Shown here: one piece after another, positions 1 to 58,679 of the stretch
Numbering within the stretch: the first letter of the stretch is position 1
Layout: each line of letters starts with the position of its first letter
Sequence record: NC_009704.1
Direction: 5' to 3' (one strand)
Length of the DNA: 58,679 bases
Source: a plasmid
The notes under the pieces: generated by a model
What the model was told of the DNA's origin: nothing
The model's database searches: none
The model's input: the letters and a program-made list of their open reading frames with translations, nothing else
Program-made: the position numbers and the translations under genes

Positions 1-103
1 TACAGTAATTAAAGCAATGATTTTGTTTAATGGTCGAAGACAAAAGATAGTTACAGCGACGAAATACTGAGTTCATAAATAATTTGCTGGCTTTTATTTA
101 TTG

Positions 104-243
104 CCTGGAGCGTAGCGAAAGGAGGTACCAATATCTTTTAGAGCTATTGCTGATGGCTGTTATTAAGTTTGATTACAGCTACGTGATGTTTATGCCCGTA
201 GCAAAGCGGAGGGAGGTACTTTAGAGCTGAGGTACGAAAGCTC
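104..243. repeat. Two direct copies of a ~25-bp unit (GTAGCGAAAGGAGGTAC and GTAGCAAAGCGGAGGGAGGTAC, each followed by TTTAGAGCT) downstream of repA. Candidate origin or iteron-like repeats.
   Basis: Seen by eye at 104-127 and 198-230. Further short direct repeats AAGGACATrTT and GTTCGAArTTAA lie at 264-345. Position downstream of a RepFIIA-like rep gene is where oriR sits in IncFII replicons. Confidence 0.35.
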
Positions 244-518
244 TGTGCTTTCTACCTCCTGTTAAGGACATGTTTAGTTATGGATTAACGTTCGAAATTA
301 ACTATATATGAAGGACATAGTTCGAAGTTAATTGATTAAAAGTCGCCCATTAGCGAATTTTTGGCCAAATGTCTGCATTTTTAGAGGCAACCAACCTCTT
401 TCTTGCCTCATTATGATTTGTTAGATCGCCTAAATTGGCTGAATTTGCTTATACGAGCCAGCAGAAGCACCGCGAAATATCGCGGTCACTATGTATAGGA
501 AGGGGAGGTTTGTGGCTC

Positions 519-1556
519 TCAGATGGCTCCAGCTCGTTCTAACAGGAGTTTATAGTATGCCTCTCCTCTGAGATCTGGATATTCCTTTTCTATTGCCCAT
601 TTCATTCTATAAATGTCAGATCTAGGCATAGACTCAGCCCACCTCTGGTATGCAGTTTCATACGGTGTTAAAGATGCTTTCTTTATTTTTTTAGGCGCTT
701 TAGCCAGTTTATCAAGGTATTGGCCAATATCGACAACAGCCGCTTTTTTCTCATCTTGTAAATCAGCACTAACAACCTGACGTTTAATTTTACGTAATAG
801 ATTTTTTAGTGAGTGCCGTCTTTCAATATCGATACCCAATCTAGCCATACGCAATAAATGTCTTTGATACTTCTTCTTGAGGCTTTCACTCAAGCCATTT
901 TTTATGGCCCATTGCCGGTATTTATTTAATAACTCCCGAACCTCATCCATCTGGAAACCCCGAGACAAGAAGAACTGTGGGGTTAACCACATTCTGATCG
1001 GCTTGTATTGGCCAACATCAGGATCAATTTCACGGTGAACAACACAATAATTCAATTGTTCAATGACCGATAAAGCATTGAGTAAAATATCGTAAGCCTT
1101 ACGGCCATCCTCATAAACATGTAACACCCCCATGCTCCGAGCCAAATCCTCAATAGAGCACATCACTTCAAAAGGGTACTCAGCCGTAGGGTCATAGTTA
1201 CAGTTTGCAGCCAATGCAAGTGATAGAGCTGTTAATGCTTCTCTGCATTCGCTTCTTGGCGTTATGCGCATAGGCTTAGGAACGAAATTAGGGTCAGTTC
1301 GTTTCTTAAATGGGGTATAGCCCGATTTTCGGAGTTCGCATAATGCCTGATTGCGCTTCCAATCATGATTACGCATACGTGCGACTACTTGACCAGCAGC
1401 TCCCCGAGGCACTGAGTCATTAAATGCGGGTATATAGCGTCGATGAATCTTAGATACCCCTTTACGAAGAGCATTAGCTTCTCCGCGCCGAGTTTTCTCT
1501 TGTGTATGAATAAATTGTGCATCGTTAAAGATGCTTGGTGAATTCTGTCTATGCAC
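519..1556 (-). CDS. repA: Replication initiator, RepFIIA (IncFII RepA1) family
   Basis: The central and C-terminal regions align by eye with IncFII RepA1 (ALLQGLCFHYDP...ITTLAIECGL...YDPLIGCYIPTDITF pattern). An alternative start at 1376 gives a 285-aa product, the same length as RepA1. Confidence 0.65.
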   Translation of the reverse strand: MHRQNSPSIFNDAQFIHTQEKTRRGEANALRKGVSKIHRRYIPAFNDSVPRGAAGQVVARMRNHDWKRNQALCELRKSGYTPFKKRTDPNFVPKPMRITPRSECREALTALSLALAANCNYDPTAEYPFEVMCSIEDLARSMGVLHVYEDGRKAYDILLNALSVIEQLNYCVVHREIDPDVGQYKPIRMWLTPQFFLSRGFQMDEVRELLNKYRQWAIKNGLSESLKKKYQRHLLRMARLGIDIERRHSLKNLLRKIKRQVVSADLQDEKKAAVVDIGQYLDKLAKAPKKIKKASLTPYETAYQRWAESMPRSDIYRMKWAIEKEYPDLRGEAYYKLLLERAGAI

Positions 1557-1835
1557 CTAATCCTGTGCTTATGGCAGAATGGGGTTGTTTTAGAGCAAAC
1601 ATGCGTTATAATCCTTCATAGGTTTATACCTAACCCCTCGATGTCTAGTCACCTTCCGCCAAGTTGATAGCTAGAAATCGGGGGGTTTGCCTTTTCTGGA
1701 GACTGATGATACTCATTTTGTCTCCAACTTACTATCGCTATATCCGTTGTGATCGTATCCGTTGATTAATTTTTAGCCGTGAAATTCTTTTAAAAACAAC
1801 GTTTGATTCATTTTCATACAATCACTGTAGTGCTT

Positions 1836-2138
1836 TTAAAACTCTGGCAGATACCCCGCTTCAAACTGATGTTTTACAGCTAAGATAGTGGTTAGTTGGC
1901 CATCATATCGGTATAACACTACATATCCACTTACACCGAACGGCACTAACAACTCTCTGCAATACACATTTATAAACTCAGCGGGTCGTCCAATTTCAGG
2001 AAATGCCTCAATTTTAGTAGTTTCATCTAAAATTACTTTTGCTGCTTTTCTTGCAGCTTCTACATTCTTCTCTGCTAAAAATTTATAGAGGCGATCTACA
2101 TCTTGTATCGCCTCCTGAGTCCAAATCAGACGTGGCAC
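1836..2138 (-). CDS. ParE/RelE-superfamily toxin
   Basis: 100 aa. N-terminus MPRLIWTQEAIQDVDRLYKFL is typical of ParE toxins. Overlaps the upstream small ribbon-helix-helix (RHH) gene by 13 nt. Confidence 0.65.
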   Translation of the reverse strand: MPRLIWTQEAIQDVDRLYKFLAEKNVEAARKAAKVILDETTKIEAFPEIGRPAEFINVYCRELLVPFGVSGYVVLYRYDGQLTTILAVKHQFEAGYLPEF

Positions 2139-2416
2139 TTAGGAGGTTCCTTATAATGCCCCTCCGACAAACTGGTGAGCCATTCATTGGCCTCTTCAGA
2201 TGAAACATGCAAGCCAGTTTCTTGGAAGGATAGCCAAGCTTTATGAGCGGCCTCTTTTAACTCTTCTCTTTTCTCTTCATGTTCAACATACTTCTTGATA
2301 GCATCTGTAACTAGCCAGTGCATAGTACGTTCACGGCTTTCACCCAAACGTTCCATACGAGCCTTAATAGTTGGCTCAATCTTGACTGATACAGGTGTAT
2401 TGGAAGAGGTCTTCAT
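2126..2416 (-). CDS. RHH (CopG/ParD-like) antitoxin
   Basis: 96 aa. N-terminal beta-strand plus helix-helix (VSVKIEPTIKARMERL). Translationally coupled to the ParE-like gene. Confidence 0.55.
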   Translation of the reverse strand: MKTSSNTPVSVKIEPTIKARMERLGESRERTMHWLVTDAIKKYVEHEEKREELKEAAHKAWLSFQETGLHVSSEEANEWLTSLSEGHYKEPPKCHV

Positions 2417-2708
2417 AGTATGTCCTCCTTATCGCTCGATGGACTCTTGTACTATAGACTACTTAAAACTATTTTCAACTACCATCAGATCGCAAACTGA
2501 TCGAATGGATCGAGTTAAGGATCTGGGTCTGCTATCAATTCCTTGCATTTCTTACTCGTACCTGCCTCCGAATTGACAGCATAATAGCGCTTTTTCATTC
2601 GGAACTCTCGCTAAAAACCATCAAAATAATGATCCCATAAAATTACAAAAAACAGATCAAGATCTACATTTTGATCTATTGCGTCCACATTTGCTCTTGG
2701 ATTTACGG

Positions 2709-2931
2709 AGTTTACGCCAAAGGAAAAGCTTTAAGGGGTTGCGCCGGAACCGCCTTAAGAGGAAATGCTGGCATTTCTGCGACCTACTGTGAACATCGAG
2801 ACACAGTAATGCTGGCAGTTGGAGCCTCTTCATCTGATTACCTGGTGTTAAATTGCTTGCAAACGTTACCACATGCAATTGCTATCATAATTGCGGCCGG
2901 CGCCGCAGTTGGCCAACACCGATTGCCAGCA
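2709..2931 (+). repeat. Copy A of a ~220-240-bp repeat (direct with copy C, inverted with copy B)
   Basis: Aligns with 39377-39574 apart from a 27-bp insertion. Contains GTAATGCTGGCA-type submotifs. ORFs predicted inside it (2657-3073) are taken to be spurious. Confidence 0.7.
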
Positions 2932-3121
2932 GAACATGACTCAGGTTAGTCTCCGGACGAAACGAAATACTGTCAGAAAGTGGGATTTAGGCTGCAATAG
3001 GTATCATGATGGGGTTGTACACCGGAACCGCCGAAATTTCCGGCGTCATTGGCTTCGGATCATGTTTTACTAATCAAAGTATCCTCTCCTATAGCCCCGC
3101 CGTAGCGGGACGATTTGGTAT

Positions 3122-3289
3122 CTAAAGACCAAGCTTTTTCTTTGTATATTCTATATCTATATAATGAGTCCAATTTGCCTTGTAAAATTCAATCGCGGCT
3201 TCTTCCAATGTGATCAAACCAGCTTCGAATTCTATTTTTACTGATTCATGAAAGCCAGGTATATCAAACGCTTTTTTTCTACGACTCAT
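3122..3289 (-). CDS. Small hypothetical protein (55 aa) downstream of the Cro-like gene
   Basis: ORF found manually (MSRRKKAFDIPGFHESVKIEF...). It is below the 60-aa cutoff of the ORF track. Coding status uncertain. Confidence 0.25.
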   Translation of the reverse strand: MSRRKKAFDIPGFHESVKIEFEAGLITLEEAAIEFYKANWTHYIDIEYTKKKLGL

Positions 3290-3313
3290 ATAATTATCTC
3301 GTTGTTTGTTTAA

Positions 3314-3351
3314 CTTGAGATAATTATAACACTTGTGTTATATAACTCAAG
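3314..3351. promoter_or_regulatory. 38-bp imperfect palindrome containing GTGTTATATA half-sites. A related palindrome lies at 3586-3603.
   Basis: CTTGAGATAATTATAACAC/TTGTGTTATATAACTCAAG. A second site, TATATAACtgttgtGTTATATA, sits in the promoter region of the Cro-like gene. Candidate operators. Confidence 0.35.
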
Positions 3352-3353
3352 TG

Positions 3354-3548
3354 TTATATATGACTTTTAAAGATTTTCGTTTTGCTCGTCAGCATGATCC
3401 AATCGCCATTATCTAATCTCGCAACCTCATAGCCCTTTGAAACTAGATTATTAAACTGTTGAATCGTCTTAATTCCCGCTGCTTTCGCTGCTTTTTCTCG
3501 ATTACCTTCATAGTAATCATTCACCATTTGGACAATAGAAATACGCAT
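3354..3548 (-). CDS. Cro/YdaS-like small DNA-binding protein
   Basis: Inner start at 3548, preceded by AAGAGG. The 64-aa product resembles lambda Cro (…GNREKAAKAAGIKTIQQFNNLVSKG…DGDWIMLT). The ORF track extends to 3650, but that N-terminal extension is unlikely to be real. Confidence 0.45.
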   Translation of the reverse strand: MRISIVQMVNDYYEGNREKAAKAAGIKTIQQFNNLVSKGYEVARLDNGDWIMLTSKTKIFKSHI

Positions 3549-3927
3549 AATTACCTCTTGTAAATAACATTTAGAGTATATAACTGTTGTGTTATATATC
3601 AAGTCATAAAACCACTCCAATGGGAGCGATAGGTATAATGATTTATGCATAGCACCTTTCTCTGGCGTAAAACGTTTTGAACCTGGATTTTGCTCGCCAC
3701 TCTCACTCTAAAAACTGTGTTTGTTATCCCTGACTTTTCTCTAAGTTAGGGTAGTTATTGGTAGAAATAAGGTAGAGGACATTTAGCTGCTCTGGAAAGC
3801 AGGCTACATGCGGGTTACAAAATACAGAGCGCGACGCAATTACGAACTTTTTAGCCTTATTTCAATCGATTTTTCAATAAAAAAGCTCACAGGAGTGAGC
3901 TAATTCATAACTTATTGAACCAGACAG

Positions 3928-4839
3928 TTATAACGATTTTCCATGACTTTTTTTAGGGGATAGTAATTTATGCTTACCGTCAGCGCCAAAAGCATAAGAA
4001 ATAACCGAAGACTTTTTAACTTCATAAGTTCTCGGGGCGCAGAGAGCTTTATCATGGAGTAAATATTGTTTGGGGTTTGTATTAAGTCGCTGCATTACAT
4101 GAAAGTCTGTTATACCAACAATAAGGCCGCTATAACATTTATTGTTTCCAATATTCGCGTCTAATATCTCTGCATCGGGATCTAGCACTTTTAATTCAGT
4201 TATCAAACGTTCCCGAGAAGAACATCGCTCATTGCATATGCTAATTAAACATTCTTTTACCCAATCAGATATAGGTTCTGAGTATTCAATTATCGAATCT
4301 TTCTTAGCTGCAATCAGCTGAGGGAGTATGCCATTCTCGCTGTTATCATAAACCTCTGCGGTGTCAGCCTTTTCAATTGCGCTGGGCAATAGCTGCATGG
4401 CTCGCGCATAACGTTCAAAAATCTTTTCTTCCGGAACTGCATGGCCACCGAGCTGCACCCTGTTTTCAACGCGAACAAAATTGATCATTGGATCGTTGGT
4501 TGTAACGAAAATTAAATCAACGCTGAAACCGAGTGATCTCGCTTCATCAAAAAGAGCAATCTTTCCTGGCGTAGACATGACGGTTTCAAATGCAAAAGCT
4601 TCACCATTTTTTAAAGCAGTTTTTCGCCGTTCTTCTGCCAATTTTGCAGCAGCCATGTTACGACTGTTAGCATCGGGGATATGGCCTAACTCATTTTTAG
4701 AAATATCATCAGCGTTGATATAAAGAGGCGGGAATTTTTGGGAAAGCCTTAATCCATCAGTTACAGTGCTTTTCCCTGAACCATTCGGTCCAGCCAAGAC
4801 TACCATCCGTAGCCCTGGTAAATTAGAATCTTCACTCAT
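3928..4839 (-). CDS. Zeta-toxin/AAA-kinase family protein (putative toxin) with a ~100-aa C-terminal extension
   Basis: Walker A LAGPNGSGKST near the N-terminus. Overall pattern resembles a zeta/PezT-like kinase fold. Overlaps the upstream small gene by 4 nt. Confidence 0.5.
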   Translation of the reverse strand: MSEDSNLPGLRMVVLAGPNGSGKSTVTDGLRLSQKFPPLYINADDISKNELGHIPDANSRNMAAAKLAEERRKTALKNGEAFAFETVMSTPGKIALFDEARSLGFSVDLIFVTTNDPMINFVRVENRVQLGGHAVPEEKIFERYARAMQLLPSAIEKADTAEVYDNSENGILPQLIAAKKDSIIEYSEPISDWVKECLISICNERCSSRERLITELKVLDPDAEILDANIGNNKCYSGLIVGITDFHVMQRLNTNPKQYLLHDKALCAPRTYEVKKSSVISYAFGADGKHKLLSPKKSHGKSL

Positions 4840-5057
4840 GCAGTATGTACGCGCCTCTTTTTCGCTTCAACAACACGACCAGGCATTACAATTTTCTCAA
4901 GCTTCCCATTAGGAAATTTGCGATACCAAACGCCATCCACTTTGACGGGTTCAGGTAATCCTCTCTCTCGATTTTCAGCAGCAGCTTTAACCACTGCGCC
5001 AGCCATCAGTGTATTTGCGTGTTCTCTTCCTATAAGTTCAATTATTGATTTCTTCAT
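4836..5057 (-). CDS. Small putative antitoxin partner of the zeta-like protein
   Basis: 73 aa. Translationally coupled (ATGA overlap). An inverted-repeat operator lies just upstream. Confidence 0.4.
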   Translation of the reverse strand: MKKSIIELIGREHANTLMAGAVVKAAAENRERGLPEPVKVDGVWYRKFPNGKLEKIVMPGRVVEAKKRRVHTA

Positions 5058-5075
5058 AATTCAACCTCTTCAAGT

Positions 5076-5102
5076 AAGGACTATGCTTATAGTTTAGTCC
5101 TT
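5076..5102. promoter_or_regulatory. Inverted repeat AAGGACTA-N11-TAGTCCTT in the promoter of the zeta-like toxin-antitoxin operon
   Basis: Perfect 8-bp arms, 19-45 nt upstream of the 5057 start codon. Confidence 0.4.
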
Positions 5103-5555
5103 TCTATATCATTTGTCCGGTGCAATCTTACCCAACTCAAGCTGTCTAATCGTTTATTTGTTAATCGATATAAGGTTAAGTTAAATCTTAAAACCGACTA
5201 GAATCAGAATAAGTCTAAGGTCATGATAATCAGTGCATTATATGATTGCCATTCACTTTACTGACCGATAGGAGTTTGAAAACCAAGGTACTGACGTTAG
5301 ATAGCTGCTCGACAATACCGATTTGTTGATTTTTTGGGGAAATTTGTAAGTTTTCCCCAAGATTTTATGCGGATGTATTGTATTTTATCTCGTAGCTGCC
5401 AATGATCGCTAATTCAATTTTTGTTTACGGCGATATTAAAAACTGCGGGATAAATGCCAATGGTAAGGTCTTGGCTTCGGTGTCGCGAGTAGAAACTCTT
5501 AAAACTGGAATTTTTTAGCCTTCATAAACAATGCCACTTGCTTACTGAAGAATGA

Positions 5556-5567
5556 GTTTAGCTAAAC
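5556..5567. promoter_or_regulatory. KorA operator (OA) GTTTAGCTAAAC
   Basis: Exact match to the RK2 KorA operator consensus. Lies 21 bp from a KorB operator and about 70 bp upstream of trbA. Confidence 0.75.
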
Positions 5568-5587
5568 AATTTCCATAAATCAATAAC

Positions 5588-5601
5588 TTTAGCGGCTAAA
5601 A
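5588..5601. promoter_or_regulatory. KorB operator (OB) TTTAGCGGCTAAA
   Basis: Exact 13-bp RK2 OB consensus TTTAGC(G/C)GCTAAA, 33 nt upstream of trbA. Confidence 0.8.
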
Positions 5602-5633
5602 TTCATGCCGAAACCATAAGGCAACGGTAAACT

Positions 5634-6002
5634 GTGTACAATCTTATCTTATTTACTAACATTCTTCGCATCTTAGAAGAACGAGGAATGACAAAAAGTG
5701 AATTACATGAAGTTTCAGGTGTATCTATTTCATTTTTGTCTGATCTCACCAATGGTAAGGCGAATCCATCGTTAAAGGTCATGGAGGCTATTGCTGATGC
5801 CTTAGATACTCCATTACCTATCCTTTTGGAGTCAACCGATCTTGATCAAGACTCTCTGGATGCGTTAGCCGGTGGAAAAATGCCGAGGAGTCTTCCTGAA
5901 GGGTATGAACGGGTATCGGCTATTGTTACTGATCATCAGGCTTATATCATAAGAAAATGGCATGAGGCCGCACAAAAGAAAATCGATACCAGAACCAGCT
6001 AA
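5634..6002 (+). CDS. trbA: TrbA-like repressor (N-terminal XRE HTH, C-terminal KorA-like dimerisation tail)
   Basis: The HTH segment is MTKSELHEVSGVSISFLSDLTNGKANPS. The C-terminal LPEGYERVSAIVTDHQAYIIRKWHEAAQKK is nearly identical to the KorA C-terminus in this window (LPEGYERVTAILPEPKAFIVKKWAEETAKK). Sits directly upstream of trbB, as in RP4. Confidence 0.7.
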   Translation: MYNLILFTNILRILEERGMTKSELHEVSGVSISFLSDLTNGKANPSLKVMEAIADALDTPLPILLESTDLDQDSLDALAGGKMPRSLPEGYERVSAIVTDHQAYIIRKWHEAAQKKIDTRTS

Positions 6003-6019
6003 ACGATAGCAAATTCAAT

Positions 6020-7120
6020 ATGTACCAGCTAAAGCCTCCAATAGGGAGGCTTTTTTATTATCATAAAACAAACAAAATATCCGTTGTTCTTGCGCCAGCA
6101 AAATTTTCGTTATATCGTATATGGCACCTAATTATGCTATCAAACGAGAATTCCGGCATCATGCAACCTAACGTTGAAGAAACATCAATAGGCTCCAGAG
6201 CAAAAGAAAAGCTGCGTAGAGACTTAGGGCCACTCATCATTGATGCTCTCGAAGATAAGATGACCGCCGAAATTATGCTCAATCCTGATGGCAAATTATG
6301 GATTGAAACATTTGGTAAGCCCATGCGCCACATCGGGGATCTTTCTTTCGTAAGAGCTGAAGCCATTATAAAAACTATCGCTGGTTATCACGGTAAAGAG
6401 ATAACCACTCTAAAACCAACGCTTGAGGGTGAACTGCCTATTGACGGTTCACGTTTTGCAGGACAACTCCCACCAGTAGTTAGCGGCCCAACTTTTGCTA
6501 TACGCAGAAAAGCAGTATCAATCTTCACTCTTACTCAATATGTAGAAAGCAACGTAATGACAGCGCATCAAAGCGAAGTCATTAGAAATGCGATCAGAGA
6601 CCATCGAAATATTTTGGTTATTGGTGGCACCGGCTCCGGTAAAACCACACTTGTAAACGCCATTATCAATGAAATGGTCGTATTCGATCCCAGCGAACGA
6701 GTTTTCATCATTGAAGACACCGGAGAAATCCAGTGTGCCGCTGAAAATTGTGTTCAATATCACTCAACCCTAGAAGTCACGATGACGATGTTACTAAAAA
6801 CCACATTACGTATGCGGCCAGACCGCATTCTGGTAGGTGAGGTTCGCGGTGCAGAAGCATTAGATCTTCTCGATGCTTGGAATACTGGCCATGAAGGAGG
6901 AGCAGCAACCCTACATGCAAACAATGCGTTAAGTGGTTTAACCCGATTGAAATCTCTTATCTCTCGTAATTCGTCAGCACCAGCGGAAATAGAACCCCTT
7001 ATTGCAGAGGCGGTTCACATAATAATTCATATAAGTCGTACTCCAGAAGGTCGCCGCATACAGGAAGTTGTTGAAGTTTCAGGTTATGTGGACGGCAAAT
7101 ATATTACTCGCAATCTTTGA
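6020..7120 (+). CDS. trbB: VirB11/TrbB-family T4SS ATPase
   Basis: Walker A LVIGGTGSGKTTL plus GspE/VirB11 motifs. The true start is probably internal (ATG at 6134 or 6161). Confidence 0.85.
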   Translation: MYQLKPPIGRLFYYHKTNKISVVLAPAKFSLYRIWHLIMLSNENSGIMQPNVEETSIGSRAKEKLRRDLGPLIIDALEDKMTAEIMLNPDGKLWIETFGKPMRHIGDLSFVRAEAIIKTIAGYHGKEITTLKPTLEGELPIDGSRFAGQLPPVVSGPTFAIRRKAVSIFTLTQYVESNVMTAHQSEVIRNAIRDHRNILVIGGTGSGKTTLVNAIINEMVVFDPSERVFIIEDTGEIQCAAENCVQYHSTLEVTMTMLLKTTLRMRPDRILVGEVRGAEALDLLDAWNTGHEGGAATLHANNALSGLTRLKSLISRNSSAPAEIEPLIAEAVHIIIHISRTPEGRRIQEVVEVSGYVDGKYITRNL

Positions 7121-7132
7121 GGAGAAGTACAA

Positions 7133-7513
7133 ATGCAGATGACCATGCCGAGTATCAACATTAGTAACAAAACAATGCTTTTGTTAGGCATTGCTTTGCT
7201 GCTGATGTTATCTACACATCCGGCATTAGCATCGAATACGAGTGGAGGAGGGCTACCATTTGATGAATGGTTCACCAAAATTCGTCAGTCTGTAACCGGC
7301 CCGTTCGCATTTACAGCTGCAATAGTTGGATTAGTAGCAACCGGTGCCACCCTCATTTTTGGAGGGGATATGAATGGCTTTATGAAAACTTTGATTTTTA
7401 TTGTTCTTGTAATGTCCTTCTTAGTAGCCGCTCAAAATACACTGGCGGCAATCACAGGCCAAGGTGCCCAAATCGCTATGACATTTAAATTCATGGAAGC
7501 GGGGTCTATATAA
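7133..7513 (+). CDS. trbC: TrbC/VirB2 pilin precursor
   Basis: Signal peptide, then an SSGGGLPF...SVTGPFAFTAAIVGLVATGA core typical of RP4 TrbC. Confidence 0.75.
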   Translation: MQMTMPSINISNKTMLLLGIALLLMLSTHPALASNTSGGGLPFDEWFTKIRQSVTGPFAFTAAIVGLVATGATLIFGGDMNGFMKTLIFIVLVMSFLVAAQNTLAAITGQGAQIAMTFKFMEAGSI

Positions 7514-7515
7514 CA

Positions 7516-7830
7516 ATGGCCTTACGCACGATCCCCATTCGTAAATCCGGTAATCGACATAACCTCTTCATGGATGGGGATCGTGAAATGGTTATGTTTT
7601 CTGGTTTGTTGGCCGCCATATTGATATTTGCTGCTCAAGATTGGCGAGCTTTCTTTGCTGGTGTGGTTCTCTGGTTTAGTGCTCTTTGGCTATTAAGACT
7701 AATGGCAAAATCAGACCCCAAAATGCGACAAATTTATATGCGCCAGCGCCTCTATAAAAAATATTATCCTGCAAGATCAACTCCGTTTCGAATCAATACA
7801 GAAGCGCAAGGAAAGCAATACAATGATTGA
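7516..7830 (+). CDS. trbD: TrbD/VirB3
   Basis: 104-aa membrane protein lying between the pilin gene and the virB4 homologue. Confidence 0.7.
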   Translation: MALRTIPIRKSGNRHNLFMDGDREMVMFSGLLAAILIFAAQDWRAFFAGVVLWFSALWLLRLMAKSDPKMRQIYMRQRLYKKYYPARSTPFRINTEAQGKQYND

Positions 7831-10360
7831 ATATATTCCTATAGCCTATGGAATATTAGGATTTTTATTGGTTCTAATCCTATTTTCCTTAATACGCGCT
7901 GCAAATAACGAGATCAGCTTAAAAAAATTTCGGTCAAAAGATGCTGGGGTATCCGATTTACTTAACTATGCAGCTGTTGTAGCAGATGGCGTAATCGTGG
8001 GTAAAAATGGCTCCTTTATGTCCGCATGGTTATATAAAGGTGATGATAATGCGAGTAGCACTGACGCCCAACGGGAGCTAATTTCATTTCGTATCAATCA
8101 AGCATTTGCCAAAATGGGTTCTGGCTGGATGGTACATATAGATGCCGTTCGTCGCCCTGCGCCAAATTACAGTGAGACAGGAGCATCACACTTCAGAGAT
8201 CCAATATCAGCGGCAGTTGATGAAGAACGTCGTCAATACTTTGAAAGTTTAGGGACGTTATATGAAGGCTTTTTTGTCTTAACCTTAACGTGGTTCCCTC
8301 CATTACTGGCGCAAAGAAAAATAATAGAATTGATGTTTGATGATGATTCAGAAAAACACAGTAAAACATCACAAACTCATCACTTAATCGAGCAATTCCA
8401 AACAGAAACAAAAAATTTCGCAGATCGCCTTTCTTCATCAATATCCCTAGTTCAATTATGTAGTGAAAAAGTAATCAATGAAGATGGCAGCGAAGTTACC
8501 CATGATAATCTACTGAGTTGGTTGCAATTCTGTTTAACCGGAATTATTCAACCTATATTATTACCAAACAATCCAATGTATATAGATGCTCTAATTGGTG
8601 GCCAAGAGCTTTATGCGGGCGTTGTTCCGCGAATAGGCCGCAAATTTATTCAATGTGTGGCCATTGAAGGTTTCCCATTAAATTCTTATCCAGGAATATT
8701 ATCTTCATTGGCTGAGTTATCTATTGAATATCGCTGGTCAACACGATTTATATTTTTAGATAATTTTGAAGCGGTAAGTCATTTAGAAAAATTCCGTAAA
8801 AAATGGAAGCAAAAAATTCATGGTTTCTTTGATCAGCTATTCAACACTGGTCGCGGAGATGTCAATGAAGATGCTTTAAGCATGGTTGGGGATGCCTCAG
8901 CAGCCATAGCAGAAACAAATAGTGGCATGGTTAATCAAGGATACTACACAAATAACATCATCTTAATGGGGGAAGATAGGGCGCTTGTAGAAGCTTCAGC
9001 ACGTCGAGTTGAAAAAGAGATTCAGCGTCTAGGGTTTGCATCCAGAACCGAAACGATAAATACAATGGACGCATTCTTTGGGTCTTTACCTGGTCATGGT
9101 GTGGAAAATGTTAGGCGACCTCTCATGAACACCATGAACGTTGCTGATATGATTCCAACCAGCACTATTTGGACTGGTGAAAACTACGCCCCTAGCCCTC
9201 TATATCAGCCAAATGCTCCAGCACTCATGAGTTGTGTTACAAACGGTAGCTCTCCTTTTAGGTTAAATCTACACGTTCGTGATTTAGGTCATGGTTTTAT
9301 GTTTGGCCCAACGCGGTCAGGGAAATCAACCCATTTATCAACTATTGCCATGCAGTTTCTAAGATATTTTGGCTCTCGCGTTTATAGTTTTGATAAAGGG
9401 ATGTCAATGTATCCCACTTGTAAAGCTGTTGGGGGAAATCATTTCACTGTTGCTGCCAATGATGACAAATTATCTTTTGCTCCTTTATCAATATTAAAAA
9501 CCAGGAGTGATAAAGCGTGGGCAATGGAATGGATAGATACGATTCTGGCTTTAAACGGAGTTATAACAACAGCTGCTCAGCGCAACGAAATTGCAAAAGC
9601 AATCGTCAATATGGCGGAGAGTAATTCTAAAACCATATCTGAGTTTTCATTATTAATTCAAGATGAAGGTATAAGGAATGCACTGAAACAATATACAGTT
9701 GATGGCTTGATGGGTCATTTACTTGATGCTGAGGAAGATGGATTAACCCTTGCTGACTTCATAACATTTGAAATTGAAGATTTAATGAACCTAGGCGAAA
9801 AATTTGCGCTTCCAGTTCTTCTTTATTTATTCAGACGTATAGAAACATCTTTAGATGGTCGACCAACATTAATCATTCTTGACGAAGCATGGTTAATGTT
9901 AGGCCATGAGGTATTCCGTGAAAAAATTCGTGAGTGGCTTAAAACCCTCGCAAAATTGAATTGCAGTGTATTAATGGCTACTCAAAACCTTTCTGACGCA
10001 AGTAATTCTGGAATATTAGACGTTATTGTCGAATCTACCGCCACGAAAATTTATCTTCCTAATGTTAACGCCAGAGAAGAATCTGCGGCAGCTCTCTATA
10101 CCCGAATGGGCCTTAACCCTCGCCAAATTGAGATCATCGCTTCAGCGGTACCAAAACAAGATTACTACTTCGTAAGTGAGAAGGGTCGCAGATTATACAA
10201 CCTTGCATTAGGCCCGTTAGCACTCGCATTCGTGGGAAGTACAGATAAAGAGTCCATTGCTGCGATCAAGGAGTTAGAAGCACGATACGGTGATGCTTGG
10301 GTACATGAATGGTTACGAATCAAAGGCATTAGCCTTAATGATTATGGAGTTGCAGCATGA
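7823..10360 (+). CDS. trbE: TrbE/VirB4 ATPase
   Basis: 845 aa with Walker A GPTRSGKST. Size and position match VirB4. Confidence 0.9.
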   Translation: MIEYIPIAYGILGFLLVLILFSLIRAANNEISLKKFRSKDAGVSDLLNYAAVVADGVIVGKNGSFMSAWLYKGDDNASSTDAQRELISFRINQAFAKMGSGWMVHIDAVRRPAPNYSETGASHFRDPISAAVDEERRQYFESLGTLYEGFFVLTLTWFPPLLAQRKIIELMFDDDSEKHSKTSQTHHLIEQFQTETKNFADRLSSSISLVQLCSEKVINEDGSEVTHDNLLSWLQFCLTGIIQPILLPNNPMYIDALIGGQELYAGVVPRIGRKFIQCVAIEGFPLNSYPGILSSLAELSIEYRWSTRFIFLDNFEAVSHLEKFRKKWKQKIHGFFDQLFNTGRGDVNEDALSMVGDASAAIAETNSGMVNQGYYTNNIILMGEDRALVEASARRVEKEIQRLGFASRTETINTMDAFFGSLPGHGVENVRRPLMNTMNVADMIPTSTIWTGENYAPSPLYQPNAPALMSCVTNGSSPFRLNLHVRDLGHGFMFGPTRSGKSTHLSTIAMQFLRYFGSRVYSFDKGMSMYPTCKAVGGNHFTVAANDDKLSFAPLSILKTRSDKAWAMEWIDTILALNGVITTAAQRNEIAKAIVNMAESNSKTISEFSLLIQDEGIRNALKQYTVDGLMGHLLDAEEDGLTLADFITFEIEDLMNLGEKFALPVLLYLFRRIETSLDGRPTLIILDEAWLMLGHEVFREKIREWLKTLAKLNCSVLMATQNLSDASNSGILDVIVESTATKIYLPNVNAREESAAALYTRMGLNPRQIEIIASAVPKQDYYFVSEKGRRLYNLALGPLALAFVGSTDKESIAAIKELEARYGDAWVHEWLRIKGISLNDYGVAA

Positions 10361-11079
10361 TTTTCAATCTGTTCAAAAAGAAAGAAAAAACTTTAGCGGC
10401 TAAAGTTTCTCAAACCGATAACCCCTATTTGAATGCACGTCGTACGTGGAATGGTCATGTTTCAGGGGTTATGTCAGCTATTCAGATCTGGCAGGTAGTT
10501 GGCATACTGGCTCTCCTAATTGCTTTAACAGCCGTAGGAGGAATAATTAAGATTGGTAGCCAGTCAAAATTTGTTCCTCTTGTTTTTCAGCAAGATAGTA
10601 CGGGAAATACTCTTTCAGTAACTCGCGCTGACAAGATACCTGATGCAAAAATTGAAGACTATCGGACTACAGCAGCTAAGTTTATTGAAAACATTCGGCT
10701 AGTTACCGCTGATTCAAGTTTACAAAGAAAGGCTGTTTTACAAACTTATTCTTATTTGTCCGCGAAAGATCCATCAACAATAAAAGCCAATGAATACCTT
10801 AATAGCAGTAAAGAAGCCAATCCATTTAATCGGGCAACTAAAGAATTAGTCAGTGTTGATGTTAAATCAGTAATGATTATTTCAGATGAATCATGGCAAG
10901 TAGATTGGGAGGAAACATTGAGGGGAAGAGATGGAACTCTAAAAGGTAAACCATACATGATGAGAGCCATTGTTAATTTATATCAGAATCAACCAACAGA
11001 TGATAATGCAGAAGTTGAAGTGTTACGTAATCCACACTTTATCTTTGTTCGTGATTTTAATTGGTCAAAACCACTTTAA
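10357..11079 (+). CDS. trbF: TrbF (VirB8-like)
   Basis: 240 aa with an N-terminal TM helix and periplasmic domain. Position matches RP4 trbF. Confidence 0.7.
   Translation: MIFNLFKKKEKTLAAKVSQTDNPYLNARRTWNGHVSGVMSAIQIWQVVGILALLIALTAVGGIIKIGSQSKFVPLVFQQDSTGNTLSVTRADKIPDAKIEDYRTTAAKFIENIRLVTADSSLQRKAVLQTYSYLSAKDPSTIKANEYLNSSKEANPFNRATKELVSVDVKSVMIISDESWQVDWEETLRGRDGTLKGKPYMMRAIVNLYQNQPTDDNAEVEVLRNPHFIFVRDFNWSKPL
10392..10404. promoter_or_regulatory. KorB operator (OB) inside the 5' end of trbF
   Basis: TTTAGCGGCTAAA exact. Encodes LAAK in frame. Confidence 0.7.
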
Positions 11080-11093
11080 CTAGGGGCTAAAAA

Positions 11094-11981
11094 ATGAAAA
11101 AAACAATTATCTCTATATTAGCCCTTAGTGTTTTGGCTACACCCTCATATTCTGTTCTTGCTGATGATTTAGCCGACCAATATTTTTCAAAAGAAACTCG
11201 GCAATTAACACCTCAAGAAAAAGCCGCGATTGCTATTGGTGAAAAATGGCAAACAGGCAATGCTACCAGCAAACCTGTAGCGGCGACTGATGGATCTATT
11301 CGGTTTATTTTTGGTTCCGGACAAATTCAGATTTTATGCGCTGTTCTTCAAGTTTGTGATATTGCATTACAACCAGGAGAGCAAGTCAACAGCATTAATG
11401 CTGGCGACCCACGCTTTATTGTTGAACCTGCTATTACTGGATCTGGTGCTTCTGAACAATTACATCTGATTGTGAAGCCATTAGATGTTGGCCTAGACAC
11501 ATCGCTTGTCGTCGGAACAGATCGCAGAACATATCATTTTCGTCTTCGTTCTTCCCGCAAAGAGTTTATGCCGTTAGTTTCATTCACCTACCCCGAAGAT
11601 GCTCAAGCTAAATGGGCAGCAATTCAGGCGAGAGAGAAGAAAGAGAAGACTGATAATACCATTCCACAAACTGGTGAATATCTTGGGAACTTAAACTTCA
11701 ATTACGATATTTCCGGATCAGCTCGTTGGAAGCCAACCCGAGTATATAACGATGGTACAAAAACCATTATTGAAATGTCGTCTGAAATGCGTCAGTCCGA
11801 AGCACCAACTCTATTAGTTGTTAGAAAAAATGGAGGGGTGTTCAGTGACCCTGAAACGGTAATGGTTAACTATCGAGTACAAGGAAATCGTTACATAGTA
11901 GACACGATTTTTGACAAGGCAATGCTCGTTGTCGGTGTCGGCTCAAGTCAAGACCGCGTAACAATTACCCGAGGGAAATAA
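11094..11981 (+). CDS. trbG: TrbG (VirB9-like)
   Basis: 295 aa with a signal peptide. Size and order as in RP4. Confidence 0.75.
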   Translation: MKKTIISILALSVLATPSYSVLADDLADQYFSKETRQLTPQEKAAIAIGEKWQTGNATSKPVAATDGSIRFIFGSGQIQILCAVLQVCDIALQPGEQVNSINAGDPRFIVEPAITGSGASEQLHLIVKPLDVGLDTSLVVGTDRRTYHFRLRSSRKEFMPLVSFTYPEDAQAKWAAIQAREKKEKTDNTIPQTGEYLGNLNFNYDISGSARWKPTRVYNDGTKTIIEMSSEMRQSEAPTLLVVRKNGGVFSDPETVMVNYRVQGNRYIVDTIFDKAMLVVGVGSSQDRVTITRGK

Positions 11982-11983
11982 CA

Positions 11984-12433
11984 ATGCGGAAAATTCTTGT
12001 TCTGACTTTATTAGTTTTCAGTATCGCGGGGTGTATATCCTCACCAAACGGCAATTATGCGAGTGCGCCAATTGGCTTCGATCAAAAAATGGCAGAGGAC
12101 ACAGTTAAACAACTTGTTTTGTTATACCCGCCAGCGCATACCCGCTTCACTTTAAAGCAGTCTCCTACTGATGCTTATGGTGCATATTTAGTTAAATCTC
12201 TTCGCCTTAAGGGTTATGCCATAGCTGAGCTATCACACACAGATAAGCAAGCTGCAAGTAAAACCGCGTTCTCTTCAAACACAAATATGACGTTGGAATA
12301 CATCGTTGATTCTGTAGCCAATACAAATCTTTATCGTGTCACGATAAATGTGGGTAAACAGACATTAAGTAGGGCTTACGTCTCACAGAACGGCAGTATC
12401 TATCCGTCAGTATCTTGGGCGAGGAAGGAATAA
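11984..12433 (+). CDS. trbH: TrbH lipoprotein (VirB7-like)
   Basis: Lipobox IAGC after a signal peptide. 149 aa. Confidence 0.6.
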   Translation: MRKILVLTLLVFSIAGCISSPNGNYASAPIGFDQKMAEDTVKQLVLLYPPAHTRFTLKQSPTDAYGAYLVKSLRLKGYAIAELSHTDKQAASKTAFSSNTNMTLEYIVDSVANTNLYRVTINVGKQTLSRAYVSQNGSIYPSVSWARKE

Positions 12434-12437
12434 GACT

Positions 12438-13817
12438 ATGGCAAATACCGATAATCAAATGTCTCCATCCAACTCTCCTGGTTCAATAGGAAAAACGGGT
12501 GTTCGTCGAGTGAATAATCTTCCACTAATTATTGTTCTCTCTGTGATAACAATATTTATCGCTATTATTGCTATGGTTGCAGTAAAAAGGTCTGACCAAC
12601 AAAATCAAGCCCCTGAAACCCCAAAATCAGAAAAAACAGTTAGCAGCTCTTCAATGGCCGCAGATATTGTCGCTGGCCATAATAACGGTATTATCCCACC
12701 AGAACAGATTACCGCCCCAACTCAAGCATCAGAACCAACTGAGCCAACAGAACCAACAACAGCGATTCCAGTTGCAAAAGTTGATAACCCAAATGAACCA
12801 CCAGTACCTCCTCGTAATAACGGGAGCCGCCAAGATATACCTAACGATCCCGATTTAGACCGTATAAAAATGGCAAAGCTGCAACAATTTGAAGAAGCAG
12901 TTAAAGCTAAGACAACTGTTTCTATTCCAACACTTCGCGATAATGCAACCGGCGCAGATGGGGCAACACCGACAAGAGATCAAACCTTGGCGCGCTTAGA
13001 AGCTGTTCGGCGTCAAATTGATCAAACACAAAATGAAGACCCAACTTCGGCCTACAAAAAACGCTTACAGCAATTGCAAGGTAATGGCGGGATGAGCGGA
13101 GATAACGCGAGTTCTGGCGGTGATGGCCTTGCTACATCCAGTAGCAACGATATTGAACAATTTGCCGGTACTGGCGTAACAGACCGTTGGGCATTGAATA
13201 CAAAAGTTGAAGCTCCTCGTTCACCATTTGAAATTAGAGCTGGTGCGGTTGTTCCTGGCGTAATGATCAGTGGCGTTAATTCTGATTTGCCTGGTCAAAT
13301 AATGGGCCAAGTGACACAAGATGTATTTGATACTCCAACGGGCAAACATCTATTAATTCCTCAAGGAACTCGGCTGACTGGCTCATACACAAGTGATGTC
13401 GCTTTTGGTCAGTCAGCAGTAATGATTGCTTGGCAACGTATGATTTTCCCTGATGGAAAGGCGCTAGATATTGCAGCAATGCCCGGAGCTGATAGTGCCG
13501 GTTATTCCGGCTTCCGAGATCAAGTTAATAATCATTTATTCCGGATATTTTCCTCAGCATTCCTACTCTCTGGCGTTACTGCGGGGGTGACGTATAGCCA
13601 AGGGAGAAATGAGAACAGCAATGGGAATAATAGCCCTACCGCAAGCAGCGCATTAAGTGAAGCGTTAGGTCAACAGTTTGGCCAAGTCACCGCCCAAATG
13701 ATTGCCAAGAATTTAAACATTGCACCAACTTTAGAAATTCGTCCTGGTTATCGCTTCAATATTATTGTCATTAAAGATATGACATTTAAAAAGCCTTATA
13801 AGCCATTTGATTACTAA
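12438..13817 (+). CDS. trbI: TrbI (VirB10-like)
   Basis: 459 aa with an N-terminal TM helix, a Pro-rich linker and a conserved C-terminal domain. Confidence 0.8.
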   Translation: MANTDNQMSPSNSPGSIGKTGVRRVNNLPLIIVLSVITIFIAIIAMVAVKRSDQQNQAPETPKSEKTVSSSSMAADIVAGHNNGIIPPEQITAPTQASEPTEPTEPTTAIPVAKVDNPNEPPVPPRNNGSRQDIPNDPDLDRIKMAKLQQFEEAVKAKTTVSIPTLRDNATGADGATPTRDQTLARLEAVRRQIDQTQNEDPTSAYKKRLQQLQGNGGMSGDNASSGGDGLATSSSNDIEQFAGTGVTDRWALNTKVEAPRSPFEIRAGAVVPGVMISGVNSDLPGQIMGQVTQDVFDTPTGKHLLIPQGTRLTGSYTSDVAFGQSAVMIAWQRMIFPDGKALDIAAMPGADSAGYSGFRDQVNNHLFRIFSSAFLLSGVTAGVTYSQGRNENSNGNNSPTASSALSEALGQQFGQVTAQMIAKNLNIAPTLEIRPGYRFNIIVIKDMTFKKPYKPFDY

Positions 13818-13834
13818 CCTTTGAGGGATGTGTT

Positions 13835-14611
13835 ATGACTTTTTTAAACAACCGTTCTTTAGCCGCTAAAATTATGTTCTTGGTCGCGCTATCAGGTTCG
13901 CCAGTAACACAAACATCCTATGCGGGTGGTATTCCGGTAATGGATTTGACCAATTTAACGCAAAACATCATGACTGCGATGGAAAGTGTAGCGCAGACAC
14001 TCAAACAGATTGAACAGTATAAAACTCAGCTTCAGCAATACGAGAATATGCTGCAAAACACTATGGCTCCGGCTGCATGGATATGGGATCAAGCCAACAA
14101 CACAATTAACGACTTAATGCGTTCTGTAGACACATTGAATTATTACAAACAGCAGGTTGGCAGTATTGATAAATACTTGGATCAGTATCAAGACGTCACT
14201 TGGTATCGCAACTCTCCATGTTTCAAAGGTAAGAGCTGTTCACCTCAACAGATGCAAGCAATTCGCGACACTATCGCTGCCAGTTCTGAAGCACAGAAAC
14301 GCAGTAATGATGCAATGTTACGCGGCGTGGATCAGCAACAAGTATCTCTGCAAAACGATGCCCGACAGTTGGTGAACTTACAGCAACAAGCCCAAGGAGC
14401 TACAGGGCAAATGGCAGCAATGCAATACGCCAATCAATTAGCCAGTTCCCAAACTAATCAGCTTCTACAAATTCGCGGTTTACTACTGGCACAACAAACA
14501 GCGACAGCTACACGCGCCGCCGCAGTTAATGCAAAAGAATCGATTGAAACAGCTGGGGCCGAGAGTTTCCGAGCTGGCAGCTTAGATAAAAGCCCAGTGA
14601 AAAAATGGTAA
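13835..14611 (+). CDS. trbJ: TrbJ (VirB5-like)
   Basis: 258 aa with a signal peptide and a coiled-coil, Gln-rich body. Position matches. Confidence 0.6.
   Translation: MTFLNNRSLAAKIMFLVALSGSPVTQTSYAGGIPVMDLTNLTQNIMTAMESVAQTLKQIEQYKTQLQQYENMLQNTMAPAAWIWDQANNTINDLMRSVDTLNYYKQQVGSIDKYLDQYQDVTWYRNSPCFKGKSCSPQQMQAIRDTIAASSEAQKRSNDAMLRGVDQQQVSLQNDARQLVNLQQQAQGATGQMAAMQYANQLASSQTNQLLQIRGLLLAQQTATATRAAAVNAKESIETAGAESFRAGSLDKSPVKKW
13868..13881. promoter_or_regulatory. KorB operator (OB) inside the 5' end of trbJ
   Basis: TTTAGCCGCTAAAA. Encodes LAAK in frame. Confidence 0.7.
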
Positions 14612-14625
14612 TCATAGGAGATCAC

Positions 14626-14826
14626 ATGAAAATGAAAAAACATCTTTTTTTGGCGTTAACAATCTCAGTTATTGGTTTTCTAGTTGGCTGCGACAACCCA
14701 ACAGTTGCAACAGAAAAACAGCCATGTGAAAACAAAAATGAGTTAACAAAAGCTGAACAACAGGCGATTGCTAGTGACTGTTTTAGAACTGGTAATTTCG
14801 AAAAAAGTCCTGAGAAAAAGTGGTAA
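14626..14826 (+). CDS. trbK: TrbK-like entry-exclusion lipoprotein
   Basis: AGGAG ribosome-binding site, then MKMKK...LVGC lipobox. About 66 aa, at the trbK position. The ORF track starts earlier, at 14605. Confidence 0.5.
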   Translation: MKMKKHLFLALTISVIGFLVGCDNPTVATEKQPCENKNELTKAEQQAIASDCFRTGNFEKSPEKKW

Positions 14827-14830
14827 CACC

Positions 14831-16195
14831 ATGAAAAAAATCTCTCTGTCCGTATTAGCTGTAGTGCTCCTGATTGTGGCTCTTCAGGCGCAAGCTGGCA
14901 CCGGCATTAATAGTGCTGGCTTACTTGATGACATATTAGAACGTTTCGCTAATACGGCCTCCGGATGGGGAGATCGCATAGTTAGCTATGGTCTGTGGCT
15001 ATTTTGGGGACTAACCCTTCTTAGCATGGTATGGACTTACGGCATGATGGTATTAAAGAAATCGGATATTCAAGAGTTCTTTGCGGAAACAATACGTTTT
15101 CTAGCCGCCACCGGTTTCTTTTTATGGATATTAGTTAATGGCCCAGCCATTGCTATTTCAATAATTAATACCTGCCGCCAAATAGCGGCTAACGCTTCTG
15201 GTTTAAGTAATGCTTTATCACCGTCAGGCATTGTAGATATTGGTTTCGATATTGCCGGAAAAGTGGTTGATAAATCATCTATATGGTCACCGGCTGACTC
15301 CACTGTTGGACTGTTGGTTGCAACCGTTATTTTATGCATGTTGGCCCTAGTCGCAATCAACATGCTCTTAATGCTAATTACCGGCTGGCTCTTAGCTTAC
15401 GCTGGCGTTTTTATTCTTGGATTCGGCGGTGGCCATTGGACTCAAGATATTGCCATAGCGTATTACAAGCAAGTACTCGGGGTAGGTATACAGACTTTCG
15501 TCATGATCCTCTTAGTCGGTATTGGGCAATCATTTATTGACCAGTATTACGCGGCGATGGGTGATGACATGGCCCTTAAAGAACTGTTGGTTATGCTCGT
15601 TGCTTCCTTCGTTCTATTAATGTTAGTTGCTCAACTACCACCAATGTTTGCGGGAATTGTCGGAGCCGGTTCTGGAGGCGGTTCATTGGCGTTCGGTATG
15701 GGGGCGGCCCTTGGAGCAGCAGGTATGGCCGCAGCTACAGCAGGTGCCGCTGGTGCCGCCGCAATCAGTGGAGCAACAAGCGCCGCAGGTGGAATGTCAG
15801 CGCTTCAGGCAGCATTTGAATCAGCGCAGCAAAGCATGGACGCTGGCAGTAGCCCTAGTGGTGAAGGACGTAGCTCTTCAGGTGGAAGTCTTTCAGAAGC
15901 AATGGGAAGGGCGGGGGGTTTTGCTAGGTCGATGGGATCAAGTCTTGTCGATGCTGCCCGTGATGTTGCTCAAGAAAAAGCTGGAGCAATAAAAGACTCA
16001 ATTCAGGAAAGAGTCTCTGAAACCACTGGTGGAAAAATGGCTGACTCGATCCGTGAAAGTAGTGGAATGAATATTGGAAATGATAACAGTCAATTTGATG
16101 GTGATGGTCTAGGGGCTGGAAACAATGCAGGAAATAGCGCTTCCACACCAGAAACCGATGAAGAAATGATTGATCAATTTGTTAATAAAAAATGA
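14831..16195 (+). CDS. trbL: TrbL (VirB6-like) polytopic membrane protein
   Basis: Start MKKISLS follows directly after the trbK stop. Multi-TM with a Gly/Ala/Ser-rich C-terminal tail. Confidence 0.75.
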   Translation: MKKISLSVLAVVLLIVALQAQAGTGINSAGLLDDILERFANTASGWGDRIVSYGLWLFWGLTLLSMVWTYGMMVLKKSDIQEFFAETIRFLAATGFFLWILVNGPAIAISIINTCRQIAANASGLSNALSPSGIVDIGFDIAGKVVDKSSIWSPADSTVGLLVATVILCMLALVAINMLLMLITGWLLAYAGVFILGFGGGHWTQDIAIAYYKQVLGVGIQTFVMILLVGIGQSFIDQYYAAMGDDMALKELLVMLVASFVLLMLVAQLPPMFAGIVGAGSGGGSLAFGMGAALGAAGMAAATAGAAGAAAISGATSAAGGMSALQAAFESAQQSMDAGSSPSGEGRSSSGGSLSEAMGRAGGFARSMGSSLVDAARDVAQEKAGAIKDSIQERVSETTGGKMADSIRESSGMNIGNDNSQFDGDGLGAGNNAGNSASTPETDEEMIDQFVNKK

Positions 16196-16247
16196 TGGGC
16201 AGGAGCTTAATTATGAACACAACAAATACATCAGCAGGAGAATAATT

Positions 16248-16868
16248 ATGGTTTTCCTTGATCTACCACCTCAATTACATGAGCGCGTTGTTTGTTCAAT
16301 TACCTCTGCATTAAAGTACGAGGTACCGGCCAACATTGTACTTGGTATCGCTGAAAAAGAAGGCGGTAAGCCAGGGCAATGGGTCAAAAATACCAACGGT
16401 ACTCACGATGTTGGCCCATTACAGTTTAATACTCAGTATTTAAAAGAATTAAGCAAGTATGGTATTACCGCAGAAGATGTCGCTCAAGCAGGGTGTTATT
16501 CATATGATCTTGCTGCCTGGAGGTTGCGTGGCCATCTTATGAATGACAAGGGAGATATATGGACAAGAGCCGCCAATTATCATTCCCGAACACCAAAGTT
16601 TAATGCGCCATATCGTGCTGACCTGATACAGAAAGCAACTAAATGGGGAGATTGGCTTGAAGCGCGATTTGTAACTTATACGGTTACGACTCCTGGAGCG
16701 GCACCTGCGAGGATTGCTAGCAGAATTACGACTGTAGCCAAACCACAAAATGAAATTGTAAAAAAAACAATTGAAGTTAAATCGATTAGTAATATTGAAA
16801 AAAAATACAATCCGGCAGCAGCTCAAGCGCTTGCTTCCGTATTTGCTCCAAAAATGGGAAATAATTAA
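16248..16868 (+). CDS. trbN: TrbN-like lytic transglycosylase
   Basis: AGGAG ribosome-binding site before the ATG at 16248. SLT-like motifs: GIAEKEGG, GPLQFN, AAWRL. Confidence 0.7.
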   Translation: MVFLDLPPQLHERVVCSITSALKYEVPANIVLGIAEKEGGKPGQWVKNTNGTHDVGPLQFNTQYLKELSKYGITAEDVAQAGCYSYDLAAWRLRGHLMNDKGDIWTRAANYHSRTPKFNAPYRADLIQKATKWGDWLEARFVTYTVTTPGAAPARIASRITTVAKPQNEIVKKTIEVKSISNIEKKYNPAAAQALASVFAPKMGNN

Positions 16869-16986
16869 TACAGGTATCACTCAGTTTTAAACGGTTAAAT
16901 GTAGTTAAAATTTGCTAACTCACAAAATCCCCAATTCTGGCGTGATTTTGGCGGAGCTTGCCCAATAGATAGAAAGGCATTTAAAA

Positions 16987-17466
16987 ATGAAAAACTGGTA
17001 TCTGTTATCATACAAATATGGACAGGTTAACAGAGTTCAATTTGGTTTAGATAGATTAGGCGTTAATAGTTTCAGCCCAAGTATACAGGTGAAAAAAGTT
17101 AGATCTGACAGCGGAACTATACGCCTTGTAAATGAACCGATGTTTCCTACATATTTATTTGTAGAGTTTGATATTGAGTCAATACATACAACAACAATAA
17201 GTTCAACACTTGGCGTAAATTACTTTGTCAAGTTCGGAACAGAACCAAAACCAATTCCGTTATCACTAATACACCAACTAATGAATAGGTCTGAATGTAG
17301 TAGTCAAAGAAATGAAGAAATCGATGAAATAGCTACTATCCCAGATAAAAAATTACGCTGTGCTTTATTTATTAAGTTGATAACACAGATACCAGATAGT
17401 TTTGAACAAAATTCATTAATTAAAACTCATCATTTACCAGCTACACATCAAACATTATCTAGCTAA
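16987..17466 (+). CDS. RfaH/NusG-paralogue transcription antiterminator with a divergent C-terminal domain
   Basis: The N-terminal domain is near-identical in pattern to E. coli RfaH (WYLL.YK.GQ...EPMFPTYLFVEFD.ESIHTTTISSTLGVNYFVKFG). The C-terminal 60 aa are unlike the KOW domain. Confidence 0.7.
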   Translation: MKNWYLLSYKYGQVNRVQFGLDRLGVNSFSPSIQVKKVRSDSGTIRLVNEPMFPTYLFVEFDIESIHTTTISSTLGVNYFVKFGTEPKPIPLSLIHQLMNRSECSSQRNEEIDEIATIPDKKLRCALFIKLITQIPDSFEQNSLIKTHHLPATHQTLSS

Positions 17467-17488
17467 TAGCATTAAAAAGGCAGAAAAA

Positions 17489-18421
17489 ATGCAAAGAGAA
17501 ACCCAATTATTCATCATGGTAGCAATCATTATGTCATCATCAGTATACGCTGATGATGGCAGTGATGATATTTATCGTATAAGCGATGACTATATATCAA
17601 ACATTCAAATTGAACGTCCTATATTAGTGAGCAGCAATACACAAAGTCGCCTACTATCGGCTTCATCATCCTCTCCGCAGATTGTAGAACCACCTAAAAA
17701 ACCGACCATACAACTTGTCGCTCTCAACAACATAATTCAAAGTGGGACACCCTCACCAATTGAATTCAGAGGGAGTGGGGCTGATAATCAGTCGTTCTAT
17801 GACGCAATACGAAAAATAGCGCCTACTGGATGGACAATATCAATCTCAAGCGACATAGATAAAGATTTCAAAAATAAGAAATTCAAATGGGTAGGAAATG
17901 ACCTATGGTTGAATATTCTGCAAAGGGTTTTAGCTGAGAATAATATTAACGGTTATGTAAACTGGTCATTAAAGAGAATTTCATTTGTTTATCCACAAAA
18001 TGAAAAAAACAAGCAAACTGCATTGATTACACCAAATGTTCCGGTGACCACAACCTCAGTTGCCGTTCAGAACGATAACAAGAACCCATTTAATAGCAAG
18101 AGTGCTATTAGCAAACCGACTCCAGAAAAAATAATACCGCCACTAAAAATATGGAATGCCAATGTGGGATTAACGCTACACAGTACACTTCTAAAATGGA
18201 GTGGTGAAGTGCCATGTAACATTATAGGCAAGTGGACTATAAACTGGAACTCTTCAAAGGATTACTCGATAGACTCAGCTTTAACATTCAGAGGCGAATA
18301 TCTTGATGCAGTAACCCAGCTTTTTAATTTGTATAAAAAAGCAAATTCCCCGTTATTTATTGATGTATATAAAACACAATGTTTAATAATTGTTAGCGAT
18401 GCTAGCGAAAATAAAAAATAA
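17489..18421 (+). CDS. Pilus assembly protein with two TcpQ/PilL-like repeats
   Basis: Signal peptide. Two internally repeated segments with W...G.TL...L..W...G patterns. First gene of the pil cluster. Confidence 0.4.
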   Translation: MQRETQLFIMVAIIMSSSVYADDGSDDIYRISDDYISNIQIERPILVSSNTQSRLLSASSSSPQIVEPPKKPTIQLVALNNIIQSGTPSPIEFRGSGADNQSFYDAIRKIAPTGWTISISSDIDKDFKNKKFKWVGNDLWLNILQRVLAENNINGYVNWSLKRISFVYPQNEKNKQTALITPNVPVTTTSVAVQNDNKNPFNSKSAISKPTPEKIIPPLKIWNANVGLTLHSTLLKWSGEVPCNIIGKWTINWNSSKDYSIDSALTFRGEYLDAVTQLFNLYKKANSPLFIDVYKTQCLIIVSDASENKK

Positions 18422-18433
18422 TTTGGGCGACAT

Positions 18434-20140
18434 ATGAAAATTAAATTAATAACTGCTTGTGTCATGGCGGCGCTGCTTTCTGGTTGCTCAATTGGCCGTA
18501 TTAATAAAGTAATAGACTCCGCGCAGTCAGATTCTGAAAAAGTCAGCAATATGATTGCAGAAACGGCAACTGTTAGACCGCCAGTTAAAATCCATGATGA
18601 GCAATGGATTAACCCTATTCCGATTAAGTCAGCAACAGCAGATATTCCGGCAGCAATGATTAATTGCGTGATCACTTATAAACCAGTACGGCCTCAAGAT
18701 GTGTATCAGTTCGGCCAGGACGTTACGCAGCAGTGCAATATTCCAGTTCGAATTTCACCTGATGCAGCCGCTATGTTATCAGGCAATAACAGCACTGGAG
18801 GGGGGGGACGGCCAACCAATCAAATGAGCAGCGTTCCAGCTCCGATTGTTCCCCCTGAAGCTAACGGCATGGTTCCACTACAGACGTTGGGAACCATGCA
18901 ACCAGGTAACAATGGTAGCGTGGCTTATAGCGGCGGTGTAGCCCGTAAAATTACAGATGTGGCATTCTCTGGCAACGTGGCACGTCTACTCGATATTGTC
19001 ACCTCTCGCCTTGGCGTGTCGTGGCGATATGCAAACGGTGAAATCACTATTTTCTATCTCCAAACTAAGCGATTTGATATCGATACGACTAATGCAAAAT
19101 ATACATTAGAAAATCAGCAAAAAAGTGGCTTATCCACTCAAAGCGGAAGCAATGGCACTGGTGAAAAATCAAGTGGGATATCTGGTACTAGCGGCTCTAA
19201 CACACTGCAAACAACTGAAATGTCGAATGATATCTATGGAGACATTCAAAAAACGGTTGAAAGTATGTTAACGCCAGGAGTAGGGCGAGTAAGCATAAAT
19301 CAAACCTCTGGTGTCGTTGTTGTAACCGATGTTCCCAACGTGGTGCGTAATATTGGTGAGTATCTGCAAGATGAGAACAGTAAACTTTCCAAACAGGTTT
19401 TATTTAAAGTTGTCATTTACACTATTACATCTGAAGTTTCTGATAATGTCGGAATTGATTGGGATATTATCTTTAAATCCCTATCAGGAAAATATGGTAT
19501 AAACCTTGCCAGCTCATCAGGATTAAGTACCGATTTGGCAAATGGGAGCTTTGAAATTTTAGATACTGCTACAGGTAAAGCAGCTCAATTTGCCGGTTCT
19601 CAGTTCATGCTTCAAGCATTGTCAAAACAAGCGAATGTAACAGATACAAAAACACTTAATTTGATGACCACAAACTTAGCTACGGCTGGTTTATTAATCG
19701 GTAAACAAACGACTTATTTACAGCGTTCATCTATAACTTCAATAGGTAGTGGTAATTCTTCTGAACCGGTTCAGTCATTAGAACCAGGACAAATAACCAC
19801 TGGTACTAATATTGTTATATTACCAAAAATATTAAATGATAATGAAAAGATGATGTTGACAATGATGTTAGATATAACGTCATTAAATAAATTAAGGAAA
19901 ATAGATACCGCAGATAAAAAATTAAGTATTGAAGGGCCGGATTCTGATTCCAGTTCTATTCCACAACGGATTTGGTTGAAACCAGGTGAAACAATCCTAA
20001 TGAGTGGCTTTGAACAGATTGTGAAGGATGGCAGTAAGCAGGGCATGGGTGATCCTAATAATATTATAATGGGCGGTAACATGTCGGGCAGTGATAAGAA
20101 ACAGTCCTTCGTCATTACTATTACGCCTATTCTTCGCTAA
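18434..20140 (+). CDS. pilN: PilN-like secretin lipoprotein (type IVb pilus)
   Basis: Lipobox LLSGC. 568 aa. Secretin-like C-terminal region. Size and order match R64 pilN. Confidence 0.6.
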   Translation: MKIKLITACVMAALLSGCSIGRINKVIDSAQSDSEKVSNMIAETATVRPPVKIHDEQWINPIPIKSATADIPAAMINCVITYKPVRPQDVYQFGQDVTQQCNIPVRISPDAAAMLSGNNSTGGGGRPTNQMSSVPAPIVPPEANGMVPLQTLGTMQPGNNGSVAYSGGVARKITDVAFSGNVARLLDIVTSRLGVSWRYANGEITIFYLQTKRFDIDTTNAKYTLENQQKSGLSTQSGSNGTGEKSSGISGTSGSNTLQTTEMSNDIYGDIQKTVESMLTPGVGRVSINQTSGVVVVTDVPNVVRNIGEYLQDENSKLSKQVLFKVVIYTITSEVSDNVGIDWDIIFKSLSGKYGINLASSSGLSTDLANGSFEILDTATGKAAQFAGSQFMLQALSKQANVTDTKTLNLMTTNLATAGLLIGKQTTYLQRSSITSIGSGNSSEPVQSLEPGQITTGTNIVILPKILNDNEKMMLTMMLDITSLNKLRKIDTADKKLSIEGPDSDSSSIPQRIWLKPGETILMSGFEQIVKDGSKQGMGDPNNIIMGGNMSGSDKKQSFVITITPILR

Positions 20141-20149
20141 GGAGTATTT

Positions 20150-21484
20150 ATGGCTACTGAAACGAAGGAAAGGAAAAAGATACGGGTAGTAACTTATAAC
20201 AATAAACAATTTGTCGTCGGGCTGGAATGGAGAAGTATTACTGGCGGCAGAAACTTTATGAAAGAAGTAAAGCGAATAGGCAAAGAGGAAAAACTTGATG
20301 TTGTTGCAATAAGACAGACGGAATCAGTCCAAGCCGGTTTTGCTCCACAAACAGACATTCCATTGAAAGGGAAGTATTCATTTTCAATTTCACTTGTCTC
20401 TCTGTTACCTGGTCGCTGGATTGGTGTATTTCCTGTTGCCCCTGATGATGCAAGTAATAATGAATATATTATTATTGCTACATCAGATGGGATTATATTC
20501 CCTGCAACAGATAAGATAATCATGGAAGATGAAGTTGAGCAAGAGGTTAACGACCTTAAATCTCGACTATCGCTAGGTGAAGGTAAAGTTGAGATATACG
20601 GTGACGCAAAAAAATTCTTTTGGGTAACGTCTGAGATTTCTTTAAGTGAAATTTTAGCGGCTAAAAACCTGAAGAAAGAATATAAGCTGAAACTGTTAAC
20701 ATGGGGATTAACCAAAAAGCAGATCTACTTCTTTATTGCCTTATTTATCGCTGCATTGTTTGCCCTTTATTTAGTGAATGTGTATCTCGAAGCGAAAGCC
20801 GAAGAGGAAAGGCTTGAAAGAGTCGAAGCCAGAAAGAAAGCGGAAAAGATTAACGAAGAGGCCAGATATAAAGCCAGTCTGGACAGTTTAAAACATCCGT
20901 GGGTAACACAAGCGTCTATTCAAAACTTCATCAAAACGTGTGATAGCAAACTTCCAGAGATTCCTTTGTCTTTGGCTGGACGTAAGCCTGTCACACTTGA
21001 TTGTAGCCATAACAGTATGGACGTTCTCTATGAAAGGTTAGACGGTTCTTCAGTGGGCAGTACAGAGTTTAAAGAAAAGGTAGAACAGTTATTTAATACC
21101 ACCCCGTCATTTAACATGAAACAGCCCTCTATCGTGGGATTTTCTCTGGCGTTAGATAACAAACCGGATGGTGATGATCCAGTTGCATCGATGAGTGAGC
21201 AGTTGAATAAGTTTGTTACGTTACTTCAGCGAAATAATATTGAGTTCACTTTAACTGATGCGCCATCCCCTGAAAAAAAGTTTGATGGTCAAGGGGTGGA
21301 GCTACCCTTACCTGACTGGAGAGAAATATATTTCTCTTATGATTCGATGTATCCACCGCGAGATATATTTAAACAGAACAATTTAAGCGGTATGAGAGTT
21401 ACAAACATCATATACGTCATTAACAATGATACATCTGAAATTTTATATAAGGTAAAAGGGGTTATTTATTATGGTAAAAAGTAA
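20150..21484 (+). CDS. pilO: PilO-like pilus assembly protein
   Basis: 444 aa. Position follows pilN. Confidence 0.45.
   Translation: MATETKERKKIRVVTYNNKQFVVGLEWRSITGGRNFMKEVKRIGKEEKLDVVAIRQTESVQAGFAPQTDIPLKGKYSFSISLVSLLPGRWIGVFPVAPDDASNNEYIIIATSDGIIFPATDKIIMEDEVEQEVNDLKSRLSLGEGKVEIYGDAKKFFWVTSEISLSEILAAKNLKKEYKLKLLTWGLTKKQIYFFIALFIAALFALYLVNVYLEAKAEEERLERVEARKKAEKINEEARYKASLDSLKHPWVTQASIQNFIKTCDSKLPEIPLSLAGRKPVTLDCSHNSMDVLYERLDGSSVGSTEFKEKVEQLFNTTPSFNMKQPSIVGFSLALDNKPDGDDPVASMSEQLNKFVTLLQRNNIEFTLTDAPSPEKKFDGQGVELPLPDWREIYFSYDSMYPPRDIFKQNNLSGMRVTNIIYVINNDTSEILYKVKGVIYYGKK
20652..20667. promoter_or_regulatory. KorB operator (OB) inside pilO
   Basis: TTTTAGCGGCTAAAAA. Encodes LAAK in frame. 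Confidence 0.65.
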
Positions 21485-21914
21485 GCTAATAAAGAATAGA
21501 GTTTATTTTCTATTGCTATCTATAATCATCTCTTGTTCTGTCAGTGCAAATGAAATAAGTGAAGTTAAATCAGTTTGGGATTTAGATGTATTGCAAAGCC
21601 AAACTACTTACCTTAAAGCCTTAGCTGCGTTTCAGGAAGCTAAAGATAAAAGCGGTGGAACAATGCCGATTGTCGGGAGTGTTGCACCAGGGGTTAACTC
21701 CGCACAAAAAATACTCTTACCACAAGTTATTAAAATTGTGGGTAATGGCAGTGGTCTATCGGTGAGATTGGTTTTATCTAATGGTACAGAAATGACCAAG
21801 AAGAAAGGCGACTCTATACCAGGGGGATACAAACTAACAAAAGTAACTCTTGATGAAGTGAGTATTTCTGATGCTGCGGGGACGTCCTTTATTCTTAGTG
21901 AGGTTGGCTCATGA
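21471..21914 (+). CDS. pilP: PilP-like
   Basis: 147 aa with a signal peptide. Position matches. Confidence 0.4.
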   Translation: MVKSKLIKNRVYFLLLSIIISCSVSANEISEVKSVWDLDVLQSQTTYLKALAAFQEAKDKSGGTMPIVGSVAPGVNSAQKILLPQVIKIVGNGSGLSVRLVLSNGTEMTKKKGDSIPGGYKLTKVTLDEVSISDAAGTSFILSEVGS

Positions 21915-23443
21915 AAGTTTTAAATTTATCCGGTATTGATGGTGTTGCTGATTATCATTTGCCAGCAAAATTAAAAGATGCAATGTGTCTGGTCAAAACA
22001 GATTTAGGCAATATTGAATTAAGGGTGTCAAGCCACTTAATTAACTCTGCTGAAGTCATGGATTATGAGCGACAACTAAAAAAAACAAACACGGAATTTA
22101 AATTAGTTCCATCCAATATAGCTGAGATTGTAGAGCTTAATCAGCAAAGTGGGGTAACAACTCAAGAGCAGTTGAATATTATTCACGGTAAAATATTTGA
22201 AATTTTTTCGGCGGCAACAGACGCGAGATCGTCCGATATACATTTTCGTTTACGCAGTAAGTTATGCAATGTCTTTTTTAGAGTTGATGGGAAGTTAAGG
22301 TTCTATAAAGAGTTAACGCCAGAAGATGGTAAGTCATATATTAACTCTCTCTTCAATACACGGTGCGAAGACCGGAGTCATCAGTCAATTTCCTACCAAG
22401 AACCTTGTGGGGCGAAAGTTAGCGAGGATTTTGTACAGCCATTGGGGTTAAGTGGAGGGCGCTTTGCCAGTCGGCCTGTTGCTGATGGGGGGATGGTTGC
22501 TGTTATTCGTCTTATCTCTCGACGAAATGAAATTCTGTCAATGGAACAGCTGGGTTTAACTGACACTGAAATAGAAACGTTGGAGCGGGCTATAGCAAAG
22601 CCTACCGGAGTGATATTTCTAACCGGCCCTATGGGATCGGGGAAAAGTACCCTGGCTCAGGTTGTTTGTGAACTGCTCACCAGTCGAGATCCAGGGATAC
22701 ACCTGTTAACGGTGGAGAACCCTGTGGAATCCCCTATTAAAGGTGCCGTTCAAACGTCACTTGGAACGGGAGAAGAGTGGTGGGAAGCAATTAAAAGCAT
22801 GATGCGCCTGGATTTGAACTGGATACTGATTGGTGAAGTACGAGATCCCCTTTCTGCTTCAGCAGCTATTGAAGCGGCTCAAACCGGCCACAATGTACTG
22901 ACAACAATCCATACCACATTTCCTATTGATACTATTTCTCGGTTAAAAAGTCTTAATGTACAAAGTGATTTGATTACTGATGCGTCATTGATTACCTGCC
23001 TGGTTGGTCAACGACTGGCTCCAAAGCTGTGTCCCTCATGTAAACAAAAGTACACCGATAGCAGCAAATCGGTTGCACCAGTAATTAAAAAGATTATTGA
23101 TAAACACTGTGATATTGACAGTATTTATTTGAAAAACCCTCAAGGATGTACTGAATGCTCAGGGGCTGGAGTAAAAGGCCGAGTGGGTATATTTGAAGTC
23201 ATTGAAGTCGATGCAAACTTTATGGATATTTATCATAGCCAGGGGAAGATAAAGGCTTATGAACATTGGTATATAAATGGTGGTGCCACATTATGTACTA
23301 ACACTCTTCGTTTAGTTAATACCGGCGAAATCGACCCTGTTTTAAGTCATAAAGACGTTTGTAATTTGGATCGCGATTATCTCATCTTTACTGATGAAGT
23401 GAGAGCCGCAGCCAAAGTGAATAGAGAGAAGATAAATGAATAA
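21911..23443 (+). CDS. pilQ: PilQ-like GspE-family assembly ATPase
   Basis: Walker A GPMGSGKST. CxxC zinc motifs. 510 aa. Confidence 0.8.
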   Translation: MKVLNLSGIDGVADYHLPAKLKDAMCLVKTDLGNIELRVSSHLINSAEVMDYERQLKKTNTEFKLVPSNIAEIVELNQQSGVTTQEQLNIIHGKIFEIFSAATDARSSDIHFRLRSKLCNVFFRVDGKLRFYKELTPEDGKSYINSLFNTRCEDRSHQSISYQEPCGAKVSEDFVQPLGLSGGRFASRPVADGGMVAVIRLISRRNEILSMEQLGLTDTEIETLERAIAKPTGVIFLTGPMGSGKSTLAQVVCELLTSRDPGIHLLTVENPVESPIKGAVQTSLGTGEEWWEAIKSMMRLDLNWILIGEVRDPLSASAAIEAAQTGHNVLTTIHTTFPIDTISRLKSLNVQSDLITDASLITCLVGQRLAPKLCPSCKQKYTDSSKSVAPVIKKIIDKHCDIDSIYLKNPQGCTECSGAGVKGRVGIFEVIEVDANFMDIYHSQGKIKAYEHWYINGGATLCTNTLRLVNTGEIDPVLSHKDVCNLDRDYLIFTDEVRAAAKVNREKINE

Positions 23444-24500
23444 GTTTAATCGTGCTCTTTATAAAATGACGTTCAATGTTAATGACCGAGAGGATGTTTA
23501 TGACAATTTCAGACAATATCTTATAGATGGTCAGTCTGTTGATAATACATTCAAGAATTTGATTGTTAATTATACCCGGCGAGGGAGAAAACCCAATAGC
23601 CCGATGGCTGAGATTATAAGGGAATGGGAAGAGAAATTTAAGTTGGGCGATACATTAGGTGAGTCTTTGAGAGAATGGATACCCGAACAGGAGCTAAGTG
23701 TCATAGATGCTTGTGATACTGCTGGACGGCCTTGGGATGGTTTTCAAAAAGCAATCAAGATAGCAAGATCTGCGGAAAGAATTAAAAAAACTATCAAGGG
23801 TGCCTTTTTTACCAGCATCTACATGTTTTTACTTTCTTTTATTTTACTGGCTTTTGCTTGCTCACTCCTTGTCCCTACATTGCTCGAAGCCGTGCCTTTA
23901 TTTAGATGGAGTACCACACAGAAATTTGTTTATTATTTTTATATATTTATCAGTGGTTATTGGTGGGCATTAATTGCCGTTTGTTTGATAGTTGGATATA
24001 TTATTTATCATTCATTAGACAGATGGACAGGCAACTCACGATTTCATGCTGATAAGTTTGTTCCGTATTCTCTATATAAAGAAATGCATGGCGCAACATT
24101 TATTATCAATGTAGACGCGATGTTGTCAGCGGGAATACCACTAAAAGATTCACTGATTAAAATACGGAACATGTCTGATTCTGATTGGTTGATAGAAAGG
24201 GTGAATGGTGCAATATCAGGTTTAACTGAGGGGGAAGAAAATTTAGGGCTAGCATTAGATATTTCTAACTTTGAATTTCCAAGTGAAGACGCAATTATTA
24301 AAATGCAGAGCCTTTTTGAAACCGCGAATAAAGAAGGTTCATTAGAGCGTTTTGGTGAACGTCAACTTGAAAATACAATATCGAGAGTCGAAAGAAAAAC
24401 AGCAGTCATTAAAGTTGCAAGTATGGTTTTTGGTGCCGGTTGCACCGTAGGAATCTTCTTTGTCATGTACAGTTTAATTCAACAAGTCTTTGGCATTTAA
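23436..24500 (+). CDS. pilR: PilR-like GspF-family platform membrane protein
   Basis: 354 aa polytopic membrane protein following the ATPase. Confidence 0.6.
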   Translation: MNKFNRALYKMTFNVNDREDVYDNFRQYLIDGQSVDNTFKNLIVNYTRRGRKPNSPMAEIIREWEEKFKLGDTLGESLREWIPEQELSVIDACDTAGRPWDGFQKAIKIARSAERIKKTIKGAFFTSIYMFLLSFILLAFACSLLVPTLLEAVPLFRWSTTQKFVYYFYIFISGYWWALIAVCLIVGYIIYHSLDRWTGNSRFHADKFVPYSLYKEMHGATFIINVDAMLSAGIPLKDSLIKIRNMSDSDWLIERVNGAISGLTEGEENLGLALDISNFEFPSEDAIIKMQSLFETANKEGSLERFGERQLENTISRVERKTAVIKVASMVFGAGCTVGIFFVMYSLIQQVFGI

Positions 24501-24516
24501 ATAGGAATATAAATAG

Positions 24517-25023
24517 ATGAAAATTTTAAAGAAAGGTCTTAACGCTATTACTGATGAAACGATTGCTAAAGTCGTTGGCTTTCTATTCCTGGCAGGTGTG
24601 GTTGTTGCCGGTGTTGTTCTAAATGGTAAAATAGGCTCAACAACAATGGTGAATGCAATGAGTACATTACTCAATGAAGCTAAGGGGTTAAGAACGTCAG
24701 CGGGGTACGGTACAGGAGATCTAACGCCAGCGTTGATACGCTCAAAATCCATTCAGAAAGGGCTAAAAATTGATGGTGATAAACTTTATAACCCAACTAA
24801 CGGGCCTGTCACTATTACGGGATCTGGAATGACCTTTACATTAGCAACCAGTAAAGTGAAAGATGAAGATTGTATGAAACTGGCGACAACATTAAGTGGT
24901 GCTGATATTGAGTCAATGAAGATAAATAGCGGCTCAACCGTAACAAGTGAAATGTCACAAATAGATGCGGCTAATCAATGCAACGCAGGAAAAGAAAATA
25001 CAATTTCAATTACTTCTTACTAA
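24517..25023 (+). CDS. pilS: PilS-like type IVb major prepilin
   Basis: N-terminus KKGLNAIT...hydrophobic helix, sharing the KKGLxAI motif with the downstream PilV-like protein. Confidence 0.5.
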   Translation: MKILKKGLNAITDETIAKVVGFLFLAGVVVAGVVLNGKIGSTTMVNAMSTLLNEAKGLRTSAGYGTGDLTPALIRSKSIQKGLKIDGDKLYNPTNGPVTITGSGMTFTLATSKVKDEDCMKLATTLSGADIESMKINSGSTVTSEMSQIDAANQCNAGKENTISITSY

Positions 25024-25038
25024 TATATAAGGTCTATT

Positions 25039-25992
25039 GTGACAGAATCCTTGCTCAAAGATTCTGGCTTTGTTGATTTATATCTTGGTGATGATTATAC
25101 CGATATAAAAGGCATGATAGGGGCAAGCAATAGGCTTGCCCCTGCGCCAGAAATATTAAAAAACGATATCGAGAGTTTAAGACAACAATGTTTGAATTTT
25201 TATCATGCAGAAAAAAGGAATGAATTCTCTATTTTTTATGGTGAACGGTTGTACAGGGTAACAACAACTATTGATGTTTATCAAAATATTGGTTTTGTTA
25301 TCAGACAAACGCCGAATGAATTATTCACTCTACAAAAAGTAGGTCTATCATCTGATCTTATAAAGCTCATCAGCCAGAATAATAATTCTGGTTTAGTTTT
25401 AGTTTCAGGAAAAATGGGAGCAGGGAAGACAACCACGGCAGCGGCTATGATTTGCCACAGAATTAAGGAGAGCGGAAACCTTGGTGTTTCAATAGAAGAT
25501 CCGATAGAAACATTACTCGGTGGAAAACATGGTGATGGTCGCTGTATTCAACTGGAAGTCTCTGATAATGAGGGATACCCGCTAGCGATAAAGCGGGCCT
25601 TGAGAATGGGGGCCAATAATATCCTCATAGGGGAAATACGAGACGCGCAGACAGCCCATGAAGTCATGAAAGCATCTCTGAATGGTGCATTCATTGTTGC
25701 TACGATTCATGCGAATAATTGTATTGATGCAATTGAACGATATTCTATTTTCTGTAATGAAATAAACAGTAAAGCAAACTCGATAATTGCAAAATCACTT
25801 TTTATTGTCACTAATCAAGTGTTAATGCCATCTATATATGAAAGTAATATAAGAGGTTATACATGTACAGTGAATGGTTACGATATTCGCGCGAGTACAA
25901 CTATTCAGGCAAAAATCAGAGACGGAAATTTCCAAACCTTAAAAGATGAATTTGACAGCATCAATCAAAAGCAAATGCGACATTCTCTATAA
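25039..25992 (+). CDS. Small GspE/PilT-like ATPase (possible retraction-type ATPase)
   Basis: Walker A GKMGAGKTTT. Motifs IEDPIE and ILIGEIRD. 317 aa. GTG start. Confidence 0.55.
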   Translation: MTESLLKDSGFVDLYLGDDYTDIKGMIGASNRLAPAPEILKNDIESLRQQCLNFYHAEKRNEFSIFYGERLYRVTTTIDVYQNIGFVIRQTPNELFTLQKVGLSSDLIKLISQNNNSGLVLVSGKMGAGKTTTAAAMICHRIKESGNLGVSIEDPIETLLGGKHGDGRCIQLEVSDNEGYPLAIKRALRMGANNILIGEIRDAQTAHEVMKASLNGAFIVATIHANNCIDAIERYSIFCNEINSKANSIIAKSLFIVTNQVLMPSIYESNIRGYTCTVNGYDIRASTTIQAKIRDGNFQTLKDEFDSINQKQMRHSL

Positions 25993-26004
25993 TATGAGGT
26001 GGTA

Positions 26005-27261
26005 ATGAAAAAATTTAAAAAAGGGTTGGCGGCGATATCAGGGCAAACAATCGCTTTAATTGCTGGCCTAATTGTACTGGCAACAATTACCGTACCGGCA
26101 GTGAATCTGCTTCAACGTGACCAGTCATACAGCGTGGCGGCGAGTCACGCTAATCGTGTAGAGAAAGCCGTTAATAAATATATTCTTGAACAATCCGCTA
26201 TTGTTGGTGCGGGATCTACAGCCAGTAGTCCTTATACTATTGATGTTCCGTTGTTAATCAGTAAAGGGTATTTGCCTAGTGGCTTTGCCGCACAAAATAA
26301 TTTCTCAAGTACCTATAAAACGCTAGTTTTCCAACCTTCGACGCAAAAATTCCATAGCATGACCTTTCTTGATGGGGGAACTCAGCTAAGCATGAGCGCT
26401 GCCAGGAAGTTTGCGACACGAATTGGTGATAGTGGTGGCGTCATTGAAAACGGGGTTGCCAATGGCGTACAGGGCTTATGGAGCGAAAACCTATCAGCAT
26501 TCGGGGGGTTTAATCCAGGCGATGGCCATGTCGTGATCGCGGGGTTCTTCTCAAATGGCTCTGTGGTAAACGAGTATTTGTACCGTAAAGCCGTGCCTGG
26601 TCATCCAGAGCTTAATACTATGAGTACAGCGCTAAATATGGGCGCAAATGATATCAACGCCGTTCGTGATCTCAATGCGGCAGGTAATGCCGTGGTTCAA
26701 GGCAATATTACAGCAGGGAACACCGTTACGGCCACCGGTACAGTTAAAGCCGCTACCACGGACACAAGCGGAGAGACGTATACCGGCGGCTGGTTTCGAA
26801 CAAGGGGTGATACAGGTTGGTACTCTGAAAAGTGGGGCGGCGGTTGGCATATGACCGATGGAACTTGGCTAAGAGCGTATGGCGGTAAATCAATCTATAC
26901 CGCAGGTATTGTGCAAGCGGCAACGTTCCAGCCTGGGCAGGTAAGTGTTGTTAACACAGCATGTCCTGAAAGCGGGCGTATAAGTCGTGATGCGACTGGA
27001 GCCATACTGAGCTGTCAATCCGGTGTGTGGGCCACCAGTGGGAAAGTAGTGGTTATCAACGGCTATAACCCTACATGCCCTGCCAATAAAATTCCCGTGG
27101 CGCGCTATTGGACACAGGCAGGGGGAAGTAATTACGGCGATTATTGCTCACTACAAACAGGGTGGGCGGGAGTAACAACACCGAGTTGTGAGTCGTGTGC
27201 AAATTGGGAAAAGTGTCATATGGTGTACTCCCAAACTTGGTCTGCCACAGCTTGTAGCTGA
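26005..27261 (+). CDS. pilV: PilV-like minor pilin/adhesin
   Basis: AGGTGG ribosome-binding site before the ATG at 26005. Prepilin-like N-terminus KKGLAAISGQTIALIAGLIVLA. Large Gly-rich C-terminal domain. Confidence 0.5.
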   Translation: MKKFKKGLAAISGQTIALIAGLIVLATITVPAVNLLQRDQSYSVAASHANRVEKAVNKYILEQSAIVGAGSTASSPYTIDVPLLISKGYLPSGFAAQNNFSSTYKTLVFQPSTQKFHSMTFLDGGTQLSMSAARKFATRIGDSGGVIENGVANGVQGLWSENLSAFGGFNPGDGHVVIAGFFSNGSVVNEYLYRKAVPGHPELNTMSTALNMGANDINAVRDLNAAGNAVVQGNITAGNTVTATGTVKAATTDTSGETYTGGWFRTRGDTGWYSEKWGGGWHMTDGTWLRAYGGKSIYTAGIVQAATFQPGQVSVVNTACPESGRISRDATGAILSCQSGVWATSGKVVVINGYNPTCPANKIPVARYWTQAGGSNYGDYCSLQTGWAGVTTPSCESCANWEKCHMVYSQTWSATACS

Positions 27262-27278
27262 TTAGTCCGTTATCCGCA

Positions 27279-27306
27279 CCGACACAACCTGTGTCGGTAT
27301 ATATTC
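27279..27306 (+). terminator. Rho-independent terminator after pilV
   Basis: CCGACACA-acc-TGTGTCGG followed by a T-rich tract. Confidence 0.6.
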
Positions 27307-27494
27307 CTATTACTCATCGCTTTAAACGAGATTAAAGGTGAACATTCAATACCTAATGACTAGGGTTAAATATTTAGCTATAGAGTTAATCCAACCCAAA
27401 TTATTAGCCCCCATCTTATTGATTATGCTTATTCTGATATTTACTTTATCAATTTGGATAAACATGCTATTAGAATAATTTTCACGAGGAAATA

Positions 27495-27896
27495 ATGAAA
27501 TATAAATCACTGCCAAAAGAATTAGAATTAATTGAATATAGCATATCAAATGTCAATCTAGGGGAAAGAAAAGAAAATATTGAAAATGGTTTTAAACAAC
27601 TCTTATTAGCATGTGATGGAAAAGGTGATAGTGATTTTTATGGTGAAGCTGTTAAATTAAAATGCCTACTTATTAAACAGCGAAATACTCTCCGAATTTC
27701 AGGATGTGAAGAAGATTCTTTGCACAATTTAACCGCAGCCATCGAATTTATTAAGGATTTATCTTGGAGCTATTTTAGAACTACACTTCAAGCAGAAAGC
27801 ATTGCTGATACGATAAGCTTGTATTTTGGCCCATGTTTGTTTGCACTAGTAATAACTACATTTTCCTTTGGAGCTTACATATTAATAACGAGGTAA
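27495..27896 (+). CDS. Hypothetical protein (AT-rich segment)
   Basis: 133-aa ORF with a C-terminal TM helix. No recognisable motifs. Confidence 0.3.
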   Translation: MKYKSLPKELELIEYSISNVNLGERKENIENGFKQLLLACDGKGDSDFYGEAVKLKCLLIKQRNTLRISGCEEDSLHNLTAAIEFIKDLSWSYFRTTLQAESIADTISLYFGPCLFALVITTFSFGAYILITR

Positions 27897-27900
27897 TGCC

Positions 27901-28332
27901 ATGCTAGGAACAAATACCATGATGGTTATATTGTTTATTTTTATTGGAGCAATTAGCTATAGAGCAGTAAATGAAAACAACAGACAAGCTACAGTAATAG
28001 CTTATGATCAAGCTGCTGCAACAACATTTTTCCTTTATGTTGAACAGTTAGATGGATTTTTAAGTGCTAATCCAACATTTACAGGGAGTGTAACTACTCA
28101 GATTCAATTTCCGGCATGGTTAAATGAAAATAAAGACATAATGATGTATGTAGAAAATGGGCGTGGTTATGTTTATATGTCAGCTAAATCGAACGTTTAT
28201 GATTCACTCGTTTCTCGAACTGAAAACTCGTCAATGATTGGATTAACAGACAGTAACAGCATAATAACCAATTTGGGGCCAATTCCTAAACCGTCCGTAA
28301 TTCCACAGAACTATATTGTGTATATGATTTGA
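27901..28332 (+). CDS. Hypothetical membrane-anchored protein
   Basis: 143 aa with an N-terminal TM helix. Possibly a pilus accessory protein. Confidence 0.3.
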   Translation: MLGTNTMMVILFIFIGAISYRAVNENNRQATVIAYDQAAATTFFLYVEQLDGFLSANPTFTGSVTTQIQFPAWLNENKDIMMYVENGRGYVYMSAKSNVYDSLVSRTENSSMIGLTDSNSIITNLGPIPKPSVIPQNYIVYMI

Positions 28333-28967
28333 GGAATATTCTATTGGCTAACATCCTGTTTTTTTTAGTATCAATAATCACAACAACGGCTATTGCATAT
28401 TTACTACCAGCTATTGTTTCAAGAGCAGAGCAGGAAGTCCTTTCACAGTATGACGAAGTTAAGTTAGCGTCACAATATCGAACAGCGGTTGAACCTTTGC
28501 TGGCTCTTTTCCTGGCTTGTGTGGCTCCTGTTTTTTATGCGGTACAAAGTGATATCACTTTGTCTGTGTTTATTGGCTTGTTAGCGCTAGTGAGTTACAT
28601 CGATATAATGAGGCAATGGGTGCCAGATATCTTAATCCATTTGCTGAGCTGGTACAGCCTGAGTTGCTTAGCGCTTGGATTCATTACTTCAGATGTGCTC
28701 TATTCACTGCTTTCCTTACTGCTATTGCTGCTACCGTTCCTTGCTATCAATGCTTACAGTTGGATAAAGAATAGGAGCTACATCTATGCATCGGGTGATA
28801 TCTACATTTTACTCTCTGTCGGCCTATGGCTAGATTATCGTTTTGCTTTATCAGCTGCCGCGCTAAGCATTTTATCCGCATCAATTTACGCAAAAATAGC
28901 GGGAAAAGAGAAAGTACCGTTTGTTCCCTTTATCTTATTTTCGCTACTTGTATTTTCTACTATATAA
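28329..28967 (+). CDS. pilU: A24-family prepilin peptidase (PilU/TadV-like)
   Basis: Polytopic. Motifs SYIDIMRQWVPD and ASGDIYILL correspond to the two catalytic Asp motifs (D..IP and GGDVKL). Confidence 0.55.
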   Translation: MRNILLANILFFLVSIITTTAIAYLLPAIVSRAEQEVLSQYDEVKLASQYRTAVEPLLALFLACVAPVFYAVQSDITLSVFIGLLALVSYIDIMRQWVPDILIHLLSWYSLSCLALGFITSDVLYSLLSLLLLLLPFLAINAYSWIKNRSYIYASGDIYILLSVGLWLDYRFALSAAALSILSASIYAKIAGKEKVPFVPFILFSLLVFSTI

Positions 28968-28985
28968 CCAATTTGGAATGCACAG

Positions 28986-29492
28986 ATGAAAGATATAGCT
29001 CAGGGATTTATATTGATACTAACGTTATTAGTGCCACTAAGTAGTTATGCATATTGCTTTCAAGCAGCTGGTGACACTTATCAAATAGACCCTTTATTGC
29101 TTATATCTATCGCTGATGTAGAAAGTAGTATGAATTATAAAGCTATCGGGCAAAATAAAAAGAATGGCGTAGTGAAGTCAGAAGACCTTGGGCTAATGCA
29201 GATAAATACATCTTGGCTACCAAAGCTAGGGAAATCATTCGGTATTACTCGTGAGCATCTATTAAATAACCCCTGTCAGAATGTTTATGTCGGGGCTTAT
29301 GTTTTAGCAAATAACATATCTAGCAATGGTGTTAATTGGGAGTCAATTGGTGCTTATAACGCCGGTTTTAAAAGCGCGAATGAAGAGTTTAGGCTTAGGT
29401 ATGCTAAAAAAGTATACAGTAAATACATAAATTTATTGCGTGGCAATAGAGCGATAATTATTGCCAAGGCAAGTCGAGGCGAACGGGTATAA
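28986..29492 (+). CDS. Lytic transglycosylase (R64 PilT-type)
   Basis: Signal peptide. SLT motifs ESS, GLMQIN, AYNAG. Confidence 0.75.
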   Translation: MKDIAQGFILILTLLVPLSSYAYCFQAAGDTYQIDPLLLISIADVESSMNYKAIGQNKKNGVVKSEDLGLMQINTSWLPKLGKSFGITREHLLNNPCQNVYVGAYVLANNISSNGVNWESIGAYNAGFKSANEEFRLRYAKKVYSKYINLLRGNRAIIIAKASRGERV

Positions 29493-29516
29493 AGTCATAA
29501 ATAAAAGGAGTCACAG

Positions 29517-30002
29517 ATGAGCATAAACAATAAAGACATTGAATTATTAAAACTAATTCTAATTAATAGAGATAAAGATATAGTTAAAATGAAAATAAAT
29601 ATACGAAATCATGAGAAAATCCGTGGGAATATCAAGATATCTTTAGCGGCATTTATAATAATATTTATAGGGGGTTTTATTGTTGAATTTAAAGGTTTTA
29701 CGTTATTTATACTAATTGCATTAGGTGCATCCATACCTATTCATCTATATCAACTAAAAAAACACACTACATCACCAGAGGCGTTAAACATATCATCTTT
29801 AAATGATGAGATGATAGCTAACATTAGCAAATCTGGAAGTAAAGAACTTAAAGATGAACTACATAAACTTGTTGTTGCTCATGGTTATATAACATATTCA
29901 GGGATAAGTGGTATCTTAAACGAAAACAACAAGGAAGAGAACAAACAAAGACTAAGTGAACTTATTAATAATGTAGGCAGTCAAGTAATATTAAAACCGT
30001 AA
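29517..30002 (+). CDS. Hypothetical membrane protein
   Basis: Two TM helices. AT-rich. Confidence 0.3.
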   Translation: MSINNKDIELLKLILINRDKDIVKMKINIRNHEKIRGNIKISLAAFIIIFIGGFIVEFKGFTLFILIALGASIPIHLYQLKKHTTSPEALNISSLNDEMIANISKSGSKELKDELHKLVVAHGYITYSGISGILNENNKEENKQRLSELINNVGSQVILKP

Positions 30003-30035
30003 GTTATTAATATAACAACTTAGAGCGATGTTATT

Positions 30036-30335
30036 ATGAAAAAAATAGTTATTCTACTTTTGTCTCTAGCCATTTGTTTTTCATCTTTACCGGCTAAAGC
30101 TGCTGATGCTTGTGAAGTAGTTATTTGCATGTATGGAAAAGTAACAGGAAACTCACAGAAAGAATGTAGCGGGGCTGAAGGTGATTTTTTTGGTTTGAAT
30201 GGATTTAAAAAGAAAGGCCGGTTTGATCCCACAAAAACAGCTGAAATGCGCCAATCATTCTTAGAGCAATGCTCAACAGCTGATCCCGCCAAAGTTAGTC
30301 AGATTATAAGTGTGTTTGGTCGTATAAGGGGTTGA
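30036..30335 (+). CDS. Small secreted Cys-containing protein, possibly TrbM-like
   Basis: Signal peptide. Pattern CEVVICMYGK...C...C. Lies at the end of the transfer region, where trbM would be expected. Confidence 0.3.
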   Translation: MKKIVILLLSLAICFSSLPAKAADACEVVICMYGKVTGNSQKECSGAEGDFFGLNGFKKKGRFDPTKTAEMRQSFLEQCSTADPAKVSQIISVFGRIRG

Positions 30336-30467
30336 TAACTCATCAAAAAAACACTCATTACAGAGTAACAAGCTAGACAACACACAGCAAAATGCTATCA
30401 TAACAACAAATTAGCTTTTAATTAATTAAAGCAAATCACAGATATGAAAGCATATATGGAGTGATGA

Positions 30468-30716
30468 ATGGGCCAACTGACCATCCGTACAACACCAGAA
30501 CAAGAAGCTTTGATTGCAAAGGTACAAGCGCTTAGTGGAGAAAAAACCGCAAGTAAAACGCTTATTGCTGCGCTTTACGAATTCGAACCCAATAGAGCAA
30601 AGATTAGGGAGTTACAGAAAAAAATTGAAGCATTAGAGAATGACTTTGATAATTTAAAAAGTGTTGTTGTCAATTACCAAAATAGTCAGAAAGCCCTCTT
30701 AAATATCAATATTTAA
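30468..30716 (+). CDS. Ribbon-helix-helix-like DNA-binding protein with a coiled-coil tail
   Basis: N-terminus LTIRTTPEQEALIAKVQALSGEKTASKTLIAAL resembles the RHH fold. Confidence 0.35.
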   Translation: MGQLTIRTTPEQEALIAKVQALSGEKTASKTLIAALYEFEPNRAKIRELQKKIEALENDFDNLKSVVVNYQNSQKALLNINI

Positions 30717-30796
30717 CTCTTCTTACCATAGAAAATGGCCCGATAACTTGGGCCTTTCTTCTAAAAGACAACCTCAAATATAAACAAGGAATACTT

Positions 30797-31144
30797 ATGC
30801 AACAGAATAATATTTTTGTTGGGAATTTAGCTGCACCATTGGAAATGAAAGGTGAAAATGACAAGCTAATCTGTAAATTCACACTGATTGCTAATGAATA
30901 TATAGGAAAAGACCTAAGTACAAATGAGAGTAAGTATAGGGAGGTTTCAATTCGCTTCACAGGGTTTGGAAAGGTAGCAACGCGCTTAGAAAAAGCTCTT
31001 TTGGTTGGTGATCAAGTAATAGCTAGTTTTTCAATCAGTAATAACAATTACGAACGGGAAGGGAAAATGGTATATGGCCATAATTTTATTGTGCAAGACT
31101 TCCAACTTGGAGCACCAGGTAAAGCACGTAAGGAAAGAACTTAG
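30797..31144 (+). CDS. SSB-like OB-fold protein lacking the acidic C-terminal tail
   Basis: Pattern NIFVGNLAAPLE...FTLIANE...FTGFGKVA...LLVGDQVIASFSI matches an SSB OB-fold. 115 aa. Confidence 0.45.
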   Translation: MQQNNIFVGNLAAPLEMKGENDKLICKFTLIANEYIGKDLSTNESKYREVSIRFTGFGKVATRLEKALLVGDQVIASFSISNNNYEREGKMVYGHNFIVQDFQLGAPGKARKERT

Positions 31145-31149
31145 TTTCT

Positions 31150-31394
31150 ATTGATGGCATTTTTCAGCATCCGGAGCAGTACCAGGATAGTGTTATGCTG
31201 GCAATCGGTGCTGGCCAGCTGCGGCGTCAGTTTCAATTATGATAGCAATTACCGGTTGCAACATTTGCCAGCAATTTAATATCAGGTAATCAGCTGAAGA
31301 AGATACAACTGCCAGCATTACGGTGACTCAATGCTCGCTGCCGGTCGCAGAAATGCCAGCATTTCGCCTTAAAGACTTTCCTTTGGCGTGAAAC
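31150..31394 (-). repeat. Copy B of the ~240-bp repeat, inverted relative to copies A and C
   Basis: Its reverse complement aligns with 39377-39620 at about 90% identity along the whole length. Confidence 0.8.
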
Positions 31395-31403
31395 ACTTTT
31401 CCT

Positions 31404-31736
31404 ATGGATCATAACCTCAGCATAAAATTTACTAAATTATTTCCAGATTATGTCGATAACACCAACAACTTCTTAACTATCTATAATAAAAGGATTTTTA
31501 TGCACACAGTTATCATTATCTCTCTTGCAATATTATGTGTTGCGTTATCTCTATCCTGCTTTCTTCTTTTTTTAAACGCAAAAAGAAAAGATGAATATAT
31601 TAATGATCCAAACGCATCATATAAGTTACTCTCAAATCTATGTTCCAATGTTCATAAAGGGAGTGATCTTGAAAGATTACTTGCTGAGATGCACGCTGCG
31701 GTAGTTCATTTAAAATATCGCAGAGATAACGAATAA
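31404..31736 (+). CDS. Small membrane protein
   Basis: 110 aa with one TM helix. Confidence 0.3.
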   Translation: MDHNLSIKFTKLFPDYVDNTNNFLTIYNKRIFMHTVIIISLAILCVALSLSCFLLFLNAKRKDEYINDPNASYKLLSNLCSNVHKGSDLERLLAEMHAAVVHLKYRRDNE

Positions 31737-31793
31737 ATATTACTAATAATTAAGCCCAAATTCACAGTTCTGGATTCGGGCTTTTTTTTTAAA

Positions 31794-32000
31794 CTACCAC
31801 GATTTACTTTCGCTTTTTTTAAACTCACCTTTTCTAAGACATTTACTTATTAGCTCTTTATATTTATCTTTATCTTCAAGATTTATTTTTTTAATATCAT
31901 TACAGGATGTGATTTCACTAGTTGGTGAAAAAATCTTGTAGCCCGCGAATCCCACAACAAATGTCACAGAAAAAATAATTACAATAAGTTTCATAAACAC
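31794..32000 (-). CDS. Small membrane-anchored protein with a TrbJ/TrbK-like C-terminal tail
   Basis: The C-terminus GEFKKSESKSW resembles the TrbJ (SLDKSPVKKW) and TrbK (NFEKSPEKKW) C-termini. Confidence 0.35.
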   Translation of the reverse strand: MFMKLIVIIFSVTFVVGFAGYKIFSPTSEITSCNDIKKINLEDKDKYKELISKCLRKGEFKKSESKSW

Positions 32001-32133
32001 TCCATAAATTTATACTTCCCGACAAATTTACTGATTATCTTAGAAGTCAACCTGACACAATCGGTCAAAAATCGTACTTAGCGACTAGAAACGAAATGCA
32101 TAGTAATGCCGCCTTACGGCGGCGATTTGTTAT

Positions 32134-32811
32134 TCATGCTTTGCTTATATTATCATCATTCAACAACATTCTACGGGTAATATCTTCAACAATAAGCAAA
32201 AGAGATATGAATGTAGCCTCGTTAGGCGACCAAGAACCGTGCGTAACTGCATTTTCGGCGTTAGTAACAATCAAGAGTTGTTGTTTTTCAACCGCCACAA
32301 TTAGTCCCTCTTCTTGTAGTTTCTCCATTTTTTCTTCCAATGATAATGTGGGATATATTTCTAATATTTCTGTTATCCTGTCTAATATAGTACGTAATCC
32401 AATCGATGCTGAGATATATAATTTATGTTCACAAGCTGAATAAACCTCGCAAAATATATTATACAACTGCCTATCAATAGTTAATAAGCCAAATAGCCAC
32501 TCCGGACGAACGGCTTGTTGTCTCGGCGAGGGAAATGTCACAGTGCTTTCCATAGGATTTAATACTGTATTTCCGTGAGGGCAATTATCGTAATCTATAC
32601 CTTCATTACTGGTTAATATTTCATGATAGAAAATACTCTCACACCCCATACACTCCAATAATTTATGTTCACTTTGGACTGACATATAACCATTATCATT
32701 ATCAATTTCATAGTTTTTTTCTATTTTCCCGTGAACTTGACAGTTACGAACTCCATCACAAGTGGGGCAATGAGCTTTAAATACTTCCGCAGCTGACATT
32801 TTAGTCTCCAT
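32134..32811 (-). CDS. Hypothetical protein with an N-terminal multi-Cys zinc ribbon
   Basis: CPTC...C..H and C..C...C..H clusters. Helical C-terminal half. Coupled to the upstream 56-aa gene (TAAATG junction). Confidence 0.4.
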   Translation of the reverse strand: METKMSAAEVFKAHCPTCDGVRNCQVHGKIEKNYEIDNDNGYMSVQSEHKLLECMGCESIFYHEILTSNEGIDYDNCPHGNTVLNPMESTVTFPSPRQQAVRPEWLFGLLTIDRQLYNIFCEVYSACEHKLYISASIGLRTILDRITEILEIYPTLSLEEKMEKLQEEGLIVAVEKQQLLIVTNAENAVTHGSWSPNEATFISLLLIVEDITRRMLLNDDNISKA

Positions 32812-32982
32812 TTAGATTTTATCATTGATTGGATAATGTATATTTTCATAGGCTTCAATCGCGCCAGCCAACTTTTCTATTTCAACATCTTCCGGTGTAT
32901 TTAGAGCGGGGTTAAGTTTCATGAGCTGCTCCAAGCGCATAAGTTGCGCTTCATGCTGTTCTGGTGTTTCAATTTTTATCAT
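32812..32982 (-). CDS. 56-aa protein resembling the N-terminal domain of HigA-type antitoxins
   Basis: ORF found manually: MIKIETPEQHEAQLMRLEQLMKLNPALNTPEDVEIEKLAGAIEAYENIHYPI. GGAGGA ribosome-binding site. Confidence 0.4.
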   Translation of the reverse strand: MIKIETPEQHEAQLMRLEQLMKLNPALNTPEDVEIEKLAGAIEAYENIHYPINDKI

Positions 32983-33229
32983 CTTTTACTCCTCCACTTC
33001 CGCTGAATTCTCTATCTTATGCATGACGGGGCTTTAATGTCGTTTGGTGTCAGGTATATCAGTTTGGCAGTTATTGATGATGATCTCTGCCTGTTCACGC
33101 GAGAATCCAAAGGGTGTCAATGCATGATGCAAAGTTTCCGCATCAAGGCTCTGGCTATTGTCCCTGACCCTGAGTTGATAATGCATTTTTGCAGTACGGT
33201 TTACGTTGATGCTGCTTTCCCCCTGCCTC

Positions 33230-33255
33230 TTGGGTTTACGCGAAGAGTGCCAACC
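33230..33255 (+). repeat. Direct repeat 1 of 5 (TTGGGTTTACGCGAAGAGTGCCAAC)
   Basis: Member of a five-copy same-orientation family with consensus TTGGsTTTACsCnnAGAsTrCCAAA. Confidence 0.7.
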
Positions 33256-33377
33256 ATGTAGAATTTATCCCCTTAACCTAATATTTGAGAGTGAACGGTG
33301 GATTAATTTGGTAAGATTATAAACTGATAAAATTTATTTTTTAGATATTACGCAACAAAAACATCAATGGAGTAGTC

Positions 33378-33923
33378 ATGTTTATATGTGATGAGAAAAA
33401 AAACCTCAGTGTCTCTAACACCAAGTACATTAACTTAGCCTTTAAAGAAACAGAGTTTGTGGCTGATAATGATTATATGAAAAATCAGGCAGAGTTATTG
33501 GCGAGTCGCTTTACTGATGAAACATCCAGAACAGATATTATAATGTATGTAATTGATGTGATTGAATGTGCGGAAAAAAATAATTTCGACGTGACGGATA
33601 TGCTCCGTGTTTTCCACTTTCTTGCTGACAGGTTCGGGTTTGGTTATCAAGTAAATACGTTTGGTACAGAGCAACAAGTTACTGCATATAAGTATGCCTC
33701 CAGTTGTTACAATGAGATTGTCGTTGTCCCAATATCGAGAATCAAATATGTAAAACAACACGATAGAGTTATTAAGAAAAACGGCCTGTCACTTTGTCGA
33801 GTATCCATTGTCACTACTGATAATGAAGAATTTAAATTGCATATCGACGATCAAATTATATCCAGCTTGAAATGTGACGTTATTTTAAAATGTGCCGTAA
33901 AATTTATCGACCAGGCTTTATAA
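33378..33923 (+). CDS. Hypothetical protein (cassette 1)
   Basis: 181-aa ORF. No recognisable motifs. Confidence 0.35.
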   Translation: MFICDEKKNLSVSNTKYINLAFKETEFVADNDYMKNQAELLASRFTDETSRTDIIMYVIDVIECAEKNNFDVTDMLRVFHFLADRFGFGYQVNTFGTEQQVTAYKYASSCYNEIVVVPISRIKYVKQHDRVIKKNGLSLCRVSIVTTDNEEFKLHIDDQIISSLKCDVILKCAVKFIDQAL

Positions 33924-33963
33924 TTCCGCAATACGAATGCCGCATTTGGATAAAAAAAGTGTA

Positions 33964-33983
33964 CAGCCGGTATTCACCGGCTG
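33964..33983. terminator. Hairpin CAGCCGGT-attc-ACCGGCTG next to an A7/T7 tract
   Basis: Perfect 8-bp stem. The T-run lies on the minus-strand side. Confidence 0.4.
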
Positions 33984-34028
33984 GCATTCGCTAGCCGCCT
34001 TTCCCTGCTCTGCTCTTTCCTAATGACT

Positions 34029-34053
34029 TTGGGTTTACCCGCAGACTGCCAAA
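34029..34053 (+). repeat. Direct repeat 2 of 5 (TTGGGTTTACCCGCAGACTGCCAAA)
   Basis: Same family as repeat 1. Confidence 0.7.
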
Positions 34054-34066
34054 TCTGATTAAATCC

Positions 34067-34115
34067 TAGTATACTAGACGTTATTGACTGGTAACATAAT
34101 GGGAGTATACTAGAC
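34067..34115 (+). promoter_or_regulatory. Promoter with two TAGTATACTA palindromic operators (copy 1)
   Basis: -35 TTGACT (34084-34089), 16-bp spacer, -10 TATACT (34106-34111). Operators at 34067-34079 and 34104-34115. Confidence 0.55.
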
Positions 34116-34119
34116 AAAT

Positions 34120-34209
34120 ATGTCCAGTAGAAGAGAGTTGGTGACGGCACTACAGGCCATAGCAAACAGTAAAGGATGGACGTTTGAGACGTTGGCTGTT
34201 CGATGTTAG
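34120..34209 (+). pseudogene. Truncated (29-aa) paralogue of the 34854 HTH gene
   Basis: MSSRRELVTALQAIANSKGWTFETLAVRC* aligns with the first 29 aa of the 64-aa protein at 34854, then stops. Confidence 0.45.
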
Positions 34210-34384
34210 AAAGAAGAAAAATTTCTACACAGAAGTGAACTGATAGTTTATTAGTAATCCGTATATTCGAAATGGTATAACATTACGCCATGTATAATGA
34301 CAAGAATACTGAATTAGAGGCTCAATGTGAGAAGTTTCAGCCAGCGCTTAGACAGCATATTAATCATAACGTGATAAGGAGCCG

Positions 34385-34684
34385 TTGATGCAAAAAAATG
34401 AACCGTATGATCTAGCAATAGCGTTTATTTTGGAAAATGAAAGAACTTGTAATTTAAGCGATTCCGATCCAGAAAAAACAGATAAAAATGAATGTTTTTT
34501 ATTTGTGGCTGGCTATATCAAAGCGTTAAGTGACTTCAAATTAATAAACAAAGAGCAATCGATTGATCTGAGAAATAAAATGGGATATTTTGGTTCAATA
34601 CCGTCTGTTTTCTTGGTGGCAAAACCAACTGATTTAGAAGGCCGCTATGGTGATATTTTCCGCCAGAACCCTATAATAGATTGA
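34385..34684 (+). CDS. Hypothetical protein (99 aa)
   Basis: ORF. No recognisable motifs. Confidence 0.3.
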   Translation: MMQKNEPYDLAIAFILENERTCNLSDSDPEKTDKNECFLFVAGYIKALSDFKLINKEQSIDLRNKMGYFGSIPSVFLVAKPTDLEGRYGDIFRQNPIID

Positions 34685-34761
34685 TGGAAATTTCTCTTTT
34701 TCTGAGAATGATTTAATGAACGCCTCGTTAATCGGGGCTTTTTTACGTCTGCGTACTGGCC

Positions 34762-34786
34762 TTGGCTTTACCCGAAGAGTACCAAA
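34762..34786 (+). repeat. Direct repeat 3 of 5 (TTGGCTTTACCCGAAGAGTACCAAA)
   Basis: Same family. Confidence 0.7.
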
Positions 34787-34800
34787 TATGATTAAAACCC

Positions 34801-34849
34801 TAGTATACTAGACATTATTGACGGGTAAGAAAACAGGAGTATACTAGAC
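34801..34849 (+). promoter_or_regulatory. Promoter with two TAGTATACTA operators (copy 2)
   Basis: Operators at 34801-34813 and 34838-34849. -35 TTGACG at 34818-34823. -10 TATACT at 34840-34845. Confidence 0.55.
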
Positions 34850-34853
34850 AAAT

Positions 34854-35048
34854 ATGACTAGCAAGACAAAAGTGATTACGAAACTACAGGCAATAGTAAA
34901 CAGCAAGGGATGGACGTTTGAAGCATTGGCGGTACGTTGGGAAGTTTCACCCCGCCAGATGTCCAGGATTGCAGCCGCAGGTAAGCAGCGGGATATAGAC
35001 GCCGCTATGGGATTGCCAAATAAAGGTGTGACTCATAATGAAAATTGA
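34854..35048 (+). CDS. Small HTH DNA-binding protein (probable autorepressor)
   Basis: 64 aa. HTH-like segment TFEALAVRWEVSPRQMSRI. Preceded by the dual-operator promoter. Confidence 0.45.
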   Translation: MTSKTKVITKLQAIVNSKGWTFEALAVRWEVSPRQMSRIAAAGKQRDIDAAMGLPNKGVTHNEN

Positions 35049-35337
35049 AAATCCTCCTGAATCGTACATAACAAATCTAAAAAGCATACCGGCTTTTGAC
35101 GACTGGCTGTGGATGATTAATAAAAATGATAGGCTCCCGAGAGGTCAGTATTTCAAAGCGAGGCAGTATGCAAAAGAGCTTCTTATGCCGTCAAAAAATC
35201 AGGTATTTGAGGTATTTGACTTAAGAACAGTCAGAGCCTTTACGCCGCCAATAACCATTTCTCAAAGACGCGATGACTTTTATGAGGGCAACATGCTTAA
35301 AGTTTTGGATAGTCAGTCAGGGAAAAAACATGACTAA
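35038..35337 (+). CDS. Hypothetical protein (99 aa), translationally coupled to the HTH gene
   Basis: 11-nt overlap with the upstream gene. An antitoxin-toxin-like arrangement. Confidence 0.4.
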   Translation: MKIENPPESYITNLKSIPAFDDWLWMINKNDRLPRGQYFKARQYAKELLMPSKNQVFEVFDLRTVRAFTPPITISQRRDDFYEGNMLKVLDSQSGKKHD

Positions 35338-35376
35338 GTATGTCTTCGAATAAAAAGTATCAAGACGACGCTGTTA

Positions 35377-35859
35377 ATGGCTTGCCGGATATATCAGAGA
35401 GGACTGATGAAAAGAAAATACGTTAATTTGAAAAATATATTATTATTTGGTGCCGTTCTTTCCTCGATTTTTTGCTTGAGCGCATATGCCAAGGATCTCA
35501 ACTGTATTACACGCGCAGAGGCTGATTATGATGTACCTGCGGGGCTATTGAATGTCATGGCGGCTTATGAAGCGAAAAGAAATCAGCCTGTTGCCAATAA
35601 GTTATATGGCCCTATGCAGCTGCACTCTGTTGTAATACCTATGGCGGCGGAAGGTATTCATTCTACGGAACATGAGATTAAATATAATGACTGCCAAAAT
35701 TACCGCGCTGCCGCATGGTTATTAATGAATAGTTTTGGCGGCAATCTATATAGCGATATTTTTAACGCCGTTAATAATTATTACTACGGTTTTGGTAAAC
35801 AGAGTTATGGAGTGATCACCTTAAAGATAAAGGATATGTACCAGCACGAAAAACGGTAG
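35377..35859 (+). CDS. Secreted lytic-transglycosylase-like protein (TrbN paralogue)
   Basis: Signal peptide when started from MKRKY. Pattern E..YDVPAGLLNVMAAYEA...GPMQL...DCQNYRAAAWLL parallels TrbN in this window. Confidence 0.4.
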   Translation: MACRIYQRGLMKRKYVNLKNILLFGAVLSSIFCLSAYAKDLNCITRAEADYDVPAGLLNVMAAYEAKRNQPVANKLYGPMQLHSVVIPMAAEGIHSTEHEIKYNDCQNYRAAAWLLMNSFGGNLYSDIFNAVNNYYYGFGKQSYGVITLKIKDMYQHEKR

Positions 35860-35933
35860 CCCGAACAAACCGTGCTGGCGTTCGCCTGCTACTCACCTCT
35901 CCGGCCCCGCGCCTTTCTCTCCCGCTGGCCGGA

Positions 35934-35960
35934 TTGGGGTTTACCCTCAGAGTACCAAAA
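35934..35960 (+). repeat. Direct repeat 4 of 5 (TTGGGGTTTACCCTCAGAGTACCAAAA)
   Basis: Same family. Confidence 0.7.
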
Positions 35961-35964
35961 CACA

Positions 35965-35989
35965 AAAACCGCCCAAAATGGCGGCTTTA
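35965..35989. terminator. Bidirectional terminator hairpin AAAACCGCC-caaaat-GGCGGCTTT
   Basis: GC stem flanked by an A-run and a T-run. Lies between convergent genes. Confidence 0.55.
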
Positions 35990-36025
35990 CTGATTAAAGA
36001 AAGTAACTTATTAATTATGTGAGAG

Positions 36026-36691
36026 TTACCCCAACCAAGTGAAAGTGACGGCCATTATCGATGCCAGTGAATGAAGTAGTACGGGTAGCAGCAATCCCCC
36101 ACTTCGCATCCTTGCCCAAGTAAAGATAATGGACATCGATGTAATCAGAACAAACGTGCTTATGTTCTCATATTGGTTATGAATGAGAGAAAATAGCAGC
36201 GCGATAATGACTGCACCTAGCCACATTGTCCAGGCATGAGAAGACCGAAAAACGTTCAAAATCACGCCACGAAACACAATTTCTTCGTTGAAAGGTGCCA
36301 CAAGTAAAATAGTTAAAAATACCCCTGAAAGCTGTGCAAAAGGCTGATTAAGCAAATTCTGAACAAATTTTTCGGGTGCGGCACCAGTCAATTTACCGTA
36401 ACTGTATTCAGCAAAGTAAACCAGAACCACAGCTAAAATTGGCAATAATGAGGACTTTTGCAATACTTTTCCAAACCCTAATGGGGAAACCCACCGATGA
36501 TAAGGAACAAGCACTGCGAGAATAAATATCATACCGGCCATATGCGATATTAATAGATGATAATTCCCAAATCCGTTGACCGCTGCCCAGTAGCTTGAAT
36601 AAATTAATATAGAGAACCACCCCTTTGCAATAACGATTGCGGCAATGAGTACAATGGTGCTTTTTAATATTTTATTTTTAGTATTGAACAC
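36026..36691 (-). CDS. CPBP (CAAX protease/Abi, PF02517) family intramembrane metalloprotease
   Basis: Polytopic. Motifs EEIVFRG, FSLIHN and HSLAS. Confidence 0.7.
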   Translation of the reverse strand: MFNTKNKILKSTIVLIAAIVIAKGWFSILIYSSYWAAVNGFGNYHLLISHMAGMIFILAVLVPYHRWVSPLGFGKVLQKSSLLPILAVVLVYFAEYSYGKLTGAAPEKFVQNLLNQPFAQLSGVFLTILLVAPFNEEIVFRGVILNVFRSSHAWTMWLGAVIIALLFSLIHNQYENISTFVLITSMSIIFTWARMRSGGLLLPVLLHSLASIMAVTFTWLG

Positions 36692-36755
36692 TTTTTTTAC
36701 TTCTCCAATTCGCTAACCCTCTCCCCAAAGAGAGTTTATTTGGGGGTTGGAAATT

Positions 36756-37538
36756 TTAGTTTTCCAAATCCTTATTCATCTGCTTTTCCTCATGATATTT
36801 TATCGCCTCGCTGATCATGTCTTTCATCTCGGTCAAAAATATTTTTGTTGTATCAAATGCTTCAAGAACAGCGTTATAATCAAATTTTATTGAATCATTT
36901 CCCTCGCGGGTCTTTCCGTTTCGATGAACAATGTCGTTTCTTAATGTTGTCAGTACATCAATTTTAGTCGTATCAATATTTTTGTATTTTTTTATTTGGA
37001 GTATTGCTCTATACGTTCTTTCCACAATGGGGATGTCATGATATGTAATCCCTGTTAAATACTCCTGCACCGATTTACCAACGACATCCTCTTTATCAAT
37101 TAAATAAACCAGATTTATTTCTTTTTTGCGTAAATGTTCAATCTGATAAACAGCATAATTTCTGTATCGGTTATCTGATAAGACAATGCTTTTAATCATG
37201 TCGCCCAGGCAGCTTTCCATGATGGTGACGCAATAAGCTATTTGCATTTTATAAAAAGTTTCACTGGTATGCTCTTTCCCTTCGTCAAGAATTTCATCCA
37301 GTAAGGATATCGAGGATACATAAATATCAGTGTGGGGATTATTTTTCAGCCATTGCTGCTCTTCATATTCCTCGCGAGCCATGTCCTCCATAAAATCCTT
37401 ATAATTATCATACTCTTCCTCTAGCTCCTGCCACTCGTCTGAATCATTTCCCAGGTCAGGATCAGATAATCTTGCACGTATCCACGCTTCACGGCGGTTT
37501 TCCTCTTCATCCTCAAACCATTGCTTGGTACTGCTCAT
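36756..37538 (-). CDS. Hypothetical acidic protein with a possible HEPN-like Rx4H motif
   Basis: 260 aa. LRNDIVHRNG near the C-terminus. Acidic N-terminus. Confidence 0.3.
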   Translation of the reverse strand: MSSTKQWFEDEEENRREAWIRARLSDPDLGNDSDEWQELEEEYDNYKDFMEDMAREEYEEQQWLKNNPHTDIYVSSISLLDEILDEGKEHTSETFYKMQIAYCVTIMESCLGDMIKSIVLSDNRYRNYAVYQIEHLRKKEINLVYLIDKEDVVGKSVQEYLTGITYHDIPIVERTYRAILQIKKYKNIDTTKIDVLTTLRNDIVHRNGKTREGNDSIKFDYNAVLEAFDTTKIFLTEMKDMISEAIKYHEEKQMNKDLEN

Positions 37539-37548
37539 TTAGTGCTCC

Positions 37549-38265
37549 TTATATTGTGTCTGTTATAAAGTCGTTTTCTTTAATAGTTTTAATAAACAGC
37601 TTATAGTTCTCTATCATAACCGCCGATGTTTCACACATTTCACTCTGGTACTTTCTATATGTCTTTTCACTTTTAGGGTTATTTCTCCAGTCATAAGGCA
37701 GGTCAAGTCTTAAGGGTTCTCTTTCTGGATGGTCTACCGTCAAAAATGGTGTAAGACTGTTATAGAAAGCAGTGATTGCGATAATAAAGTTATCTTTCAC
37801 TTCATTAACAGCGTAATTATATAACCTATAATTTTCATCCCTGTATTTTCCTGCCTCATCTAAATTACGGGCAAATTGATATGTCATGCCGACAATAGAA
37901 CTTTGCTCGGCTTCATTAAGGGTGGCTTCATAAGGCAGGAGCGTAAGTATTTCTTCAATGATATTTAAATCATGCGCTTTCTTTTTTTCTTCAATACCCG
38001 ATTCTGTTTTTGCATGGGAAATATGATTGATCGTAGTGATGTTCAGGTCACGACCGGCCTGATTGATATTGCCATTGTTATTTTTATTTGTTTGCCTGAG
38101 TTTATATTTTTTGATTATTTTGGGCGCACCTATTATCCCTATAACAGAAATACCCAATCCAATAATAGAAATACCCCATCCCTGATAGGTCGCCCAATCA
38201 GTCCCGATGTGTGTGTTCAGCCAGTGAAGCATAGTCATTCCCGACGAAATAAAGATGCCTGTCAT
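37549..38265 (-). CDS. Membrane-anchored hypothetical protein (2 TM helices plus cytoplasmic domain)
   Basis: First gene of the three-gene minus-strand operon. Confidence 0.35.
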   Translation of the reverse strand: MTGIFISSGMTMLHWLNTHIGTDWATYQGWGISIIGLGISVIGIIGAPKIIKKYKLRQTNKNNNGNINQAGRDLNITTINHISHAKTESGIEEKKKAHDLNIIEEILTLLPYEATLNEAEQSSIVGMTYQFARNLDEAGKYRDENYRLYNYAVNEVKDNFIIAITAFYNSLTPFLTVDHPEREPLRLDLPYDWRNNPKSEKTYRKYQSEMCETSAVMIENYKLFIKTIKENDFITDTI

Positions 38266-38316
38266 GATAGCAGAAAGGCGGCGTTGCGACTCGGTGTGTC
38301 ACCGCTGCCGCATGAC

Positions 38317-38341
38317 TTGGCTTTACGCGGAGACTGCCAAA
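38317..38341 (+). repeat. Direct repeat 5 of 5 (TTGGCTTTACGCGGAGACTGCCAAA)
   Basis: Same family. About 240 bp upstream of the recombinase gene. Confidence 0.7.
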
Positions 38342-38578
38342 CTCGGACGAGTCCCCTACTCCCGCCCTGAATGTCTGCTATAATCCTTTCTGTCTCAGGG
38401 GCTTGCATACCGCCAGAGACAGACAATCGGGGCGTGTCGGGCGCGTTACGCTCCGATTGTCACCCTTTTTTACTTGGCTTTTCCCCCCTATAGCGAAAAC
38501 TCCCAACCGTTCCGATTTTTATCGGGTATTTATTGTGATCGTACATCGACCTGAATTGCGTCAAAATAGTCTCATTGA

Positions 38579-39370
38579 GTGCAAATTGCGGATAATGAAA
38601 TGTCGAGCATCATCCCTCACGATTTGGGGCAGATTTCACGTAGCGCGATCCGCGCACCGGCCCCGCTGTTTAGTTACGGTCATGCCCTGGCACTGCGTGA
38701 AAAAGTGCTGGCCTCCGGTGATGCGGAATTGCCGCTCTATCTGCTGGCCCCCGAAGTCACAGTGTTACTTTCCTATCTGCCTGACTTGCGGCAACGGCTG
38801 CTGATCGAAACCTTGTGGAACACCGGCGCACGATTAAATGAAGCGCTGGCCCTGACGCCAGCCTGTTTTCACATCGAGGGCGACTCGCCGTTTGTGGTAC
38901 TGAAGACACTGAAGCAACGGCAAAAAGGACGGGGCCGCCCGAAAGAGGGCCAGACACTGAAACGCATCGTGCCGCTGCTCGATGAAAACTATGTGCGCCT
39001 GGTACACGAATACCTGGCTACGTTTCGGCCCAAGAAATATGCACCGCTGTGGGTGAACGAGCACGGCGACACCATCAGTGATGAAACCCCGCGCACCTGG
39101 TTACGTGCTGCTGTGACACGCGCAAACCGTGACAGTGTAACGTTTAGTCTGCCGGTGATCACCCCGAAAACCTTTCGGCACTCGTTCGCCATGCATTTAG
39201 TGCAAAGCGGTGTGGCCTTTAAAGTGGTGCAAACCTTCATGGGCCACAAGGACGCCGCCAGTACCGAAGTGTATACGCGAATATTTGCGCTGGATGTGGG
39301 GGCGCAGTATGGGGTGAAGTTCAGTATGGCAGCGGCTGATGCAATGGCACTGGTGCGCCGTAGGTCTTGA
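38579..39370 (+). CDS. Tyrosine recombinase (short, FimB/FimE-like architecture)
   Basis: Box I ...TGARLNEALAL. Box II TFRHSFAMHLVQSG...GHKDAASTEVYTRI (the R, H-x-x-R and Y residues). The start may be internal. Confidence 0.75.
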   Translation: MQIADNEMSSIIPHDLGQISRSAIRAPAPLFSYGHALALREKVLASGDAELPLYLLAPEVTVLLSYLPDLRQRLLIETLWNTGARLNEALALTPACFHIEGDSPFVVLKTLKQRQKGRGRPKEGQTLKRIVPLLDENYVRLVHEYLATFRPKKYAPLWVNEHGDTISDETPRTWLRAAVTRANRDSVTFSLPVITPKTFRHSFAMHLVQSGVAFKVVQTFMGHKDAASTEVYTRIFALDVGAQYGVKFSMAAADAMALVRRRS

Positions 39371-39376
39371 CGGAAT

Positions 39377-39620
39377 GTTTACGCCAAGGAAAAAACTCTA
39401 AGAGGTAATGCTGGCATTTCTGCGACCGACAACGGGCATTGAGTCACCGTAATGCTGGCAGTTGTATCTTCTTCAGTTGATTACCTGGTATTAAATTGCT
39501 GGCAAATGTTGCAACCGGTAATTGCTATCATAATTGAAACTGGCGCCGCAGCTGGCCAACACCGATTGCCAGCATAACACTATCCTGGTACTGCTCCGGA
39601 TGCTGAAAAATGCCATCAAT
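39377..39620 (+). repeat. Copy C of the ~240-bp repeat
   Basis: Begins 7 bp after the recombinase stop. Submotifs ATGCTGGCA x2, TTGCTGGCA and inverted TGCCAGCAT. Confidence 0.8.
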
Positions 39621-39631
39621 AACTCATATAA

Positions 39632-39652
39632 AAGCCCGGAAAAACCGGGCTT
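39632..39652 (-). terminator. Terminator of traC (AAGCCCGG-aaaaa-CCGGGCTT)
   Basis: GC hairpin followed by T-rich sequence on the minus strand, directly after the traC stop. Confidence 0.6.
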
Positions 39653-39674
39653 GATACTACCAATATATCGACAG

Positions 39675-42659
39675 TTAACGGCTCATTGAGTGAGTTTCTT
39701 TTTGAGCTTTTTTAACTTGCCTCACCTGACTTTTTTGCTTTGTGACTTGTTGCGTTAGGCTTTCAACAACACATTTTATTTGCCGTTCAACGCCTCGCTT
39801 CCCCAACTCGCTATTTACGGATAAGTCATTAAAATCACTGAATGCTTTAGGATTACCAGCTTGTTCACCTGGAGCGAAAATCGGGAATACCTCTTTGCCT
39901 CCAACCGCTTGGGCTGCTTCTTTGGCAAATACTTTGCCTGGGTTTCGCCCCCTGGCCAATTCCTCAGCTTGATCATCATCCCCAGCAATTATGATAGGTT
40001 TATCAGGGAACTTAGCATGCAGGGCTATAGCAACTGCTTTTAGATTTCCTGCGTCAAATGCAGCAACGGTACAAAAATTCAATGTTTCTGCCAGTGTCTT
40101 AGCTGTGGCATAACCCTCACCAATGATAAGAATAGGGGCAGAAGCTAAAGCGTCCAAACCACCTATAGGGTGGAAACAACCTTCTTTTTTGCTCCCTTTA
40201 GCAAAGCGTTTTGTTCCATCTTCAGAGATATATTGCATTGACCATTGTTTACCATTCTCATCAATAGCAGGTATATATGTCTTTTGGCCCTCTTTATCCG
40301 TAAAAACACCCTCTGCTGGTTGAATGCCTTTTTTAGCCAGATAAGGCGTTGGCGTGGTTATCACCGTTAGCTTTTTGAGTTGGCTAACAACACGATTAGC
40401 AGCTTGCTCTTGTGCCTTATTCCTCTCAGTTGCTCTAGCGGCTAAATTAGTCGCGGCCTCCGCTTGCATTGCAGCCTTTTGTTCAGGGTCAAGCGTATAA
40501 CCTTTGCTTTTCCACTTTAACTCAATACCAGAGCGGTTGTTTTTTATATACCCCGCAGGGTGGCCATTACTATGAGCGATATAAAAACCGGCAGTTTCTT
40601 TATTTTTGTCACCCTCTACAGCAATCCGCTGTTCCGTTCCATCCATAATCGGGTGCTTACCTGACACTATGCATCCCATGCTGATTAAAGCATTAGAAAA
40701 TTCCTCGTGTAAGGAAAGTGCTGGGCTTTGCTCATTAGTGATATTTTCAAGCTTCCATTTCCCTAATTTTTCAGTATCTGCATTAGGGCCGATATACCAT
40801 GACTTAGCCGTTTTATCCCACAAAGCGCCAAAGCTTTTGGCCTCTTTATGTTCACCAAAAGGAACCGCAAGGTAGACTTTACTTTCTTCGGTTTTTTCCG
40901 CTGATTCTGGATTAGACGGGAAAGAGCTAGGGGGATACATATTTTGTGGCCAGTTAGCATTTTGCGGGATTTCTCTTGGATTACCCGTTATAGCTTGCTC
41001 CTGACTAACTGACCATTTTTCAAATGGATTAACATCGATACCGGCGGGGACGTACCAAGACTGCTTTTGCCTATCCCATTTAGCACCAAGATCTTTTGCT
41101 TCATCTTTTTCAGCAAAGGGGACTTTAATAAATGTCTTTTCTTGCTTTATATCTTTACTTTCTTTTTTAATCGGTTGATTAAATTGCTTAAGTTCGGACT
41201 CAAATATAATACGATAATCGTCATCATCAATTAAATACTTTACGCCTTCTTCGGGAATATCAAGAAGATGTGGAACCTGATCATCCTGTTGATTTTCAAG
41301 CATACTTTCATTTTTAGATTGACACCAATCATCTGCATTAACATAGATATCGGTATCTCTTATATCACCATCTTTTCTAATAACAGAATAACCAGGTAAA
41401 TCATGAAGGTGCTGCTCCATATAATCTTCCTTACCTAGTTGATAATGTTTTTTAAGCTCTGCTGCAATGCTATTGGCCAGCTCTTCTGTTTCACAATCAG
41501 CAACCCAAAGATGAAGCCCTTCTTCATTTTCTGCGTATATACCAAAAAATTCAGGTTCGCGATTTTCTGCTGAAGCTTCTACAACAGATAACTCACCATT
41601 TTCATCAAGGAGTTCTACACATCCCCTTACCTGCGTATTACCTGTCCATTGAGAAGGTAATAGATAAGTTTCTTCTTGGCCAAGGGTGATGGTTATTCCC
41701 TGGTGTTGTTCTTGGGTTTGCTCTTTTTGCTGCTCCTGGATCAGTGATAAACCAAAGATATATTCCTGAATTTTCTCTGCATCTGCCGCAGCTCTGAATA
41801 TTTCCAATGGATCATTTTGGAGAGCCTTTATCCATGAACCTACATATGCAACATGCTGTTCCGGATCGTGGCCTATGCCTAACTCATCCCCCATTATCAT
41901 GCTTGCTATTTCAGCTCGTAACTCCTCTTTAGCGTACATATCACTACCGAATGGATGCCCTAAATCACGATCTAAACGTTGTTGATGTCCTGTCCAGTGG
42001 CCTAGCTCATGTAATGCTGTTGCGTAATATTTATCAGCACTTGAGAACTGTTCTTTGCTAGGTAATTGGATACTGTCTGTGGATAGCCGATAGAATGCCC
42101 TATCCCCTTCCTGATGTGAGATTAGAGCACCTGAGTTTTCTAAAATTTTTTCGGCTTGTTCTATAGCTTTCCATAGATCTTCTTTTTCTTCTTTCGGAGG
42201 TAGCGGAGGAAGACCATCTATTTGCTCAGCATTAAATACCGAGGCAAAAAAAACGCGAGGACGTTCTAACTGAACGATTACCTTTATTGGCTGGCCATCT
42301 TTATCTAATACAGGCTTTCCAAGCTGATCAAGCTTGTCTTGTTCCTCAGTAAACTTCCAATACTGAATAGATGTGCCTTTTTCGCCTTGACGAACATGCG
42401 CCCCTGCTTGTGTCGCTTGCTTGTAAGTCATCCACCGCCGATCAGAGTGGCCTTGTGATATCAGTTGTATCGCGTTAATCCCCTTATAGCGCTTACCACT
42501 TGTTGGGTTTATCGGTAAAAAACCAGAGGAACCTGCTTTCCAAGGACGTTGCCAGGGAGCCGTGCCTTGCTTCAATTGCTCGATAAGCTTTTCTGCAACT
42601 TGCTCATGAAACGGTTTCTTCAAAGTATCAGCCATGTTTGTTCCCCTTATCTGAGTCAA
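39675..42659 (-). CDS. traC: TraC-like multidomain protein: ArdC-type N-terminal ssDNA-binding and HExxH metalloprotease domain plus C-terminal Toprim primase domain
   Basis: TALHELGHWTGH zincin motif. Toprim segment IIGEGYATAKT...IIAGDDD. Two internal repeats K(W/L)WD(R/K)..KSWY(V/I). Confidence 0.7.
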   Translation of the reverse strand: MTQIRGTNMADTLKKPFHEQVAEKLIEQLKQGTAPWQRPWKAGSSGFLPINPTSGKRYKGINAIQLISQGHSDRRWMTYKQATQAGAHVRQGEKGTSIQYWKFTEEQDKLDQLGKPVLDKDGQPIKVIVQLERPRVFFASVFNAEQIDGLPPLPPKEEKEDLWKAIEQAEKILENSGALISHQEGDRAFYRLSTDSIQLPSKEQFSSADKYYATALHELGHWTGHQQRLDRDLGHPFGSDMYAKEELRAEIASMIMGDELGIGHDPEQHVAYVGSWIKALQNDPLEIFRAAADAEKIQEYIFGLSLIQEQQKEQTQEQHQGITITLGQEETYLLPSQWTGNTQVRGCVELLDENGELSVVEASAENREPEFFGIYAENEEGLHLWVADCETEELANSIAAELKKHYQLGKEDYMEQHLHDLPGYSVIRKDGDIRDTDIYVNADDWCQSKNESMLENQQDDQVPHLLDIPEEGVKYLIDDDDYRIIFESELKQFNQPIKKESKDIKQEKTFIKVPFAEKDEAKDLGAKWDRQKQSWYVPAGIDVNPFEKWSVSQEQAITGNPREIPQNANWPQNMYPPSSFPSNPESAEKTEESKVYLAVPFGEHKEAKSFGALWDKTAKSWYIGPNADTEKLGKWKLENITNEQSPALSLHEEFSNALISMGCIVSGKHPIMDGTEQRIAVEGDKNKETAGFYIAHSNGHPAGYIKNNRSGIELKWKSKGYTLDPEQKAAMQAEAATNLAARATERNKAQEQAANRVVSQLKKLTVITTPTPYLAKKGIQPAEGVFTDKEGQKTYIPAIDENGKQWSMQYISEDGTKRFAKGSKKEGCFHPIGGLDALASAPILIIGEGYATAKTLAETLNFCTVAAFDAGNLKAVAIALHAKFPDKPIIIAGDDDQAEELARGRNPGKVFAKEAAQAVGGKEVFPIFAPGEQAGNPKAFSDFNDLSVNSELGKRGVERQIKCVVESLTQQVTKQKSQVRQVKKAQKETHSMSR

Positions 42660-42861
42660 TTAGGTCAACAACACTTTCAGTAGCATCACCCTCACTCAGT
42701 GCATCTTCTACAAATGCACCAACTTCAACCGCCTCTTCAGGGTCAAAATCAGCTTGAAATCCTGGCGTATAAGCATCATTTAACTTTTCATTTAATACAG
42801 AGGATGAATCCTTTTCATTATTAAAAACCGCAACATCTGGATAGTTTGTTTTTTGGTTCAT
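42628..42861 (-). CDS. Small acidic hypothetical protein
   Basis: 77-aa ORF between traC and traE. Confidence 0.3.
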   Translation of the reverse strand: MNQKTNYPDVAVFNNEKDSSSVLNEKLNDAYTPGFQADFDPEEAVEVGAFVEDALSEGDATESVVDLIDSDKGNKHG

Positions 42862-42866
42862 AACGA

Positions 42867-44906
42867 TTACTCCTTACCTTTGGTATAGTTAGGCTTTCCT
42901 TTTGCATCAGGGTAGGACTGATTACATTCGGGATAACCACTGCATGACCACCACAACCCTTTTTTTCCGGTTCTGTGAACAAGCCCTTTTCCGCAAGATT
43001 TGCATTTATGAATGGTCGATATTTTGGCAACCTGTTTAGCGCCAGAAACTTTGGCTACGCCATTACCTGCTTTTTCTACTTGGTCAGTAATAAACTTGAT
43101 TTGTTTTTCTAGAAAATCATCTATTCCCGATGGTTCTTTTTGTATATCAATAAATACACGCTCATTTAATGCTGTTAAAACTGCGCTTTTCATCACTTCA
43201 GGATAAATATCTATGATACTTCTGCCTAAAGTAGTGCTAATTAATTGCTTACCTTTTAACTCCAAATAACCTTTATTTTTCAACTCTTCAATAATAAATG
43301 GCCTTGTGGCAACAGTACCAATACCATCACCATCTCTCAGTAATTTTTTTAATTCTGAATCAGGAACATATTTATGAATATTTTCCATTGCAGCAATCAA
43401 AGAACCATCATTAAATCTAGGTGGTGCTTTAGTTTTTGAATCTACTAATGAAGATTTTAAGCAAGTGACAGTATCTCCTTTTTTCATTACCACAAAAGTT
43501 TGCACTGCATTTTTTTCATCGTCCTCTTCACTTTCTGTATAAATACTCTTCCATCCGGCGTGTGTAACTGTATTACCCTCAGCTTTAAAAGTTTCAGTAT
43601 CAATATCAATTGACACGGTTGTTTTAAGAAATTCATGTACAGGATAAAACTGAGCCAAATACGACCTGACTATTAAATCGTATATGTTCTTCTCTTTTAC
43701 ATTTAATCTATCCGCAGAACCCATATGCATAGTTGGAATAATTGCATGATGAGCACTCACTTCATTATCATTCCATATCCTTGATTTTATTTTAATATCA
43801 ACAGCATCAACTAAATCAGCCTTATCTGGATTAACATGCTTAATTGCAGATAGGACAGCATGAGCATCCGCAAATTGTGTTTCAGGCAAAAATTTACAAT
43901 CTGAACGGGGATAGCTAGTTAGTTTATGAGTTTCATATAATGATTGACATATTTCCAAAACATCAGCAGAGCTATAACCAAATTTATTTGAAGCAACTAC
44001 AGTAAGACTTGATAAAGAAAATCCAAAAGGGTGGAGCTTTTTCTGTGGAGTCTTCTTATATTCTTTTATTTCTCCCGTTTTTTCATTTAACTTATCTGCC
44101 AATTTTGAAGCTATATTTCTATCGACCAAACGGCCTTCACTGTCTAACCCCTCCTGGTCTTCCTTGGCGATCCAATCAGTTACAAATGCGCTATCATTGC
44201 ATTTAACAGCGGCTTTGATTTTATAAAAAGGAATAGGCTTAAAAGCTTCTATTTCTCTATCCCTCCCTACAACTAGCGATAAAACAGGAGTTTGGACTCG
44301 TCCAACTGACAGTAAAACAGCATAGCCACCGCGCTTAGCCCGTAACGTATATGCTCGGCTCAAATTCATACCAATTAACCAGTCACACCGTCCGCGAGCT
44401 AAGGCTGCTACACCATACCCATAAAATTGCTTATTATCTTTCAGATCGGCTAAACCACGTTTAACAGCAACAGAGTCTTGAGATGAAACCCAATAACGCT
44501 TAACTGGTAGATTACAATTATAATATTCTAACAATTCATCAACCAATAGCTGCCCTTCGCGATCAGGATCACCTGCATTAACAATCAAGTCGGCTTCTTT
44601 CAAGAAACCTGAAATCACTTTCAATTGAGATTCGGCATCTTCTCTTGGTTTAATTATCCATTCTTCAGGAATTATTGGTAACTCATTCTCTCGCCAAATT
44701 TTATTTCCTTTAGGGGTTCTTGGTACATCATCAGGTGTATATTCATCAGGTTCAGCTTGTTCAAACATATGCCCAAAACACCATGTTATGGTATCCGAAC
44801 CACATTTTATATAACCATTCCCTTTACCTGTAATTCCTAGTTCAGCGGCAATCGCTCTTGCTACGTTTGGTTTTTCAGCAATAAATAACCGTTTTATATC
44901 ACTCAT
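42867..44906 (-). CDS. traE: DNA topoisomerase III (RP4 TraE-like)
   Basis: Type IA topoisomerase N-terminus LFIAEKPNVARAIA plus C-terminal Cys4 zinc ribbons. Confidence 0.85.
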   Translation of the reverse strand: MSDIKRLFIAEKPNVARAIAAELGITGKGNGYIKCGSDTITWCFGHMFEQAEPDEYTPDDVPRTPKGNKIWRENELPIIPEEWIIKPREDAESQLKVISGFLKEADLIVNAGDPDREGQLLVDELLEYYNCNLPVKRYWVSSQDSVAVKRGLADLKDNKQFYGYGVAALARGRCDWLIGMNLSRAYTLRAKRGGYAVLLSVGRVQTPVLSLVVGRDREIEAFKPIPFYKIKAAVKCNDSAFVTDWIAKEDQEGLDSEGRLVDRNIASKLADKLNEKTGEIKEYKKTPQKKLHPFGFSLSSLTVVASNKFGYSSADVLEICQSLYETHKLTSYPRSDCKFLPETQFADAHAVLSAIKHVNPDKADLVDAVDIKIKSRIWNDNEVSAHHAIIPTMHMGSADRLNVKEKNIYDLIVRSYLAQFYPVHEFLKTTVSIDIDTETFKAEGNTVTHAGWKSIYTESEEDDEKNAVQTFVVMKKGDTVTCLKSSLVDSKTKAPPRFNDGSLIAAMENIHKYVPDSELKKLLRDGDGIGTVATRPFIIEELKNKGYLELKGKQLISTTLGRSIIDIYPEVMKSAVLTALNERVFIDIQKEPSGIDDFLEKQIKFITDQVEKAGNGVAKVSGAKQVAKISTIHKCKSCGKGLVHRTGKKGLWWSCSGYPECNQSYPDAKGKPNYTKGKE

Positions 44907-44941
44907 ATATTTAAAATCCTTTAAAGTAAATATCTAACATG

Positions 44942-45466
44942 TTACTTCCAACTTAATATTGGACGAATAACACTGTGTATTTGTTGTTTATCAATAAAAC
45001 CGAAATATCGCGAATCAAAAGAACTATTACTTTGGTCAGTCATTAAAAGAAGCTCTGATTCTTGCAATGTATGATTGAGTATATTAATGCTAGGCAGTGG
45101 GTTCCCTGACAAATCAACAGAGAGAGGCTTGCTATAGGGTATTTTAATATTATTAACAATCACACCATTACTATTAATAGAAACAACATCTCCTTTAGCG
45201 GCTAAAATTCTCTTCATCATATAACCATAGTTACCTGAGCAGAAACCAGAGTTGATATAACCTCGACTTCTAGCTTTATCAAAATCACTTGTCGGTGGAG
45301 GACAAAAAACAACATACTCTCCTTTAGAGATAGGTGACGGTGTCATTAAATATAATCCTACGGGAATACTTTCACTTGTGTTAACTCGAATACCAGAGAT
45401 ATAAATAATTGTAGATATCAAAGCTATTCCGCTAACTACAAAAGCCAACGAGTGTGACTGTTTCAT
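44942..45466 (-). CDS. traF: TraF signal-peptidase-like pilin maturation protease
   Basis: 174 aa. S26-like SESIPVGLY motif. Position before traG. Confidence 0.75.
   Translation of the reverse strand: MKQSHSLAFVVSGIALISTIIYISGIRVNTSESIPVGLYLMTPSPISKGEYVVFCPPPTSDFDKARSRGYINSGFCSGNYGYMMKRILAAKGDVVSINSNGVIVNNIKIPYSKPLSVDLSGNPLPSINILNHTLQESELLLMTDQSNSSFDSRYFGFIDKQQIHSVIRPILSWK
45194..45207. promoter_or_regulatory. KorB operator (OB) inside traF
   Basis: TTTAGCGGCTAAAA. Encodes LAAK on the coding (minus) strand. Confidence 0.65.
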
Positions 45467-47400
45467 AAAGCGATAACCTCCCCTTCTGTAAGGAGTAAGT
45501 TTCCTCTAATCTTGTCACTAAATTTTGGTTCAGGTACGGCAGCTCGGGCAGTAAAAATAGGGTCTTTGAAATAAAGAGGCTGCTTTCCATAAATAGTGGG
45601 ATAACCAGCCACATAGACCACCATATCCCCCGCATCTGTAATTTGCCCCTCAGCGTCTTTCTTCGGCCCAGGCATCCGTAAACACTCATCTACAGTCAGT
45701 AATGGCCGCTGTACTTCCTGTATTGTCCTTGATACCTGCCCTAACATTGCACTCGCTCTTCTACCACTGGTAGTAATCTGCTCTTTTACAACAGTGGCTT
45801 GGCCAGTTAATTTAGATAGGTGTTCCGCTGTTTCAACTCGGTTTGGTGGGTAGGCATTTTGTACATGACAGTTAGAAGTGATCGTTTCATCAGGGCCATA
45901 ACCTGTTTCACGGCTTTTTAATTGGTTAATGTCTTGGCAAATAAGATATAGCTTAATCCCATAACCTGCGACAAATGCCAACGACTCTTGCAAAATTTCA
46001 AGCTTACCCAAGCTAGGAAACTCATCAATCATTCCCAATAGCCGGTGCTTATATGTTTTTTTAGAACGAATGTATGATAGAGCGGGTTGTTTGAAACCAA
46101 ATTTTGCCAAAATCTGACGCCAGCGAGGAACCTTTTGTTGTACTCTCTCAAACTCCATTTTGTCTGCTAACAGTCTAAAGATCATATTAGTCATGACACG
46201 GACAAGTGGCCTGAGACGGGCCTTATCGTTTGGTTGGGTAACAATATAAAGGCTGACTGGATCATCGTGATTCATTAAGTCTTTGATGCAGAAATCAGAT
46301 GAACTTACATTACGGGCAACCACTGGATCACGATAAAGAGATAGATATGACTTGGCCGAAGATAGTACCGAACCGGCTTCATCATCGGGCCTATCCATCA
46401 TATCCCGAGCCGATGAACCCACTACAGGGTGATTTTCGCCATTTACATGCCCATACTGAGACATTTCCATCCATAGCTCAGCAATGTCCTTATTAGGGTC
46501 TGATAGCATTCGATCAATGTATGGCAAGGTGGCCGGTGTACCCTCCTCTTTGGCTTTATAAAGAGCATGGAGTATCAAACCTACAATCAGAGCTTGGGAT
46601 GTTTTCTGCCAGTGGTCATTCAGACCTTTACCATCAGGATCTACAATCAATGTCGATAGGTTTTGTACATCCCCGACTTCATATTCCGTTGCTATACGTA
46701 TTTCATCTAACGGGTTCCATCGAGCAGAGCCGTTTAACGTTGCAGGTTCGAAACGGATAGTTTTATTTTTGGCGTACTCTTTTCGCCATCCGGCAGTCAT
46801 GGCCCATAATTCCCCCTTTAAATCAGTGATAACTGCACTGTGTGGCCATGATAATAAGGTTGGGACAACCAGACCGACGCCTTTACCTGAACGTGTAGGG
46901 GCGTAAGTAAGGATATGTTCTGGCCCGTTGTGACGAAGATAATGCAGCTTCCCTTTATCGTCCTCCCAAGCCCCAACATAAACACCTTCATTGTTCCCTA
47001 ATAATCCGGCCTCTAATATGTCCTTCTTTTCTGCATAACGTGCCGAACCATGTAAATGCTCATTCGCTTTTGAAGAATGAGAAGAAATCATTTTTATCAA
47101 AGCGCATCCAATTAGCCCTGCGGCTCCAACCATCGTTCCTACGCTGCCAGCGGTAGTAAAATAAGTGGGATATATGTCATGCCACTTATCCCACCATGTA
47201 TAAATGGCCCAGGGTGGATATATTTGATTGAGGTTGGAACCTAAAACACTTTGGTAATTAAATGCGTAAGCGAAATACTGAGTTGCTGCCTGTACCCCTG
47301 CGGCCAATGAAGTTATAGCCAGCATAGGAACCAACTTACTTTTTTTGGTTCGACTGGCTTTAGTCTGAGGGCCAACAGCACTATTAGATTTTGTTGTCAT
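45463..47400 (-). CDS. traG: TraG type IV coupling protein (VirD4 family)
   Basis: 645 aa. N-terminal TM helices. Walker A YAPTRSGKGVG. Confidence 0.9.
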   Translation of the reverse strand: MTTKSNSAVGPQTKASRTKKSKLVPMLAITSLAAGVQAATQYFAYAFNYQSVLGSNLNQIYPPWAIYTWWDKWHDIYPTYFTTAGSVGTMVGAAGLIGCALIKMISSHSSKANEHLHGSARYAEKKDILEAGLLGNNEGVYVGAWEDDKGKLHYLRHNGPEHILTYAPTRSGKGVGLVVPTLLSWPHSAVITDLKGELWAMTAGWRKEYAKNKTIRFEPATLNGSARWNPLDEIRIATEYEVGDVQNLSTLIVDPDGKGLNDHWQKTSQALIVGLILHALYKAKEEGTPATLPYIDRMLSDPNKDIAELWMEMSQYGHVNGENHPVVGSSARDMMDRPDDEAGSVLSSAKSYLSLYRDPVVARNVSSSDFCIKDLMNHDDPVSLYIVTQPNDKARLRPLVRVMTNMIFRLLADKMEFERVQQKVPRWRQILAKFGFKQPALSYIRSKKTYKHRLLGMIDEFPSLGKLEILQESLAFVAGYGIKLYLICQDINQLKSRETGYGPDETITSNCHVQNAYPPNRVETAEHLSKLTGQATVVKEQITTSGRRASAMLGQVSRTIQEVQRPLLTVDECLRMPGPKKDAEGQITDAGDMVVYVAGYPTIYGKQPLYFKDPIFTARAAVPEPKFSDKIRGNLLLTEGEVIAL

Positions 47401-50018
47401 CTGCTACGTCCTTTCGTTTTGATCACACCCTTTTCAGTAACAATCACTTCATCACCAATAGACAGGCGCTTTAAGCGACGAACAGTTGCAGCCTCAACCG
47501 GCATAACTATTACGTGATCGTCGCATTTCAAAAGAGCTAAGCTTTCGCTATCAATTTGACGAATCCCAGCGAAACTCGCGCCCCCTTTATAATCATTATA
47601 TCGATAATGTTTCACTATATCGAATCCTTTACCACGTTTTGCCTCTCGCTCATTGACATATTTATCAGCGGCAACCTGACCAGTACTAAGAGTTGATATA
47701 ACCTTTTGGGGAATAAAATCAGCAAGTGGTGATTTATTTACTGGAGGCTGAATCTTTTTAACCCCTTGGGCCAACTCCACTTTTCGCAATTCAGACAAAC
47801 TGCGTAAACGGTTTTGGCTTAGAGGCGGTGGGGTAGTACCTACTCGGGCAACCAGTGGGCGTATTGCTTTTAGATCAAGTTCTAAATTATTTAACTGAGA
47901 TAAGTGTCTCCATTTGTTTTGGCTGTTAGGGGGCGGTGCTTTTCCAACACGCGCCACCTGTGGCCGTATATCTCGACTTTTATCATCGATAGAACGTCTT
48001 TTATGTATTACTCCTCTTGCCCTACGTACACCCCATCGCATCCCGTCATTTGATTTGGTTCCTTGTTGCTCCACGTTACTAGAAACATAACTCGGCAATA
48101 GCACTTCACTTCTGTTGGTGTGCTGAACCATATCGAGTTCAGACAGGTTTCGCAGGTTGTGGGTTTTTTCGGGCGGCGGTGTTCTTCCAACGCTTCTAGT
48201 GTAGGGCTTGATATCTCTGGCGTTTCTTCCTCCTGATTCTCTTTTTCGAATTGAGGCTCCTCTTGTTCCCCTTGTTGCAATTGTTCTAATGCTGCTTCTA
48301 TTTGTTGTTCTGCTGTCAGTTCTACTGTCATGTGTTTGCTCCTTAGTGGCTTGTTGGGACATAACAAATTGACGACGCAGCTCTAAATCTGTGTCGTCAA
48401 ATTTGATATTCAGTTTTGCTTTAACGGCGGCTTGAACTATTTTTTCTTTAAATTCATCACTGCCATTTACAGAAATATTTTCCCCGTAGCGCTTTATGGC
48501 CATATGTAAAGCGGCTTCCAGACCATCCTGAGAAGCCCCTCGGGAAACTTTGAGAGAATCACCATCATCTCTAATCGCAGAGTCACCAACACGATAGATA
48601 ACGGTTCCAGTTTTAGTAATGTTATCTGGGGTAATATCTGAAATGGGGGTCGAATTATTTTTGTCGGCTTGTTTGCCAGTAACTGTATTACCCTTTAATT
48701 TTTGACGAGATTCACGAGATCTCAACGCAGACAATGCTTCTTTGTTACCCTCGGTTGCATTCGACTTAAGCCAGTCAGCCCAGGCTTGTCGTCTACATTT
48801 TTCATATATAACTTTGCGTTCTTTTAGATATTCGGCTTTAGCTTTCTCTACATCTATCTTTACCGTTCTGCTCGTTAATGAATACAGAGCTTTTTTATTT
48901 ACACCCTTTCCATTTAATAGCTTTATTGCGGCCCTTTTTAATCTTCCAGTCCGTTTAGCGGCTTCTATAGCTCTATTTTTTTTATTTCTCGCAGCAACCC
49001 ATTGAGCTGTTCTAATAGCAGATACGTTGCTCTGTTCAGCTTTATATTTGGCGTACAACTCCGTTGTATTCGCTTTCATTCGTATAGGCTCTTTCTTATA
49101 TCGTGGCCCATTATCGATATCTATTGAGTCAATATTTCCTAAGCGATGAAAACGATGCCTACTGCGTGGCGGTGGCTGTTGGCCTACTTTTCCAACCCTT
49201 GGCCTTTTACTATGCCCAATGTTGTTTTTTGGTGATCTTTTATTCTGTGGTTGTGGCTTTTCAAACTTACCAAGTTTTACCTCTAATTTTCCTTTAGAAA
49301 TATCTCTGGATACCGAGCTTGCTTTGACAGCGATTCCTTGCTGGTCAGTTATGATCAAGCCATTACCACTCTCACGCAGTTCTAGCCCATTATTTTGAAT
49401 TACTTGGTGTAGCTCCCCCCAACTTTTACTATTGCGTATAGATTCCAAACATTCACGCTTAACCCAACTGAGCAAGCTTTCAACCCCTGCGTGATGCTCC
49501 ATATCATGGGCGCGGTTTTCTGCTCCAACTTTCTTTGCAGTATGATTAGTTTGCTGCAAGCCATGTTCTATTTCTAACTTTCCAGCGATATCACCAAATG
49601 TTGAATAGGCTCTATAAGGCTCATGTAATGTATGTTTTGATGGGTGGATTTTATTAATAGATATGTGGATATGAAGATTATCAGTATCGTGATGAACAGC
49701 GCTGACACGCTGATGCTCACCATAGCCAATTGAACTACAAACCCTGGCTTCAATATCTTTAAGAATATCTGCTGAAGGGCTTTCACCTGCCGGAAATGAA
49801 ATAAACAAATGATAAGTTTTATCTCCGGTCGCGCGTGTGTTTAATTTCTGCGTTGCCTGAATCTCATTTATAGCCCAATCAACATCCTCGCTATTACAGT
49901 TAGTGATATTGATATCACCAACTCTTTCCTGCTTTCCTTGCTCATTCGTTATGTATTTTGTTAGACCTGAATAGCTGCTTCGCTTGACAGATTTCATCGG
50001 AATATGGCGAATGATCAC
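47397..50018 (-). CDS. traI: TraI MobP-family relaxase
   Basis: N-terminus MIIRHIPMKS...LTKYITNEQGK...DKTYHLFISF...HQRVSAVHHDTDNLHIHISINKIHP is nearly colinear with RP4 TraI. GTG start. Confidence 0.9.
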   Translation of the reverse strand: MIIRHIPMKSVKRSSYSGLTKYITNEQGKQERVGDINITNCNSEDVDWAINEIQATQKLNTRATGDKTYHLFISFPAGESPSADILKDIEARVCSSIGYGEHQRVSAVHHDTDNLHIHISINKIHPSKHTLHEPYRAYSTFGDIAGKLEIEHGLQQTNHTAKKVGAENRAHDMEHHAGVESLLSWVKRECLESIRNSKSWGELHQVIQNNGLELRESGNGLIITDQQGIAVKASSVSRDISKGKLEVKLGKFEKPQPQNKRSPKNNIGHSKRPRVGKVGQQPPPRSRHRFHRLGNIDSIDIDNGPRYKKEPIRMKANTTELYAKYKAEQSNVSAIRTAQWVAARNKKNRAIEAAKRTGRLKRAAIKLLNGKGVNKKALYSLTSRTVKIDVEKAKAEYLKERKVIYEKCRRQAWADWLKSNATEGNKEALSALRSRESRQKLKGNTVTGKQADKNNSTPISDITPDNITKTGTVIYRVGDSAIRDDGDSLKVSRGASQDGLEAALHMAIKRYGENISVNGSDEFKEKIVQAAVKAKLNIKFDDTDLELRRQFVMSQQATKEQTHDSRTDSRTTNRSSIRTIATRGTRGASIRKRESGGRNARDIKPYTRSVGRTPPPEKTHNLRNLSELDMVQHTNRSEVLLPSYVSSNVEQQGTKSNDGMRWGVRRARGVIHKRRSIDDKSRDIRPQVARVGKAPPPNSQNKWRHLSQLNNLELDLKAIRPLVARVGTTPPPLSQNRLRSLSELRKVELAQGVKKIQPPVNKSPLADFIPQKVISTLSTGQVAADKYVNEREAKRGKGFDIVKHYRYNDYKGGASFAGIRQIDSESLALLKCDDHVIVMPVEAATVRRLKRLSIGDEVIVTEKGVIKTKGRSR
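48008..48367 (-). CDS. Nested out-of-frame ORF inside traI (possible TraH-like acidic protein)
   Basis: 119-aa acidic ORF embedded in traI, as traH is in RP4. Not otherwise verified. Confidence 0.3.
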   Translation of the reverse strand: MLCPNKPLRSKHMTVELTAEQQIEAALEQLQQGEQEEPQFEKENQEEETPEISSPTLEALEEHRRPKKPTTCETCLNSIWFSTPTEVKCYCRVMFLVTWSNKEPNQMTGCDGVYVGQEE

Positions 50019-50034
50019 GCTACACCCCCTAAAA

Positions 50035-50050
50035 TTTTAGCCGCTAAAAA
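50035..50050. promoter_or_regulatory. KorB operator (OB) 17 nt upstream of the traI start
   Basis: TTTTAGCCGCTAAAAA, in the intergenic region. Confidence 0.75.
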
Positions 50051-50055
50051 AAAGG

Positions 50056-50412
50056 TCATAGCTTTTTCACTACTTCAAACATGGCAGATTGTGTGTCACT
50101 AATACGGCATAAAAGAACTTCTATAGCTTTTGAATCCAAGCGAACTAAGCGCTCATCATTTGTTAGCCAGAGCTTTAATAACCCCCCAAGCCTACCTAAA
50201 TCGGCATTAATCTTTGAAAGCTCGATCACTTGATGCTGGTCAATAACACCATAAATGGTGTGACCTAAAGCAAGTCGCCTTAAATATTCAGCAATGCTTA
50301 AACCGGCAGCAGCAGCATTCGCTTTGATTAAAATTTCCTCATCAGGTAACACCGGCACTCTCAAGTGTCGCCCGTGTTTTCTTGTTATTTTTTTTCCTAC
50401 GGTGTCGATCAT
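50056..50412 (-). CDS. traJ: TraJ oriT-binding relaxosome protein
   Basis: C-terminal ...INADLGRLGGLLKLWLTNDERL nearly identical to RP4 TraJ. Confidence 0.8.
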   Translation of the reverse strand: MIDTVGKKITRKHGRHLRVPVLPDEEILIKANAAAAGLSIAEYLRRLALGHTIYGVIDQHQVIELSKINADLGRLGGLLKLWLTNDERLVRLDSKAIEVLLCRISDTQSAMFEVVKKL

Positions 50413-50526
50413 TTACCCCCTAACTCCCATTGAATTAAGCACTAAGGCGGCGGTAGCCAGCCAGCCTCGCAGAGCAAGATTCCCATTGAGTGCCGGAGGC
50501 GCGAATAAGGGAGAGTGAAGATAGAT

Positions 50527-50567
50527 AACCGGCTTGCCGGTTAGCTAACTTCACCTATCTTGCCCTG
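50527..50567 (+). other. oriT: inverted repeat AACCGG-cttg-CCGGTT plus nick region CTTCACCTATCTTG|CCCTG
   Basis: The nick region differs from RP4 oriT (CTTCACCTATCCTG|CCCGG) at 3 positions. Lies between divergent traJ and traK. Confidence 0.7.
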
Positions 50568-50745
50568 TTTTAACCCCGTTTAACGCCAAGAGAGTATTAC
50601 ACGAAACCAAGAAAATACTAAGATTTTTCATTATATCCGTTGCAAGACCACCTAAAACCAAGCAAAATCGGGTCTACGGTTATTTATTCTTGAATGTGTC
50701 TTGAATTCATCTTGATTTGGAAATTGGAATATTCGGTAAGGACAT

Positions 50746-51123
50746 ATGGCAAAGAGCCTTTCACAGCGTATAGCTGAGCGGCAAAAGCTTCTTTCACCCC
50801 TAGGTAGGGGGGGAGCTAATAGGGCTGAGTTTCTAGCACAAAGAGAGGACATTGCTGATGCATTACAGGATGGGTGGTCTATCAAGCAAATATGGGACAC
50901 GCTTTATGACGAGGGAAAAATTACCTTTAGCTATGACCCTTTTACCAAATACGTAAAAAATATCATCCGATCAAACAAACAACTCCCCGTCTTATCAGGA
51001 GTGCAGCAAGGGCAAATACCAGAGCAAAAACCTAAAGATGCTCAATCTCAAACACCAAAATCAATTTTCAGCACTGGCTTACCAAAGTTTCAACATAATC
51101 CAGGCGCGGACAACGACAACTAG
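50746..51123 (+). CDS. traK: TraK oriT-binding protein
   Basis: 125 aa. Motif FLAQREDIADALQDGWSIKQIWDTLYDEGKITFSY parallels RP4 TraK. Confidence 0.7.
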   Translation: MAKSLSQRIAERQKLLSPLGRGGANRAEFLAQREDIADALQDGWSIKQIWDTLYDEGKITFSYDPFTKYVKNIIRSNKQLPVLSGVQQGQIPEQKPKDAQSQTPKSIFSTGLPKFQHNPGADNDN

Positions 51124-51134
51124 GAATTAACATC

Positions 51135-51863
51135 GTGGCTAATATTCATATGGTTTTACAAGGTAAGGGTGGTGTTGGTAAATCTTTCATCTCATCCCTG
51201 ATTGCTCAATATATGGCAAGTAGTGGCCAGCTTCCTTTATGCGTCGATACAGATCCCGTTAACGCTTCATTTTTAGGATACAAGGCGTTGAAAGTACGGA
51301 GGCTTGAAATCATGGAAGGAGATGAAGTAAACACGCGAAACTTCGATGAGTTAGTGGAATGGATAGCAGAAACAAAAGTGGATATGGTTATCGATAATGG
51401 GGCCAGCTCATTTATTCCATTATCATCATATTTAGTTAGTAATGCTGTTCCTGGCTTATTGCAAGAAATGAGTCACCAATTAATTATCCATTCAGTGGTA
51501 ACAGGAGGGCAAGCCTTGCCAGAAACTTTGGCAGGTCTTGAGTCACTTGTTAAATGGTTCCCTGATGAAACTATATTTATAGTGTGGCTAAATCCATATT
51601 GGGGGCCAATTATCGATAACGGTAAAACCTTTGAGGAAATGCCTGTCTACGAAAAATATAAAGAACGCATTTCCGCGATTATTCATCTTCCAGAGTTGAA
51701 AGAGGAAACATACGGGAAAGACTTAACGGATATGCTTCAAGCTAGACTTACGTTTGATCAAGCATTGAAAATGAAAGATTTATCTATCATGACTCGCCAA
51801 CGACTTAAAATGATTCAGAAGTTAGTTTACAACCAGCTTGATTTGTTGGCGAAAGCCTCATGA
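51135..51863 (+). CDS. traL: TraL
   Basis: MVLQGKGGVGKS Walker A. Highly similar along its length to RP4 TraL. Confidence 0.85.
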   Translation: MANIHMVLQGKGGVGKSFISSLIAQYMASSGQLPLCVDTDPVNASFLGYKALKVRRLEIMEGDEVNTRNFDELVEWIAETKVDMVIDNGASSFIPLSSYLVSNAVPGLLQEMSHQLIIHSVVTGGQALPETLAGLESLVKWFPDETIFIVWLNPYWGPIIDNGKTFEEMPVYEKYKERISAIIHLPELKEETYGKDLTDMLQARLTFDQALKMKDLSIMTRQRLKMIQKLVYNQLDLLAKAS

Positions 51864-52300
51864 CAGATGAAATAGACGAATTAATAAAAGATATTGCATT
51901 AAAGAACGGGGTAGCTATTGACCGTGACGATCCAATAATGATTTTGCAAACTATGCAATTGCGATTTTTGGCTGGTAATAAAAAAGCACAGGTAGAAATG
52001 CTTGATGAGTTCAAAGAGGAGTTAGAAGGAGTGGCTTCTCGTTGGGGGCTTGAGTCAAAATCCTTGGCTGAAAAAATACTTAATAACTCACTTAAAGCCA
52101 GTAAAGAAACAATGGCTATTCAGTTACAAGAAAGTGTCCAGGCGACATCCAGGGCTGTAGGAAGTGAAATTGAAATTAAATTGGCTTGCTTGAATGAACC
52201 GGTTCAATGGGCCAAAAAGATAGCTATCTATAATTTAATTGCTTCACTTGTGACGTTTTTAACTGCATGTATGATTATTGTTTTTTTCTTATTCAAATAA
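51860..52300 (+). CDS. traM: TraM
   Basis: 146 aa with a C-terminal TM helix. Position after traL. Confidence 0.55.
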   Translation: MTDEIDELIKDIALKNGVAIDRDDPIMILQTMQLRFLAGNKKAQVEMLDEFKEELEGVASRWGLESKSLAEKILNNSLKASKETMAIQLQESVQATSRAVGSEIEIKLACLNEPVQWAKKIAIYNLIASLVTFLTACMIIVFFLFK

Positions 52301-52463
52301 TCTTAGTTTCTTGACTATCAATCATATTCTCCTTAAAGGGTAATTAGCCTGTGCCAATTACCCTTTTTATTTAATTCACACATATACGCGGAGGTAGTAA
52401 AAGCGGCGCGGATGCAAGACCGCAGCAAGCGCCCCGTACACAAAAGTATACGGGGCAAATATT

Positions 52464-53075
52464 TTACAAAGAAGAGGATGATTCCATGTTTTGATTAAGC
52501 GTTCGACCTTTACTTCTTGCCAAGTCCTGCTTTCTGTCTTGTTCTTTTTTTCTCAGCATTGCTTCATGACGGCGTTGTGCTTCTCTCATTTCATCCCAAT
52601 CCTGCGTCAACTCAGGATTTTCTATCCTCATCTTTCTTGTGGCCATTTCTTCAATTCTAGGTGAATGTAATCCCATGCTTTCTTTTATTTCACGAACGGT
52701 TTCAAGCCGTCCGTGTAAACGCTGTAAAGAACTCTGCTCTTGATGCAATAAAGATTGAAACTTAGCTTTTTTCCCTGGTAAAGCAAACAATCCTGGTTGG
52801 CGATTTGTGGCTTGTTGAATACGTGTTGATTGTTGTTCTATCAACACCTCTAATCGGTCTTCAATACGTTCAACTTGACCATGCTTCTGATCTATATAAG
52901 AGGCCAACATAGCCCCGTACTGTACTTCCAGTGACGATGATTCAAGTAATGCTTGTTGTTCACTATGAATTATTTCGGCTTCTTTTAACAAGCCATCATC
53001 AACAGTTTGCTCTTCTTTCAACCTGTGTTCTTTTTCCGCAGTAAAAATAGTATGTTTTTCATCAGTAATTCCCAT
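52464..53075 (-). CDS. Coiled-coil hypothetical protein under a KorB operator
   Basis: 203 aa, helical and Glu/Gln-rich. OB site 13 nt upstream of its start. Confidence 0.35.
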   Translation of the reverse strand: MGITDEKHTIFTAEKEHRLKEEQTVDDGLLKEAEIIHSEQQALLESSSLEVQYGAMLASYIDQKHGQVERIEDRLEVLIEQQSTRIQQATNRQPGLFALPGKKAKFQSLLHQEQSSLQRLHGRLETVREIKESMGLHSPRIEEMATRKMRIENPELTQDWDEMREAQRRHEAMLRKKEQDRKQDLARSKGRTLNQNMESSSSL

Positions 53076-53087
53076 AGGGATAGCTCC

Positions 53088-53104
53088 TTTTTAGCGGCTA
53101 AAAT
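53088..53104. promoter_or_regulatory. KorB operator (OB)
   Basis: TTTTTAGCGGCTAAAA between two minus-strand genes. Confidence 0.75.
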
Positions 53105-53105
53105 T

Positions 53106-53483
53106 CTATCGGGATATACTTCTACCTATTTTCTGCGCCACGCTCACTTCGGCCCGACCTTGCTCGTTGCTATAAGTAATAGTTTTTTCACTCCCGATAA
53201 CTGGTACTTTATCGAAATTCGAGCTATTATGCTTCACAAAGTTTTTCCCGATTTGCTGATAAACATTCTCTTTATCTTTATGAACGATAGTACCCGTATA
53301 ACTCTTTGATTTATCGGCTTGATTGGCTAAATAGATGTTGTACATTCCTGGTTTCAAATCACCAGCTTTATCTACTTTGTCGTTTTGCCAATCCCCTGCT
53401 GCTTTTTCGGTTTGAACAATTCGTTGACCATTCATAACAAGAAGACGCTGTTTCATTAGGGGTGACTCCTCACACCGATACAC
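53106..53483 (-). CDS. Hypothetical protein
   Basis: 125-aa ORF. The start may be at the internal MKQRL. Confidence 0.3.
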   Translation of the reverse strand: MYRCEESPLMKQRLLVMNGQRIVQTEKAAGDWQNDKVDKAGDLKPGMYNIYLANQADKSKSYTGTIVHKDKENVYQQIGKNFVKHNSSNFDKVPVIGSEKTITYSNEQGRAEVSVAQKIGRSISR

Positions 53484-53733
53484 ATTTTTTAATCCAACTT
53501 TTAATTTTATCTTAAGCAGCCTATTTTTATCAGTTATTTTTCAACATAGATGACGTTAGATTTTTTTCCCGTTCTATTGCCTCACTAATTTAAAACATCA
53601 CAAAAGCGCAATTAATGCGCTTAAAGCATATTATTTAATTGCTAAATAGGCGAAATTCGCCTATTATAATTATACGGGGGCAAGAGAAAGCCGCTCGTTC
53701 CTGAGATGGCTATGCCACCGATAAGGACGACGA

Positions 53734-54021
53734 TTGAAACTTTCAGATGTTGCTACCATCAAGACGAATTACCCAGAAGCGGATTTTTGGATAACTCGAC
53801 GAGGCTCTTTAAAAACCTGTGGTCAACCTACCTATGACTTCAATTCTGAACATATAGGGATCAGAGTAGAAAGAACCGATATTTTGCTCGCACGATATCT
53901 CTTCTACTGTATGGAGAACTTGCATAAGAACGGGAATTGGGAAAGGTTGGCTACAGGTAGCCTTGAATTGGTGAACATCCGAGTATCAGACGTTAGAGCA
54001 ATCGGTCTGAAACTGCGCTGA
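53734..54021 (+). CDS. Hypothetical protein resembling a fragment of a type I R-M HsdS target-recognition domain
   Basis: Pattern LSDVATIK...FWI....IGIRVERTDILLARYLFYCMEN...GSLELVNIRVSDV resembles the end of an HsdS target-recognition domain. Weak evidence. Confidence 0.25.
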   Translation: MKLSDVATIKTNYPEADFWITRRGSLKTCGQPTYDFNSEHIGIRVERTDILLARYLFYCMENLHKNGNWERLATGSLELVNIRVSDVRAIGLKLR

Positions 54022-54027
54022 AGATAA

Positions 54028-54047
54028 GGAGGGGGTTAACCCCCTCC
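54028..54047. terminator. Perfect 20-bp palindrome GGAGGGGGTTAACCCCCTCC
   Basis: Strong hairpin after the 53734 ORF. No obvious U-tract. Confidence 0.4.
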
Positions 54048-54308
54048 CTACAGCCTGATAAACGTTACAGCGCTTATCAGGTAGCGTCCAACTACTATGA
54101 GGATAGAGATATGACGCAGAACGTAAGTATTGCATTCGTGAGGCATTTGGTAAAGCGTAATGCCAAACGTAAACAAGTTAGAATTAGGGCAATGACTGGT
54201 ATTGAGTTAGATACGTTCTTACGAACTCTAGAACGCACTCATGGGTACGCCATCTAACTAACCCCTCCCCCGTCCCTGTGGCGGGGCTTTGACCATAAAG
54301 AGATAATT

Positions 54309-54728
54309 ATGAACATTGACCTGCCTAATATTGAAGAACAACGGAAAATGCTGTTTGCAGATAATGTCGAAAAAAGTTGTGCTGCACTAAGAAACAATCT
54401 TAACGCACCTCATTTCTCTGCTACGTCTGGTGTTGAAGTACAAACTTATGGTGATAAACATTTACGAACAGAGCAACAGGGCTGGGAAGTCCCTGCACCA
54501 GAGCTTATATATGCCTGGTTCGAACAATTCAAAGAGGTATTTCCTGAATATAATTCGGATAAAAAGCTAGCCGCTTTATTAGGCTTACACACAAGTGGAG
54601 ATCGCCGCATACGTTCATTTAAAAACGGTGAACAAAAAATTCCATATGGTGTTTGGCGAAAATTTTTAGTTCTAACAGGGCGGGTTAATCAAGAGATAAT
54701 TCCGGTCATGGGTTTTTTTAATGATTAA
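54309..54728 (+). CDS. Hypothetical protein
   Basis: 139-aa ORF. Confidence 0.3.
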   Translation: MNIDLPNIEEQRKMLFADNVEKSCAALRNNLNAPHFSATSGVEVQTYGDKHLRTEQQGWEVPAPELIYAWFEQFKEVFPEYNSDKKLAALLGLHTSGDRRIRSFKNGEQKIPYGVWRKFLVLTGRVNQEIIPVMGFFND

Positions 54729-54760
54729 TAAAGCGCATATTTTGCGCTTAAGGTTATTTT

Positions 54761-55000
54761 ATGAATGGATATGAACTAAGACTTTGGCGTAAAGGGCTTT
54801 CCTGGGAGCAAGAACGCGCAGCTGAAGAATTGGGTGTATCACGTAGAGCCTACCAATATTATGAAAAAAATGGGCCGCCTATGGTCGTTATTTTAGCAAC
54901 AAGAGCACTTAGCCTAAAAATGATGTGGCCAGAGATAAGTAAAACTCAACCCTTAACAGAAGAACTGCGTCTTATATCTACCCTGGTACCTAGAGTTTAA
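54761..55000 (+). CDS. Small HTH (XRE-like) protein
   Basis: Motif LSWEQERAAEELGVSRRAYQYYE. Preceded by the palindrome AAGCGCA-N5-TGCGCTT. Confidence 0.35.
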   Translation: MNGYELRLWRKGLSWEQERAAEELGVSRRAYQYYEKNGPPMVVILATRALSLKMMWPEISKTQPLTEELRLISTLVPRV

Positions 55001-55087
55001 ATCGCTATCAAAATAGCGACCGGCTAGCAGCTGCACCACTCAAGAAGCGCTAAAAAAAAGACGGACAAACAGAGTATAGGTAAAGAA

Positions 55088-55435
55088 TCAGCCAAGTGTC
55101 GTTATTCGCGCGGGGTCAGTACCAGATGAGCGGATCAACAATAAAACTTGGAGCCGACCATCTGGTTCGCCGCGCGAAACAAGATCAGCCCCAAACGGTT
55201 TTATGATGGCAAACACACCAGGTGCAACATCGTGGCACTTATTGATTTGTGGCCTATTTCCAATCGTTTCATGCAGTAGGTTCAACAGGTGCTGACGATC
55301 CCAGCGCATCGGAAACGGTGTTCCATATGGTAGCGCCCTTAGATGGGCAAGAGCCGTATCAATGTCAGTTTCACTGATCACCAATTTTTGCTTCTGACGT
55401 CCCAACATATCGTTCCAGGCTCCGTTACTCCCCAA
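55088..55435 (-). CDS. Hypothetical protein downstream of korB
   Basis: 115-aa ORF. Confidence 0.3.
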   Translation of the reverse strand: MGSNGAWNDMLGRQKQKLVISETDIDTALAHLRALPYGTPFPMRWDRQHLLNLLHETIGNRPQINKCHDVAPGVFAIIKPFGADLVSRGEPDGRLQVLLLIRSSGTDPARITTLG

Positions 55436-55521
55436 ACCCCAAATACTGGCATAAAATTATAATCTCCTACATAACAAAGAACTCCCAAAAGGGAGTTCTT
55501 TGTTTAGGCTAGGAAAAATAG

Positions 55522-56574
55522 TTAGCCCTCAATAATTGCTACCAGAGTGACACTACTTAATTCAGCTTCAAACTCCTCACCGTTATCTTCACACTTGAAC
55601 CAAGCAAGTCCTTTTAGAGAAGGTCTACGATCAAGCATTATTCTGGCTGCTCGTTCATCAACGATAACTTCTACAAAAGACTTTTTCAATTTTGACTTAT
55701 CTTCAGATTTTGATTTTTTTGAATTAGACTCATCTGAATCATCACCACCATTATCAGTATTATCTTCCCCATTATTATCTTCAGAACTACCATCGAATTC
55801 AGGGCTGTTATAAATATCTCTTTCATCTTCAGAGACTAAATCAGTGTCAGAAGAAATATTGCTATTAGAATCATCATTTTTATTATCAATGAATTCTCGC
55901 AGCAACTTTACCGAACCACGACTAATTTCTTGATCCTCATCCTCAAGCCAACTTGTAACAGCTTTAGCGTTCTTTTTAAATGCAGTCACCAGCTCATTTA
56001 TAACGGTCACATCTTTTATGCGGCCAGAATTAAAAGCTTTAGCTATTGCATCAGGTAAATCTAGCAGAGTTACGTGCTGAGAAACAAAAGCAGCTGATAC
56101 ACCAAGTTCTTTAGCAATCACGCCTTTCTTCTTCCCCTTAGCCAACTCGCGACCTATAAAATCGGCAATTTCACGGGCTGTTAATTCATTGCGTTGCAGG
56201 TTTTCAATAACCTGATCAATTTCGTTATAATCGTTGTCTATAAACCCTGGAATCGTTTTTTTCTGTGCTATTTTTGATGCGCGCATACGCCTAGCACCAT
56301 GATTTATCAAATAACGCCCTGGACTATCTGGATTGTCACGTACTGAAATAGGTGTTTTAACACCGCGCTGGCGGATAGTTTCAGCAAGCTCATTTAAGCT
56401 CTGGATAGAAAAGCCTGGGTTTTCTTCTGTTCGAGGTTGATTTGGATCTTCGTCGATTAGGTTCATATCAAGGTCAATAGGGCTTGTTGGTGATGGCCCT
56501 TTACCTGCTAATAGGCTAGACAGATCACCAATTGCATCCAGTCCTAGCGATGATTTTTTTTCTTTTGAGGTCAT
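55522..56574 (-). CDS. korB: KorB (ParB-family global repressor/partition protein)
   Basis: Long colinear similarity to RK2 KorB: GLDAIGDLSSLL, DLIDEDPNQPRTEENPGFS, GRYLINHGARR, FIDNDYNEIDQVIENLQRNELTAREIADFIGRELAKGKKKG, VTLVAIIEG. Confidence 0.9.
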   Translation of the reverse strand: MTSKEKKSSLGLDAIGDLSSLLAGKGPSPTSPIDLDMNLIDEDPNQPRTEENPGFSIQSLNELAETIRQRGVKTPISVRDNPDSPGRYLINHGARRMRASKIAQKKTIPGFIDNDYNEIDQVIENLQRNELTAREIADFIGRELAKGKKKGVIAKELGVSAAFVSQHVTLLDLPDAIAKAFNSGRIKDVTVINELVTAFKKNAKAVTSWLEDEDQEISRGSVKLLREFIDNKNDDSNSNISSDTDLVSEDERDIYNSPEFDGSSEDNNGEDNTDNGGDDSDESNSKKSKSEDKSKLKKSFVEVIVDERAARIMLDRRPSLKGLAWFKCEDNGEEFEAELSSVTLVAIIEG

Positions 56575-57656
56575 TCTGCAATCTCCATCTTTTCAAAAAT
56601 ATATTTAGCTAACTCACGAACTTCTTTTGCTGCTTTTCTAGCAGCCGTTTTTTTGATTTTCCAAACAGGGACACCTGTTGCTAGAGCATCAGCAATGCTA
56701 CTGCGTAGACCGATAGCTGCGGGGATCATCAATTGAGGATAGGCTTCTTTCAGTTCAGCTAAATGTTGGCCGTGACGTGGGTTACGTCCATCAACTTTAC
56801 TTGGCACCATTCCTAGAAAGTTTAATGATGGGTTAAATTGTCGCACGTTGATGATCGTAGTAACCATTTTCCCTATACCTTGAATACTGTAAGCCTCTAA
56901 CTCAATAGGGGACACAACATAATCAGAGGCATACAAAGCGGTTGCAAGGCTGACACCAAGGGAAGGAGCAGTATCGATAAGAACAACATCAAAACCGCAA
57001 TCAGACAGTGCAGCTATTTTAGCTTTGAAATTAGCAACAACATCAGCAACCGGCTTACTCTCCATATTGGCAAGAACAGGGTCTGACTTTATCAAACTTA
57101 ATAATGGCCCATCAGGTAATTGGCTAAATACTGAGTGAAAGTCTTTAGTTGATTCCTCAAACATCTGACTTGCTAAGTATCCGCTTTCATACTCTTTAAG
57201 TGTGAAACTTGCGTTACCCTGAGTATCTAAATCGATTACAGCAACTTTTAAACCACGTTCAAAAAAGTCATAAGCGATATGAACTAATGTTGAAGTTTTA
57301 CCAACCCCGCCTTTTTGTTGAGCAACAACCAATGTTTTCATTTTTTGCCATCCAGTTTTTTTGCTGTTTCCTCGGCCCATTTCTTGACTATGAATGCTTT
57401 TGGTTCCGGAAGTATCGCTGTAACCCTCTCGTATCCCTCCGGCAGATTTTTCTCCTGATGTGCTATCCAGACACGATTCACTGCTTGAGATACAGCCCCT
57501 CGGGAAAGCCCTAACATCGCTACAAACGTTGCTTGCGGCGTCCCCTCGACCAAGACACCATTTGCTATATCGATGGTTTGTTGGCCCACATCCAAGTCTT
57601 TTATGGCTGCCTGGAACTCGGCTTTCGAGAGCCGTTTTTTCATGGACATTACCCAT
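56571..57656 (-). CDS. incC: IncC (ParA-family ATPase). The long form overlaps korA; the short IncC2 form would start at MKTLVVAQQKGGVGKTS.
   Basis: Walker A KGGVGKTS. Overlaps korA in another frame, exactly as in RK2. Confidence 0.85.
   Translation of the reverse strand: MGNVHEKTALESRVPGSHKRLGCGPTNHRYSKWCLGRGDAASNVCSDVRAFPRGCISSSESCLDSTSGEKSAGGIREGYSDTSGTKSIHSQEMGRGNSKKTGWQKMKTLVVAQQKGGVGKTSTLVHIAYDFFERGLKVAVIDLDTQGNASFTLKEYESGYLASQMFEESTKDFHSVFSQLPDGPLLSLIKSDPVLANMESKPVADVVANFKAKIAALSDCGFDVVLIDTAPSLGVSLATALYASDYVVSPIELEAYSIQGIGKMVTTIINVRQFNPSLNFLGMVPSKVDGRNPRHGQHLAELKEAYPQLMIPAAIGLRSSIADALATGVPVWKIKKTAARKAAKEVRELAKYIFEKMEIAE
57338..57649 (-). CDS. korA: KorA global repressor
   Basis: M(S M)KKRLSKAEFQAAIKDLDVGQQTIDIANGVLVEGTPQATF...LGLSRGAVSQAVNRVW...LPEGYERVTA is highly similar to RK2 KorA. 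Nested in incC. Confidence 0.85.
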   Translation of the reverse strand: MSMKKRLSKAEFQAAIKDLDVGQQTIDIANGVLVEGTPQATFVAMLGLSRGAVSQAVNRVWIAHQEKNLPEGYERVTAILPEPKAFIVKKWAEETAKKLDGKK

Positions 57657-57712
57657 ATATTTCTCCGCGCCTGAAATTAAAATAGCGGTGACAGCCGCTA
57701 ACGATGCAGTAA

Positions 57713-57724
57713 GTTTAGCTAAAC
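57713..57724. promoter_or_regulatory. KorA operator (OA) GTTTAGCTAAAC in the korA promoter
   Basis: Exact consensus. About 57 nt upstream of the incC start. Confidence 0.75.
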
Positions 57725-57743
57725 TAAGTGCCTAATTCAATCA

Positions 57744-57758
57744 TTTTAGCCGCTAAAA
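57744..57758. promoter_or_regulatory. KorB operator (OB) in the korA promoter
   Basis: TTTTAGCCGCTAAAA, 20 bp from the OA site. This OA+OB arrangement mirrors RK2 korAp. Confidence 0.8.
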
Positions 57759-57837
57759 TTTTCTTGCCGCACTAATTTACTATTGTTTAGGTAAAAAAAA
57801 ACCCGCCGAAGCGGGAATTCTAAAAATTTAGCACTAA

Positions 57838-58155
57838 TCATCTAGTTTTCATTTTTTTAGGTTTAAAATTGTTCACAAAAAAAGTGAGAACGACTAATAC
57901 AGAGAAATGAATCAGGAATGTCCATCCTGCATAAGTTCCCTGAGTGTTCCAGTGCCATAGCATACGTGAAAACTGAAAAGCTACGTCAATGGCGAGTATC
58001 CATCGAGCGACAGGCCAACAAATCACAGTTAAAAGCCATATGATTTTGACAATACTATCAACAAATGAATTTTGCTTTTTGGCTAATACGTTATTGATTG
58101 GCGTCGTATTCTTATCAGTTTGTTCCGTCGCTGGAAATTTATAAATATTAGACAT
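57838..58155 (-). CDS. Small membrane protein (possibly KleE-like)
   Basis: 105 aa with 2 TM helices. An OB operator lies about 165 nt upstream. Confidence 0.3.
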   Translation of the reverse strand: MSNIYKFPATEQTDKNTTPINNVLAKKQNSFVDSIVKIIWLLTVICWPVARWILAIDVAFQFSRMLWHWNTQGTYAGWTFLIHFSVLVVLTFFVNNFKPKKMKTR

Positions 58156-58317
58156 AACTTGACCCCTTATGCTGTAGCATGTTCAATACATCCTACAAGC
58201 TTTGACGCACTCCGCGCCTAAGTTTGGGCTTGGATGTGACAGCATTCAGGCCAAACGCCCTGGTTAACTCCAGGGCGTTCCCTTCAACAACTCTCACACT
58301 CCGACTTAAATCTATCA

Positions 58318-58337
58318 TTTTTTAGCCGCTAAAATTT
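58318..58337. promoter_or_regulatory. KorB operator (OB)
   Basis: TTTTTAGCCGCTAAAATTT, intergenic. Confidence 0.75.
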
Positions 58338-58679
58338 AATCAACATCTCTATCTAATAGATTACCACAATAAGTGTAAAAAACAATCGACCATGATTAAA
58401 ATGAGGCCAAAAAATAAATTTTTTGAGTATTAAAAACAAGAAATGATGGCAAAAATGATATTGAAATAAAAAAATCAGTATTAATTATAAGCAATGACAC
58501 TATATTGATATTAACCTTCTATTTTGGCGTAAAACATCAATTTTCTTTTTTATGCGCGTAGCGCATGGAAGGAGGCAAAGATAGTTTCATATGCTCGGGG
58601 AAGTTAATTGCCTCCGAAACCTAGCGTTAGATCATATCCCCTAAAACCCCCCTTCCTGCAAAGCGTGTTTTTGCGAAGC

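What the first reader, a model, noticed from the sequence alone, without database searches (positions are those of the whole stretch)
2709..2931. Third copy of the 240-bp repeat next to the replicon and toxin-antitoxin region, with iteron-like GTAATGCTGGCA subrepeats
Copy A is in direct orientation with copy C, 36 kb apart, and inverted relative to copy B.
Homologous or site-specific recombination between A and C would delete the entire trb, pil and island region. Recombination between A and B would invert it.
Each copy carries 3-4 related 12-mers (gtAATGCTGGCA, cgtAATGCTGGCA, aATTGCTGGCA, and inverted TGCCAGCAT).
This looks like a binding-site array, for example an accessory site set for the recombinase or a centromere or incompatibility-like element.
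Basis: seen in the sequence. Interest (0 to 1): 0.55.

Follow-up and report, generated by a model that had tools for sequence, protein, structure and literature searches.

The report
Phased six-box repeat on Yersinia plasmid
The repeat is real: a roughly 250-bp non-coding module, present three times on this Yersinia conjugative plasmid and its close relatives, built from six regularly spaced short boxes that look like protein-binding sites, but its partner protein and function are still unknown.

Summary
The window is the complete plasmid pYpsIP31758.2. It carries three diverged copies of a ~250-bp unit: A 2710-2979 (+), B 31148-31394 (-) and C 39377-39622 (+). The same three positions are occupied in independently assembled relatives, so this is not an assembly artefact.

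The unit is non-coding, has no Rfam match and no sigma-70 promoter pair. I found it only in this narrow Yersinia plasmid family.

They form two triplets with exact 44-bp spacing, 26 bp apart. Boxes are conserved, spacers diverge quickly, and eleven copies show no indel across 224 columns.

- This pattern fits a spacing-locked protein-binding array on double-stranded DNA.
- It is not a RepA iteron set and not a KorB/KorA site; those operators lie elsewhere.
- It is not Frpo-like: fold z is about -2, against -8.9 for a real Frpo.
- It is not part of the ResD-like recombinase module, which occurs elsewhere without the repeat.
- No inversion or deletion variant was seen.
- Each copy is damaged in some natural plasmid, so no single copy is essential.

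Function remains inferred. Interest is moderate.

The parts
2710..2979 (+). Copy A of the repeat unit (the finding). It lies between the RHH-ParE toxin-antitoxin/repA module on its left and small ORFs plus the zeta-toxin operon on its right.
2733..2759 (+). 24-nt insertion specific to A-type copies. It forms a local hairpin (TTAAGGGGTTGCGCCGGAACCGCCTTAA).
2764..2773 (+). Copy A box 1, AATGCTGGCA, inside the 16-bp palindrome GAAATGC-TG-GCATTTC.
2808..2817 (+). Copy A box 2, AATGCTGGCA, 44 bp after box 1.
2852..2861 (+). Copy A box 3, ATTGCTTGCA (degenerate centre), 44 bp after box 2.
2878..2887 (+). Copy A box 4, ATTGCTATCA, 26 bp after box 3. It contains TGCTATCAT, which looks like an extended -10 element.
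2922..2931 (+).
2966..2975 (+). Copy A box 6, AATACTGTCA (degenerate; AATGCTGTCA in the two other A-type copies), 44 bp after box 5.
31148..31394 (-). Copy B, inverted, starting 5 bp after the ssb stop codon. Its boxes are at 31354, 31310, 31266, 31240, 31196 and 31152 (first base of each 10-mer on the + strand).
39377..39622 (+). Copy C, between the recombinase module and the traC terminator. Its boxes are at 39407, 39451, 39495, 39521, 39565 and 39609.
30391..30403 (+). The only occurrence of the box-4 string TGCTATCATAA outside the repeats. It forms the predicted extended -10 of the promoter of the 82-aa orphan gene (30468-30716) just upstream of ssb and copy B. This is a lead, not a proven part of the element.

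Best explanation
Copy A is one of three copies of a non-coding cis-acting module that most likely works as double-stranded DNA. It is a spacing-locked array of six near-palindromic 10-bp boxes (AWTGCYRKCA). The boxes form two triplets at exactly 44 bp (4 x 11 bp) spacing, with 26 bp between the triplets.

Proposed mechanism: a dimeric DNA-binding protein occupies the boxes and builds a higher-order nucleoprotein complex.

Placement: the three complexes sit where backbone transcription units meet variable DNA.
- A lies upstream of the toxin-antitoxin/repA module and next to a cargo hot spot.
- B and C, inverted to each other, bracket the accessory island, one after ssb and one after traC.

Proposed role: a boundary or roadblock, or an accessory maintenance site. 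This may be combined with an outward-facing extended -10 promoter in box 4.

Shown here:
- the repeat, the boxes and their phasing;
- boxes conserved, spacers free to change, no indels;
- the unit is non-coding;
- I found it only in one Yersinia plasmid family;
- gene conversion between copies;
- any single copy is dispensable.

Inferred only:
- that a protein binds the boxes;
- which protein. The best candidate is the 82-aa orphan, also found only in this plasmid family, with a weak RHH-like N-terminus at 30468-30716. A host factor is equally possible;
- what the complex does.
For: Box architecture: exact 44/44/26/44/44 spacing in B and C, and the same frame in A.

Box enrichment: 23 matches against 3.15 expected, 19 of them inside the copies.

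Conservation pattern: boxes vary at 8 of 60 columns, against 63 of 152 elsewhere in the unit (p=8e-5).

Spacing constraint: eleven copies at 76-88% identity align without a single gap over 224 columns. Neighbouring non-coding flanks at 90-97% identity carry 2-3 indels each. So length is constrained while spacer sequence is not.

Box symmetry: box 1 sits in a 7-2-7 palindrome, as expected for a dimeric binder.

Non-coding: variable sites show no 3-nt periodicity (31/25/23), and the ORFs differ or carry stop codons between copies.

Single-strand structure is not favoured: fold z is -1.6 to -2.6, there is no excess of covariation, and adding a divergent copy adds mismatches.

Conserved placement: the three positions are the same in relatives.

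Candidate binder: the 11-mer TGCTATCATAA of box 4 occurs only in the three copies and at the predicted -10 of the 82-aa gene promoter (0.09 matches expected in the window). That box is conserved in all six relatives examined for it. The 82-aa protein, like the repeat, turned up only in this plasmid family, and its N-terminus weakly resembles the RHH antitoxin TacA (E=0.033, below threshold).
Against: - No binding protein is identified. The link to the 82-aa protein rests on one extra motif occurrence (chance about 0.09) and a sub-threshold domain hit. The single-sequence AlphaFold model is one long helix and is uninformative.
- Each copy is damaged in some natural plasmid. A is truncated to about 55 bp in L031/L032. 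B has an internal deletion in L015. C has internal deletions in Y. massiliensis. Any function is therefore redundant or non-essential.
- Orthologous copies are less similar (84-89%) than their flanks (94-97%).
- 44 bp is 4.2 turns of relaxed B-DNA, so the boxes are not strictly on one face of the helix.
- The boxes also pair with each other in a predicted single-strand fold, so that model is not excluded.
- traC has its own good intrinsic terminator before copy C, so a boundary function is not obviously needed there.
Confidence: 0.35

Rival explanations
1. Neutral or selfish dispersed repeat. The unit is a relic of an old duplication or of a miniature mobile element. It sits in tolerant intergenic DNA, is kept similar by gene conversion, and has no function for the plasmid.
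For: - Every copy is found truncated or internally deleted in some natural plasmid.
- The unit evolves faster than its flanks.
- Evolution is concerted: B and C within a plasmid are 92-95% identical, against 88-89% for orthologous copies. B of L036 is a mosaic with A-like stretches.
- All copies lie next to variable DNA.
Against: - Boxes are significantly more conserved than spacers (p=8e-5).
- There are no indels over 224 columns in 11 copies, while the flanks have indels.
- The positions are fixed and orthologous in all relatives. No polymorphic insertion, terminal inverted repeat or target duplication is present.
- No true copy was found elsewhere: none in 72,556 plasmids beyond Y. massiliensis, none in E. 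coli genomes or phages, and only chance hits in the genome and metagenome pattern scans.
Confidence: 0.2
2. Folded single-strand element. Two versions were considered:
- a single-strand initiation or promoter signal (ssi/Frpo-like) on the transferred strand, used for priming or for early expression of the toxin-antitoxin/repA genes;
- a structured RNA at the ends of operons.
For: - The unit is an imperfect dyad. RNAalifold draws 54-62 nested pairs, with 96-97% of cells paired.
- Three pairs show double changes.
- The nick-strand sequence ACTTCACCTATCTTG|CCC is on the + strand. A and C therefore lie in the same sense on the transferred strand. A sits upstream of genes (antitoxin, ParE, RepA) for which that strand is the template.
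- The copies adjoin repA, ssb and the TraC-type primase.
Against: - Stability is ordinary: z is -1.6 to -2.6 and MFE about -40 kcal/mol. ColIb-P9 Frpo1 gives z=-8.9 and -102 kcal/mol.
- No -35/-10 pair lies on either arm.
- B is on the other strand.
- Pair-type and double-change counts do not exceed shuffles (273/500 and 444/500).
- By my count, transitions in stems give about 11 wobble-compatible changes against about 9 C·A mismatches, so neither strand is favoured.
- The more divergent L036 copy adds mismatches only.
- The helices would be 8-14 bp islands separated by roughly 30-nt loops.
- There is no Rfam hit.
Confidence: 0.15
3. Recombination site. The unit is an accessory or crossover site for the neighbouring ResD-like tyrosine recombinase, or a hot spot that drives exchange, inversion or deletion of modules.
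For: - Copy C starts 7 bp after the recombinase stop codon.
- CACCGATTGCCAGC around box 5 resembles one arm (CTCCGATTGTCACC, 11/14) of the inverted repeat upstream of the recombinase gene.
- Variable DNA lies between B and C and to the right of A.
- An array of about 250 bp with several sites recalls complex att or res sites (my own knowledge).
Against: - The recombinase module 38315-39380 is 95.6% identical in Y. ruckeri plasmid NZ_CP084636.1, which has no repeat.
- 14 PLSDB records carry a recombinase 95-99% identical, but the blastn searches with the repeat unit matched no PLSDB plasmid other than Y. massiliensis.
- In L014-L018 a roughly 260-bp segment, carrying a small ORF, separates the gene from C.
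- The gene has its own 14-bp inverted repeat at 38422-38461.
- No inversion or deletion variant appears among about 20 contigs.
- Variable DNA does not begin at the repeat edges: it starts about 630 bp from B and about 850 bp from A.
Confidence: 0.1
4. Outward-facing promoter module. Box 4 (TGCTATCAT) is an extended -10 promoter that fires towards the right end of each unit. It would make RNAs antisense to ssb (B), to the end of traC (C) and to the small ORFs right of A.
For: - TGnTATCAT is conserved in 10 of 11 copies.
- The same string, paired with a TAGACA -35, is scored as a 10/12 promoter with TG for the 82-aa gene.
- A terminator-like hairpin on the minus strand at 30754-30737 could end an anti-ssb RNA.
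Against: - No acceptable -35 lies at 16-18 bp in any copy, so the scan finds no promoter in the units.
- There is no conserved terminator downstream.
- This model does not explain the other five boxes or their phasing.
Confidence: 0.1

Closest known systems
F plasmid sopC centromere (my own knowledge: 12 tandem 43-bp repeats, each with a 7-2-7 inverted repeat bound by SopB)
   Same: Both have a period of about 43-44 bp. In both, each period carries a short 7-2-7-type palindrome, with spacers that matter less. Both are plasmid-borne and non-coding.
   Different: Here only the boxes repeat, not whole 44-bp units. There are two triplets rather than 12 tandem units, and three dispersed copies. There is no sequence similarity. 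The only ParA/ParB pair (IncC/KorB) already has OB sites.
Dispersed regulator/centromere arrays such as the omega-binding heptad arrays at three loci of pSM19035, and the CUP repeats of IncN plasmids (my own knowledge)
   Same: Several dispersed copies of a multi-site non-coding array on one plasmid, probably read by one small plasmid protein.
   Different: Those arrays sit in promoters and control them. Here no promoter pair is found inside the unit, and B and C lie at convergent gene ends. Box sequence and spacing are unrelated.
Frpo/ssi single-stranded DNA promoters of F and ColIb-P9 (PMC11541004 and its supplementary table)
   Same: Repeated non-coding units of about 250-330 nt on a conjugative plasmid, close to ssb. 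Copy A lies in the right sense on the transferred strand upstream of genes templated by that strand.
   Different: The fold is far weaker (z about -2 against -8.9). There is no -35/-10 in a stem, and no sequence similarity to the ColIb-P9 Frpo sequences is evident. One copy is on the other strand, and two of the three are far from the leading end.
Iterons and incA-type Rep-binding arrays (my own knowledge)
   Same: Short repeated boxes with spacing in multiples of 11 bp. Copy A is 1.2 kb from repA.
   Different: The Rep here is of the antisense-RNA/pseudoknot-controlled IncFII_repA type. The boxes are 44 bp apart, not contiguous. Two copies are 30-37 kb from the replicon. Copy A is largely deleted in L031/L032.
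FitA (RHH antitoxin) operator TGCTATCA-N12-TGATAGCA of Neisseria fitAB (my own knowledge; not tested here)
   Same: Box 4 contains the identical 8-mer TGCTATCA, and the other boxes are one or two changes away. This shows that RHH proteins can read such 8-bp half-sites.
   Different: The organism and spacing differ (44 bp against 20 bp centre to centre). No FitB/PIN partner is present. The resemblance may be coincidental.

Membership tests
Frpo/ssi single-stranded DNA promoters | Very stable extended hairpin of the single strand | tested here: not met
   Fold z is -1.6 to -2.6 and MFE is -37 to -41 kcal/mol for the three copies. ColIb-P9 Frpo1 gives z=-8.9 and -101.9 kcal/mol.
Frpo/ssi single-stranded DNA promoters | -35 and -10 hexamers formed in the stem; located upstream of leading-region genes on the transferred strand | tested here: not met
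   No promoter pair lies inside any copy. Only A has suitable sense and position. B is on the opposite strand, and C faces the recombinase gene in antisense.
Iterons (Rep-binding repeats) | Tandem 17-22-bp repeats at or next to the origin of an iteron-type Rep | tested here: not met
   The replicon is of the IncFII_repA type with a PK-repBA leader. The boxes are 10 bp long and 44 bp apart. The copies lie 1.2, 30 and 38 kb from repA. Copy A is lost in L031/L032.
IncP KorB (OB) / KorA (OA) operator and centromere sites | Palindromes TTTAGCSGCTAAA / GTTTAGCTAAAC | tested here: not met
   11 OB-like sites and 2 perfect OA sites are present, and none lies in the repeats.
sopC-like ParB centromere | Array of palindromic boxes at a fixed period of about 43 bp | tested here: met
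   The spacing is 44 bp within each triplet, and box 1 is a 7-2-7 palindrome.
sopC-like ParB centromere | A cognate ParA/ParB pair that binds the array | tested here: not met
   Among the annotated genes the only ParA/ParB pair is IncC/KorB, and OB sites for KorB are present elsewhere on the plasmid. Binding itself cannot be tested with these tools.
Resolution/recombination site of the ResD-like tyrosine recombinase | The site travels with the recombinase gene, and recombination products occur | tested here: not met
   The recombinase module is found without the repeat in Y. ruckeri. There are no rearranged variants in about 20 contigs. The module has its own inverted repeat at 38422-38461.
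XerCD (cer/psi/dif-like) site | An 11-bp XerC arm, a 6-8-bp spacer and an 11-bp XerD arm | tested here: not met
   Read by eye from the sequences. TGGTGTTAAAT matches the XerD arm at 9 of 11 positions, but no XerC arm precedes it at 6-8 bp, and the G is A in window copies B and C. The consensus was recalled from memory.
MITE / miniature transposon | Terminal inverted repeats, target-site duplication, and copies at non-orthologous sites | tested here: not met
   The unit ends are not inverted repeats and there is no duplication. All copies are at orthologous sites. No true copy was found outside this plasmid family.
Known RNA families (Rfam 15) | A match at the family's gathering score | tested here: not met
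   The only matches in the window are traJ-II (50463-50565) and PK-repBA (1567-1687).
Protein-coding gene / small toxin | A conserved reading frame with excess third-position change | tested here: not met
   The frames differ or carry stop codons between copies. Variable sites fall 31/25/23 by phase. By my hand count from the translations, A and C differ in the 41-46-codon frame at 4, 10 and 6 sites in codon positions 1, 2 and 3.
Intrinsic terminator | A GC-rich hairpin directly followed by a U tract, conserved in all copies | tested here: inconclusive
   A weak candidate is scored in B and C only and none in A. traC has a separate canonical terminator at 39631-39655.

The most novel reading that the evidence does not exclude
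The unit is a previously undescribed kind of plasmid cis-element: a spacing-locked, six-box nucleoprotein assembly site. It would be read by an orphan small RHH-like protein (the 82-aa product of 30468-30716) found only in this plasmid family. It would be placed at the three junctions between backbone transcription units and exchangeable DNA, insulating the replicon and transfer operons of a mosaic IncP/IncL-M/IncI-pil plasmid from their neighbours, or acting as an extra pairing or maintenance site.
Probability: 0.15. Interest if true: 0.6.

Novelty: new variant of a known kind. Interest (0 to 1): 0.4.

Why it matters
If the boxes are bound by a plasmid protein, this would be a compact and testable example of how a mosaic conjugative plasmid marks the borders between its backbone operons and its cargo. 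The architecture (two phased triplets, three dispersed copies) differs from known centromeres, iterons and operator arrays.

There are also practical consequences:
- The repeat breaks short-read assemblies of these Yersinia plasmids.
- It undergoes gene conversion.
- In principle it could mediate inversion of the 8-kb island or deletion of the 36-kb trb/pil region.

If it has no function, it is still a clear case of concerted evolution of a plasmid repeat.

Tried and rejected
- Coding hypothesis. I considered a 92-aa ORF in A, 41-aa and 14-aa coupled ORFs, and a type I toxin. Rejected: there is no codon periodicity and the frames differ.
- Sigma-54 promoter (TGGCA...TTGCA). Rejected by hand: the GG-to-GC spacing is 2-3 bp too short in every box.
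- Tus Ter site (GTTGCAAC against GTTGTAAC) and IncP nic-like TATCCTG in B/C. Both rejected: neither is conserved across copies.
- LexA, CRP, PurR, Fur, IHF and ArcA boxes. Only partial, non-conserved matches by eye.
- KorB and KorA sites. Rejected.
- RfaH ops element linked to the plasmid's RfaH-like gene. No convincing ops site.
- parC of IncL plasmids next to the homologous recombinase. The sequence is unrelated.
- Searches for more distant homologues:
  - blastn 'distant' against plasmids with the whole unit and with the core;
  - E. coli genomes and phages;
  - a genome contigs pattern scan, which gave 3 chance hits;
  - a metagenome pattern scan, which gave 3 unrelated tandem repeats.
  None gave a true relative. 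Relatives came only from exact-protein look-ups of neighbouring genes.
- The Y. frederiksenii plasmid with a 67%-identical ssb has no such unit after ssb.
- The AlphaFold model of the 82-aa protein, made without an alignment, is a single helix and uninformative.
- The PDB and NCBIfam searches of the 82-aa protein gave only coiled-coil noise.

Full report
**What the window is.** The 58,679-bp window is the complete plasmid pYpsIP31758.2 of Yersinia pseudotuberculosis IP31758. The size and gene content match the genome paper, which does not mention this repeat.

The plasmid is a mosaic.
- It has an IncP-like backbone: KorA, IncC, KorB, KleE, KfrB/C, TrbA, the trb genes, and traJ-traI-traG-traF-traE-traC. 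Eleven KorB OB sites and two perfect KorA OA sites are present.
- Its replicon is of the IncFII_repA/IncL-M type, with the PK-repBA pseudoknot leader.
- It carries an IncI-like type IV pilus cluster.
- The oriT nick-strand sequence ACTTCACCTATCTTG|CCC is on the + strand, next to the traJ-II motif. From what is known of RP4, where traK-L-M form the 'leader operon' (my own knowledge), the + strand is the transferred strand. It enters rightwards: traK, the kfr and kor genes, repA, the toxin-antitoxin genes, then copy A.

**The observation.** Three copies of one unit exist. A is at about 2710-2979 (+), B at 31148-31394 (-) and C at 39377-39622 (+).
- A and C are direct repeats 36,643 bp apart; B is inverted relative to both.
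- B and C are 93-95% identical. A is only 76-79% identical to any B or C copy.
- A has a 24-nt insertion near its left end.
- A profile search finds no fourth copy.
- The copies differ from each other, and the same three sites are occupied in the finished Y. massiliensis plasmid and several other assemblies. Collapse or mis-assembly is therefore excluded.
- Short-read contigs of relatives stop inside copy B, as expected for a true repeat.

**Anatomy.** Each unit carries six 10-bp boxes matching AWTGCYRKCA, at unit positions 42, 86, 130, 156, 200 and 244. That is two triplets with exact 44-bp spacing, 26 bp apart.
- In B and C the boxes read AATGCTGGCA, AATGCTGGCA, ATTGCTGGCA, ATTGCTATCA, ATTGCCAGCA and AATGCCATCA.
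- Each box is a near-palindrome. Box 1 lies in GAAATGC-TG-GCATTTC.
- The degenerate box occurs 23 times in the window against 3.15 expected, and 19 of these lie in the three copies.
- Because the boxes are near-palindromic and the two triplets mirror each other, the whole unit is an imperfect dyad. This is why inverted subrepeats and a rod-like fold appear.

**Distribution.** blastn against 72,556 plasmids finds only the Y. massiliensis plasmid NZ_CP028489.1. E. coli genomes and phages give nothing relevant. Pattern scans of 185,579 reference genomes and of JGI metagenomes give only chance hits or unrelated tandem repeats.

Relatives were reached through exact-protein look-ups of neighbouring genes. 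They form a family of roughly 53-76-kb Yersinia plasmids; the source names seen are Y. enterocolitica. All share the three sites.
- Orthologous copies are 84-89% identical, while their flanks are 94-97% identical.
- B and C within one plasmid are more alike (92-95%) than orthologues, and some copies are mosaics. Copies therefore exchange sequence by gene conversion.
- Every copy is damaged somewhere. A is cut down to about 55 bp in L031/L032. B has an internal deletion in L015. C has two internal deletions in Y. massiliensis.
- The B-island-C arrangement is the same in all of the roughly 20 contigs read.

**What it is not.**
- It is not coding. Frames differ or hold stop codons, and variable sites have no 3-nt periodicity.
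- It is not a known RNA family.
- It is not a sigma-70 promoter cassette.
- It is not a KorB or KorA site.
- It is not an iteron set. The Rep is antisense-controlled, and copy A can be lost.
- It is not Frpo-like. The single strands fold with z of -1.6 to -2.6, against -8.9 for ColIb-P9 Frpo1 folded the same way.
- It is not part of the recombinase module. The recombinase is ResD-like: 56% identical to the IncL pOXA-48-type recombinase and about 46% to widespread plasmid 'site-specific integrases'. Its module 38315-39380 is 95.6% identical in a Y. ruckeri MOBF plasmid that lacks the repeat, and the homology ends exactly at the left edge of C. In other relatives a roughly 260-bp segment, carrying a small ORF, separates the recombinase from C. 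The module has its own 14-bp inverted repeat at 38422-38461.

**Structure or binding sites?** RNAalifold draws 54-62 nested pairs, and 96-97% of cells pair. This evidence is weak for four reasons.
- Most paired columns never vary.
- Only three pairs show double changes, each probably a single event. The measures that count pairs or pair types do not exceed shuffles (273/500 and 444/500).
- By my count, transitions in stems give about 11 wobble-compatible and about 9 C·A outcomes, so no strand is favoured.
- The more divergent L036 copy adds mismatches only.

Other features point to double-stranded DNA.
- Boxes are conserved far better than spacers (p=8e-5).
- Eleven copies at 76-88% identity have no indel across 224 columns, whereas flanking non-coding DNA at 90-97% identity has 2-3 indels per 300-400 bp.
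- Conserved boxes, free spacer sequence and fixed spacer length are what a phased protein-binding array predicts.

**Context.** A lies about 300 bp upstream of the RHH-ParE operon, which precedes repA. It sits beside a site that differs in every lineage:
- a 612-bp insertion in the window;
- at least 10 kb of cargo in L007;
- a replacement that truncates A in L031.

B follows ssb by 5 bp. C follows the traC terminator at 39631-39655. B and C are inverted to each other and bracket the accessory island, whose content varies between plasmids.

**A lead on the partner.** The box-4 string TGCTATCATAA occurs four times in the window: in the three copies, and at the predicted extended -10 of the promoter of an 82-aa gene just upstream of ssb and B. 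Only 0.09 matches are expected by chance. The box is kept in all six relatives examined for it. The 82-aa protein's only database relatives are on plasmids of this family. Its N-terminus weakly resembles an RHH antitoxin (E=0.033, below threshold). This is suggestive only.

**Verdict.** The best-supported reading is a spacing-locked, six-box protein-binding module on double-stranded DNA, placed at three backbone/cargo junctions (confidence 0.35). Its binder and role are unproven. The rivals are:
- a functionless repeat homogenised by gene conversion (0.2);
- a folded single-strand signal (0.15);
- a recombination site (0.1);
- an outward-facing promoter (0.1).

The element is new as far as the searched collections and papers show. 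It is confined to a small plasmid family and is individually dispensable, so interest is moderate.

Noticed in passing
window 38315-39380 (recombinase module) and 38422-38461: A 1.07-kb module carrying a ResD-like tyrosine recombinase is 95.6% identical to one in an unrelated MOBF/MPF_F Yersinia ruckeri plasmid (NZ_CP084636.1). A 14-bp inverted repeat (GACAATCGGGGCGT / ACGCTCCGATTGTC) upstream of the gene is a candidate crossover site.
   Followed up: partly
window 3010-3622: A 612-bp segment with two small ORFs (55 and 98 aa) is absent from Y. massiliensis and L007. It is flanked by a roughly 16-bp direct repeat, ATAGGTAT(C/A)ATGAT.
   Followed up: partly
L007 10512-20279 (GCA_902169935.1, 76-kb contig): A relative carries at least 10 kb of cargo about 850 bp to the right of copy A. 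The cargo includes an autotransporter, a polysaccharide lyase family 8 protein, glycoside hydrolases and a PTS component.
   Followed up: no
window 26993-27361: The 3' end of pilV (Shufflon_N domain) and the DNA after it are not homologous between the window and its relatives. No multi-segment shufflon or rci gene is present.
   Followed up: no
window 39631-39655 (- strand): A canonical intrinsic terminator (AGCCCGG-TTTTT-CCGGGCT followed by TTTTATAT; the fold of the 51-nt segment containing it is about -17 kcal/mol) lies between the traC stop codon and copy C.
   Followed up: yes
window 34061-34205 and 34795-34939: A second, unrelated direct repeat inside the accessory island (145 nt, 79% identical, 734 bp apart).
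   Followed up: no
window 16987-17466: An RfaH-like NusG paralogue is encoded in front of the pil operon. No convincing ops element (GGCGGTAGNNT) was found in a suitable leader. The nearest match, GGCGGTAGCCA, is at 50449 beside oriT.
   Followed up: partly
window 30410-30440: A near-perfect AT-rich palindrome (AGCTTTTAATTAATTAAAGC) lies in the leader of the 82-aa gene. It could be that protein's own operator.
   Followed up: no
L012 5160-5290 (metagenome contig Ga0268299_1004642): Five or six tandem repeats of about 22 bp carrying the same 12-mer TAATGCTGGCAG lie in a chromosomal-looking intergenic region. I judged this a chance resemblance.
   Followed up: partly
window 5556-5600, 57713-57757 and nine other sites: A full IncP-type regulatory set is present: 11 KorB OB sites and 2 perfect KorA OA sites. 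It includes OA-OB pairs at the trbA/trbB and korA promoters.
   Followed up: yes

What the first reader, a model, noticed from the sequence alone, without database searches (positions are those of the whole stretch)
5556..58337. Complete IncP-type KorA/KorB global regulon on a plasmid with a RepFIIA replicon
Nine exact copies of the 13-bp KorB operator TTTAGC(G/C)GCTAAA are present.
The chance expectation in 58 kb is below 0.01. Two exact KorA operators GTTTAGCTAAAC are also present.
OA+OB pairs sit upstream of trbA and upstream of korA, as in RK2.
Single OB sites precede traI, the 52464 coiled-coil gene and the 57838 membrane-protein gene. Four OB sites lie inside genes (trbF, trbJ, pilO, traF).
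All four intragenic sites encode Leu-Ala-Ala-Lys in the same register. This suggests selection to keep the site while preserving a harmless peptide.
No trfA/oriV is present. The only replicon seen is RepFIIA-like, so the IncP control circuit has been grafted onto a different replicon.
Basis: partly seen in the sequence, partly recalled or inferred. Interest (0 to 1): 0.6.

Follow-up and report, generated by a model that had tools for sequence, protein, structure and literature searches.

The report
IncP-type KorA/KorB/TrbA regulon, swapped replicon
This is the already-sequenced Yersinia plasmid pYpsIP31758.2: a relative of the RK2/R751 resistance plasmids that keeps their well-understood KorA/KorB/TrbA gene-control circuit, operator for operator, but replicates with a different, enterobacterial-type replication module. 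It is a real, tidy example of a known system and not a new one.

Summary
The window is 58,679 bp, the published size of pYpsIP31758.2 (Eppinger 2007), whose IncP-1-like transfer genes and "kil/kor system" were already noted.

Six of the nine OB sites, both OA+OB pairs (same 32-nt spacing) and three TrbA operators lie at positions orthologous to RK2/R751. KorB, KorA and TrbA keep every residue known to matter for CTP binding, OB recognition and clamp locking.

trfA, oriV iterons, korC and kfrA are absent, so the regulon is not "complete". The replicon is an IncFII-superfamily RepA with IncB/I-complex-type pseudoknot control (Rfam PK-repBA), not strictly RepFIIA.

The "same LAAK register" argument is void, because the other two frames contain stop codons. 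Real evidence for DNA-level selection comes from codon usage in GC-rich relatives and from conservation in a diverged Xenorhabdus plasmid.

A replicon-swapped precedent exists (Xylella pXFAS01). The mildly new points are lineage-specific OB sites in trbF and in the acquired pilO2 gene, and a trfA-type promoter that now faces variable cargo.

Verdict: a new member of a known kind, of modest interest.

The parts
5556..5567 (.). OA (KorA operator) at the trbAp/trfAp-like switch
   Evidence: Exact match. It is orthologous to R751 16870 and RP4 18102 and conserved in Xenorhabdus.
5588..5600 (.). OB (KorB operator), 32 nt from OA and 4 nt upstream of the -35 of the trfAp-like promoter
   Evidence: The spacing is the same as in R751.
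5555..5583 (-). trfAp-like promoter (TTGATT-17-TAAACT); its -10 overlaps OA
   Evidence: Read from the sequence and aligned to R751 trfAp. It is near-identical in Xenorhabdus until about 40 nt past OA. Its activity is inferred, not shown.
3928..5057 (-). orf73 plus a zeta-toxin gene (with a C-terminal KfrB-like domain): the cargo downstream of the trfAp-like promoter
   Evidence: A terminator-like hairpin follows at 3901-3884. Xenorhabdus carries different cargo here.
5634..6002 (+). trbA (repressor and KorB clamp-locking partner)
   Evidence: NCBIfam TrbA equivalog, 212 bits. 72% identical to R751. The position of RP4 F104 is Y.
6106..6117 (+). OT-like TrbA operator at trbBp (TTCGTTATATCG)
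   Evidence: The same motif sits upstream of trbB in RP4, R751 and Xenorhabdus.
10392..10404 (.). OB inside trbF (codons 13-16, a variable N-terminal tail); specific to this lineage
   Evidence: It is absent from R751, RP4 and pXFAS01.
13858..13870 (.). OB inside trbJ (the n-region of the signal peptide)
   Evidence: It falls on orthologous LAAK codons in R751, RP4, Methylophaga, Marinobacter and Xenorhabdus.
20653..20665 (.). OB inside pilO2 (type IVb pilus gene, not an IncP-1 gene)
   Evidence: Exact in Xenorhabdus at 65% PilO2 identity, and absent in Fukatsuia, Citrobacter and Salmonella PilO2 genes.
45194..45206 (.). OB inside traF (KR-I/V-LAAK-GD motif)
   Evidence: It falls on orthologous codons in 7 of 8 compared plasmids.
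47611..47622 (+). OT-like site (1 mismatch) inside traI, 211 bp upstream of traG
   Evidence: Orthologous to RP4 48712 (217 bp upstream), R751 49017 and Xenorhabdus 18988.
50036..50048 (.). OB in the traJ-traI gap
   Evidence: Orthologous to R751 51058, RP4 50708, pXFAS01 26423 and Xenorhabdus 16757.
50627..50638 (+). Weak OT-like site (TTCATTATATCC) in the traJ/traK divergent promoter and oriT region
   Evidence: Resembles RP4 51317 and R751 51681. It has 2 mismatches, so this is a tentative assignment.
53090..53102 (.). OB in the kfrB-kfrC gap
   Evidence: Orthologous to R751 834, RP4 54439, pXFAS01 29261 and Xenorhabdus 13687.
52464..53483 (-). kfrC and kfrB
   Evidence: NCBIfam IncP_KfrC_dom at 195 bits and Pfam KfrB.
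55522..56574 (-). korB (ParB-family CTPase clamp)
   Evidence: Pfam ParB_N+KorB+KorB_C. E=4e-100 to PDB 8QA8. A115, R117, N146, T211, R240 and F249 are conserved.
56571..57656 (-). incC (ParA), long form, with korA nested in another frame
   Evidence: 52% identical to R751.
57338..57649 (-). korA
   Evidence: Pfam KORA at 102 bits. E=2e-39 to PDB 2N5G/8QA9; the position of Y84 is F.
57712..57740 (-). korAp (TTGAAT-17-TAAACT); its -10 overlaps OA
57713..57724 (.). OA at korAp
   Evidence: Orthologous to R751 4757 and RP4 59408.
57745..57757 (.). OB at korAp, 4 nt upstream of the -35
57838..58155 (-). kleE
   Evidence: Pfam KleE at 95.7 bits.
58321..58333 (.). OB 166 nt upstream of kleE, at the edge of a 250-bp AT-rich tract next to the replicon
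   Evidence: Xenorhabdus has TTTAGCAGCTAAA at the equivalent position.
519..1687 (-). Replicon: PK-repBA pseudoknot (1567-1687), a 17-aa leader ORF (1602-1549) overlapping the rep start, and rep (519-1556, 345 aa)
   Evidence: Rfam RF01089 at 95.8 bits. Leader ORF. Rep family.

Best explanation
The window is a complete conjugative plasmid, identified as pYpsIP31758.2 of Y. pseudotuberculosis IP31758 on the basis of its length. Its backbone (Tra1, Tra2/Trb, korA-incC-korB, kfrBC, kleE, trbA) is a diverged sister of IncP-1.

Proposed mechanism (inferred from RK2 work, not shown for this plasmid):
- KorB, a ParB-family CTPase, loads at the nine OB sites, closes into a clamp and slides.
- KorA bound at OA captures and locks it. 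OA overlaps the -10 of korAp and of the trbAp/trfAp-like switch.
- TrbA bound at OT-like sites does the same at trbBp, traGp and traJ/Kp.
- This represses the central control operon and the transfer genes.
- With IncC, the same OB sites serve as centromeres for partition.
- The promoter-distal and intragenic OB sites are inherited loading and centromere sites, kept by selection on the DNA.

The TrfA/oriV replicon has been replaced by an enterobacterial RepA replicon. That replicon is controlled by antisense RNA, a pseudoknot and a leader peptide, so replication is no longer under Kor control. The old trfA promoter survives as part of the trbA switch and now faces variable cargo (orf73 plus a zeta toxin here).
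For: Shown here:
- Motif counts.
- Protein families.
- 44-72% amino-acid identity and synteny with R751 for 27 genes.
- OA-OB spacing and promoter hexamers identical to R751.
- Six of nine OB sites at orthologous positions in RP4 and R751, including LAAK codons in trbJ and traF.
- OT-like motifs at three orthologous places.
- KorB A115/R117/N146/T211/R240/F249 conserved, KorA Y84 replaced by F, TrbA F104 replaced by Y.
- DNA-level selection: given the peptide xLAAK, the OB spelling has probability about 1e-6 (R751) to 1e-5 (RP4) from codon usage, yet it is always used.
- All LAAK peptides in the window are OB-coded.
- The Xenorhabdus relative (KorB 73%) keeps both OA+OB pairs and the OB sites in trbJ, pilO2, traJ-I and kfrB-C. 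It has a centre-variant OB upstream of kleE. Its traF and trbF were outside the loci fetched. It also keeps OT-like sites at trbBp and traGp.
- No trfA, iterons or korC.
- PK-repBA and the leader ORF.

Against: - No binding or expression data exist for this plasmid, so every functional step is by homology.
- The window has no OB between trbA and trbB, although IncP-1 and Xenorhabdus do. The nearest OB is 518 bp away, beyond a terminator-like hairpin.
- OT assignments rest on a motif I derived from three trbB promoters. Two of the three window sites have 1-2 mismatches.
- The T211/R240 specificity residues are recalled from Khare et al. 2004 and could not be confirmed in the paper library.
- Within the 40%-GC window alone the codon argument is weak (P about 0.012 per site).
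Confidence: 0.85

Rival explanations
1. The promoter-distal OB sites (trbF, trbJ, pilO2, traF, traJ-I, kfrB-C) act only as partition centromeres for IncC/KorB and play no part in transcription. Only the two OA+OB promoters are regulatory.
For: KorB is a ParB and IncC a ParA. The sites are spread every 3-7 kb along the backbone. No promoter, OA or OT lies within a few hundred bp of the trbF, trbJ or pilO2 sites.
Against: One centromere is normally enough for partition, yet four distal positions are conserved from RK2 to this plasmid. The traGp OT-like site sits about 2.4 kb from OB sites on both sides in the window and 2.0-2.4 kb in RP4. KorB reaches promoters 1.5 kb away and diffuses beyond 3 kb in vitro (PMC11790492). 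The two roles are not mutually exclusive.
Confidence: 0.3
2. One reading: an IncP control circuit was grafted onto a pre-existing RepFIIA plasmid, and the intragenic sites were newly selected to encode a harmless LAAK peptide.
For: Rep is non-TrfA and falls in the IncFII superfamily. The pil module is shared at 91% DNA identity with IncI-type plasmids. Two intragenic sites (trbF, pilO2) are indeed specific to this lineage.
Against: About 27 genes, including both transfer regions, oriT, kfr, kle and trbA, are syntenic with IncP-1, not just the control circuit. The trbJ and traF sites are inherited on orthologous codons. The LAAK register is forced by stop codons in the other frames. The replicon sits exactly in the trfA slot between kleE and trbA, as a different RepA does in pXFAS01.
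Confidence: 0.1
3. The OB and OA sites are non-functional relics that persist through recent common ancestry.
For: The only near-identical relative (98%) is uninformative about constraint.
Against: The sites are exact across plasmids whose proteins are 44-72% identical and whose GC content ranges from 40% to 64%. The OB spelling of LAAK uses codons that are nearly unused in R751 and RP4. The regulators keep all functional residues.
Confidence: 0.03

Closest known systems
IncP-1 plasmids RK2/RP4 (alpha) and R751 (beta): the KorA-KorB-TrbA(-KorC) global regulon
   Same: - korA nested in incC, followed by korB.
- Identical OB and OA sequences.
- OA at the -10 and OB 4 nt upstream of the -35 at korAp and trfAp/trbAp, with 32-nt spacing.
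- OB sites in trbJ, traF, traJ-traI and kfrB-kfrC at orthologous positions.
- OT-like sites at trbBp, traGp and traJ/Kp.
- Conserved CTP-binding, DNA-recognition and aromatic clamp-lock residues.
   Different: - No trfA, ssb-trfA operon or oriV iterons.
- No korC or OC; no kfrA, kleA/B/F or kla/klc.
- No OB at trbBp; only 2 OA sites (7 within one mismatch in RP4).
- Extra OB sites in trbF and pilO2.
- A 13-kb type IVb pil cluster inserted after trbN.
- 40% GC instead of 54-64%.
- Proteins only 44-72% identical.
Xylella fastidiosa pXFAS01 / pXF-RIV5 (Rogers & Stenger 2012, PMC3522642)
   Same: - An IncP-like Tra/Trb backbone with korA-incC-korB, kfrBC and kleE, and no kfrA.
- No TrfA, with a RepA gene in the trfA slot.
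- Six exact OB sites plus OA+OB pairs at 32-nt spacing at korAp and the trfAp-like promoter.
- Several transfer proteins are closer to the window than R751's are (TraG 79%, TrbC 71%).
   Different: - An unrelated RepA (rep_cluster_1323; no tblastn match to the window's Rep).
- There the trfAp-like promoter still drives ssb-hyp-repA, so replication may remain Kor-controlled.
- No pil cluster; no OB in trbJ, trbF or upstream of kleE.
Xenorhabdus bovienii 48.6-kb contig JBPFGP010000028.1 and Y. massiliensis GTA plasmid NZ_CP028489.1
   Same: They belong to the same lineage: the same 345-aa Rep (77% and 98%), the RHH-ParE module upstream of rep, the same trb-nusG-pil-traC architecture, and the same operator map including the pilO2 OB.
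   Different: Xenorhabdus differs in four ways:
- It has an OB-like site at trbBp (central T).
- It has an extra OB between the pil cluster and traC.
- It has a central-A variant OB upstream of kleE.
- It carries different cargo downstream of the trfAp-like promoter.
I-complex replicons (IncB pMU720 repBA, IncI1 ColIb-P9 repYZ, IncK/Z/L-M)
   Same: Full-length Rfam PK-repBA match with the UUGGCG loop and its distal partner, and a short leader ORF whose stop overlaps the rep start.
   Different: The Rep protein clusters with a Serratia/Yersinia/Erwinia/Edwardsiella family. One search gave 408 PLSDB records at 52% identity or less, plus one Y. massiliensis plasmid at 98%. It does not cluster with the abundant E. 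coli and Salmonella IncI1/B/K plasmids. No incompatibility data exist.

Membership tests
IncP-1-type KorA/KorB/TrbA regulon | korA-incC-korB operon with korA nested in incC | tested here: met
   ORFs 57338-57649, 56571-57656 and 55522-56574 on the minus strand. Pfam KORA, ParA-type and ParB_N+KorB+KorB_C.
IncP-1-type KorA/KorB/TrbA regulon | Multiple copies of the OB palindrome TTTAGC(G/C)GCTAAA | tested here: met
   9 exact copies against 0.01 expected.
IncP-1-type KorA/KorB/TrbA regulon | OA overlapping the -10 with OB just upstream of the -35 at korAp and trfAp/trbAp | tested here: met
   32-nt OA-OB spacing and TTGAnn-17-TAAACT promoters, aligned to R751.
IncP-1-type KorA/KorB/TrbA regulon | KorB CTP-binding motif and the aromatic KorB-KorA/TrbA interface (F249, Y84, F104) | tested here: met
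   GARRMR with R117, N146 and F249; KorA has F and TrbA has Y at the partner positions.
IncP-1-type KorA/KorB/TrbA regulon | TrbA with operators at the transfer promoters | tested here: met
   TrbA equivalog at 212 bits. OT-like motifs at trbBp (exact), traGp (1 mismatch) and traJ/Kp (2 mismatches). The motif was derived here, not taken from a curated source.
IncP-1-type KorA/KorB/TrbA regulon | KorC repressor and OC operators (the fourth global regulator of RK2) | tested here: not met
   There is no credible KorC: one weak 31-aa tblastn hit with no Pfam support. There is no OC within 2 mismatches. Note that the same OC search also found no site in R751.
IncP-1-type KorA/KorB/TrbA regulon | KorB and KorA actually bind these sites and repress | not testable with these tools
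   This needs EMSA, ChIP-seq or reporter assays.
IncP-1 incompatibility group (sensu stricto) | TrfA initiator and oriV iterons | tested here: not met
   No significant tblastn match for R751 or RP4 TrfA (the best R751 TrfA hit has E=0.32). 0 iteron-like sites, against 10 each in RP4 and R751.
IncP-1 incompatibility group (sensu stricto) | Tra1 and Tra2 transfer regions and an IncP-type oriT | tested here: met
   trbA-L and N, traC-M are syntenic at 36-72% identity. The oriT/traJ leader is 84-86% DNA-identical to IncP-1 plasmids, with Rfam traJ-II at 111.6 bits.
RepFIIA (IncFII) replicon | RepA matching the IncFII RepA profiles above threshold | tested here: inconclusive
   The Pfam scan gave no hit at E<=0.01. 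NCBIfam RepA_IncFII_LM scored 26.8 bits against a cut-off of 70. Precomputed Pfam labels give PF02387 for the Rep proteins of the Xenorhabdus contig (77% identical to the window's Rep) and of the Yersinia-type contig L045.
RepFIIA (IncFII) replicon | CopA-type antisense RNA control region | tested here: not met
   No Rfam family other than PK-repBA and traJ-II reached its gathering score.
I-complex (IncB/I1/K/Z/L-M) replicon control | Pseudoknot-activated translation of rep (stem-loop I with UUGGCG loop plus a distal complement) | tested here: met
   RF01089 PK-repBA, model positions 1-124 of 124, 95.8 bits against a gathering score of 45.
I-complex (IncB/I1/K/Z/L-M) replicon control | Leader peptide translationally coupled to rep | tested here: met
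   A 17-aa ORF at 1602-1549 whose TAG overlaps the rep GTG at 1556. The coupling itself is inferred.
I-complex (IncB/I1/K/Z/L-M) replicon control | Rep protein and incompatibility shared with IncB/I1/K plasmids | tested here: inconclusive
   The relatives are Serratia, Providencia, Yersinia, Edwardsiella and Erwinia plasmids at 52% identity or less. There was no direct comparison with RepZ or RepA of IncI1/IncB, and incompatibility cannot be tested here.

The most novel reading that the evidence does not exclude
In this rare Yersinia/Xenorhabdus lineage, KorB operators were gained de novo inside newly acquired DNA (the type IVb pilus gene pilO2) and in trbF. The pilO2 site has been held by selection since before the two plasmids diverged.

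This would mean that promoter-distal OB sites are actively recruited, at roughly 3-7 kb spacing, as clamp-loading or centromere sites that extend KorB's reach over incoming modules.

In parallel, the KorA-controlled trfA promoter has been uncoupled from replication. It now works as a Kor-regulated expression slot for interchangeable cargo (a zeta-toxin module in Yersinia). This makes the lineage a natural experiment in what the Kor circuit does when it no longer controls replication.
Probability: 0.3. Interest if true: 0.5.

Novelty: new member of a known kind. Interest (0 to 1): 0.3.

Why it matters
The KorB/KorA/TrbA clamp sliding-and-locking circuit is a current model for long-range bacterial gene silencing. 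So far it has been studied only on TrfA-type IncP-1 plasmids.

This plasmid and its Xenorhabdus relative show the operator map, including the long-puzzling promoter-distal sites, surviving three large changes:
- 30-55% protein divergence;
- a 20-point drop in GC content;
- loss of the replication arm of the regulon.

That is useful comparative evidence that the distal sites are functional. It also offers a natural system for asking what they do, for example by synonymous knock-outs of the traF, trbJ and pilO2 sites. It does not reveal a new kind of system.

Tried and rejected
1. LAAK register as a sign of selection: rejected. Frames 1 and 3 of the site contain TAA or TAG on both strands.
2. 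A hidden trfA, oriV or korC: tblastn with R751 and RP4 proteins, plus iteron and OC scans, found nothing credible. The 31-aa KorC-like hit in ORF 54309-54728 has no Pfam support.
3. Kor control of rep: only a 2-mismatch OB-like site lies upstream of the rep control region (1772). The window has three sites with 1-2 mismatches in all, against about 2 expected by chance. A terminator-like hairpin follows the zeta gene. I therefore did not claim Kor control of rep.
4. DnaA boxes in the rep-kleE spacer: none within 1 mismatch, so the origin position is left open.
5. Finding more lineage members. The PilO2 scan of genome contigs found nothing. The KorB scan found only relatives at 63% or less over the full length. 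The 5.8-billion-protein search found only two closer KorB clusters.
6. Whether the IncI-type contigs that carry the pilO2 OB also encode KorB: nothing in the 16 kb retrievable from each. The rest of those contigs could not be reached.
7. Confirming KorB T211/R240 as the OB-reading residues in the paper library: not found.
8. Literature on trfA-less IncP-like plasmids beyond pXF-RIV5: two searches returned nothing relevant.

Full report
**Observation**

A strict search finds exactly nine TTTAGC(G/C)GCTAAA sites and two GTTTAGCTAAAC sites at the coordinates given. The shuffle expectations are 0.01 and 0. The motif count is therefore real and far beyond chance.

**Identity of the window**

The window is 58,679 bp, the published length of pYpsIP31758.2 from Y. 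pseudotuberculosis IP31758. Eppinger et al. [quoted passage not shown] That paper never mentions KorB or its operators.

The closest record in PLSDB is a 57.3-kb Y. massiliensis plasmid at about 98% identity. It is typed MOBP / MPF_T / rep_cluster_901, it shares many WP_011988xxx proteins, and it keeps all nine OB sites.

**The regulators**

Profile searches identify the following:
- KorA (Pfam KORA, 102 bits);
- IncC, with korA nested inside it;
- KorB (ParB_N + KorB + KorB_C);
- TrbA (NCBIfam equivalog, 212 bits);
- KleE, KfrB and KfrC.

Twenty-seven backbone proteins match R751 in conserved order at 36-72% identity. Examples are TrbA 72%, KorA 66%, KorB 60%, TraG 68% and TraI 44%.

KorB aligns to the RK2 KorB crystal chains with E=4e-100, and KorA with E=2e-39. 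The residues shown to matter in RK2 are all present:
- A115, R117 and N146, for CTP binding and N-domain engagement;
- F249, the clamp-lock interface;
- an aromatic residue at KorA position 84 (F) and at TrbA position 104 (Y).

These are the criteria used by McLean et al. (PMC11790492, PMC13584720). T211 and R240 are also conserved. I recall these from Khare et al. 2004 as the residues that read the OB sequence, but I could not confirm that in the paper library. The KorB DNA-binding domain is 76% identical to RP4's.

**Operators compared with IncP-1**

I fetched R751 and RP4 and mapped their sites.

Both OA+OB pairs in the window have the same 32-nt start-to-start spacing as in R751. They also share the same promoter geometry: OB 4 nt upstream of a TTGAnn -35, a 17-nt spacer, and a TAAACT -10 that overlaps OA.

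The OB sites in trbJ and traF lie on exactly orthologous LAAK codons in R751 and RP4. The sites in the traJ-traI and kfrB-kfrC gaps are also shared. So six of the nine sites are inherited.

A motif conserved upstream of trbB in RP4, R751 and the window is TTCGnTATATCG. I take it to be the TrbA operator. It recurs at two further orthologous places:
- inside traI, about 211 bp upstream of traG (217 bp in RP4);
- more weakly, in the traJ/traK divergent region.

**What is missing**

- There is no TrfA. The best tblastn hit has E=0.32.
- There are no TrfA iterons: 0 in the window, against 10 each in RP4 and R751.
- There is no KorC and no OC operator.
- kfrA, kleA/B/F and kla/klc are absent.
- There is no OB between trbA and trbB.

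"Complete regulon" is therefore an overstatement.

**The replicon**

rep (519-1556, minus strand, 345 aa) has these properties:
- It gave no Pfam hit in my scan.
- It gave only a sub-threshold NCBIfam match, RepA_IncFII_LM at 26.8 bits against a cut-off of 70.
- Precomputed labels for its relatives in L044 and L045 give PF02387 IncFII_repA.

Immediately upstream, Rfam finds a full-length PK-repBA element at 95.8 bits. It includes the UUGGCG loop that is typical of IncB/I-complex replication control. A 17-codon leader ORF has a stop codon that overlaps the rep start.

Related Rep proteins occur on 408 PLSDB plasmids, mostly from Serratia, Providencia, Yersinia, Edwardsiella and Erwinia. Apart from the Y. 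massiliensis plasmid (98%), they are 52% identical or less.

So the replicon belongs to the IncFII superfamily, with I-complex-style control, in an enterobacterial family. It is not RepFIIA in the strict sense.

**The LAAK argument**

All four intragenic sites do encode LAAK. This is forced. Read in the other two frames, TTTAGCSGCTAAA gives TTT-AGC-SGC-TAA or TT-TAG-..., and the same holds on the complementary strand. LAAK is therefore the only register compatible with an open reading frame.

A valid test uses codon usage. Given the peptide x-LAAK, the probability of the OB spelling is:
- about 1e-6 in R751;
- about 1e-5 in RP4, where TTA is 0.3-1.1% of Leu codons;
- about 1e-2 in the 40%-GC window.

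Even so, the traF site is spelled as OB in 7 of the 8 plasmids compared, and the trbJ site in 6 of 8. Within the window, every LAAK in a long ORF is an OB site and none is spelled otherwise. So the operator imposes the peptide.

The sites sit where that peptide is tolerated:
- the variable N-terminal tail of TrbF;
- the n-region of the TrbJ signal peptide;
- a conserved KR(I/V)LAAKGD stretch of TraF.

**Relatives and history**

Xylella pXFAS01/pXF-RIV5 was already described as an IncP-like backbone with RepA instead of TrfA (PMC3522642). It has six exact OB sites and both OA+OB modules at the same spacing. Its RepA is unrelated to the window's Rep and sits in the same slot. Like the window, it lacks kfrA. 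A KorAB regulon on a non-TrfA replicon is therefore not new.

Searches of GTDB genomes and of 5.8 billion proteins found only two KorB clusters closer than about 63%:
- a 93% Yersinia-type cluster;
- a 73% protein on a 48.6-kb Xenorhabdus bovienii contig.

That contig has the same Rep (77% identical), the same RHH-ParE module and the same trb-nusG-pil-traC layout. Its operator map is as follows:
- both OA+OB pairs are present;
- the OB sites in trbJ, pilO2, traJ-I and kfrB-C are present;
- a centre-variant OB lies upstream of kleE;
- OT-like sites are present at trbBp and traGp.

The replicon swap and the pil insertion therefore predate the Yersinia/Xenorhabdus split.

**The pilO2 site**

pilO2 is not an IncP-1 gene. 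More distant PilO2 genes lack the site. Fukatsuia has TTAACGGTTAA at that position, and Citrobacter and Salmonella have unrelated sequence. Xenorhabdus has it exactly, at 65% PilO2 identity. This is the best evidence that a new OB was recruited into acquired DNA and then maintained.

There is a complication. PilO2 genes at 86-92% identity, also carrying the site, lie on contigs with IncI-type transfer genes. The window's pil region is 91% DNA-identical to one of those contigs over 7.6 kb. The pil module has therefore moved recently between backbones. The direction is unresolved.

**The orphaned trfA promoter**

The window and Xenorhabdus are near-identical from OB through about 40 nt past OA. 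Homology then stops.
- Downstream in Yersinia lie about 490 bp of non-coding DNA, then orf73 and a zeta-toxin gene with a KfrB-like C-terminal domain, then a terminator-like hairpin.
- Downstream in Xenorhabdus there are different genes.

So the trbAp/trfAp switch is conserved as a unit, and its former replication arm now faces variable cargo.

**Verdict**

This is a well-preserved, replicon-swapped member of the known IncP-type KorA/KorB/TrbA system, on a plasmid that was published long ago. Its modest value is comparative, bearing on why promoter-distal OB sites are kept.

Noticed in passing
window 1549-1687 (minus strand): Full-length Rfam PK-repBA pseudoknot (95.8 bits), plus a 17-aa leader ORF (1602-1549) whose TAG overlaps the rep GTG start. 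A weak plus-strand PK-repBA hit at 1632-1750 may mark the antisense RNA gene.
   Followed up: partly
window 50463-50565 (minus strand): Rfam traJ-II RNA motif at 111.6 bits in the traJ leader. This is also the only stretch with 84-86% DNA identity to many IncP-1 plasmids.
   Followed up: no
window 3928-5057 (minus strand): A zeta-toxin family protein carries a weak C-terminal KfrB domain and is preceded by a 73-aa ORF. Both lie downstream of the orphaned trfAp-like promoter, so this may be a Kor-regulated addiction module. The Xenorhabdus relative has different genes here.
   Followed up: partly
window 16900-30000; L043 (Logan ERR024568_121) and L040 (Logan ERR12257642_151): The pil cluster is 91% DNA-identical over 7.6 kb to L043 and 79-93% identical to L040. 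Both contigs have IncI-type transfer genes (IcmT, DotD/TcpQ; T4SS_TraI and MobC in L043). Both keep the exact OB in pilO2 as their only OB. No KorB, IncC or KorA was found in the 16 kb available from each.
   Followed up: partly
L007 (Ca. Fukatsuia symbiotica plasmid) about 20487: At the position of the pilO2 OB, Fukatsuia has the symmetric variant palindrome TTAACGGTTAA, which differs from OB by two complementary transitions. It occurs once in 41 kb. This could be the precursor of the OB site or just chance.
   Followed up: no
window 58254-58279: A perfect 10-bp inverted repeat (AACGCCCTGG / CCAGGGCGTT, 6-nt loop) lies between the OB at 58321 and kleE. It falls inside a block that is 80% conserved with Xenorhabdus. 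It has no T-run, so it may be an operator and not a terminator.
   Followed up: no
window 1772-1784, 30086-30098, 40434-40446: There are three near-OB sites. One has 2 mismatches and lies just upstream of the rep control region. One has 1 mismatch and lies in trbM. One has 1 mismatch and lies in traC, a gene in which pXFAS01 has an exact OB. Together they are about what chance predicts (about 2 expected).
   Followed up: partly
window 519-1556; L044 6386-7423; L045 6330-7367: My Pfam scan found no family for Rep at E<=0.01. The precomputed Pfam labels for its relatives in L044 and L045 list PF02387 IncFII_repA without a weak mark. The discrepancy between the two sources is unexplained.
   Followed up: no
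whole window: GC content is 40%, against 54-64% in the IncP-1 plasmids compared and 49% in pXFAS01. The backbone has drifted strongly towards AT while OB, OA and OT stayed exact.
   Followed up: partly
window 16987-17466: A NusG-family gene sits at the head of the pil cluster. It is conserved there in Xenorhabdus and in the IncI-type contigs, so it may be a dedicated antiterminator for the long pil operon.
   Followed up: no
window 30000-39600: The 24.5-kb stretch from 20666 to 45193 has no OB. Its accessory part holds an integrase, HEPN and CAAX-protease genes and a type VI secretion TssD/Hcp-like gene, according to the annotation of the Y. massiliensis relative. It shares 91-98% identical segments with other Yersinia plasmids.
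   Followed up: no
literature (PMC1959361): [quoted passage not shown] No TrfA or oriV is present, and replication must depend on the RepA/PK-repBA module, so that statement is inaccurate on replication.
   Followed up: yes

What the first reader, a model, noticed from the sequence alone, without database searches (positions are those of the whole stretch)
16987..17466. Plasmid-encoded RfaH paralogue with a replaced C-terminal domain, directly upstream of the type IVb pilus operon
The N-terminal NGN domain is strongly RfaH-like, including the residues around EP(M/L)FP.YLFVEFD and HTTTI.
The last ~60 aa are unlike the RfaH KOW domain, which in RfaH recruits the ribosome.
Position and orientation suggest an operon-specific antiterminator for the 12.5-kb pil operon, and possibly for trb.
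Only a degenerate ops-like sequence (GGCGGAGCTTG, about 16950) is seen upstream, so the recruitment element may differ.
Basis: partly seen in the sequence, partly recalled or inferred. Interest (0 to 1): 0.55.

Follow-up and report, generated by a model that had tools for sequence, protein, structure and literature searches.

The report
Plasmid RfaH-like regulator heading pilus operon
This is a real plasmid gene for an RfaH-type transcription elongation factor that most likely keeps RNA polymerase going through the conjugative type IVb pilus operon; regulators of this kind are already known on other plasmids, so it is a new member of a known class with some instructive peculiarities.

Summary
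The ORF at 16987-17466 (+) is real. It encodes 159 aa with a strong RfaH-like NGN domain (aa 1-99), and it is under purifying selection.

- **C-terminus:** it has no KOW motif, but it is not a foreign replacement. It is a trimmed RfaH C-terminal domain. The roughly 16-19 residues carrying the KOW signature are missing. The second helix and the residues that hold RfaH in its autoinhibited state are kept (I95, I115, R124 paired with E50, I129, I132). IncX3 PrfaH (crystal 9ik0) and R64 TraB lack the KOW signature in the same way.
- **"Degenerate" ops:** it is an invariant 17-mer, GATTTTGGCGGAGCTTG (16944-16960), and occurs once in the plasmid. Its core GCGGAGC is ops without T6. The same core sits upstream of distant plasmid paralogues from Serratia, R64 and Vibrio. 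A hairpin with compensatory changes always precedes it.
- **Matching change in the protein:** the residues that form the T6 pocket in RfaH (H20, Q24, R73) are replaced.
- **Synteny:** in two unrelated transfer backbones the gene sits directly before pilN, so the target is pil, not trb.

Verdict: a new member of the known PrfaH/ActX/TraB class of plasmid antiterminators, of moderate interest. All function is inferred.

The parts
16923..16950 (+). Leader stem-loop, CAAAATCCCCA[ATTC]TGG(C)G(T)GATTTTG. Its U-rich 3' arm abuts the ops-like core.
   Evidence: RNAfold gives an 11-pair hairpin here. A hairpin ends 0-4 nt before the core in all nine lineages examined, and the stems differ in sequence (R64, Vibrio, Pseudomonas, Serratia). 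The G.U pairs are tolerated only on the sense strand. A comparable terminal hairpin arises by chance in 0.12-0.2 of background windows per locus, so the evidence is suggestive, not proof.
16944..16960 (+). Invariant 17-mer GATTTTGGCGGAGCTTG. It contains the ops-like core GGCGGAGCTTG (16950-16960) and the predicted non-template-strand mini-hairpin GCGGAGC (16951-16957). It lies at -43 to -27 from the ATG.
   Evidence: Identical in the window, Y. massiliensis, Xenorhabdus, L004 and L005. It occurs once in the 58.7-kb window. The same core is found upstream of distant paralogues in Serratia, R64 and Vibrio. It equals ops GGCGGTAGnnTG minus T6.
16973..16978 (+). Shine-Dalgarno-like GAAAGG, 9 nt before the ATG.
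   Evidence: Read from the sequence.
16987..17283 (+). NGN domain (aa 1-99) of the RfaH-like protein.
   Evidence: Pfam NusG E 1e-17. RfaH in the PDB E 4e-26. dN/dS 0.16. AF2 pLDDT 82-94.
17284..17394 (+). Short linker plus mini alpha-hairpin (aa 100-136; predicted helices 107-116 and 121-133). This is a trimmed homologue of the RfaH C-terminal domain without the KOW motif.
   Evidence: Alignments. hhalign P 0.004. Both AF2 runs predict these helices. dN/dS 0.11-0.49. No KOW hit.
17395..17466 (+). Variable, probably disordered tail (aa 137-159) and the stop codon.
   Evidence: pLDDT below 50. dN/dS about 1 or higher, and the length varies among relatives.
17489..27261 (+). Presumed target: tightly packed type IVb pilus genes (TcpQ/PilL-like, pilN, O, P, Q, R, S, T/U, V).
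   Evidence: ORFs with gaps of 22 nt or less, or overlapping. Annotation of the 98%-identical Y. massiliensis plasmid. Pfam TcpQ and Shufflon_N.
27495..30335 (+). Distal co-oriented genes, probably in the same transcript: orf133, pilM, prepilin peptidase, lytic transglycosylase, orf161, trbM-like.
30737..30754 (+). Strongest terminator-like hairpin downstream (GGCCCGATAACTTGGGCC, then a T-rich run). Likely the end of the transcription unit.
   Evidence: Pattern scan only.

Best explanation
The gene encodes an operon-specific elongation factor of the RfaH type. It belongs to the same functional class as plasmid PrfaH/ActX (IncX) and TraB (IncI1/pESI).

Proposed mechanism:
1. RNA polymerase transcribing the leader pauses at the ops-like site GGCGGAGCT-T/G (16950-16960). 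This site keeps the G(-10), Y(-1), G(+1) pause consensus.
2. The non-template strand folds into the mini-hairpin GCGGAGC, which presents a single flipped base (G5).
3. The NGN domain reads this hairpin, using the retained K10, R16 and R23. The T6 pocket of RfaH (H20, Q24, R73) is gone, which matches the missing T6 in the DNA.
4. The factor then stays on RNA polymerase and suppresses pausing and termination through its own gene and the roughly 13-kb AT-rich pil operon.

The short C-terminal alpha-hairpin probably acts as the autoinhibitory lid that makes recruitment depend on the DNA element. It has probably lost the beta-barrel (KOW) state that RfaH uses to bind ribosomal protein S10.

A conserved hairpin immediately 5' of the core may stabilise or position the pause.

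Shown here: homology, architecture, conservation, synteny. Inferred: every functional step.
For: - **Protein family:** NGN homology to RfaH. The HTTT motif, E48 (E50 here) and I93 (I95 here) are retained.
- **Selection:** purifying selection on the NGN and on aa 100-136; neutral evolution of the tail.
- **C-terminal domain:** aa 112-134 are colinear with RfaH 126-148. The known interdomain contact residues of autoinhibited RfaH (I129, R138, L142, L143, I146; PMC12168481) correspond to I115, R124, F/L128, I129 and I132. Of these, I115, R124, I129 and I132 are invariant in the family.
- **Structure prediction:** the AF2 model (pLDDT 81.7) has helices 107-116 and 121-133. It superposes best on autoinhibited RfaH 5ond (134 columns, rmsd 2.1 A, TM 0.83), against 106 columns for NGN-only active RfaH.
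- **Solved relative:** PrfaH, which also lacks the KOW motif, has a solved two-helix C-terminal domain 'remarkably similar' to RfaH (alignment).
- **DNA element:** an invariant 17-mer, single copy, at -43 to -27. The experimentally mapped PrfaH site lies at -42 to -25. The GCGGAGC core recurs upstream of paralogues that are only about 30% identical, in Serratia, R64 and Vibrio.
- **Hairpin chemistry:** both GCGNNAGC (the ops form) and GCGNAGC (this element) are described as extraordinarily stable DNA mini-hairpins (PMC13037366 abstract).
- **Co-variation:** the T6 pocket residues are defined in PMC5995543. They are lost in all seven paralogues examined whose element lacks the T. H20 is kept in RfaH and PrfaH, whose sites have the T.
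- **Synteny:** the gene stays with pilN across two transfer backbones.
- **Homologue genetics:** PMC5013300 and PMC11880322.
Against: - There is no experimental datum for this protein or this element.
- No sigma-70 promoter was predicted in 16869-16950, so the transcription start site is unknown and the element might be very close to the promoter.
- Nearest-neighbour DNA folding of the element is no better than shuffled sequence.
- The P. aeruginosa relative has GAGGAGC, which breaks the proposed C:G pair.
- The confident AF2 model depends on RfaH-like sequences in the alignment. With the six family members alone, pLDDT is 43.5. AlphaFold has also seen RfaH structures.
- Similarity of the C-terminal domain to RfaH is statistically modest.
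- The terminator-like sites in the pil operon are no more frequent than chance: 12 found against 10.4 expected. What the factor would override is therefore unspecified; Rho or H-NS is inferred.
Confidence: 0.6

Rival explanations
1. The conserved block is a promoter or operator rather than an ops-type recruitment site. One candidate is a sigma-54 promoter, TGGCGTG-ATTT-TGGC (16938-16952), with GG-N10-GC spacing. Another is a repressor-binding inverted repeat, CAAAATC-N14-GATTTTG. On this view the protein acts elsewhere or without a specific site.
For: - The GG and GC dinucleotides are at the correct sigma-54 spacing. It is one of only three such matches in the window.
- Conservation extends 12 nt upstream of the ops-like core.
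- No sigma-70 promoter was predicted in the intergenic region.
- An inverted repeat is present.
Against: - The -12 element would be TGGC, not TTGC.
- The eight invariant bases after the GC are not explained by a sigma-54 promoter.
- The R64 spacing is off by one, and the P. aeruginosa version lacks the -12 C.
- No GAFTGA-type activator motif is encoded on the plasmid.
- The conserved upstream TGG is explained as part of a hairpin stem that changes sequence between lineages while keeping its pairing. That pairing includes G.U pairs that a double-stranded DNA operator would not tolerate.
- The element travels with the paralogue gene across unrelated backbones.
Confidence: 0.12
2. The protein is in effect an NGN-only, constitutively active antipausing factor. 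The C-terminal segment would be a passive tail or stabiliser, with no autoinhibition and no dependence on a specific DNA site for loading.
For: - By established knowledge, the isolated RfaH NGN domain is sufficient for antipausing.
- The KOW motif is absent.
- The last 23 residues evolve neutrally.
- The first helix varies by 0-2 extra EID repeats among Yersinia variants.
- Removing 14 C-terminal residues of PrfaH has no effect.
Against: - aa 112-136 are under purifying selection (dN/dS 0.12-0.39).
- Exactly the RfaH interdomain contact residues are conserved, including the E48-R138 pair.
- An invariant cis element accompanies the gene.
Confidence: 0.15
3. The C-terminal domain is still metamorphic. 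After release from the NGN it would refold into a reduced beta structure that still contacts ribosomal protein S10, so the protein would couple transcription to translation as RfaH does.
For: - The segments equivalent to RfaH beta2-beta3 are retained (aa 112-134).
- There is faint similarity to beta4-beta5: NTEF in RfaH against HSEF or CSKF in relatives.
- Several pil genes have weak Shine-Dalgarno sequences.
Against: - The beta1 strand and the glycine-rich KOW signature are deleted.
- The putative beta4-beta5 region is the neutrally evolving, length-variable tail.
- It is predicted to be disordered.
Confidence: 0.1
4. The gene is a decaying remnant of rfaH that lost its C-terminal domain and has no function.
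For: It scores below the cut-offs of the RfaH equivalog models, and its C-terminus is truncated and divergent.
Against: - The reading frame is intact in all eight 90%-identity clusters found.
- dN/dS is 0.11-0.16 between close pairs.
- The position and the cis element are conserved.
- No KOW remnant is present in the other reading frames.
Confidence: 0.03

Closest known systems
PrfaH / ActX of IncX plasmids (PDB 9ik0; PMC11880322)
   Same: - Plasmid-encoded RfaH paralogue at the head of the transfer or pilus operon.
- An NGN domain plus a short two-helix C-terminal domain with no KOW signature. The last helix aligns (aa 114-134 with PrfaH 122-142).
- An ops-like element in its own 5' UTR at nearly the same distance from the ATG: -42 to -25 in PrfaH, -43 to -27 here.
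   Different: - Only 31% identical.
- The PrfaH site, TCGGGGTCATCCGAG, has a different sequence with an essential T in the loop, and PrfaH keeps H20. Here the T and H20 are both absent.
- The linker is about 7-9 residues shorter here.
- The target here is a type IVb pilus operon, not a VirB-type T4SS.
TraB of IncI1 R64 and of pESI (NusG-like activator upstream of traC-pil)
   Same: - It heads a type IVb (thin) pilus operon on a conjugative plasmid.
- There is genetic evidence that TraB activates pil transcription and conjugation.
- The R64 leader carries the same GCGGAGC core preceded by a hairpin ending in TTTTG.
- It has no KOW motif, and R138 is retained.
   Different: - 33% identity over the NGN only.
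- TraB has lost K10, R23, E48 and the HTTT motif, all of which the window protein keeps.
- traC and traD lie between traB and pil in R64, and the window has no homologues of them at that position.
- The backbone here is IncP-like trb rather than I-type.
Chromosomal RfaH (E. coli; PDB 2oug, 5ond, 8pfg)
   Same: - It is the closest protein by sequence: 43% overall, with the NGN matching at E 4e-26.
- The best structural match is autoinhibited RfaH.
- K10, Q13, R16, R23, E48, I93, HTTT and R138 are conserved.
- The DNA element resembles ops and keeps the pause consensus.
   Different: - No KOW motif or beta1 segment, so it probably has no S10-binding beta-barrel state.
- H20, Q24 and R73 are replaced, and the cis element lacks T6.
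- It is encoded next to its target, whereas rfaH is a stand-alone gene.
- It scores below the curated RfaH cut-offs.
LoaP and UpxY (operon-adjacent NusG paralogues)
   Same: Each is encoded at the head of its target operon. Recruitment involves leader elements, and LoaP is reported to use a leader RNA hairpin (own knowledge).
   Different: The sequence relationship is weak (NCBIfam E 1e-5 to 1e-9, far below the cut-offs). Both retain KOW domains.

Membership tests
NusG/Spt5 family | NGN domain | tested here: met
   Pfam PF02357, E 9.6e-18, 64.9 bits against a cut-off of 22.2, aa 2-98. The fold matches RfaH and NusG NGN structures.
NusG/Spt5 family | C-terminal KOW domain | tested here: not met
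   No PF00467 hit at E<=10 for the whole protein or for aa 100-159. The E. coli RfaH control gives a hit at aa 112-128. Alignments show this segment deleted.
RfaH (equivalog TIGR01955 / NF006534) | Score above the curated full-length cut-off | tested here: not met
   113 bits against a cut-off of 124, and 93.6 against 144.5. Only aa 1-107 match.
RfaH (equivalog TIGR01955 / NF006534) | ops-reading residues K10, H20, R23, R73 (PMC5995543) | tested here: not met
   K10 and R23 are present. H20 is G, R73 is L, and Q24 is L.
RfaH (equivalog TIGR01955 / NF006534) | Canonical ops GGCGGTAGnnTG in the target leader | tested here: not met
   The leader has GGCGGAGCTTG, with T6 absent. The only GGCGGTAGC in the window is at 50449, in the oriT region and unrelated to pil.
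RfaH (equivalog TIGR01955 / NF006534) | Autoinhibitory interdomain contacts (E48-R138, I93, I129, L142, L143, I146) | tested here: met
   E50, R124, I95, I115, F128, I129 and I132 occupy these positions. All but position 128 (F or L) are invariant in the family. This is sequence-level evidence only.
RfaH (equivalog TIGR01955 / NF006534) | Fold switch of the C-terminal domain to a beta-barrel that binds S10 | not testable with these tools
   It needs NMR or CD and binding assays. Loss of beta1 and the KOW motif argues against it.
Plasmid RfaH-like activators (PrfaH/ActX/TraB class) | Plasmid-borne, co-oriented, at the head of a transfer or pilus operon | tested here: met
   The window matches the length of pYpsIP31758.2 and is 98% identical to a conjugative Y. 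massiliensis plasmid. The gene lies 22 nt before the pil genes. The arrangement is the same in L002, L004 and L005.
Plasmid RfaH-like activators (PrfaH/ActX/TraB class) | NGN plus a two-helix C-terminal domain without a KOW motif | tested here: met
   Alignment with PrfaH and TraB. Predicted helices 107-116 and 121-133. This is prediction, not a solved structure.
Plasmid RfaH-like activators (PrfaH/ActX/TraB class) | Cognate ops-like site in its own 5' leader, bound on the non-template strand | tested here: inconclusive
   A conserved element is present at the equivalent position. Binding and the transcription start site were not testable.
Plasmid RfaH-like activators (PrfaH/ActX/TraB class) | Required for expression of the downstream operon and for conjugation | not testable with these tools
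   Known only for homologues.

The most novel reading that the evidence does not exclude
The protein and its leader form an orthogonal factor-and-site pair derived from RfaH and ops.
- **The factor:** a one-state RfaH. It has discarded the KOW beta-barrel, and with it ribosome coupling, but kept the alpha-helical lid purely for autoinhibition.
- **The site:** an ops in which the tetraloop-type mini-hairpin GCGGTAGC has been reduced to the triloop type GCGGAGC. This is matched by loss of the T6 pocket in the protein, so host RfaH and the plasmid factor would not cross-talk.
- **The extra hairpin:** a conserved nascent-RNA hairpin abutting the site would help set the loading pause.
- **Distribution:** the same composite leader is shared by TraB-like paralogues across Enterobacterales, Vibrio and Pseudomonas plasmids.
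Probability: 0.35. Interest if true: 0.6.

Novelty: new member of a known kind. Interest (0 to 1): 0.4.

Why it matters
- **Plasmid spread:** NusG paralogues encoded on plasmids switch on conjugation machinery. 1876 of 72,556 plasmid records carry one, so they bear on how plasmids spread.
- **A natural experiment on RfaH:** this small Yersinia/Xenorhabdus subfamily has an NGN closer to chromosomal RfaH than PrfaH or TraB have. It nevertheless lacks the KOW signature and reads an ops without T6. That makes two questions directly testable: whether the alpha-helical state of RfaH's metamorphic domain can persist as a stand-alone autoinhibitory module, and how the specificity of factor for DNA site is re-tuned to avoid cross-talk with the host.
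- **Leads for better-studied plasmids:** the shared GCGGAGC core and the adjacent hairpin give candidate recruitment sites for R64 and pADAP-like TraB proteins. I did not find any such site reported for them.
- **Limits:** none of this changes the known picture in kind. It adds a well-defined variant.

Tried and rejected
- **Scan of genome contigs for the 17-mer.** None was followed by an NGN ORF.
- **Rfam search of 16700-17200.** Nothing significant, and no JUMPstart match.
- **Canonical ops with up to 3 mismatches.** 20 hits against 17 expected, so not informative.
- **Nearest-neighbour DNA folding of the element.** No better than shuffled sequence. The parameters do not capture GNA mini-hairpins.
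- **Promoter and terminator scans.** No sigma-70 promoter in the trbN to rfaH-like spacer. Terminator-like sites in pil are at chance level.
- **Sigma-54 reading of TGGCGTG-N4-TGGC.** Considered and downgraded; see the rival explanations.
- **Frameshifted KOW remnant.** None; the other frames are full of stops.
- **AF2 with the six family members only.** pLDDT 43.5, so unusable as an independent check.
- **RNAalifold on an ungapped nine-lineage alignment.** It recovered only the inner CC/GG stem and the GC[GGA]GC pairs, because stem registers differ between lineages. The hairpin comparison therefore rests on per-sequence folds.
- **P0084 (1226 aa, 14 'matches').** A low-complexity repeat artefact.

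Full report
**What is there**

The window is 58,679 bp. That is exactly the published length of plasmid pYpsIP31758.2 of Yersinia pseudotuberculosis IP31758 (PMC1959361). It is 98% identical over the test region to a conjugative Y. massiliensis plasmid with an IncP-like trb system.

An ORF runs from ATG 16987 to the stop at 17464-17466 on the + strand and encodes 159 aa. It follows trbL and trbN. It is followed after 22 nt by a TcpQ/PilL-like gene and then pilN, O, P, Q, R, S, T/U and V, with gaps of 22 nt or less or overlaps. After one 233-nt gap come orf133, pilM, a prepilin peptidase, a lytic transglycosylase, orf161 and a trbM-like gene. The strongest terminator-like hairpin is at 30737.

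**The protein: N-terminal domain**

- Residues 2-98 match the Pfam NGN domain at E 1e-17.
- The two NCBIfam RfaH equivalog models match aa 1-107 only and stay below their cut-offs.
- E. coli RfaH is the best solved relative, at E 4e-26 over aa 1-99 and 43% identity overall.
- The subfamily is very small. Among 5.8 billion clustered proteins I found eight 90% clusters, all from Yersinia, Xenorhabdus or unnamed assemblies. In 1.84 billion 50%-identity representatives only one cluster scores below 1e-30, and the next is at 3e-26.
- Among 72,556 plasmid records, 1876 carry some NusG paralogue. Only the Y. massiliensis plasmid has one more than 60% identical.

**The protein: C-terminus**

No KOW domain is detected. 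The positive control, E. coli RfaH, gives its weak KOW hit at aa 112-128.

The region is nevertheless not unrelated to RfaH:
- phmmer reports a second colinear stretch, aa 112-134 against RfaH 126-148.
- A profile-profile comparison of the family's C-terminal part with RfaH C-terminal domains aligns the same 23 columns at P 0.004.
- A Smith-Waterman shuffle test gives 32 of 5000 shuffles scoring as well.
- Multiple alignments show that the family lacks the 16-19 residues carrying P-x-G-D-x-V-x-I-x-x-G-x-F-x-G, which are beta1 and the KOW signature. It keeps I....D...R.....LI.

The retained residues are those known to hold RfaH in its autoinhibited alpha-helical state (PMC12168481). I93, I129, L143 and I146 correspond to I95, I115, I129 and I132. 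The E48-R138 salt bridge corresponds to E50-R124. All six are invariant in the family. L142 corresponds to position 128, which is F or L.

Selection analysis:

| Region | dN/dS |
|---|---|
| NGN, aa 1-99 | 0.16 |
| aa 100-136 | 0.11-0.49 |
| aa 137-159 (tail) | about 1 or higher |

The tail also varies in length among relatives.

AlphaFold2, run with an alignment that includes RfaH-like sequences, gives pLDDT 81.7. It predicts an NGN domain, helices at 107-116 and 121-133, and a disordered tail. Its best PDB matches are autoinhibited RfaH structures: 5ond with 134 aligned columns, rmsd 2.1 A and TM 0.83. NGN-only active RfaH aligns over 106 columns.

Two caveats apply. With the six family sequences alone the model collapses to pLDDT 43.5, although the same two helices are predicted. 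AlphaFold was also trained on RfaH structures.

**This architecture is not new**

- IncX3 PrfaH (31% identity, with the alignment running through the last helix) lacks the KOW signature. Its 2.0 A crystal structure shows a two-helix C-terminal domain and is described as remarkably similar to RfaH (PMC11880322).
- R64 TraB, a Serratia pADAP-like paralogue, and most other plasmid paralogues I sampled show the same pattern: no KOW motif, with R138 retained.
- A plasmid gene inside an F-type tra operon of Providencia is, by contrast, a full RfaH with a KOW motif and all the ops-reading residues.

**The cis element**

This block is identical in the window, Y. massiliensis, Xenorhabdus and two I-type plasmid loci. 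Their proteins are only 53-62% identical and their synonymous sites are near saturation (pS 0.5-0.8). The block occurs once in the plasmid. It lies at -43 to -27 from the ATG. The experimentally mapped PrfaH site lies at -42 to -25 of its own gene.

The core GGCGGAGCTTG equals ops GGCGGTAGnnTG with T6 deleted. It keeps G at -10 and T/G at -1/+1, the consensus pause positions (my reading; ops is described as a consensus pause in PMC5995543).

The same GCGGAGC core is found upstream of paralogues that are only about 30% identical:
- Two Serratia plasmids, both heading pil operons: GATTTTGGCGGAGCCTGCC.
- R64 traB: TTTTGCGCGGAGCGTTG.
- A Vibrio plasmid: TTTCGGCGGAGC.
- A P. aeruginosa plasmid has the near-copy TTTTGGAGGAGCGTGCC.

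GCGNNAGC and GCGNAGC are the two described classes of extraordinarily stable DNA mini-hairpins (PMC13037366). The ops sequence GCGGTAGC is of the first class and this element is of the second.

In the RfaH-ops crystal structure, T6 flips into a pocket formed by H20, R23, Q24 and R73. K10, H20, R23 and R73 make the direct contacts (PMC5995543). The window protein keeps K10, R16 and R23 but has G20, L24 and L75. All seven paralogues examined whose element lacks the T also lack H20. RfaH and PrfaH, whose sites have the T, keep it. The number of lineages is small and they are not fully independent, so this co-variation is suggestive only.

**A second conserved feature**

Immediately 5' of the core, 16923-16950 folds into an 11-pair hairpin whose U-rich 3' arm ends at the first G of the core. 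Every lineage with a GCGGAGC-type core has a hairpin ending 0-4 nt before it. The stems differ in sequence:
- CAAAAUC/GAUUUUG in Yersinia and Xenorhabdus.
- GAAAUUGC/GCAAUUUC in Vibrio.
- A 13-pair stem in R64.
- An 11-pair GC-rich stem in Pseudomonas.

The G.U pairs in these stems are acceptable only on the sense strand. A comparable terminal hairpin arises by chance in 12-20% of background windows per locus, so this is supportive rather than conclusive.

The hairpin also explains the conserved upstream TGG, which otherwise resembles a sigma-54 -24 element. If the pause is at about 16959, the stem base lies about 9-10 nt behind the RNA 3' end. A nascent-RNA hairpin at that distance could influence pausing or backtracking. 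This is inference.

**Target**

The gene stays directly upstream of pilN or pilL in two unrelated transfer backbones: P-type trb in the window, Y. massiliensis and Xenorhabdus, and I-type tra in L004 and L005. More distant paralogues head pil operons in Serratia and R64.

The element is single-copy and lies downstream of trb. A role at trb therefore has no support.

Homologue genetics fit the proposed role. Deletion of pESI traB lowers pilV/S/T about 4-fold and abolishes conjugation (PMC5013300). Deletion of prfaH abolishes IncX3 transfer (PMC11880322).

**Conclusion**

The finding is real, and its general interpretation as an operon-specific RfaH-type factor for pil is the best-supported one. 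Two corrections apply. The C-terminal domain is trimmed rather than replaced. The recruitment element is a conserved ops variant rather than a degenerate one.

The class is already known from genetics and from a crystal structure, so this is a new member. The T6-less mini-hairpin, the matching loss of the T6 pocket, the adjoining hairpin, and their presence in R64 and Serratia leaders are observations I did not find in the papers I could search. They are cheap to test.

Noticed in passing
window 1-58679: The window length equals the published size of pYpsIP31758.2 (58,679 bp) of Y. pseudotuberculosis IP31758. That plasmid is described as an IncP-1beta-like conjugative plasmid with a kil/kor system and a type IV pil cluster (PMC1959361). 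The window is probably that whole plasmid. The passages of that paper I retrieved do not mention the NusG-like gene.
   Followed up: partly
window 50449-50457 (+): There is a perfect canonical ops 9-mer, GGCGGTAGC, in the intergenic region between a NikA/TraJ-like gene (50056-50412, -) and traK/L/M-like genes (50746-52300, +). This is the RP4-like oriT region, with the nick-site-like sequence CTTCACCTATCTTGCCC at about 50551. About 0.45 such 9-mers are expected by chance. It could be a host-RfaH site for the traKLM leader or a coincidence.
   Followed up: partly
window 17311-17328; proteins P0002-P0005: The tripeptide EID (GAAATCGAT) in the linker and first C-terminal helix is present once here, twice in P0002/P0003 and three times in P0004/P0005 from Y. 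enterocolitica. This is a 9-bp tandem-repeat length polymorphism inside a regulatory protein.
   Followed up: no
L010 (R64) about 19402-19452 (-); L134 2404-2454; L140 1016-1066; L138 2428-2478; L139 2434-2484: The leaders of R64 traB and of NusG paralogues on Serratia, Vibrio and P. aeruginosa plasmids share the layout hairpin, then TTTT, then G(C/A)GGAGC. This is a candidate common recruitment module for TraB-like factors. I did not find it described in the literature I searched.
   Followed up: partly
window 27262-27494: There is a 233-nt non-coding gap right after pilV (Shufflon_N domain). At this point the Y. massiliensis relative has an extra 633-nt ORF. The only tyrosine recombinase ORF I noticed (38579-39370) is about 11 kb away, so the state of any shufflon here is unclear.
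   Followed up: no
L001 36314-41434 (Y. massiliensis plasmid): The accessory region of the related plasmid is annotated with a second trbK entry-exclusion gene, a T6SS Hcp/TssD gene, and a cluster of a HEPN-domain protein with a CAAX protease. This is unusual cargo for a small conjugative plasmid.
   Followed up: no
L136 2501-2980 (S. Infantis pESI-like plasmid): A further NusG paralogue sits directly upstream of a very large autotransporter gene, not a transfer operon. GGGCGGAGC lies 154 nt upstream of it.
   Followed up: no

Follow-up and report, generated by a model that had tools for sequence, protein, structure and literature searches.

Recombinases of the ResD family are treated in the literature as plasmid multimer resolvases acting at rfsF. 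In the ResD/rfsF system of F and the Rsd/crs system of Salmonella virulence plasmids, as at the locus described here, the recombinase is small, with a short N-terminus, and the gene or operon has its site upstream. The rfsF/ResD pair is also a recognized exchange point for plasmid regions in IncI1 and IncR plasmids (PMC8004404, PMC9412624). The present locus, on a conjugative Yersinia plasmid, encodes an intact ResD-family tyrosine recombinase (256 aa; 38600–39370, + strand; Pfam Phage_integrase, E = 2e-20) that is 46% identical to F ResD over 248 aa, nearly its full length (BLASTP, E = 1e-67). It consists of a catalytic domain with just ~50 N-terminal residues, carries the motifs ARLNEAL, KTFRHS, GHKD, and EVYT, and, unlike most family members, has Lys for the first His of HxxR when aligned to F ResD. 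Copies that are 94–99% identical occur in 15 Yersinia plasmids with at least three backbones, and homologues are present in >5000 sequenced enterobacterial plasmids.

We searched the 58.7-kb window, the whole stretch of plasmid DNA analyzed, with the pattern TTGGSTTTACSCNNAGASTRCCAAA at ≤3 mismatches and found exactly five matches, all on the + strand, compared to a mean of 0.01 in shuffled sequences (0 of 100 shuffles gave five), confirming the five same-strand ~25-bp repeats reported in a preliminary description of this DNA. No sixth copy was found in the whole window, even at ≤5 mismatches. The copies, all on the + strand, are site 1, the distal copy (TTGGGTTTACGCGAAGAGTGCCAAC, 33230–33254); site 2 (TTGGGTTTACCCGCAGACTGCCAAA, 34029–34053); site 3 (TTGGCTTTACCCGAAGAGTACCAAA, 34762–34786); site 4 (TGGGGTTTACCCTCAGAGTACCAAA, 35935–35959); and site 5, the recombinase-proximal platform site I (TTGGCTTTACGCGGAGACTGCCAAA, 38317–38341), which is 283 bp upstream of the recombinase ATG. 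Four of these positions are as originally given, but the fourth copy, which starts with TGGGG or with one additional G, is best registered at 35935 rather than 35934. All five copies are intergenic among plausible genes, and the spacings between successive repeats (799, 733, 1173, and 2382 bp) agree with the module lengths of 0.8, 0.7, 1.2, and 2.4 kb first assigned. Each repeat had also been placed directly before a module promoter. This arrangement is clear at sites 2 and 3, which open two paralogous modules and have promoters (TTGACT/TATACT and TTGACG/TATACT) ~30 bp downstream, but it is not a general rule: site 1 merely overlaps a weak promoter match (9/12), site 4 borders the 3′ terminator of a convergent minus-strand operon, and site 5 lies upstream of the TATAAT of the recombinase gene. 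Promoter-like matches were not enriched in the region (20 observed versus 17.6 by shuffles).

The DNA between the repeats forms four modules. Module 1 (33255–34028, + strand) has one 181-aa ORF (33378–33923), for which no family was detected; the left flank of site 1 is what remains of the end of a RelB/DinJ-antitoxin module. Module 2 (34054–34761, + strand) has a promoter with two TAGTATACTA palindromes, a 29-aa truncated gene (34120–34209), and a 99-aa ORF (34385–34684). Module 3 (34787–35934, + strand) has a promoter and palindromes like those of module 2, an intact 64-aa gene (34854–35048), a 99-aa ORF (35038–35337), and a secreted 150/160-aa ORF (35377–35859). The starts of modules 2 and 3 are 79% identical over ~150 bp, and the truncated and intact genes (29 versus 64 aa) are real copies of one small, regulator-like gene, as first proposed; its assignment as an HTH gene has matches in Pfam, but these are sub-threshold (E = 0.017–0.044). 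Module 4 (35960–38316, − strand; terminator 35988–35965) is a three-gene operon encoding a 238-aa membrane protein (37549–38265), a 260-aa HEPN-like protein (36756–37538), and a 221-aa CAAX/Rce1-like protease (36026–36691), all on the − strand. The protease match (E = 3e-17) bears out the earlier CPBP label, the HEPN-like match is present but sub-threshold (25.5 bits versus a cut-off of 28.4), and the lytic transglycosylase once listed among the cargo finds no support in Pfam, PHROG, or NCBIfam.

Site 5 is followed by a conserved platform leader (38342–38599, + strand, defined by alignment of 10 plasmids), which contains a TATAAT (38379–38384), a hairpin (38392–38420), a second hairpin followed by a T-run (38422–38461), and a second site-like element, site II (TTGGCTTTTCCCCCCTATAGCGAAAACTCCCAA, 38474–38506). 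Of 37 predicted pairs, 14 retain pairing through two-sided changes. The leader had no match in Rfam, and we infer a role in autoregulation or attenuation. Site I is constantly ~283 bp upstream of the gene, in a block that is 91–98% identical across at least three plasmid backbone types.

In each site a 14-bp centre separates two inverted outer arms, TTGGS and SCCAA, with a ~20-nt pyrimidine-rich tract at the left. The weak inverted symmetry noted in the preliminary description is real, as the arms change together on both sides across recombinase clades. Homologues at 43–76% identity have one site upstream, with this geometry and co-varying arms (TTGGC/GCCAA, TGGGG/CCCCA, TAGGG/CCCTA, TGCGG/CCGCA, TTCCG/CGGAA, and TTCGG/CCGAA). 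The F plasmid has ATCCG/CGGAT upstream of ccdAB-resD, and the palindrome GATCCG-N14-CGGATC upstream of ccdA is, from its map position, what we take to be rfsF. The geometry of the F palindrome, with 5–6-bp inverted arms and a 14-bp centre, matches that of the Yersinia sites.

Related plasmids carry the same repeat flanking different cargo, a check that had been proposed for this array. By our count, 13 Yersinia plasmids together carry 52 sites, with as many as nine in one array, and all 52 are on the recombinase strand, upstream of the gene or of what is left of its platform; no stray sites were found at ≤5 mismatches in ~45 unrelated loci. Many sites are degenerate (~40% have 3–5 mismatches, and one, L001:6080, has a 1-bp deletion), and part of each array may be a decaying fossil. 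No tyrosine recombinase was found in the 41 kb of L052 or the 21 kb of L056 examined, and L052 keeps a truncated platform. Arrays were not found outside Yersinia, where homologues show one site within 10 kb, and a pattern scan of metagenomes gave just 12 isolated matches, at about chance level. Modules in these arrays have their own promoters, lie in either orientation, can contain several genes, and reach ~7 kb. Their annotated cargo includes restriction endonucleases, Abi and HEPN proteins, toxin-antitoxin pairs, Hcp/PAAR proteins, and a TcdA/TcdB-like toxin with its exporter, and suggests a role in conflict among plasmids, phages, and competitors in Yersinia.

Plasmid-to-plasmid homology is lost precisely at the repeats. 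Ten plasmids of other backbones match the window only from 38315–38317 onwards, and two others match it only as far as 38340/38341. Homology to Y. ruckeri pLT and CP133441 begins exactly at 34029 (site 2), and homology to L001 and L002 begins at 35934 (site 4). In L001, the closest backbone, a single degenerate site directly joins the two flanks that in the window lie on either side of sites 2–4. Site 1 and its left flank are 100% identical over 81 bp to pYR9 (L003:10871–10951), with homology ending at the site end; the start of module 3 is homologous to pYR9 L003:10927–11189 and to pLT L056:1155 onwards; and module 4, whole or in part, lies between sites in L001, L002, L052, and L054 with differing neighbours. 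The same modules recur in different orders: A-B-C-D-recombinase in pYR9, A-D-E-recombinase in Y. bercovieri CP124241, and HEPN-F-D-E-platform remnant in Y. massiliensis CP054047. Modules A (1378 bp, 94%) and D (305 bp, 87–98%) are shared end to end, as are L051:15876–17233 and L054:15454–16812 (97%). The smallest modules are 305 bp, and mini-units of 22 and 61 bp lie between paired sites. The A/D site of CP124241 consists of the left half of the pYR9 A/B site and the right half and flank of the pYR9 C/D site, the product expected of a deletion. With hybrid sites of fixed junction alongside these rearranged modules, the cassette shuffling first suggested from the window alone is supported by comparison.

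The sites are hybrids in which positions 1–15 go with the upstream module and positions 16–25 with the downstream module. For pairs sharing only the left flank (n = 34), mismatch was ≤17% at positions 1–15 and up to 58% at 16–25; for pairs sharing only the right flank (n = 35), mismatch was 51–62% at positions 5 and 11–14 and 0–2% at positions 16, 17, and 19–25. Comparison of these 69 informative site pairs, which are phylogenetically non-independent, shows an apparent crossover fixed between positions 15 and 16, that is, between TTGGSTTTACSCNNA and GASTRCCAAA. With this junction, each module start carries GASTRCCAAA and each module end carries the pyrimidine tract and TTGGSTTTACSCNNA. Unrelated module ends have this tract in common (across 30 non-redundant flanks, Y = 0.74 at −20 to −11), suggesting that the half of the site borne by the module is under selection; right flanks show no pyrimidine bias.

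These comparisons make it probable that the ResD-family recombinase encoded by the plasmid itself uses the 25-bp repeats as its core recombination sites, equivalents of rfsF from which a clade-specific module array has been built. The recombinase gene 283 bp downstream of the last copy and the comparative tests agree with the earlier proposal that the repeats are recombinase core sites. The ancestral state would have been one site upstream of the gene, with the enzyme resolving plasmid multimers. In the Yersinia clade, the platform site may have reacted with sites on other molecules, either other plasmids or excised circles, to give a one-directional array upstream of the recombinase. One recombinase monomer would bind each 9-bp arm, with a 6-bp spacer, CSCNNA, between them. 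The spacer varies among sites and constantly travels with the left partner, suggesting that one pair of strand exchanges, made at the right-hand edge of the spacer, sets the recombinants; replication or repair could then complete the Holliday junction, as in integron or XerC-only reactions. If two direct sites recombined, the excised circle would carry one full site, and re-integration of that circle would yield direct repeats every time, which would explain the uniform site orientation. Direct repeats of an active resolvase site are expected to delete the intervening DNA, and persistence of the array therefore calls for explanation. Protection by different spacers was considered and is unsupported: 5 of 46 within-array pairs share a centre, compared to 4.3 expected.

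A broader proposal goes further: that a ResD-family resolvase has been recruited as a third cassette platform after integrons and pdif, which captures, excises, and reshuffles double-stranded, self-expressed modules, many annotated as defence, toxin, or addiction genes, via 25-bp sites; that a single fixed strand exchange at 15/16 tolerates different spacers; and that the system is active today on conjugative Yersinia plasmids and able to act in trans on enzyme-less arrays. We consider this version tentative and rate it somewhat short of an even chance.

The principal competing account is that the enzyme is a resolvase only and that the extra sites are scars, left by rare cointegration of different plasmids at their resolution sites and by later, unrelated deletions, around modules that are immobile and in an array that serves no capture function. 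A single site is the norm in the family, many sites are degenerate, arrays persist in stretches where no recombinase was detected (L052 and L056), spacers within arrays show no sign of selection to differ, and IncI1 and IncR plasmids are known to have swapped large regions at rfsF (PMC8004404, PMC9412624). However, passive accumulation does not readily account for modules that are small and discrete, down to 305 bp and the 22- and 61-bp mini-units, that reappear in different orders with precisely hybrid sites, and whose unrelated ends share a pyrimidine tract suggestive of selection on the module-borne half; nor for up to nine co-oriented sites in one plasmid. We regard scars as unlikely. The chemistry would be the same in this account as in our main reading; the two differ only in frequency and selection.

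Far less probable are two accounts in which the recombinase does not act on the repeats as proposed. Sites 2, 3, and 5 lie upstream of promoter elements as described above, and autorepression at the level of transcription has been reported for F protein D, so the repeats might be operators through which a transcription factor, perhaps the recombinase as repressor or a small HTH-like protein, co-regulates module promoters, with recombination incidental. Against this, site 4 borders a terminator, promoter-like matches are not enriched, the HTH modules have their own distinct palindromic operators (TAGTATACTA), and an operator model does not predict breakpoints at the motif, left/right hybrid ancestry, or uniform orientation; we think it very improbable. 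Use of the repeats as dif-like sites by chromosomal XerC/XerD, as for Acinetobacter pdif modules, would fit the resemblance of short-site-flanked plasmid modules to pdif architecture, but is scarcely credible given the absence of dif-like sequence in the window at ≤3 mismatches, 5-bp arms with a 14-bp centre instead of 11-6-11, exclusively direct rather than alternating sites, arms that co-vary with the clade of the plasmid-encoded recombinase, and physical linkage of the site to that gene on different backbones.

Activity of the array would mean that an enzyme common in plasmid housekeeping can become a device for capturing genes, would give the module-by-module mosaicism of plasmid accessory regions a concrete mechanism, and would provide a simple recombinase/site pair with predicted spacer tolerance that could be usable as a tool. 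Arrays around other resolvases could also be sought with the same template: a short site in constant orientation, a hybrid junction, and a recombinase next to it.

We found no earlier description of this cassette arrangement in the searchable literature. The arrangement is integron-like and pdif-like, yet lacks the features that define either. As in integrons, the recombinase gene lies beside a primary site, the array is one-directional and adjoins the recombinase, most of the site is at one cassette end, a fixed crossover makes every site a hybrid, integrase-less arrays like CALINs exist, and the cargo has many toxin-antitoxin and defence-type genes. The recombinase is not an IntI, scoring 58.4 bits against TIGR02249 (cut-off 265) and 42.9 against PRK15417 (cut-off 435), with only the C-terminal catalytic motif matching. 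Integron attC sites are 57–141-bp imperfect palindromes recombined as folded single strands; the repeat, as first stated, is unlike them, having a 25-bp core of duplex type, and sites ±15 nt fold no better as single strands than shuffled sequences do (z = −0.2 to +0.9). Integron arrays are divergent from the integrase gene, whereas the Yersinia array is upstream of and co-directional with its gene, and its modules, unlike integron cassettes, bring their own promoters, lie in either orientation, and can be multi-gene and ~7 kb long.

pdif modules are likewise plasmid-borne and multi-gene, with their own promoters, and are shuffled between plasmids via short tyrosine-recombinase sites, but pdif sites are XerC/XerD sites (11-6-11) in alternating orientation served by host enzymes, whereas here all sites are direct and the recombinase is a dedicated plasmid enzyme; the absence of dif-like matches agrees with the original statement that the repeat is unlike dif. 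The R64 shufflon (Rci/sfx) likewise pairs a plasmid tyrosine recombinase with several short asymmetric sites. GTGCCAA, part of the sfx core, is also found at positions 18–24 of many Yersinia sites, which may be a coincidence. The stated dissimilarity to sfx holds, as the sfx core pattern has one 2-mismatch match elsewhere in the window, no more than chance would give; in the shufflon, inverted sfx sites drive inversions within pilV, whereas the Yersinia repeats are direct only, and Rci is a larger, different protein. Closest are the ResD/rfsF systems, with which the locus shares recombinase homology and a cognate upstream site but not a single site per replicon: the systems known so far are single-site ones described as resolvases, whereas here 5 to 9 co-oriented sites bound exchangeable modules.

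The window contains five matches to the pattern TTGGSTTTACSCNNAGASTRCCAAA, all on the plus strand, starting at 33230, 34029, 34762, 35935 and 38317 (spacings of 799, 733, 1173 and 2382 bp), compared with a chance expectation of 0.01 from shuffled sequences, and no further copy was found in the window when five mismatches were allowed. The five same-strand repeats of the preliminary description are thus borne out. Each of these copies (sites 1–5) is intergenic, and plausible genes flank all five. The accompanying claim that every copy precedes a module promoter is clear for copies 2 and 3 but is not general: copy 5 lies upstream of the TATAAT that precedes the recombinase gene, copy 4 sits directly against the terminator of a convergently oriented operon, and the array region has no excess of promoter-like matches. 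Copies 2 and 3 open two paralogous modules, at whose starts (34065–34117 and 34799–34851) a TTGACT/TATACT-type promoter sits between two perfect TAGTATACTA palindromes. The palindromes are probably the operator of a 64-aa HTH-like protein, the gene for which is truncated to 29 codons in module 2.

The window is a conjugative plasmid of Yersinia, and its nearest relative is Y. massiliensis CP028489, typed MOBP/MPF_T. The array is bordered on one side by an ssb gene and on the other by a minus-strand gene of 994 aa; in CP028489 the corresponding gene carries the annotation zincin-like metallopeptidase-domain protein. A 244-nt inverted repeat (arms 31149–31392 and 39378–39621, 93% complementary, with four to five copies of TGCTGGCA per arm) encloses the 8-kb interval of array plus recombinase and is present only in the window and CP028489. 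We rejected the idea that the repeat is a leading-region single-strand promoter or ssi element of wide occurrence, as only one other plasmid has it and it shows no significant single-strand fold; the repeat could permit segment inversion or serve as a protein-binding array.

An intact tyrosine recombinase gene (38600–39370, 256 aa) begins 283 bp downstream of copy 5. The protein has a Phage_integrase catalytic domain with only ~50 residues N-terminal to it, scores far under the XerC/D and integron-integrase cut-offs in profile searches, and is 46% identical to F-plasmid ResD. In KTFRHS, its version of the catalytic HxxR motif, Lys replaces the first His (F ResD reads HTFRHS). Homologues are encoded by more than 5000 PLSDB plasmids, with those of the IncL/M pOXA-48 type at 57%, and an exact-protein look-up returned nothing beyond short contigs identical to the window. 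Between site 5 and the gene, the leader contains the TATAAT followed by two conserved hairpins (38379–38471; hairpins at 38392–38420 and 38422–38461), in which 14 of the 37 predicted pairs keep pairing despite changes on both sides among 10 plasmids. In the clade of at least 94%, a T-run follows the second hairpin, which therefore looks like a terminator, an attenuator or a small RNA; Rfam gave no match for the hairpins. A longer site-like element, site II (TTGGCTTTTCCCCCCTATAGCGAAAACTCCCAA, 38474–38506), lies ~95–125 bp upstream of the recombinase ATG, is conserved as far as the 62% pYV homologue, and may serve in autoregulation or as an accessory binding site.

We scanned recombinase neighbourhoods from 13 Yersinia plasmids, covering four backbone typings (MOBP/MPF_T, pYE854-like MOBF/MPF_F, rep_cluster_2307 and rep_cluster_891), for sites with up to five mismatches. 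All 52 sites detected are upstream of the recombinase gene and share its orientation, with none in 20 kb downstream where that DNA was examined. Nine sites each are present in Y. bercovieri CP124241 (over 18.4 kb) and Y. ruckeri pWKY, seven in pYR9, six in Y. massiliensis CP054047, five each in the window and pYPSE1-3, three in the examined part of pLT, two each in p17Y0414.1 and Y. frederiksenii CP009363, and one in each of the other plasmids. Modules range from 305 bp to ~7 kb and encode widely differing products, among them restriction endonucleases, RelB/DinJ antitoxins, Abi, HEPN, Hcp and PAAR proteins, phospholipase D, and a TcdA/TcdB-like glycosyltransferase accompanied by HlyD/ABC exporters. 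The same repeat beside different cargo, which the preliminary description had named as a check in related plasmids, was found in the relatives. PADLOC, PHROGs and NCBIfam returned essentially nothing on the cargo except the recombinase, and Rfam nothing relevant over 30.5–40 kb.

Several arrays contain conserved mini-cassettes that recur in several plasmids, with site pairs 47 bp apart (22-bp insert; L002 1716/1763, L054 23726/23773 and pYR9 7835/7882) or 86 bp apart (61-bp insert; pYR9 6618/6704 and L054 15368/15454). Two rep_cluster_2307 plasmids, L052 (25790–26010) and pLT (2895–4537), have no tyrosine recombinase within the stretches examined, and a serine recombinase gene occupies its position; in L052 the platform, meaning the proximal site with its leader and recombinase gene, is retained but truncated ~80 bp short of the ATG. 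In Y. ruckeri SC09, pLT coexists with pWKY, which has the enzyme. Tn3-family transposons lie directly beside sites in pFORC2 (1530–1545 and 19990–20001) and L002 (3334/10001). The pFORC2/pYE854 element, which carries a 12-kb PTS/polysaccharide-lyase region, is inserted with a TTGCT target duplication one base to the left of the proximal site; in pYPSE1-3 the transposon is 57 bp to the right of the site corresponding to window site 4.

Alignment breakpoints fall at the sites. For ten plasmids with other backbones, the only alignment to the window runs from 38315–38317 to 39383 (site 5, leader and recombinase); two plasmids align only as far as 38340/38341, and in two the alignment starts at exactly 34029. 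In the closest backbone (L001), one degenerate site joins the left flank of window site 2 directly to the right flank of site 4, and the window thus has two additional modules, which sites 2, 3 and 4 delimit. When inter-site segments were compared all against all, whole modules were shared end to end between plasmids, including module A (1378 bp, 94% identity), module D (305 bp, 87–98% identity, three plasmids) and L051:15876–17233 with L054:15454–16812 (97% identity); restriction-enzyme module E occurs in L002, L051 and L052, with its gene product encoded by pFORC2 as well. Module order is A-B-C-D-recombinase in pYR9, A-D-E-recombinase in CP124241, and HEPN-F-D-E followed by a truncated platform in CP054047. 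The A/D site of CP124241 combines the left half and flank of the pYR9 A/B site with the right half and flank of the pYR9 C/D site and, judged by its sequence, is the exact product expected of a site-specific B–C deletion.

We mapped the crossover by sorting all site pairs, which are not phylogenetically independent, by shared flank. The 34 pairs with just the left flank in common are near identical at positions 1–15 and divergent at 16–25, whereas the 35 with just the right flank in common have 51–62% mismatches at positions 5 and 11–14 and 0–2% at positions 16, 17 and 19–25; position 18 follows two sub-types of platform flank. This pattern places an ancestry switch at the 15/16 boundary (TTGGSTTTACSCNNA/GASTRCCAAA), with the variable centre invariably accompanying the upstream module. 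The platform right half occurs with at least five different left halves, and the module E left half is found in at least three different right contexts. Unrelated module ends have a pyrimidine-rich stretch ahead of the site (Y = 0.74 at −20 to −11, 30 non-redundant flanks), with no such bias in right flanks, so the functional module-borne site is probably longer than 25 bp.

A single upstream site accompanies recombinase homologues at 43–76% identity in Rahnella, Serratia, Klebsiella, Pantoea, Erwinia, Providencia and other genera and on plasmid F, with the geometry of the arrays (T, 5-bp arm, 14-bp centre, inverted arm, A). The arms change in pairs (TTGGC/GCCAA, TGGGG/CCCCA, TAGGG/CCCTA, TGCGG/CCGCA, TTCCG/CGGAA, TTCGG/CCGAA and ATCCG/CGGAT), behaviour that would be expected of a dimer-bound core site co-evolving with its recombinase. 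Centring the arms on position 12.5 would give a 6-bp spacer, CSCNNA (positions 10–15), with junction 15/16 as the predicted bottom-strand cleavage point.

Comparative evidence therefore supports the earlier reading of the repeats as recombinase core sites bounding shuffled modules. As far as sequence comparison can show, a conserved site is tied to a ResD-family gene, forms co-oriented arrays and yields hybrid sites with a fixed junction, and module gain, loss and reordering take place at these sites. The ResD-family recombinase would catalyze these changes, its ancestral role presumably being multimer resolution at site I (site 5 of the window). Excision between direct sites would release one-site circles able to re-integrate, which would always leave direct repeats. 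Spacers vary between sites but remain with the left partner, so a single pair of strand exchanges probably fixes the recombinants, after which replication would complete the junction. Spacer heterology was not supported as the cause of array stability: identical centres within arrays numbered 5 of 46, compared with 4.3 in shuffles (8 arrays), and the five window sites have five different spacers. Low or attenuated recombinase expression and a requirement for the platform leader are possibilities for what slows array deletion.

The arrays are so far confined to Yersinia plasmids. Among ~45 other loci, the five-mismatch scan gave matches outside the arrays only ahead of three recombinase homologues, each with a single site; more distant ResD homologues (28 genome loci, pOXA-48 and F) had single sites or none recognised, and a metagenome motif scan gave 12 isolated matches and no arrays, against a rough chance estimate of a few tens. 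We found no earlier description of the arrays or motif in literature on rfsF/ResD, cassette and integron-like systems, Yersinia plasmids and the motif itself, older rfsF and crs papers being outside the coverage of the search.

The repeat is, as originally described, unlike attC, dif and sfx: the sites gave no signal of attC-like or terminator-like folding as single strands, and no dif-like or sfx-like site in the window exceeded chance. The Yersinia arrays resemble integrons in their platform site, cassette-borne site and fixed crossover but are not integrons, because the recombinase is not an integron integrase and the sites are not attC sites. They resemble pdif modules in style of cargo but differ in site, orientation and enzyme. 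The literature examined regards ResD/rfsF as a plasmid site-specific recombination system and also describes rfsF as a point of region exchange in IncI1 and IncR plasmids (PMC8004404, PMC9412624); the arrays are like this family in enzyme and primary site and differ from it in that the site is not single.
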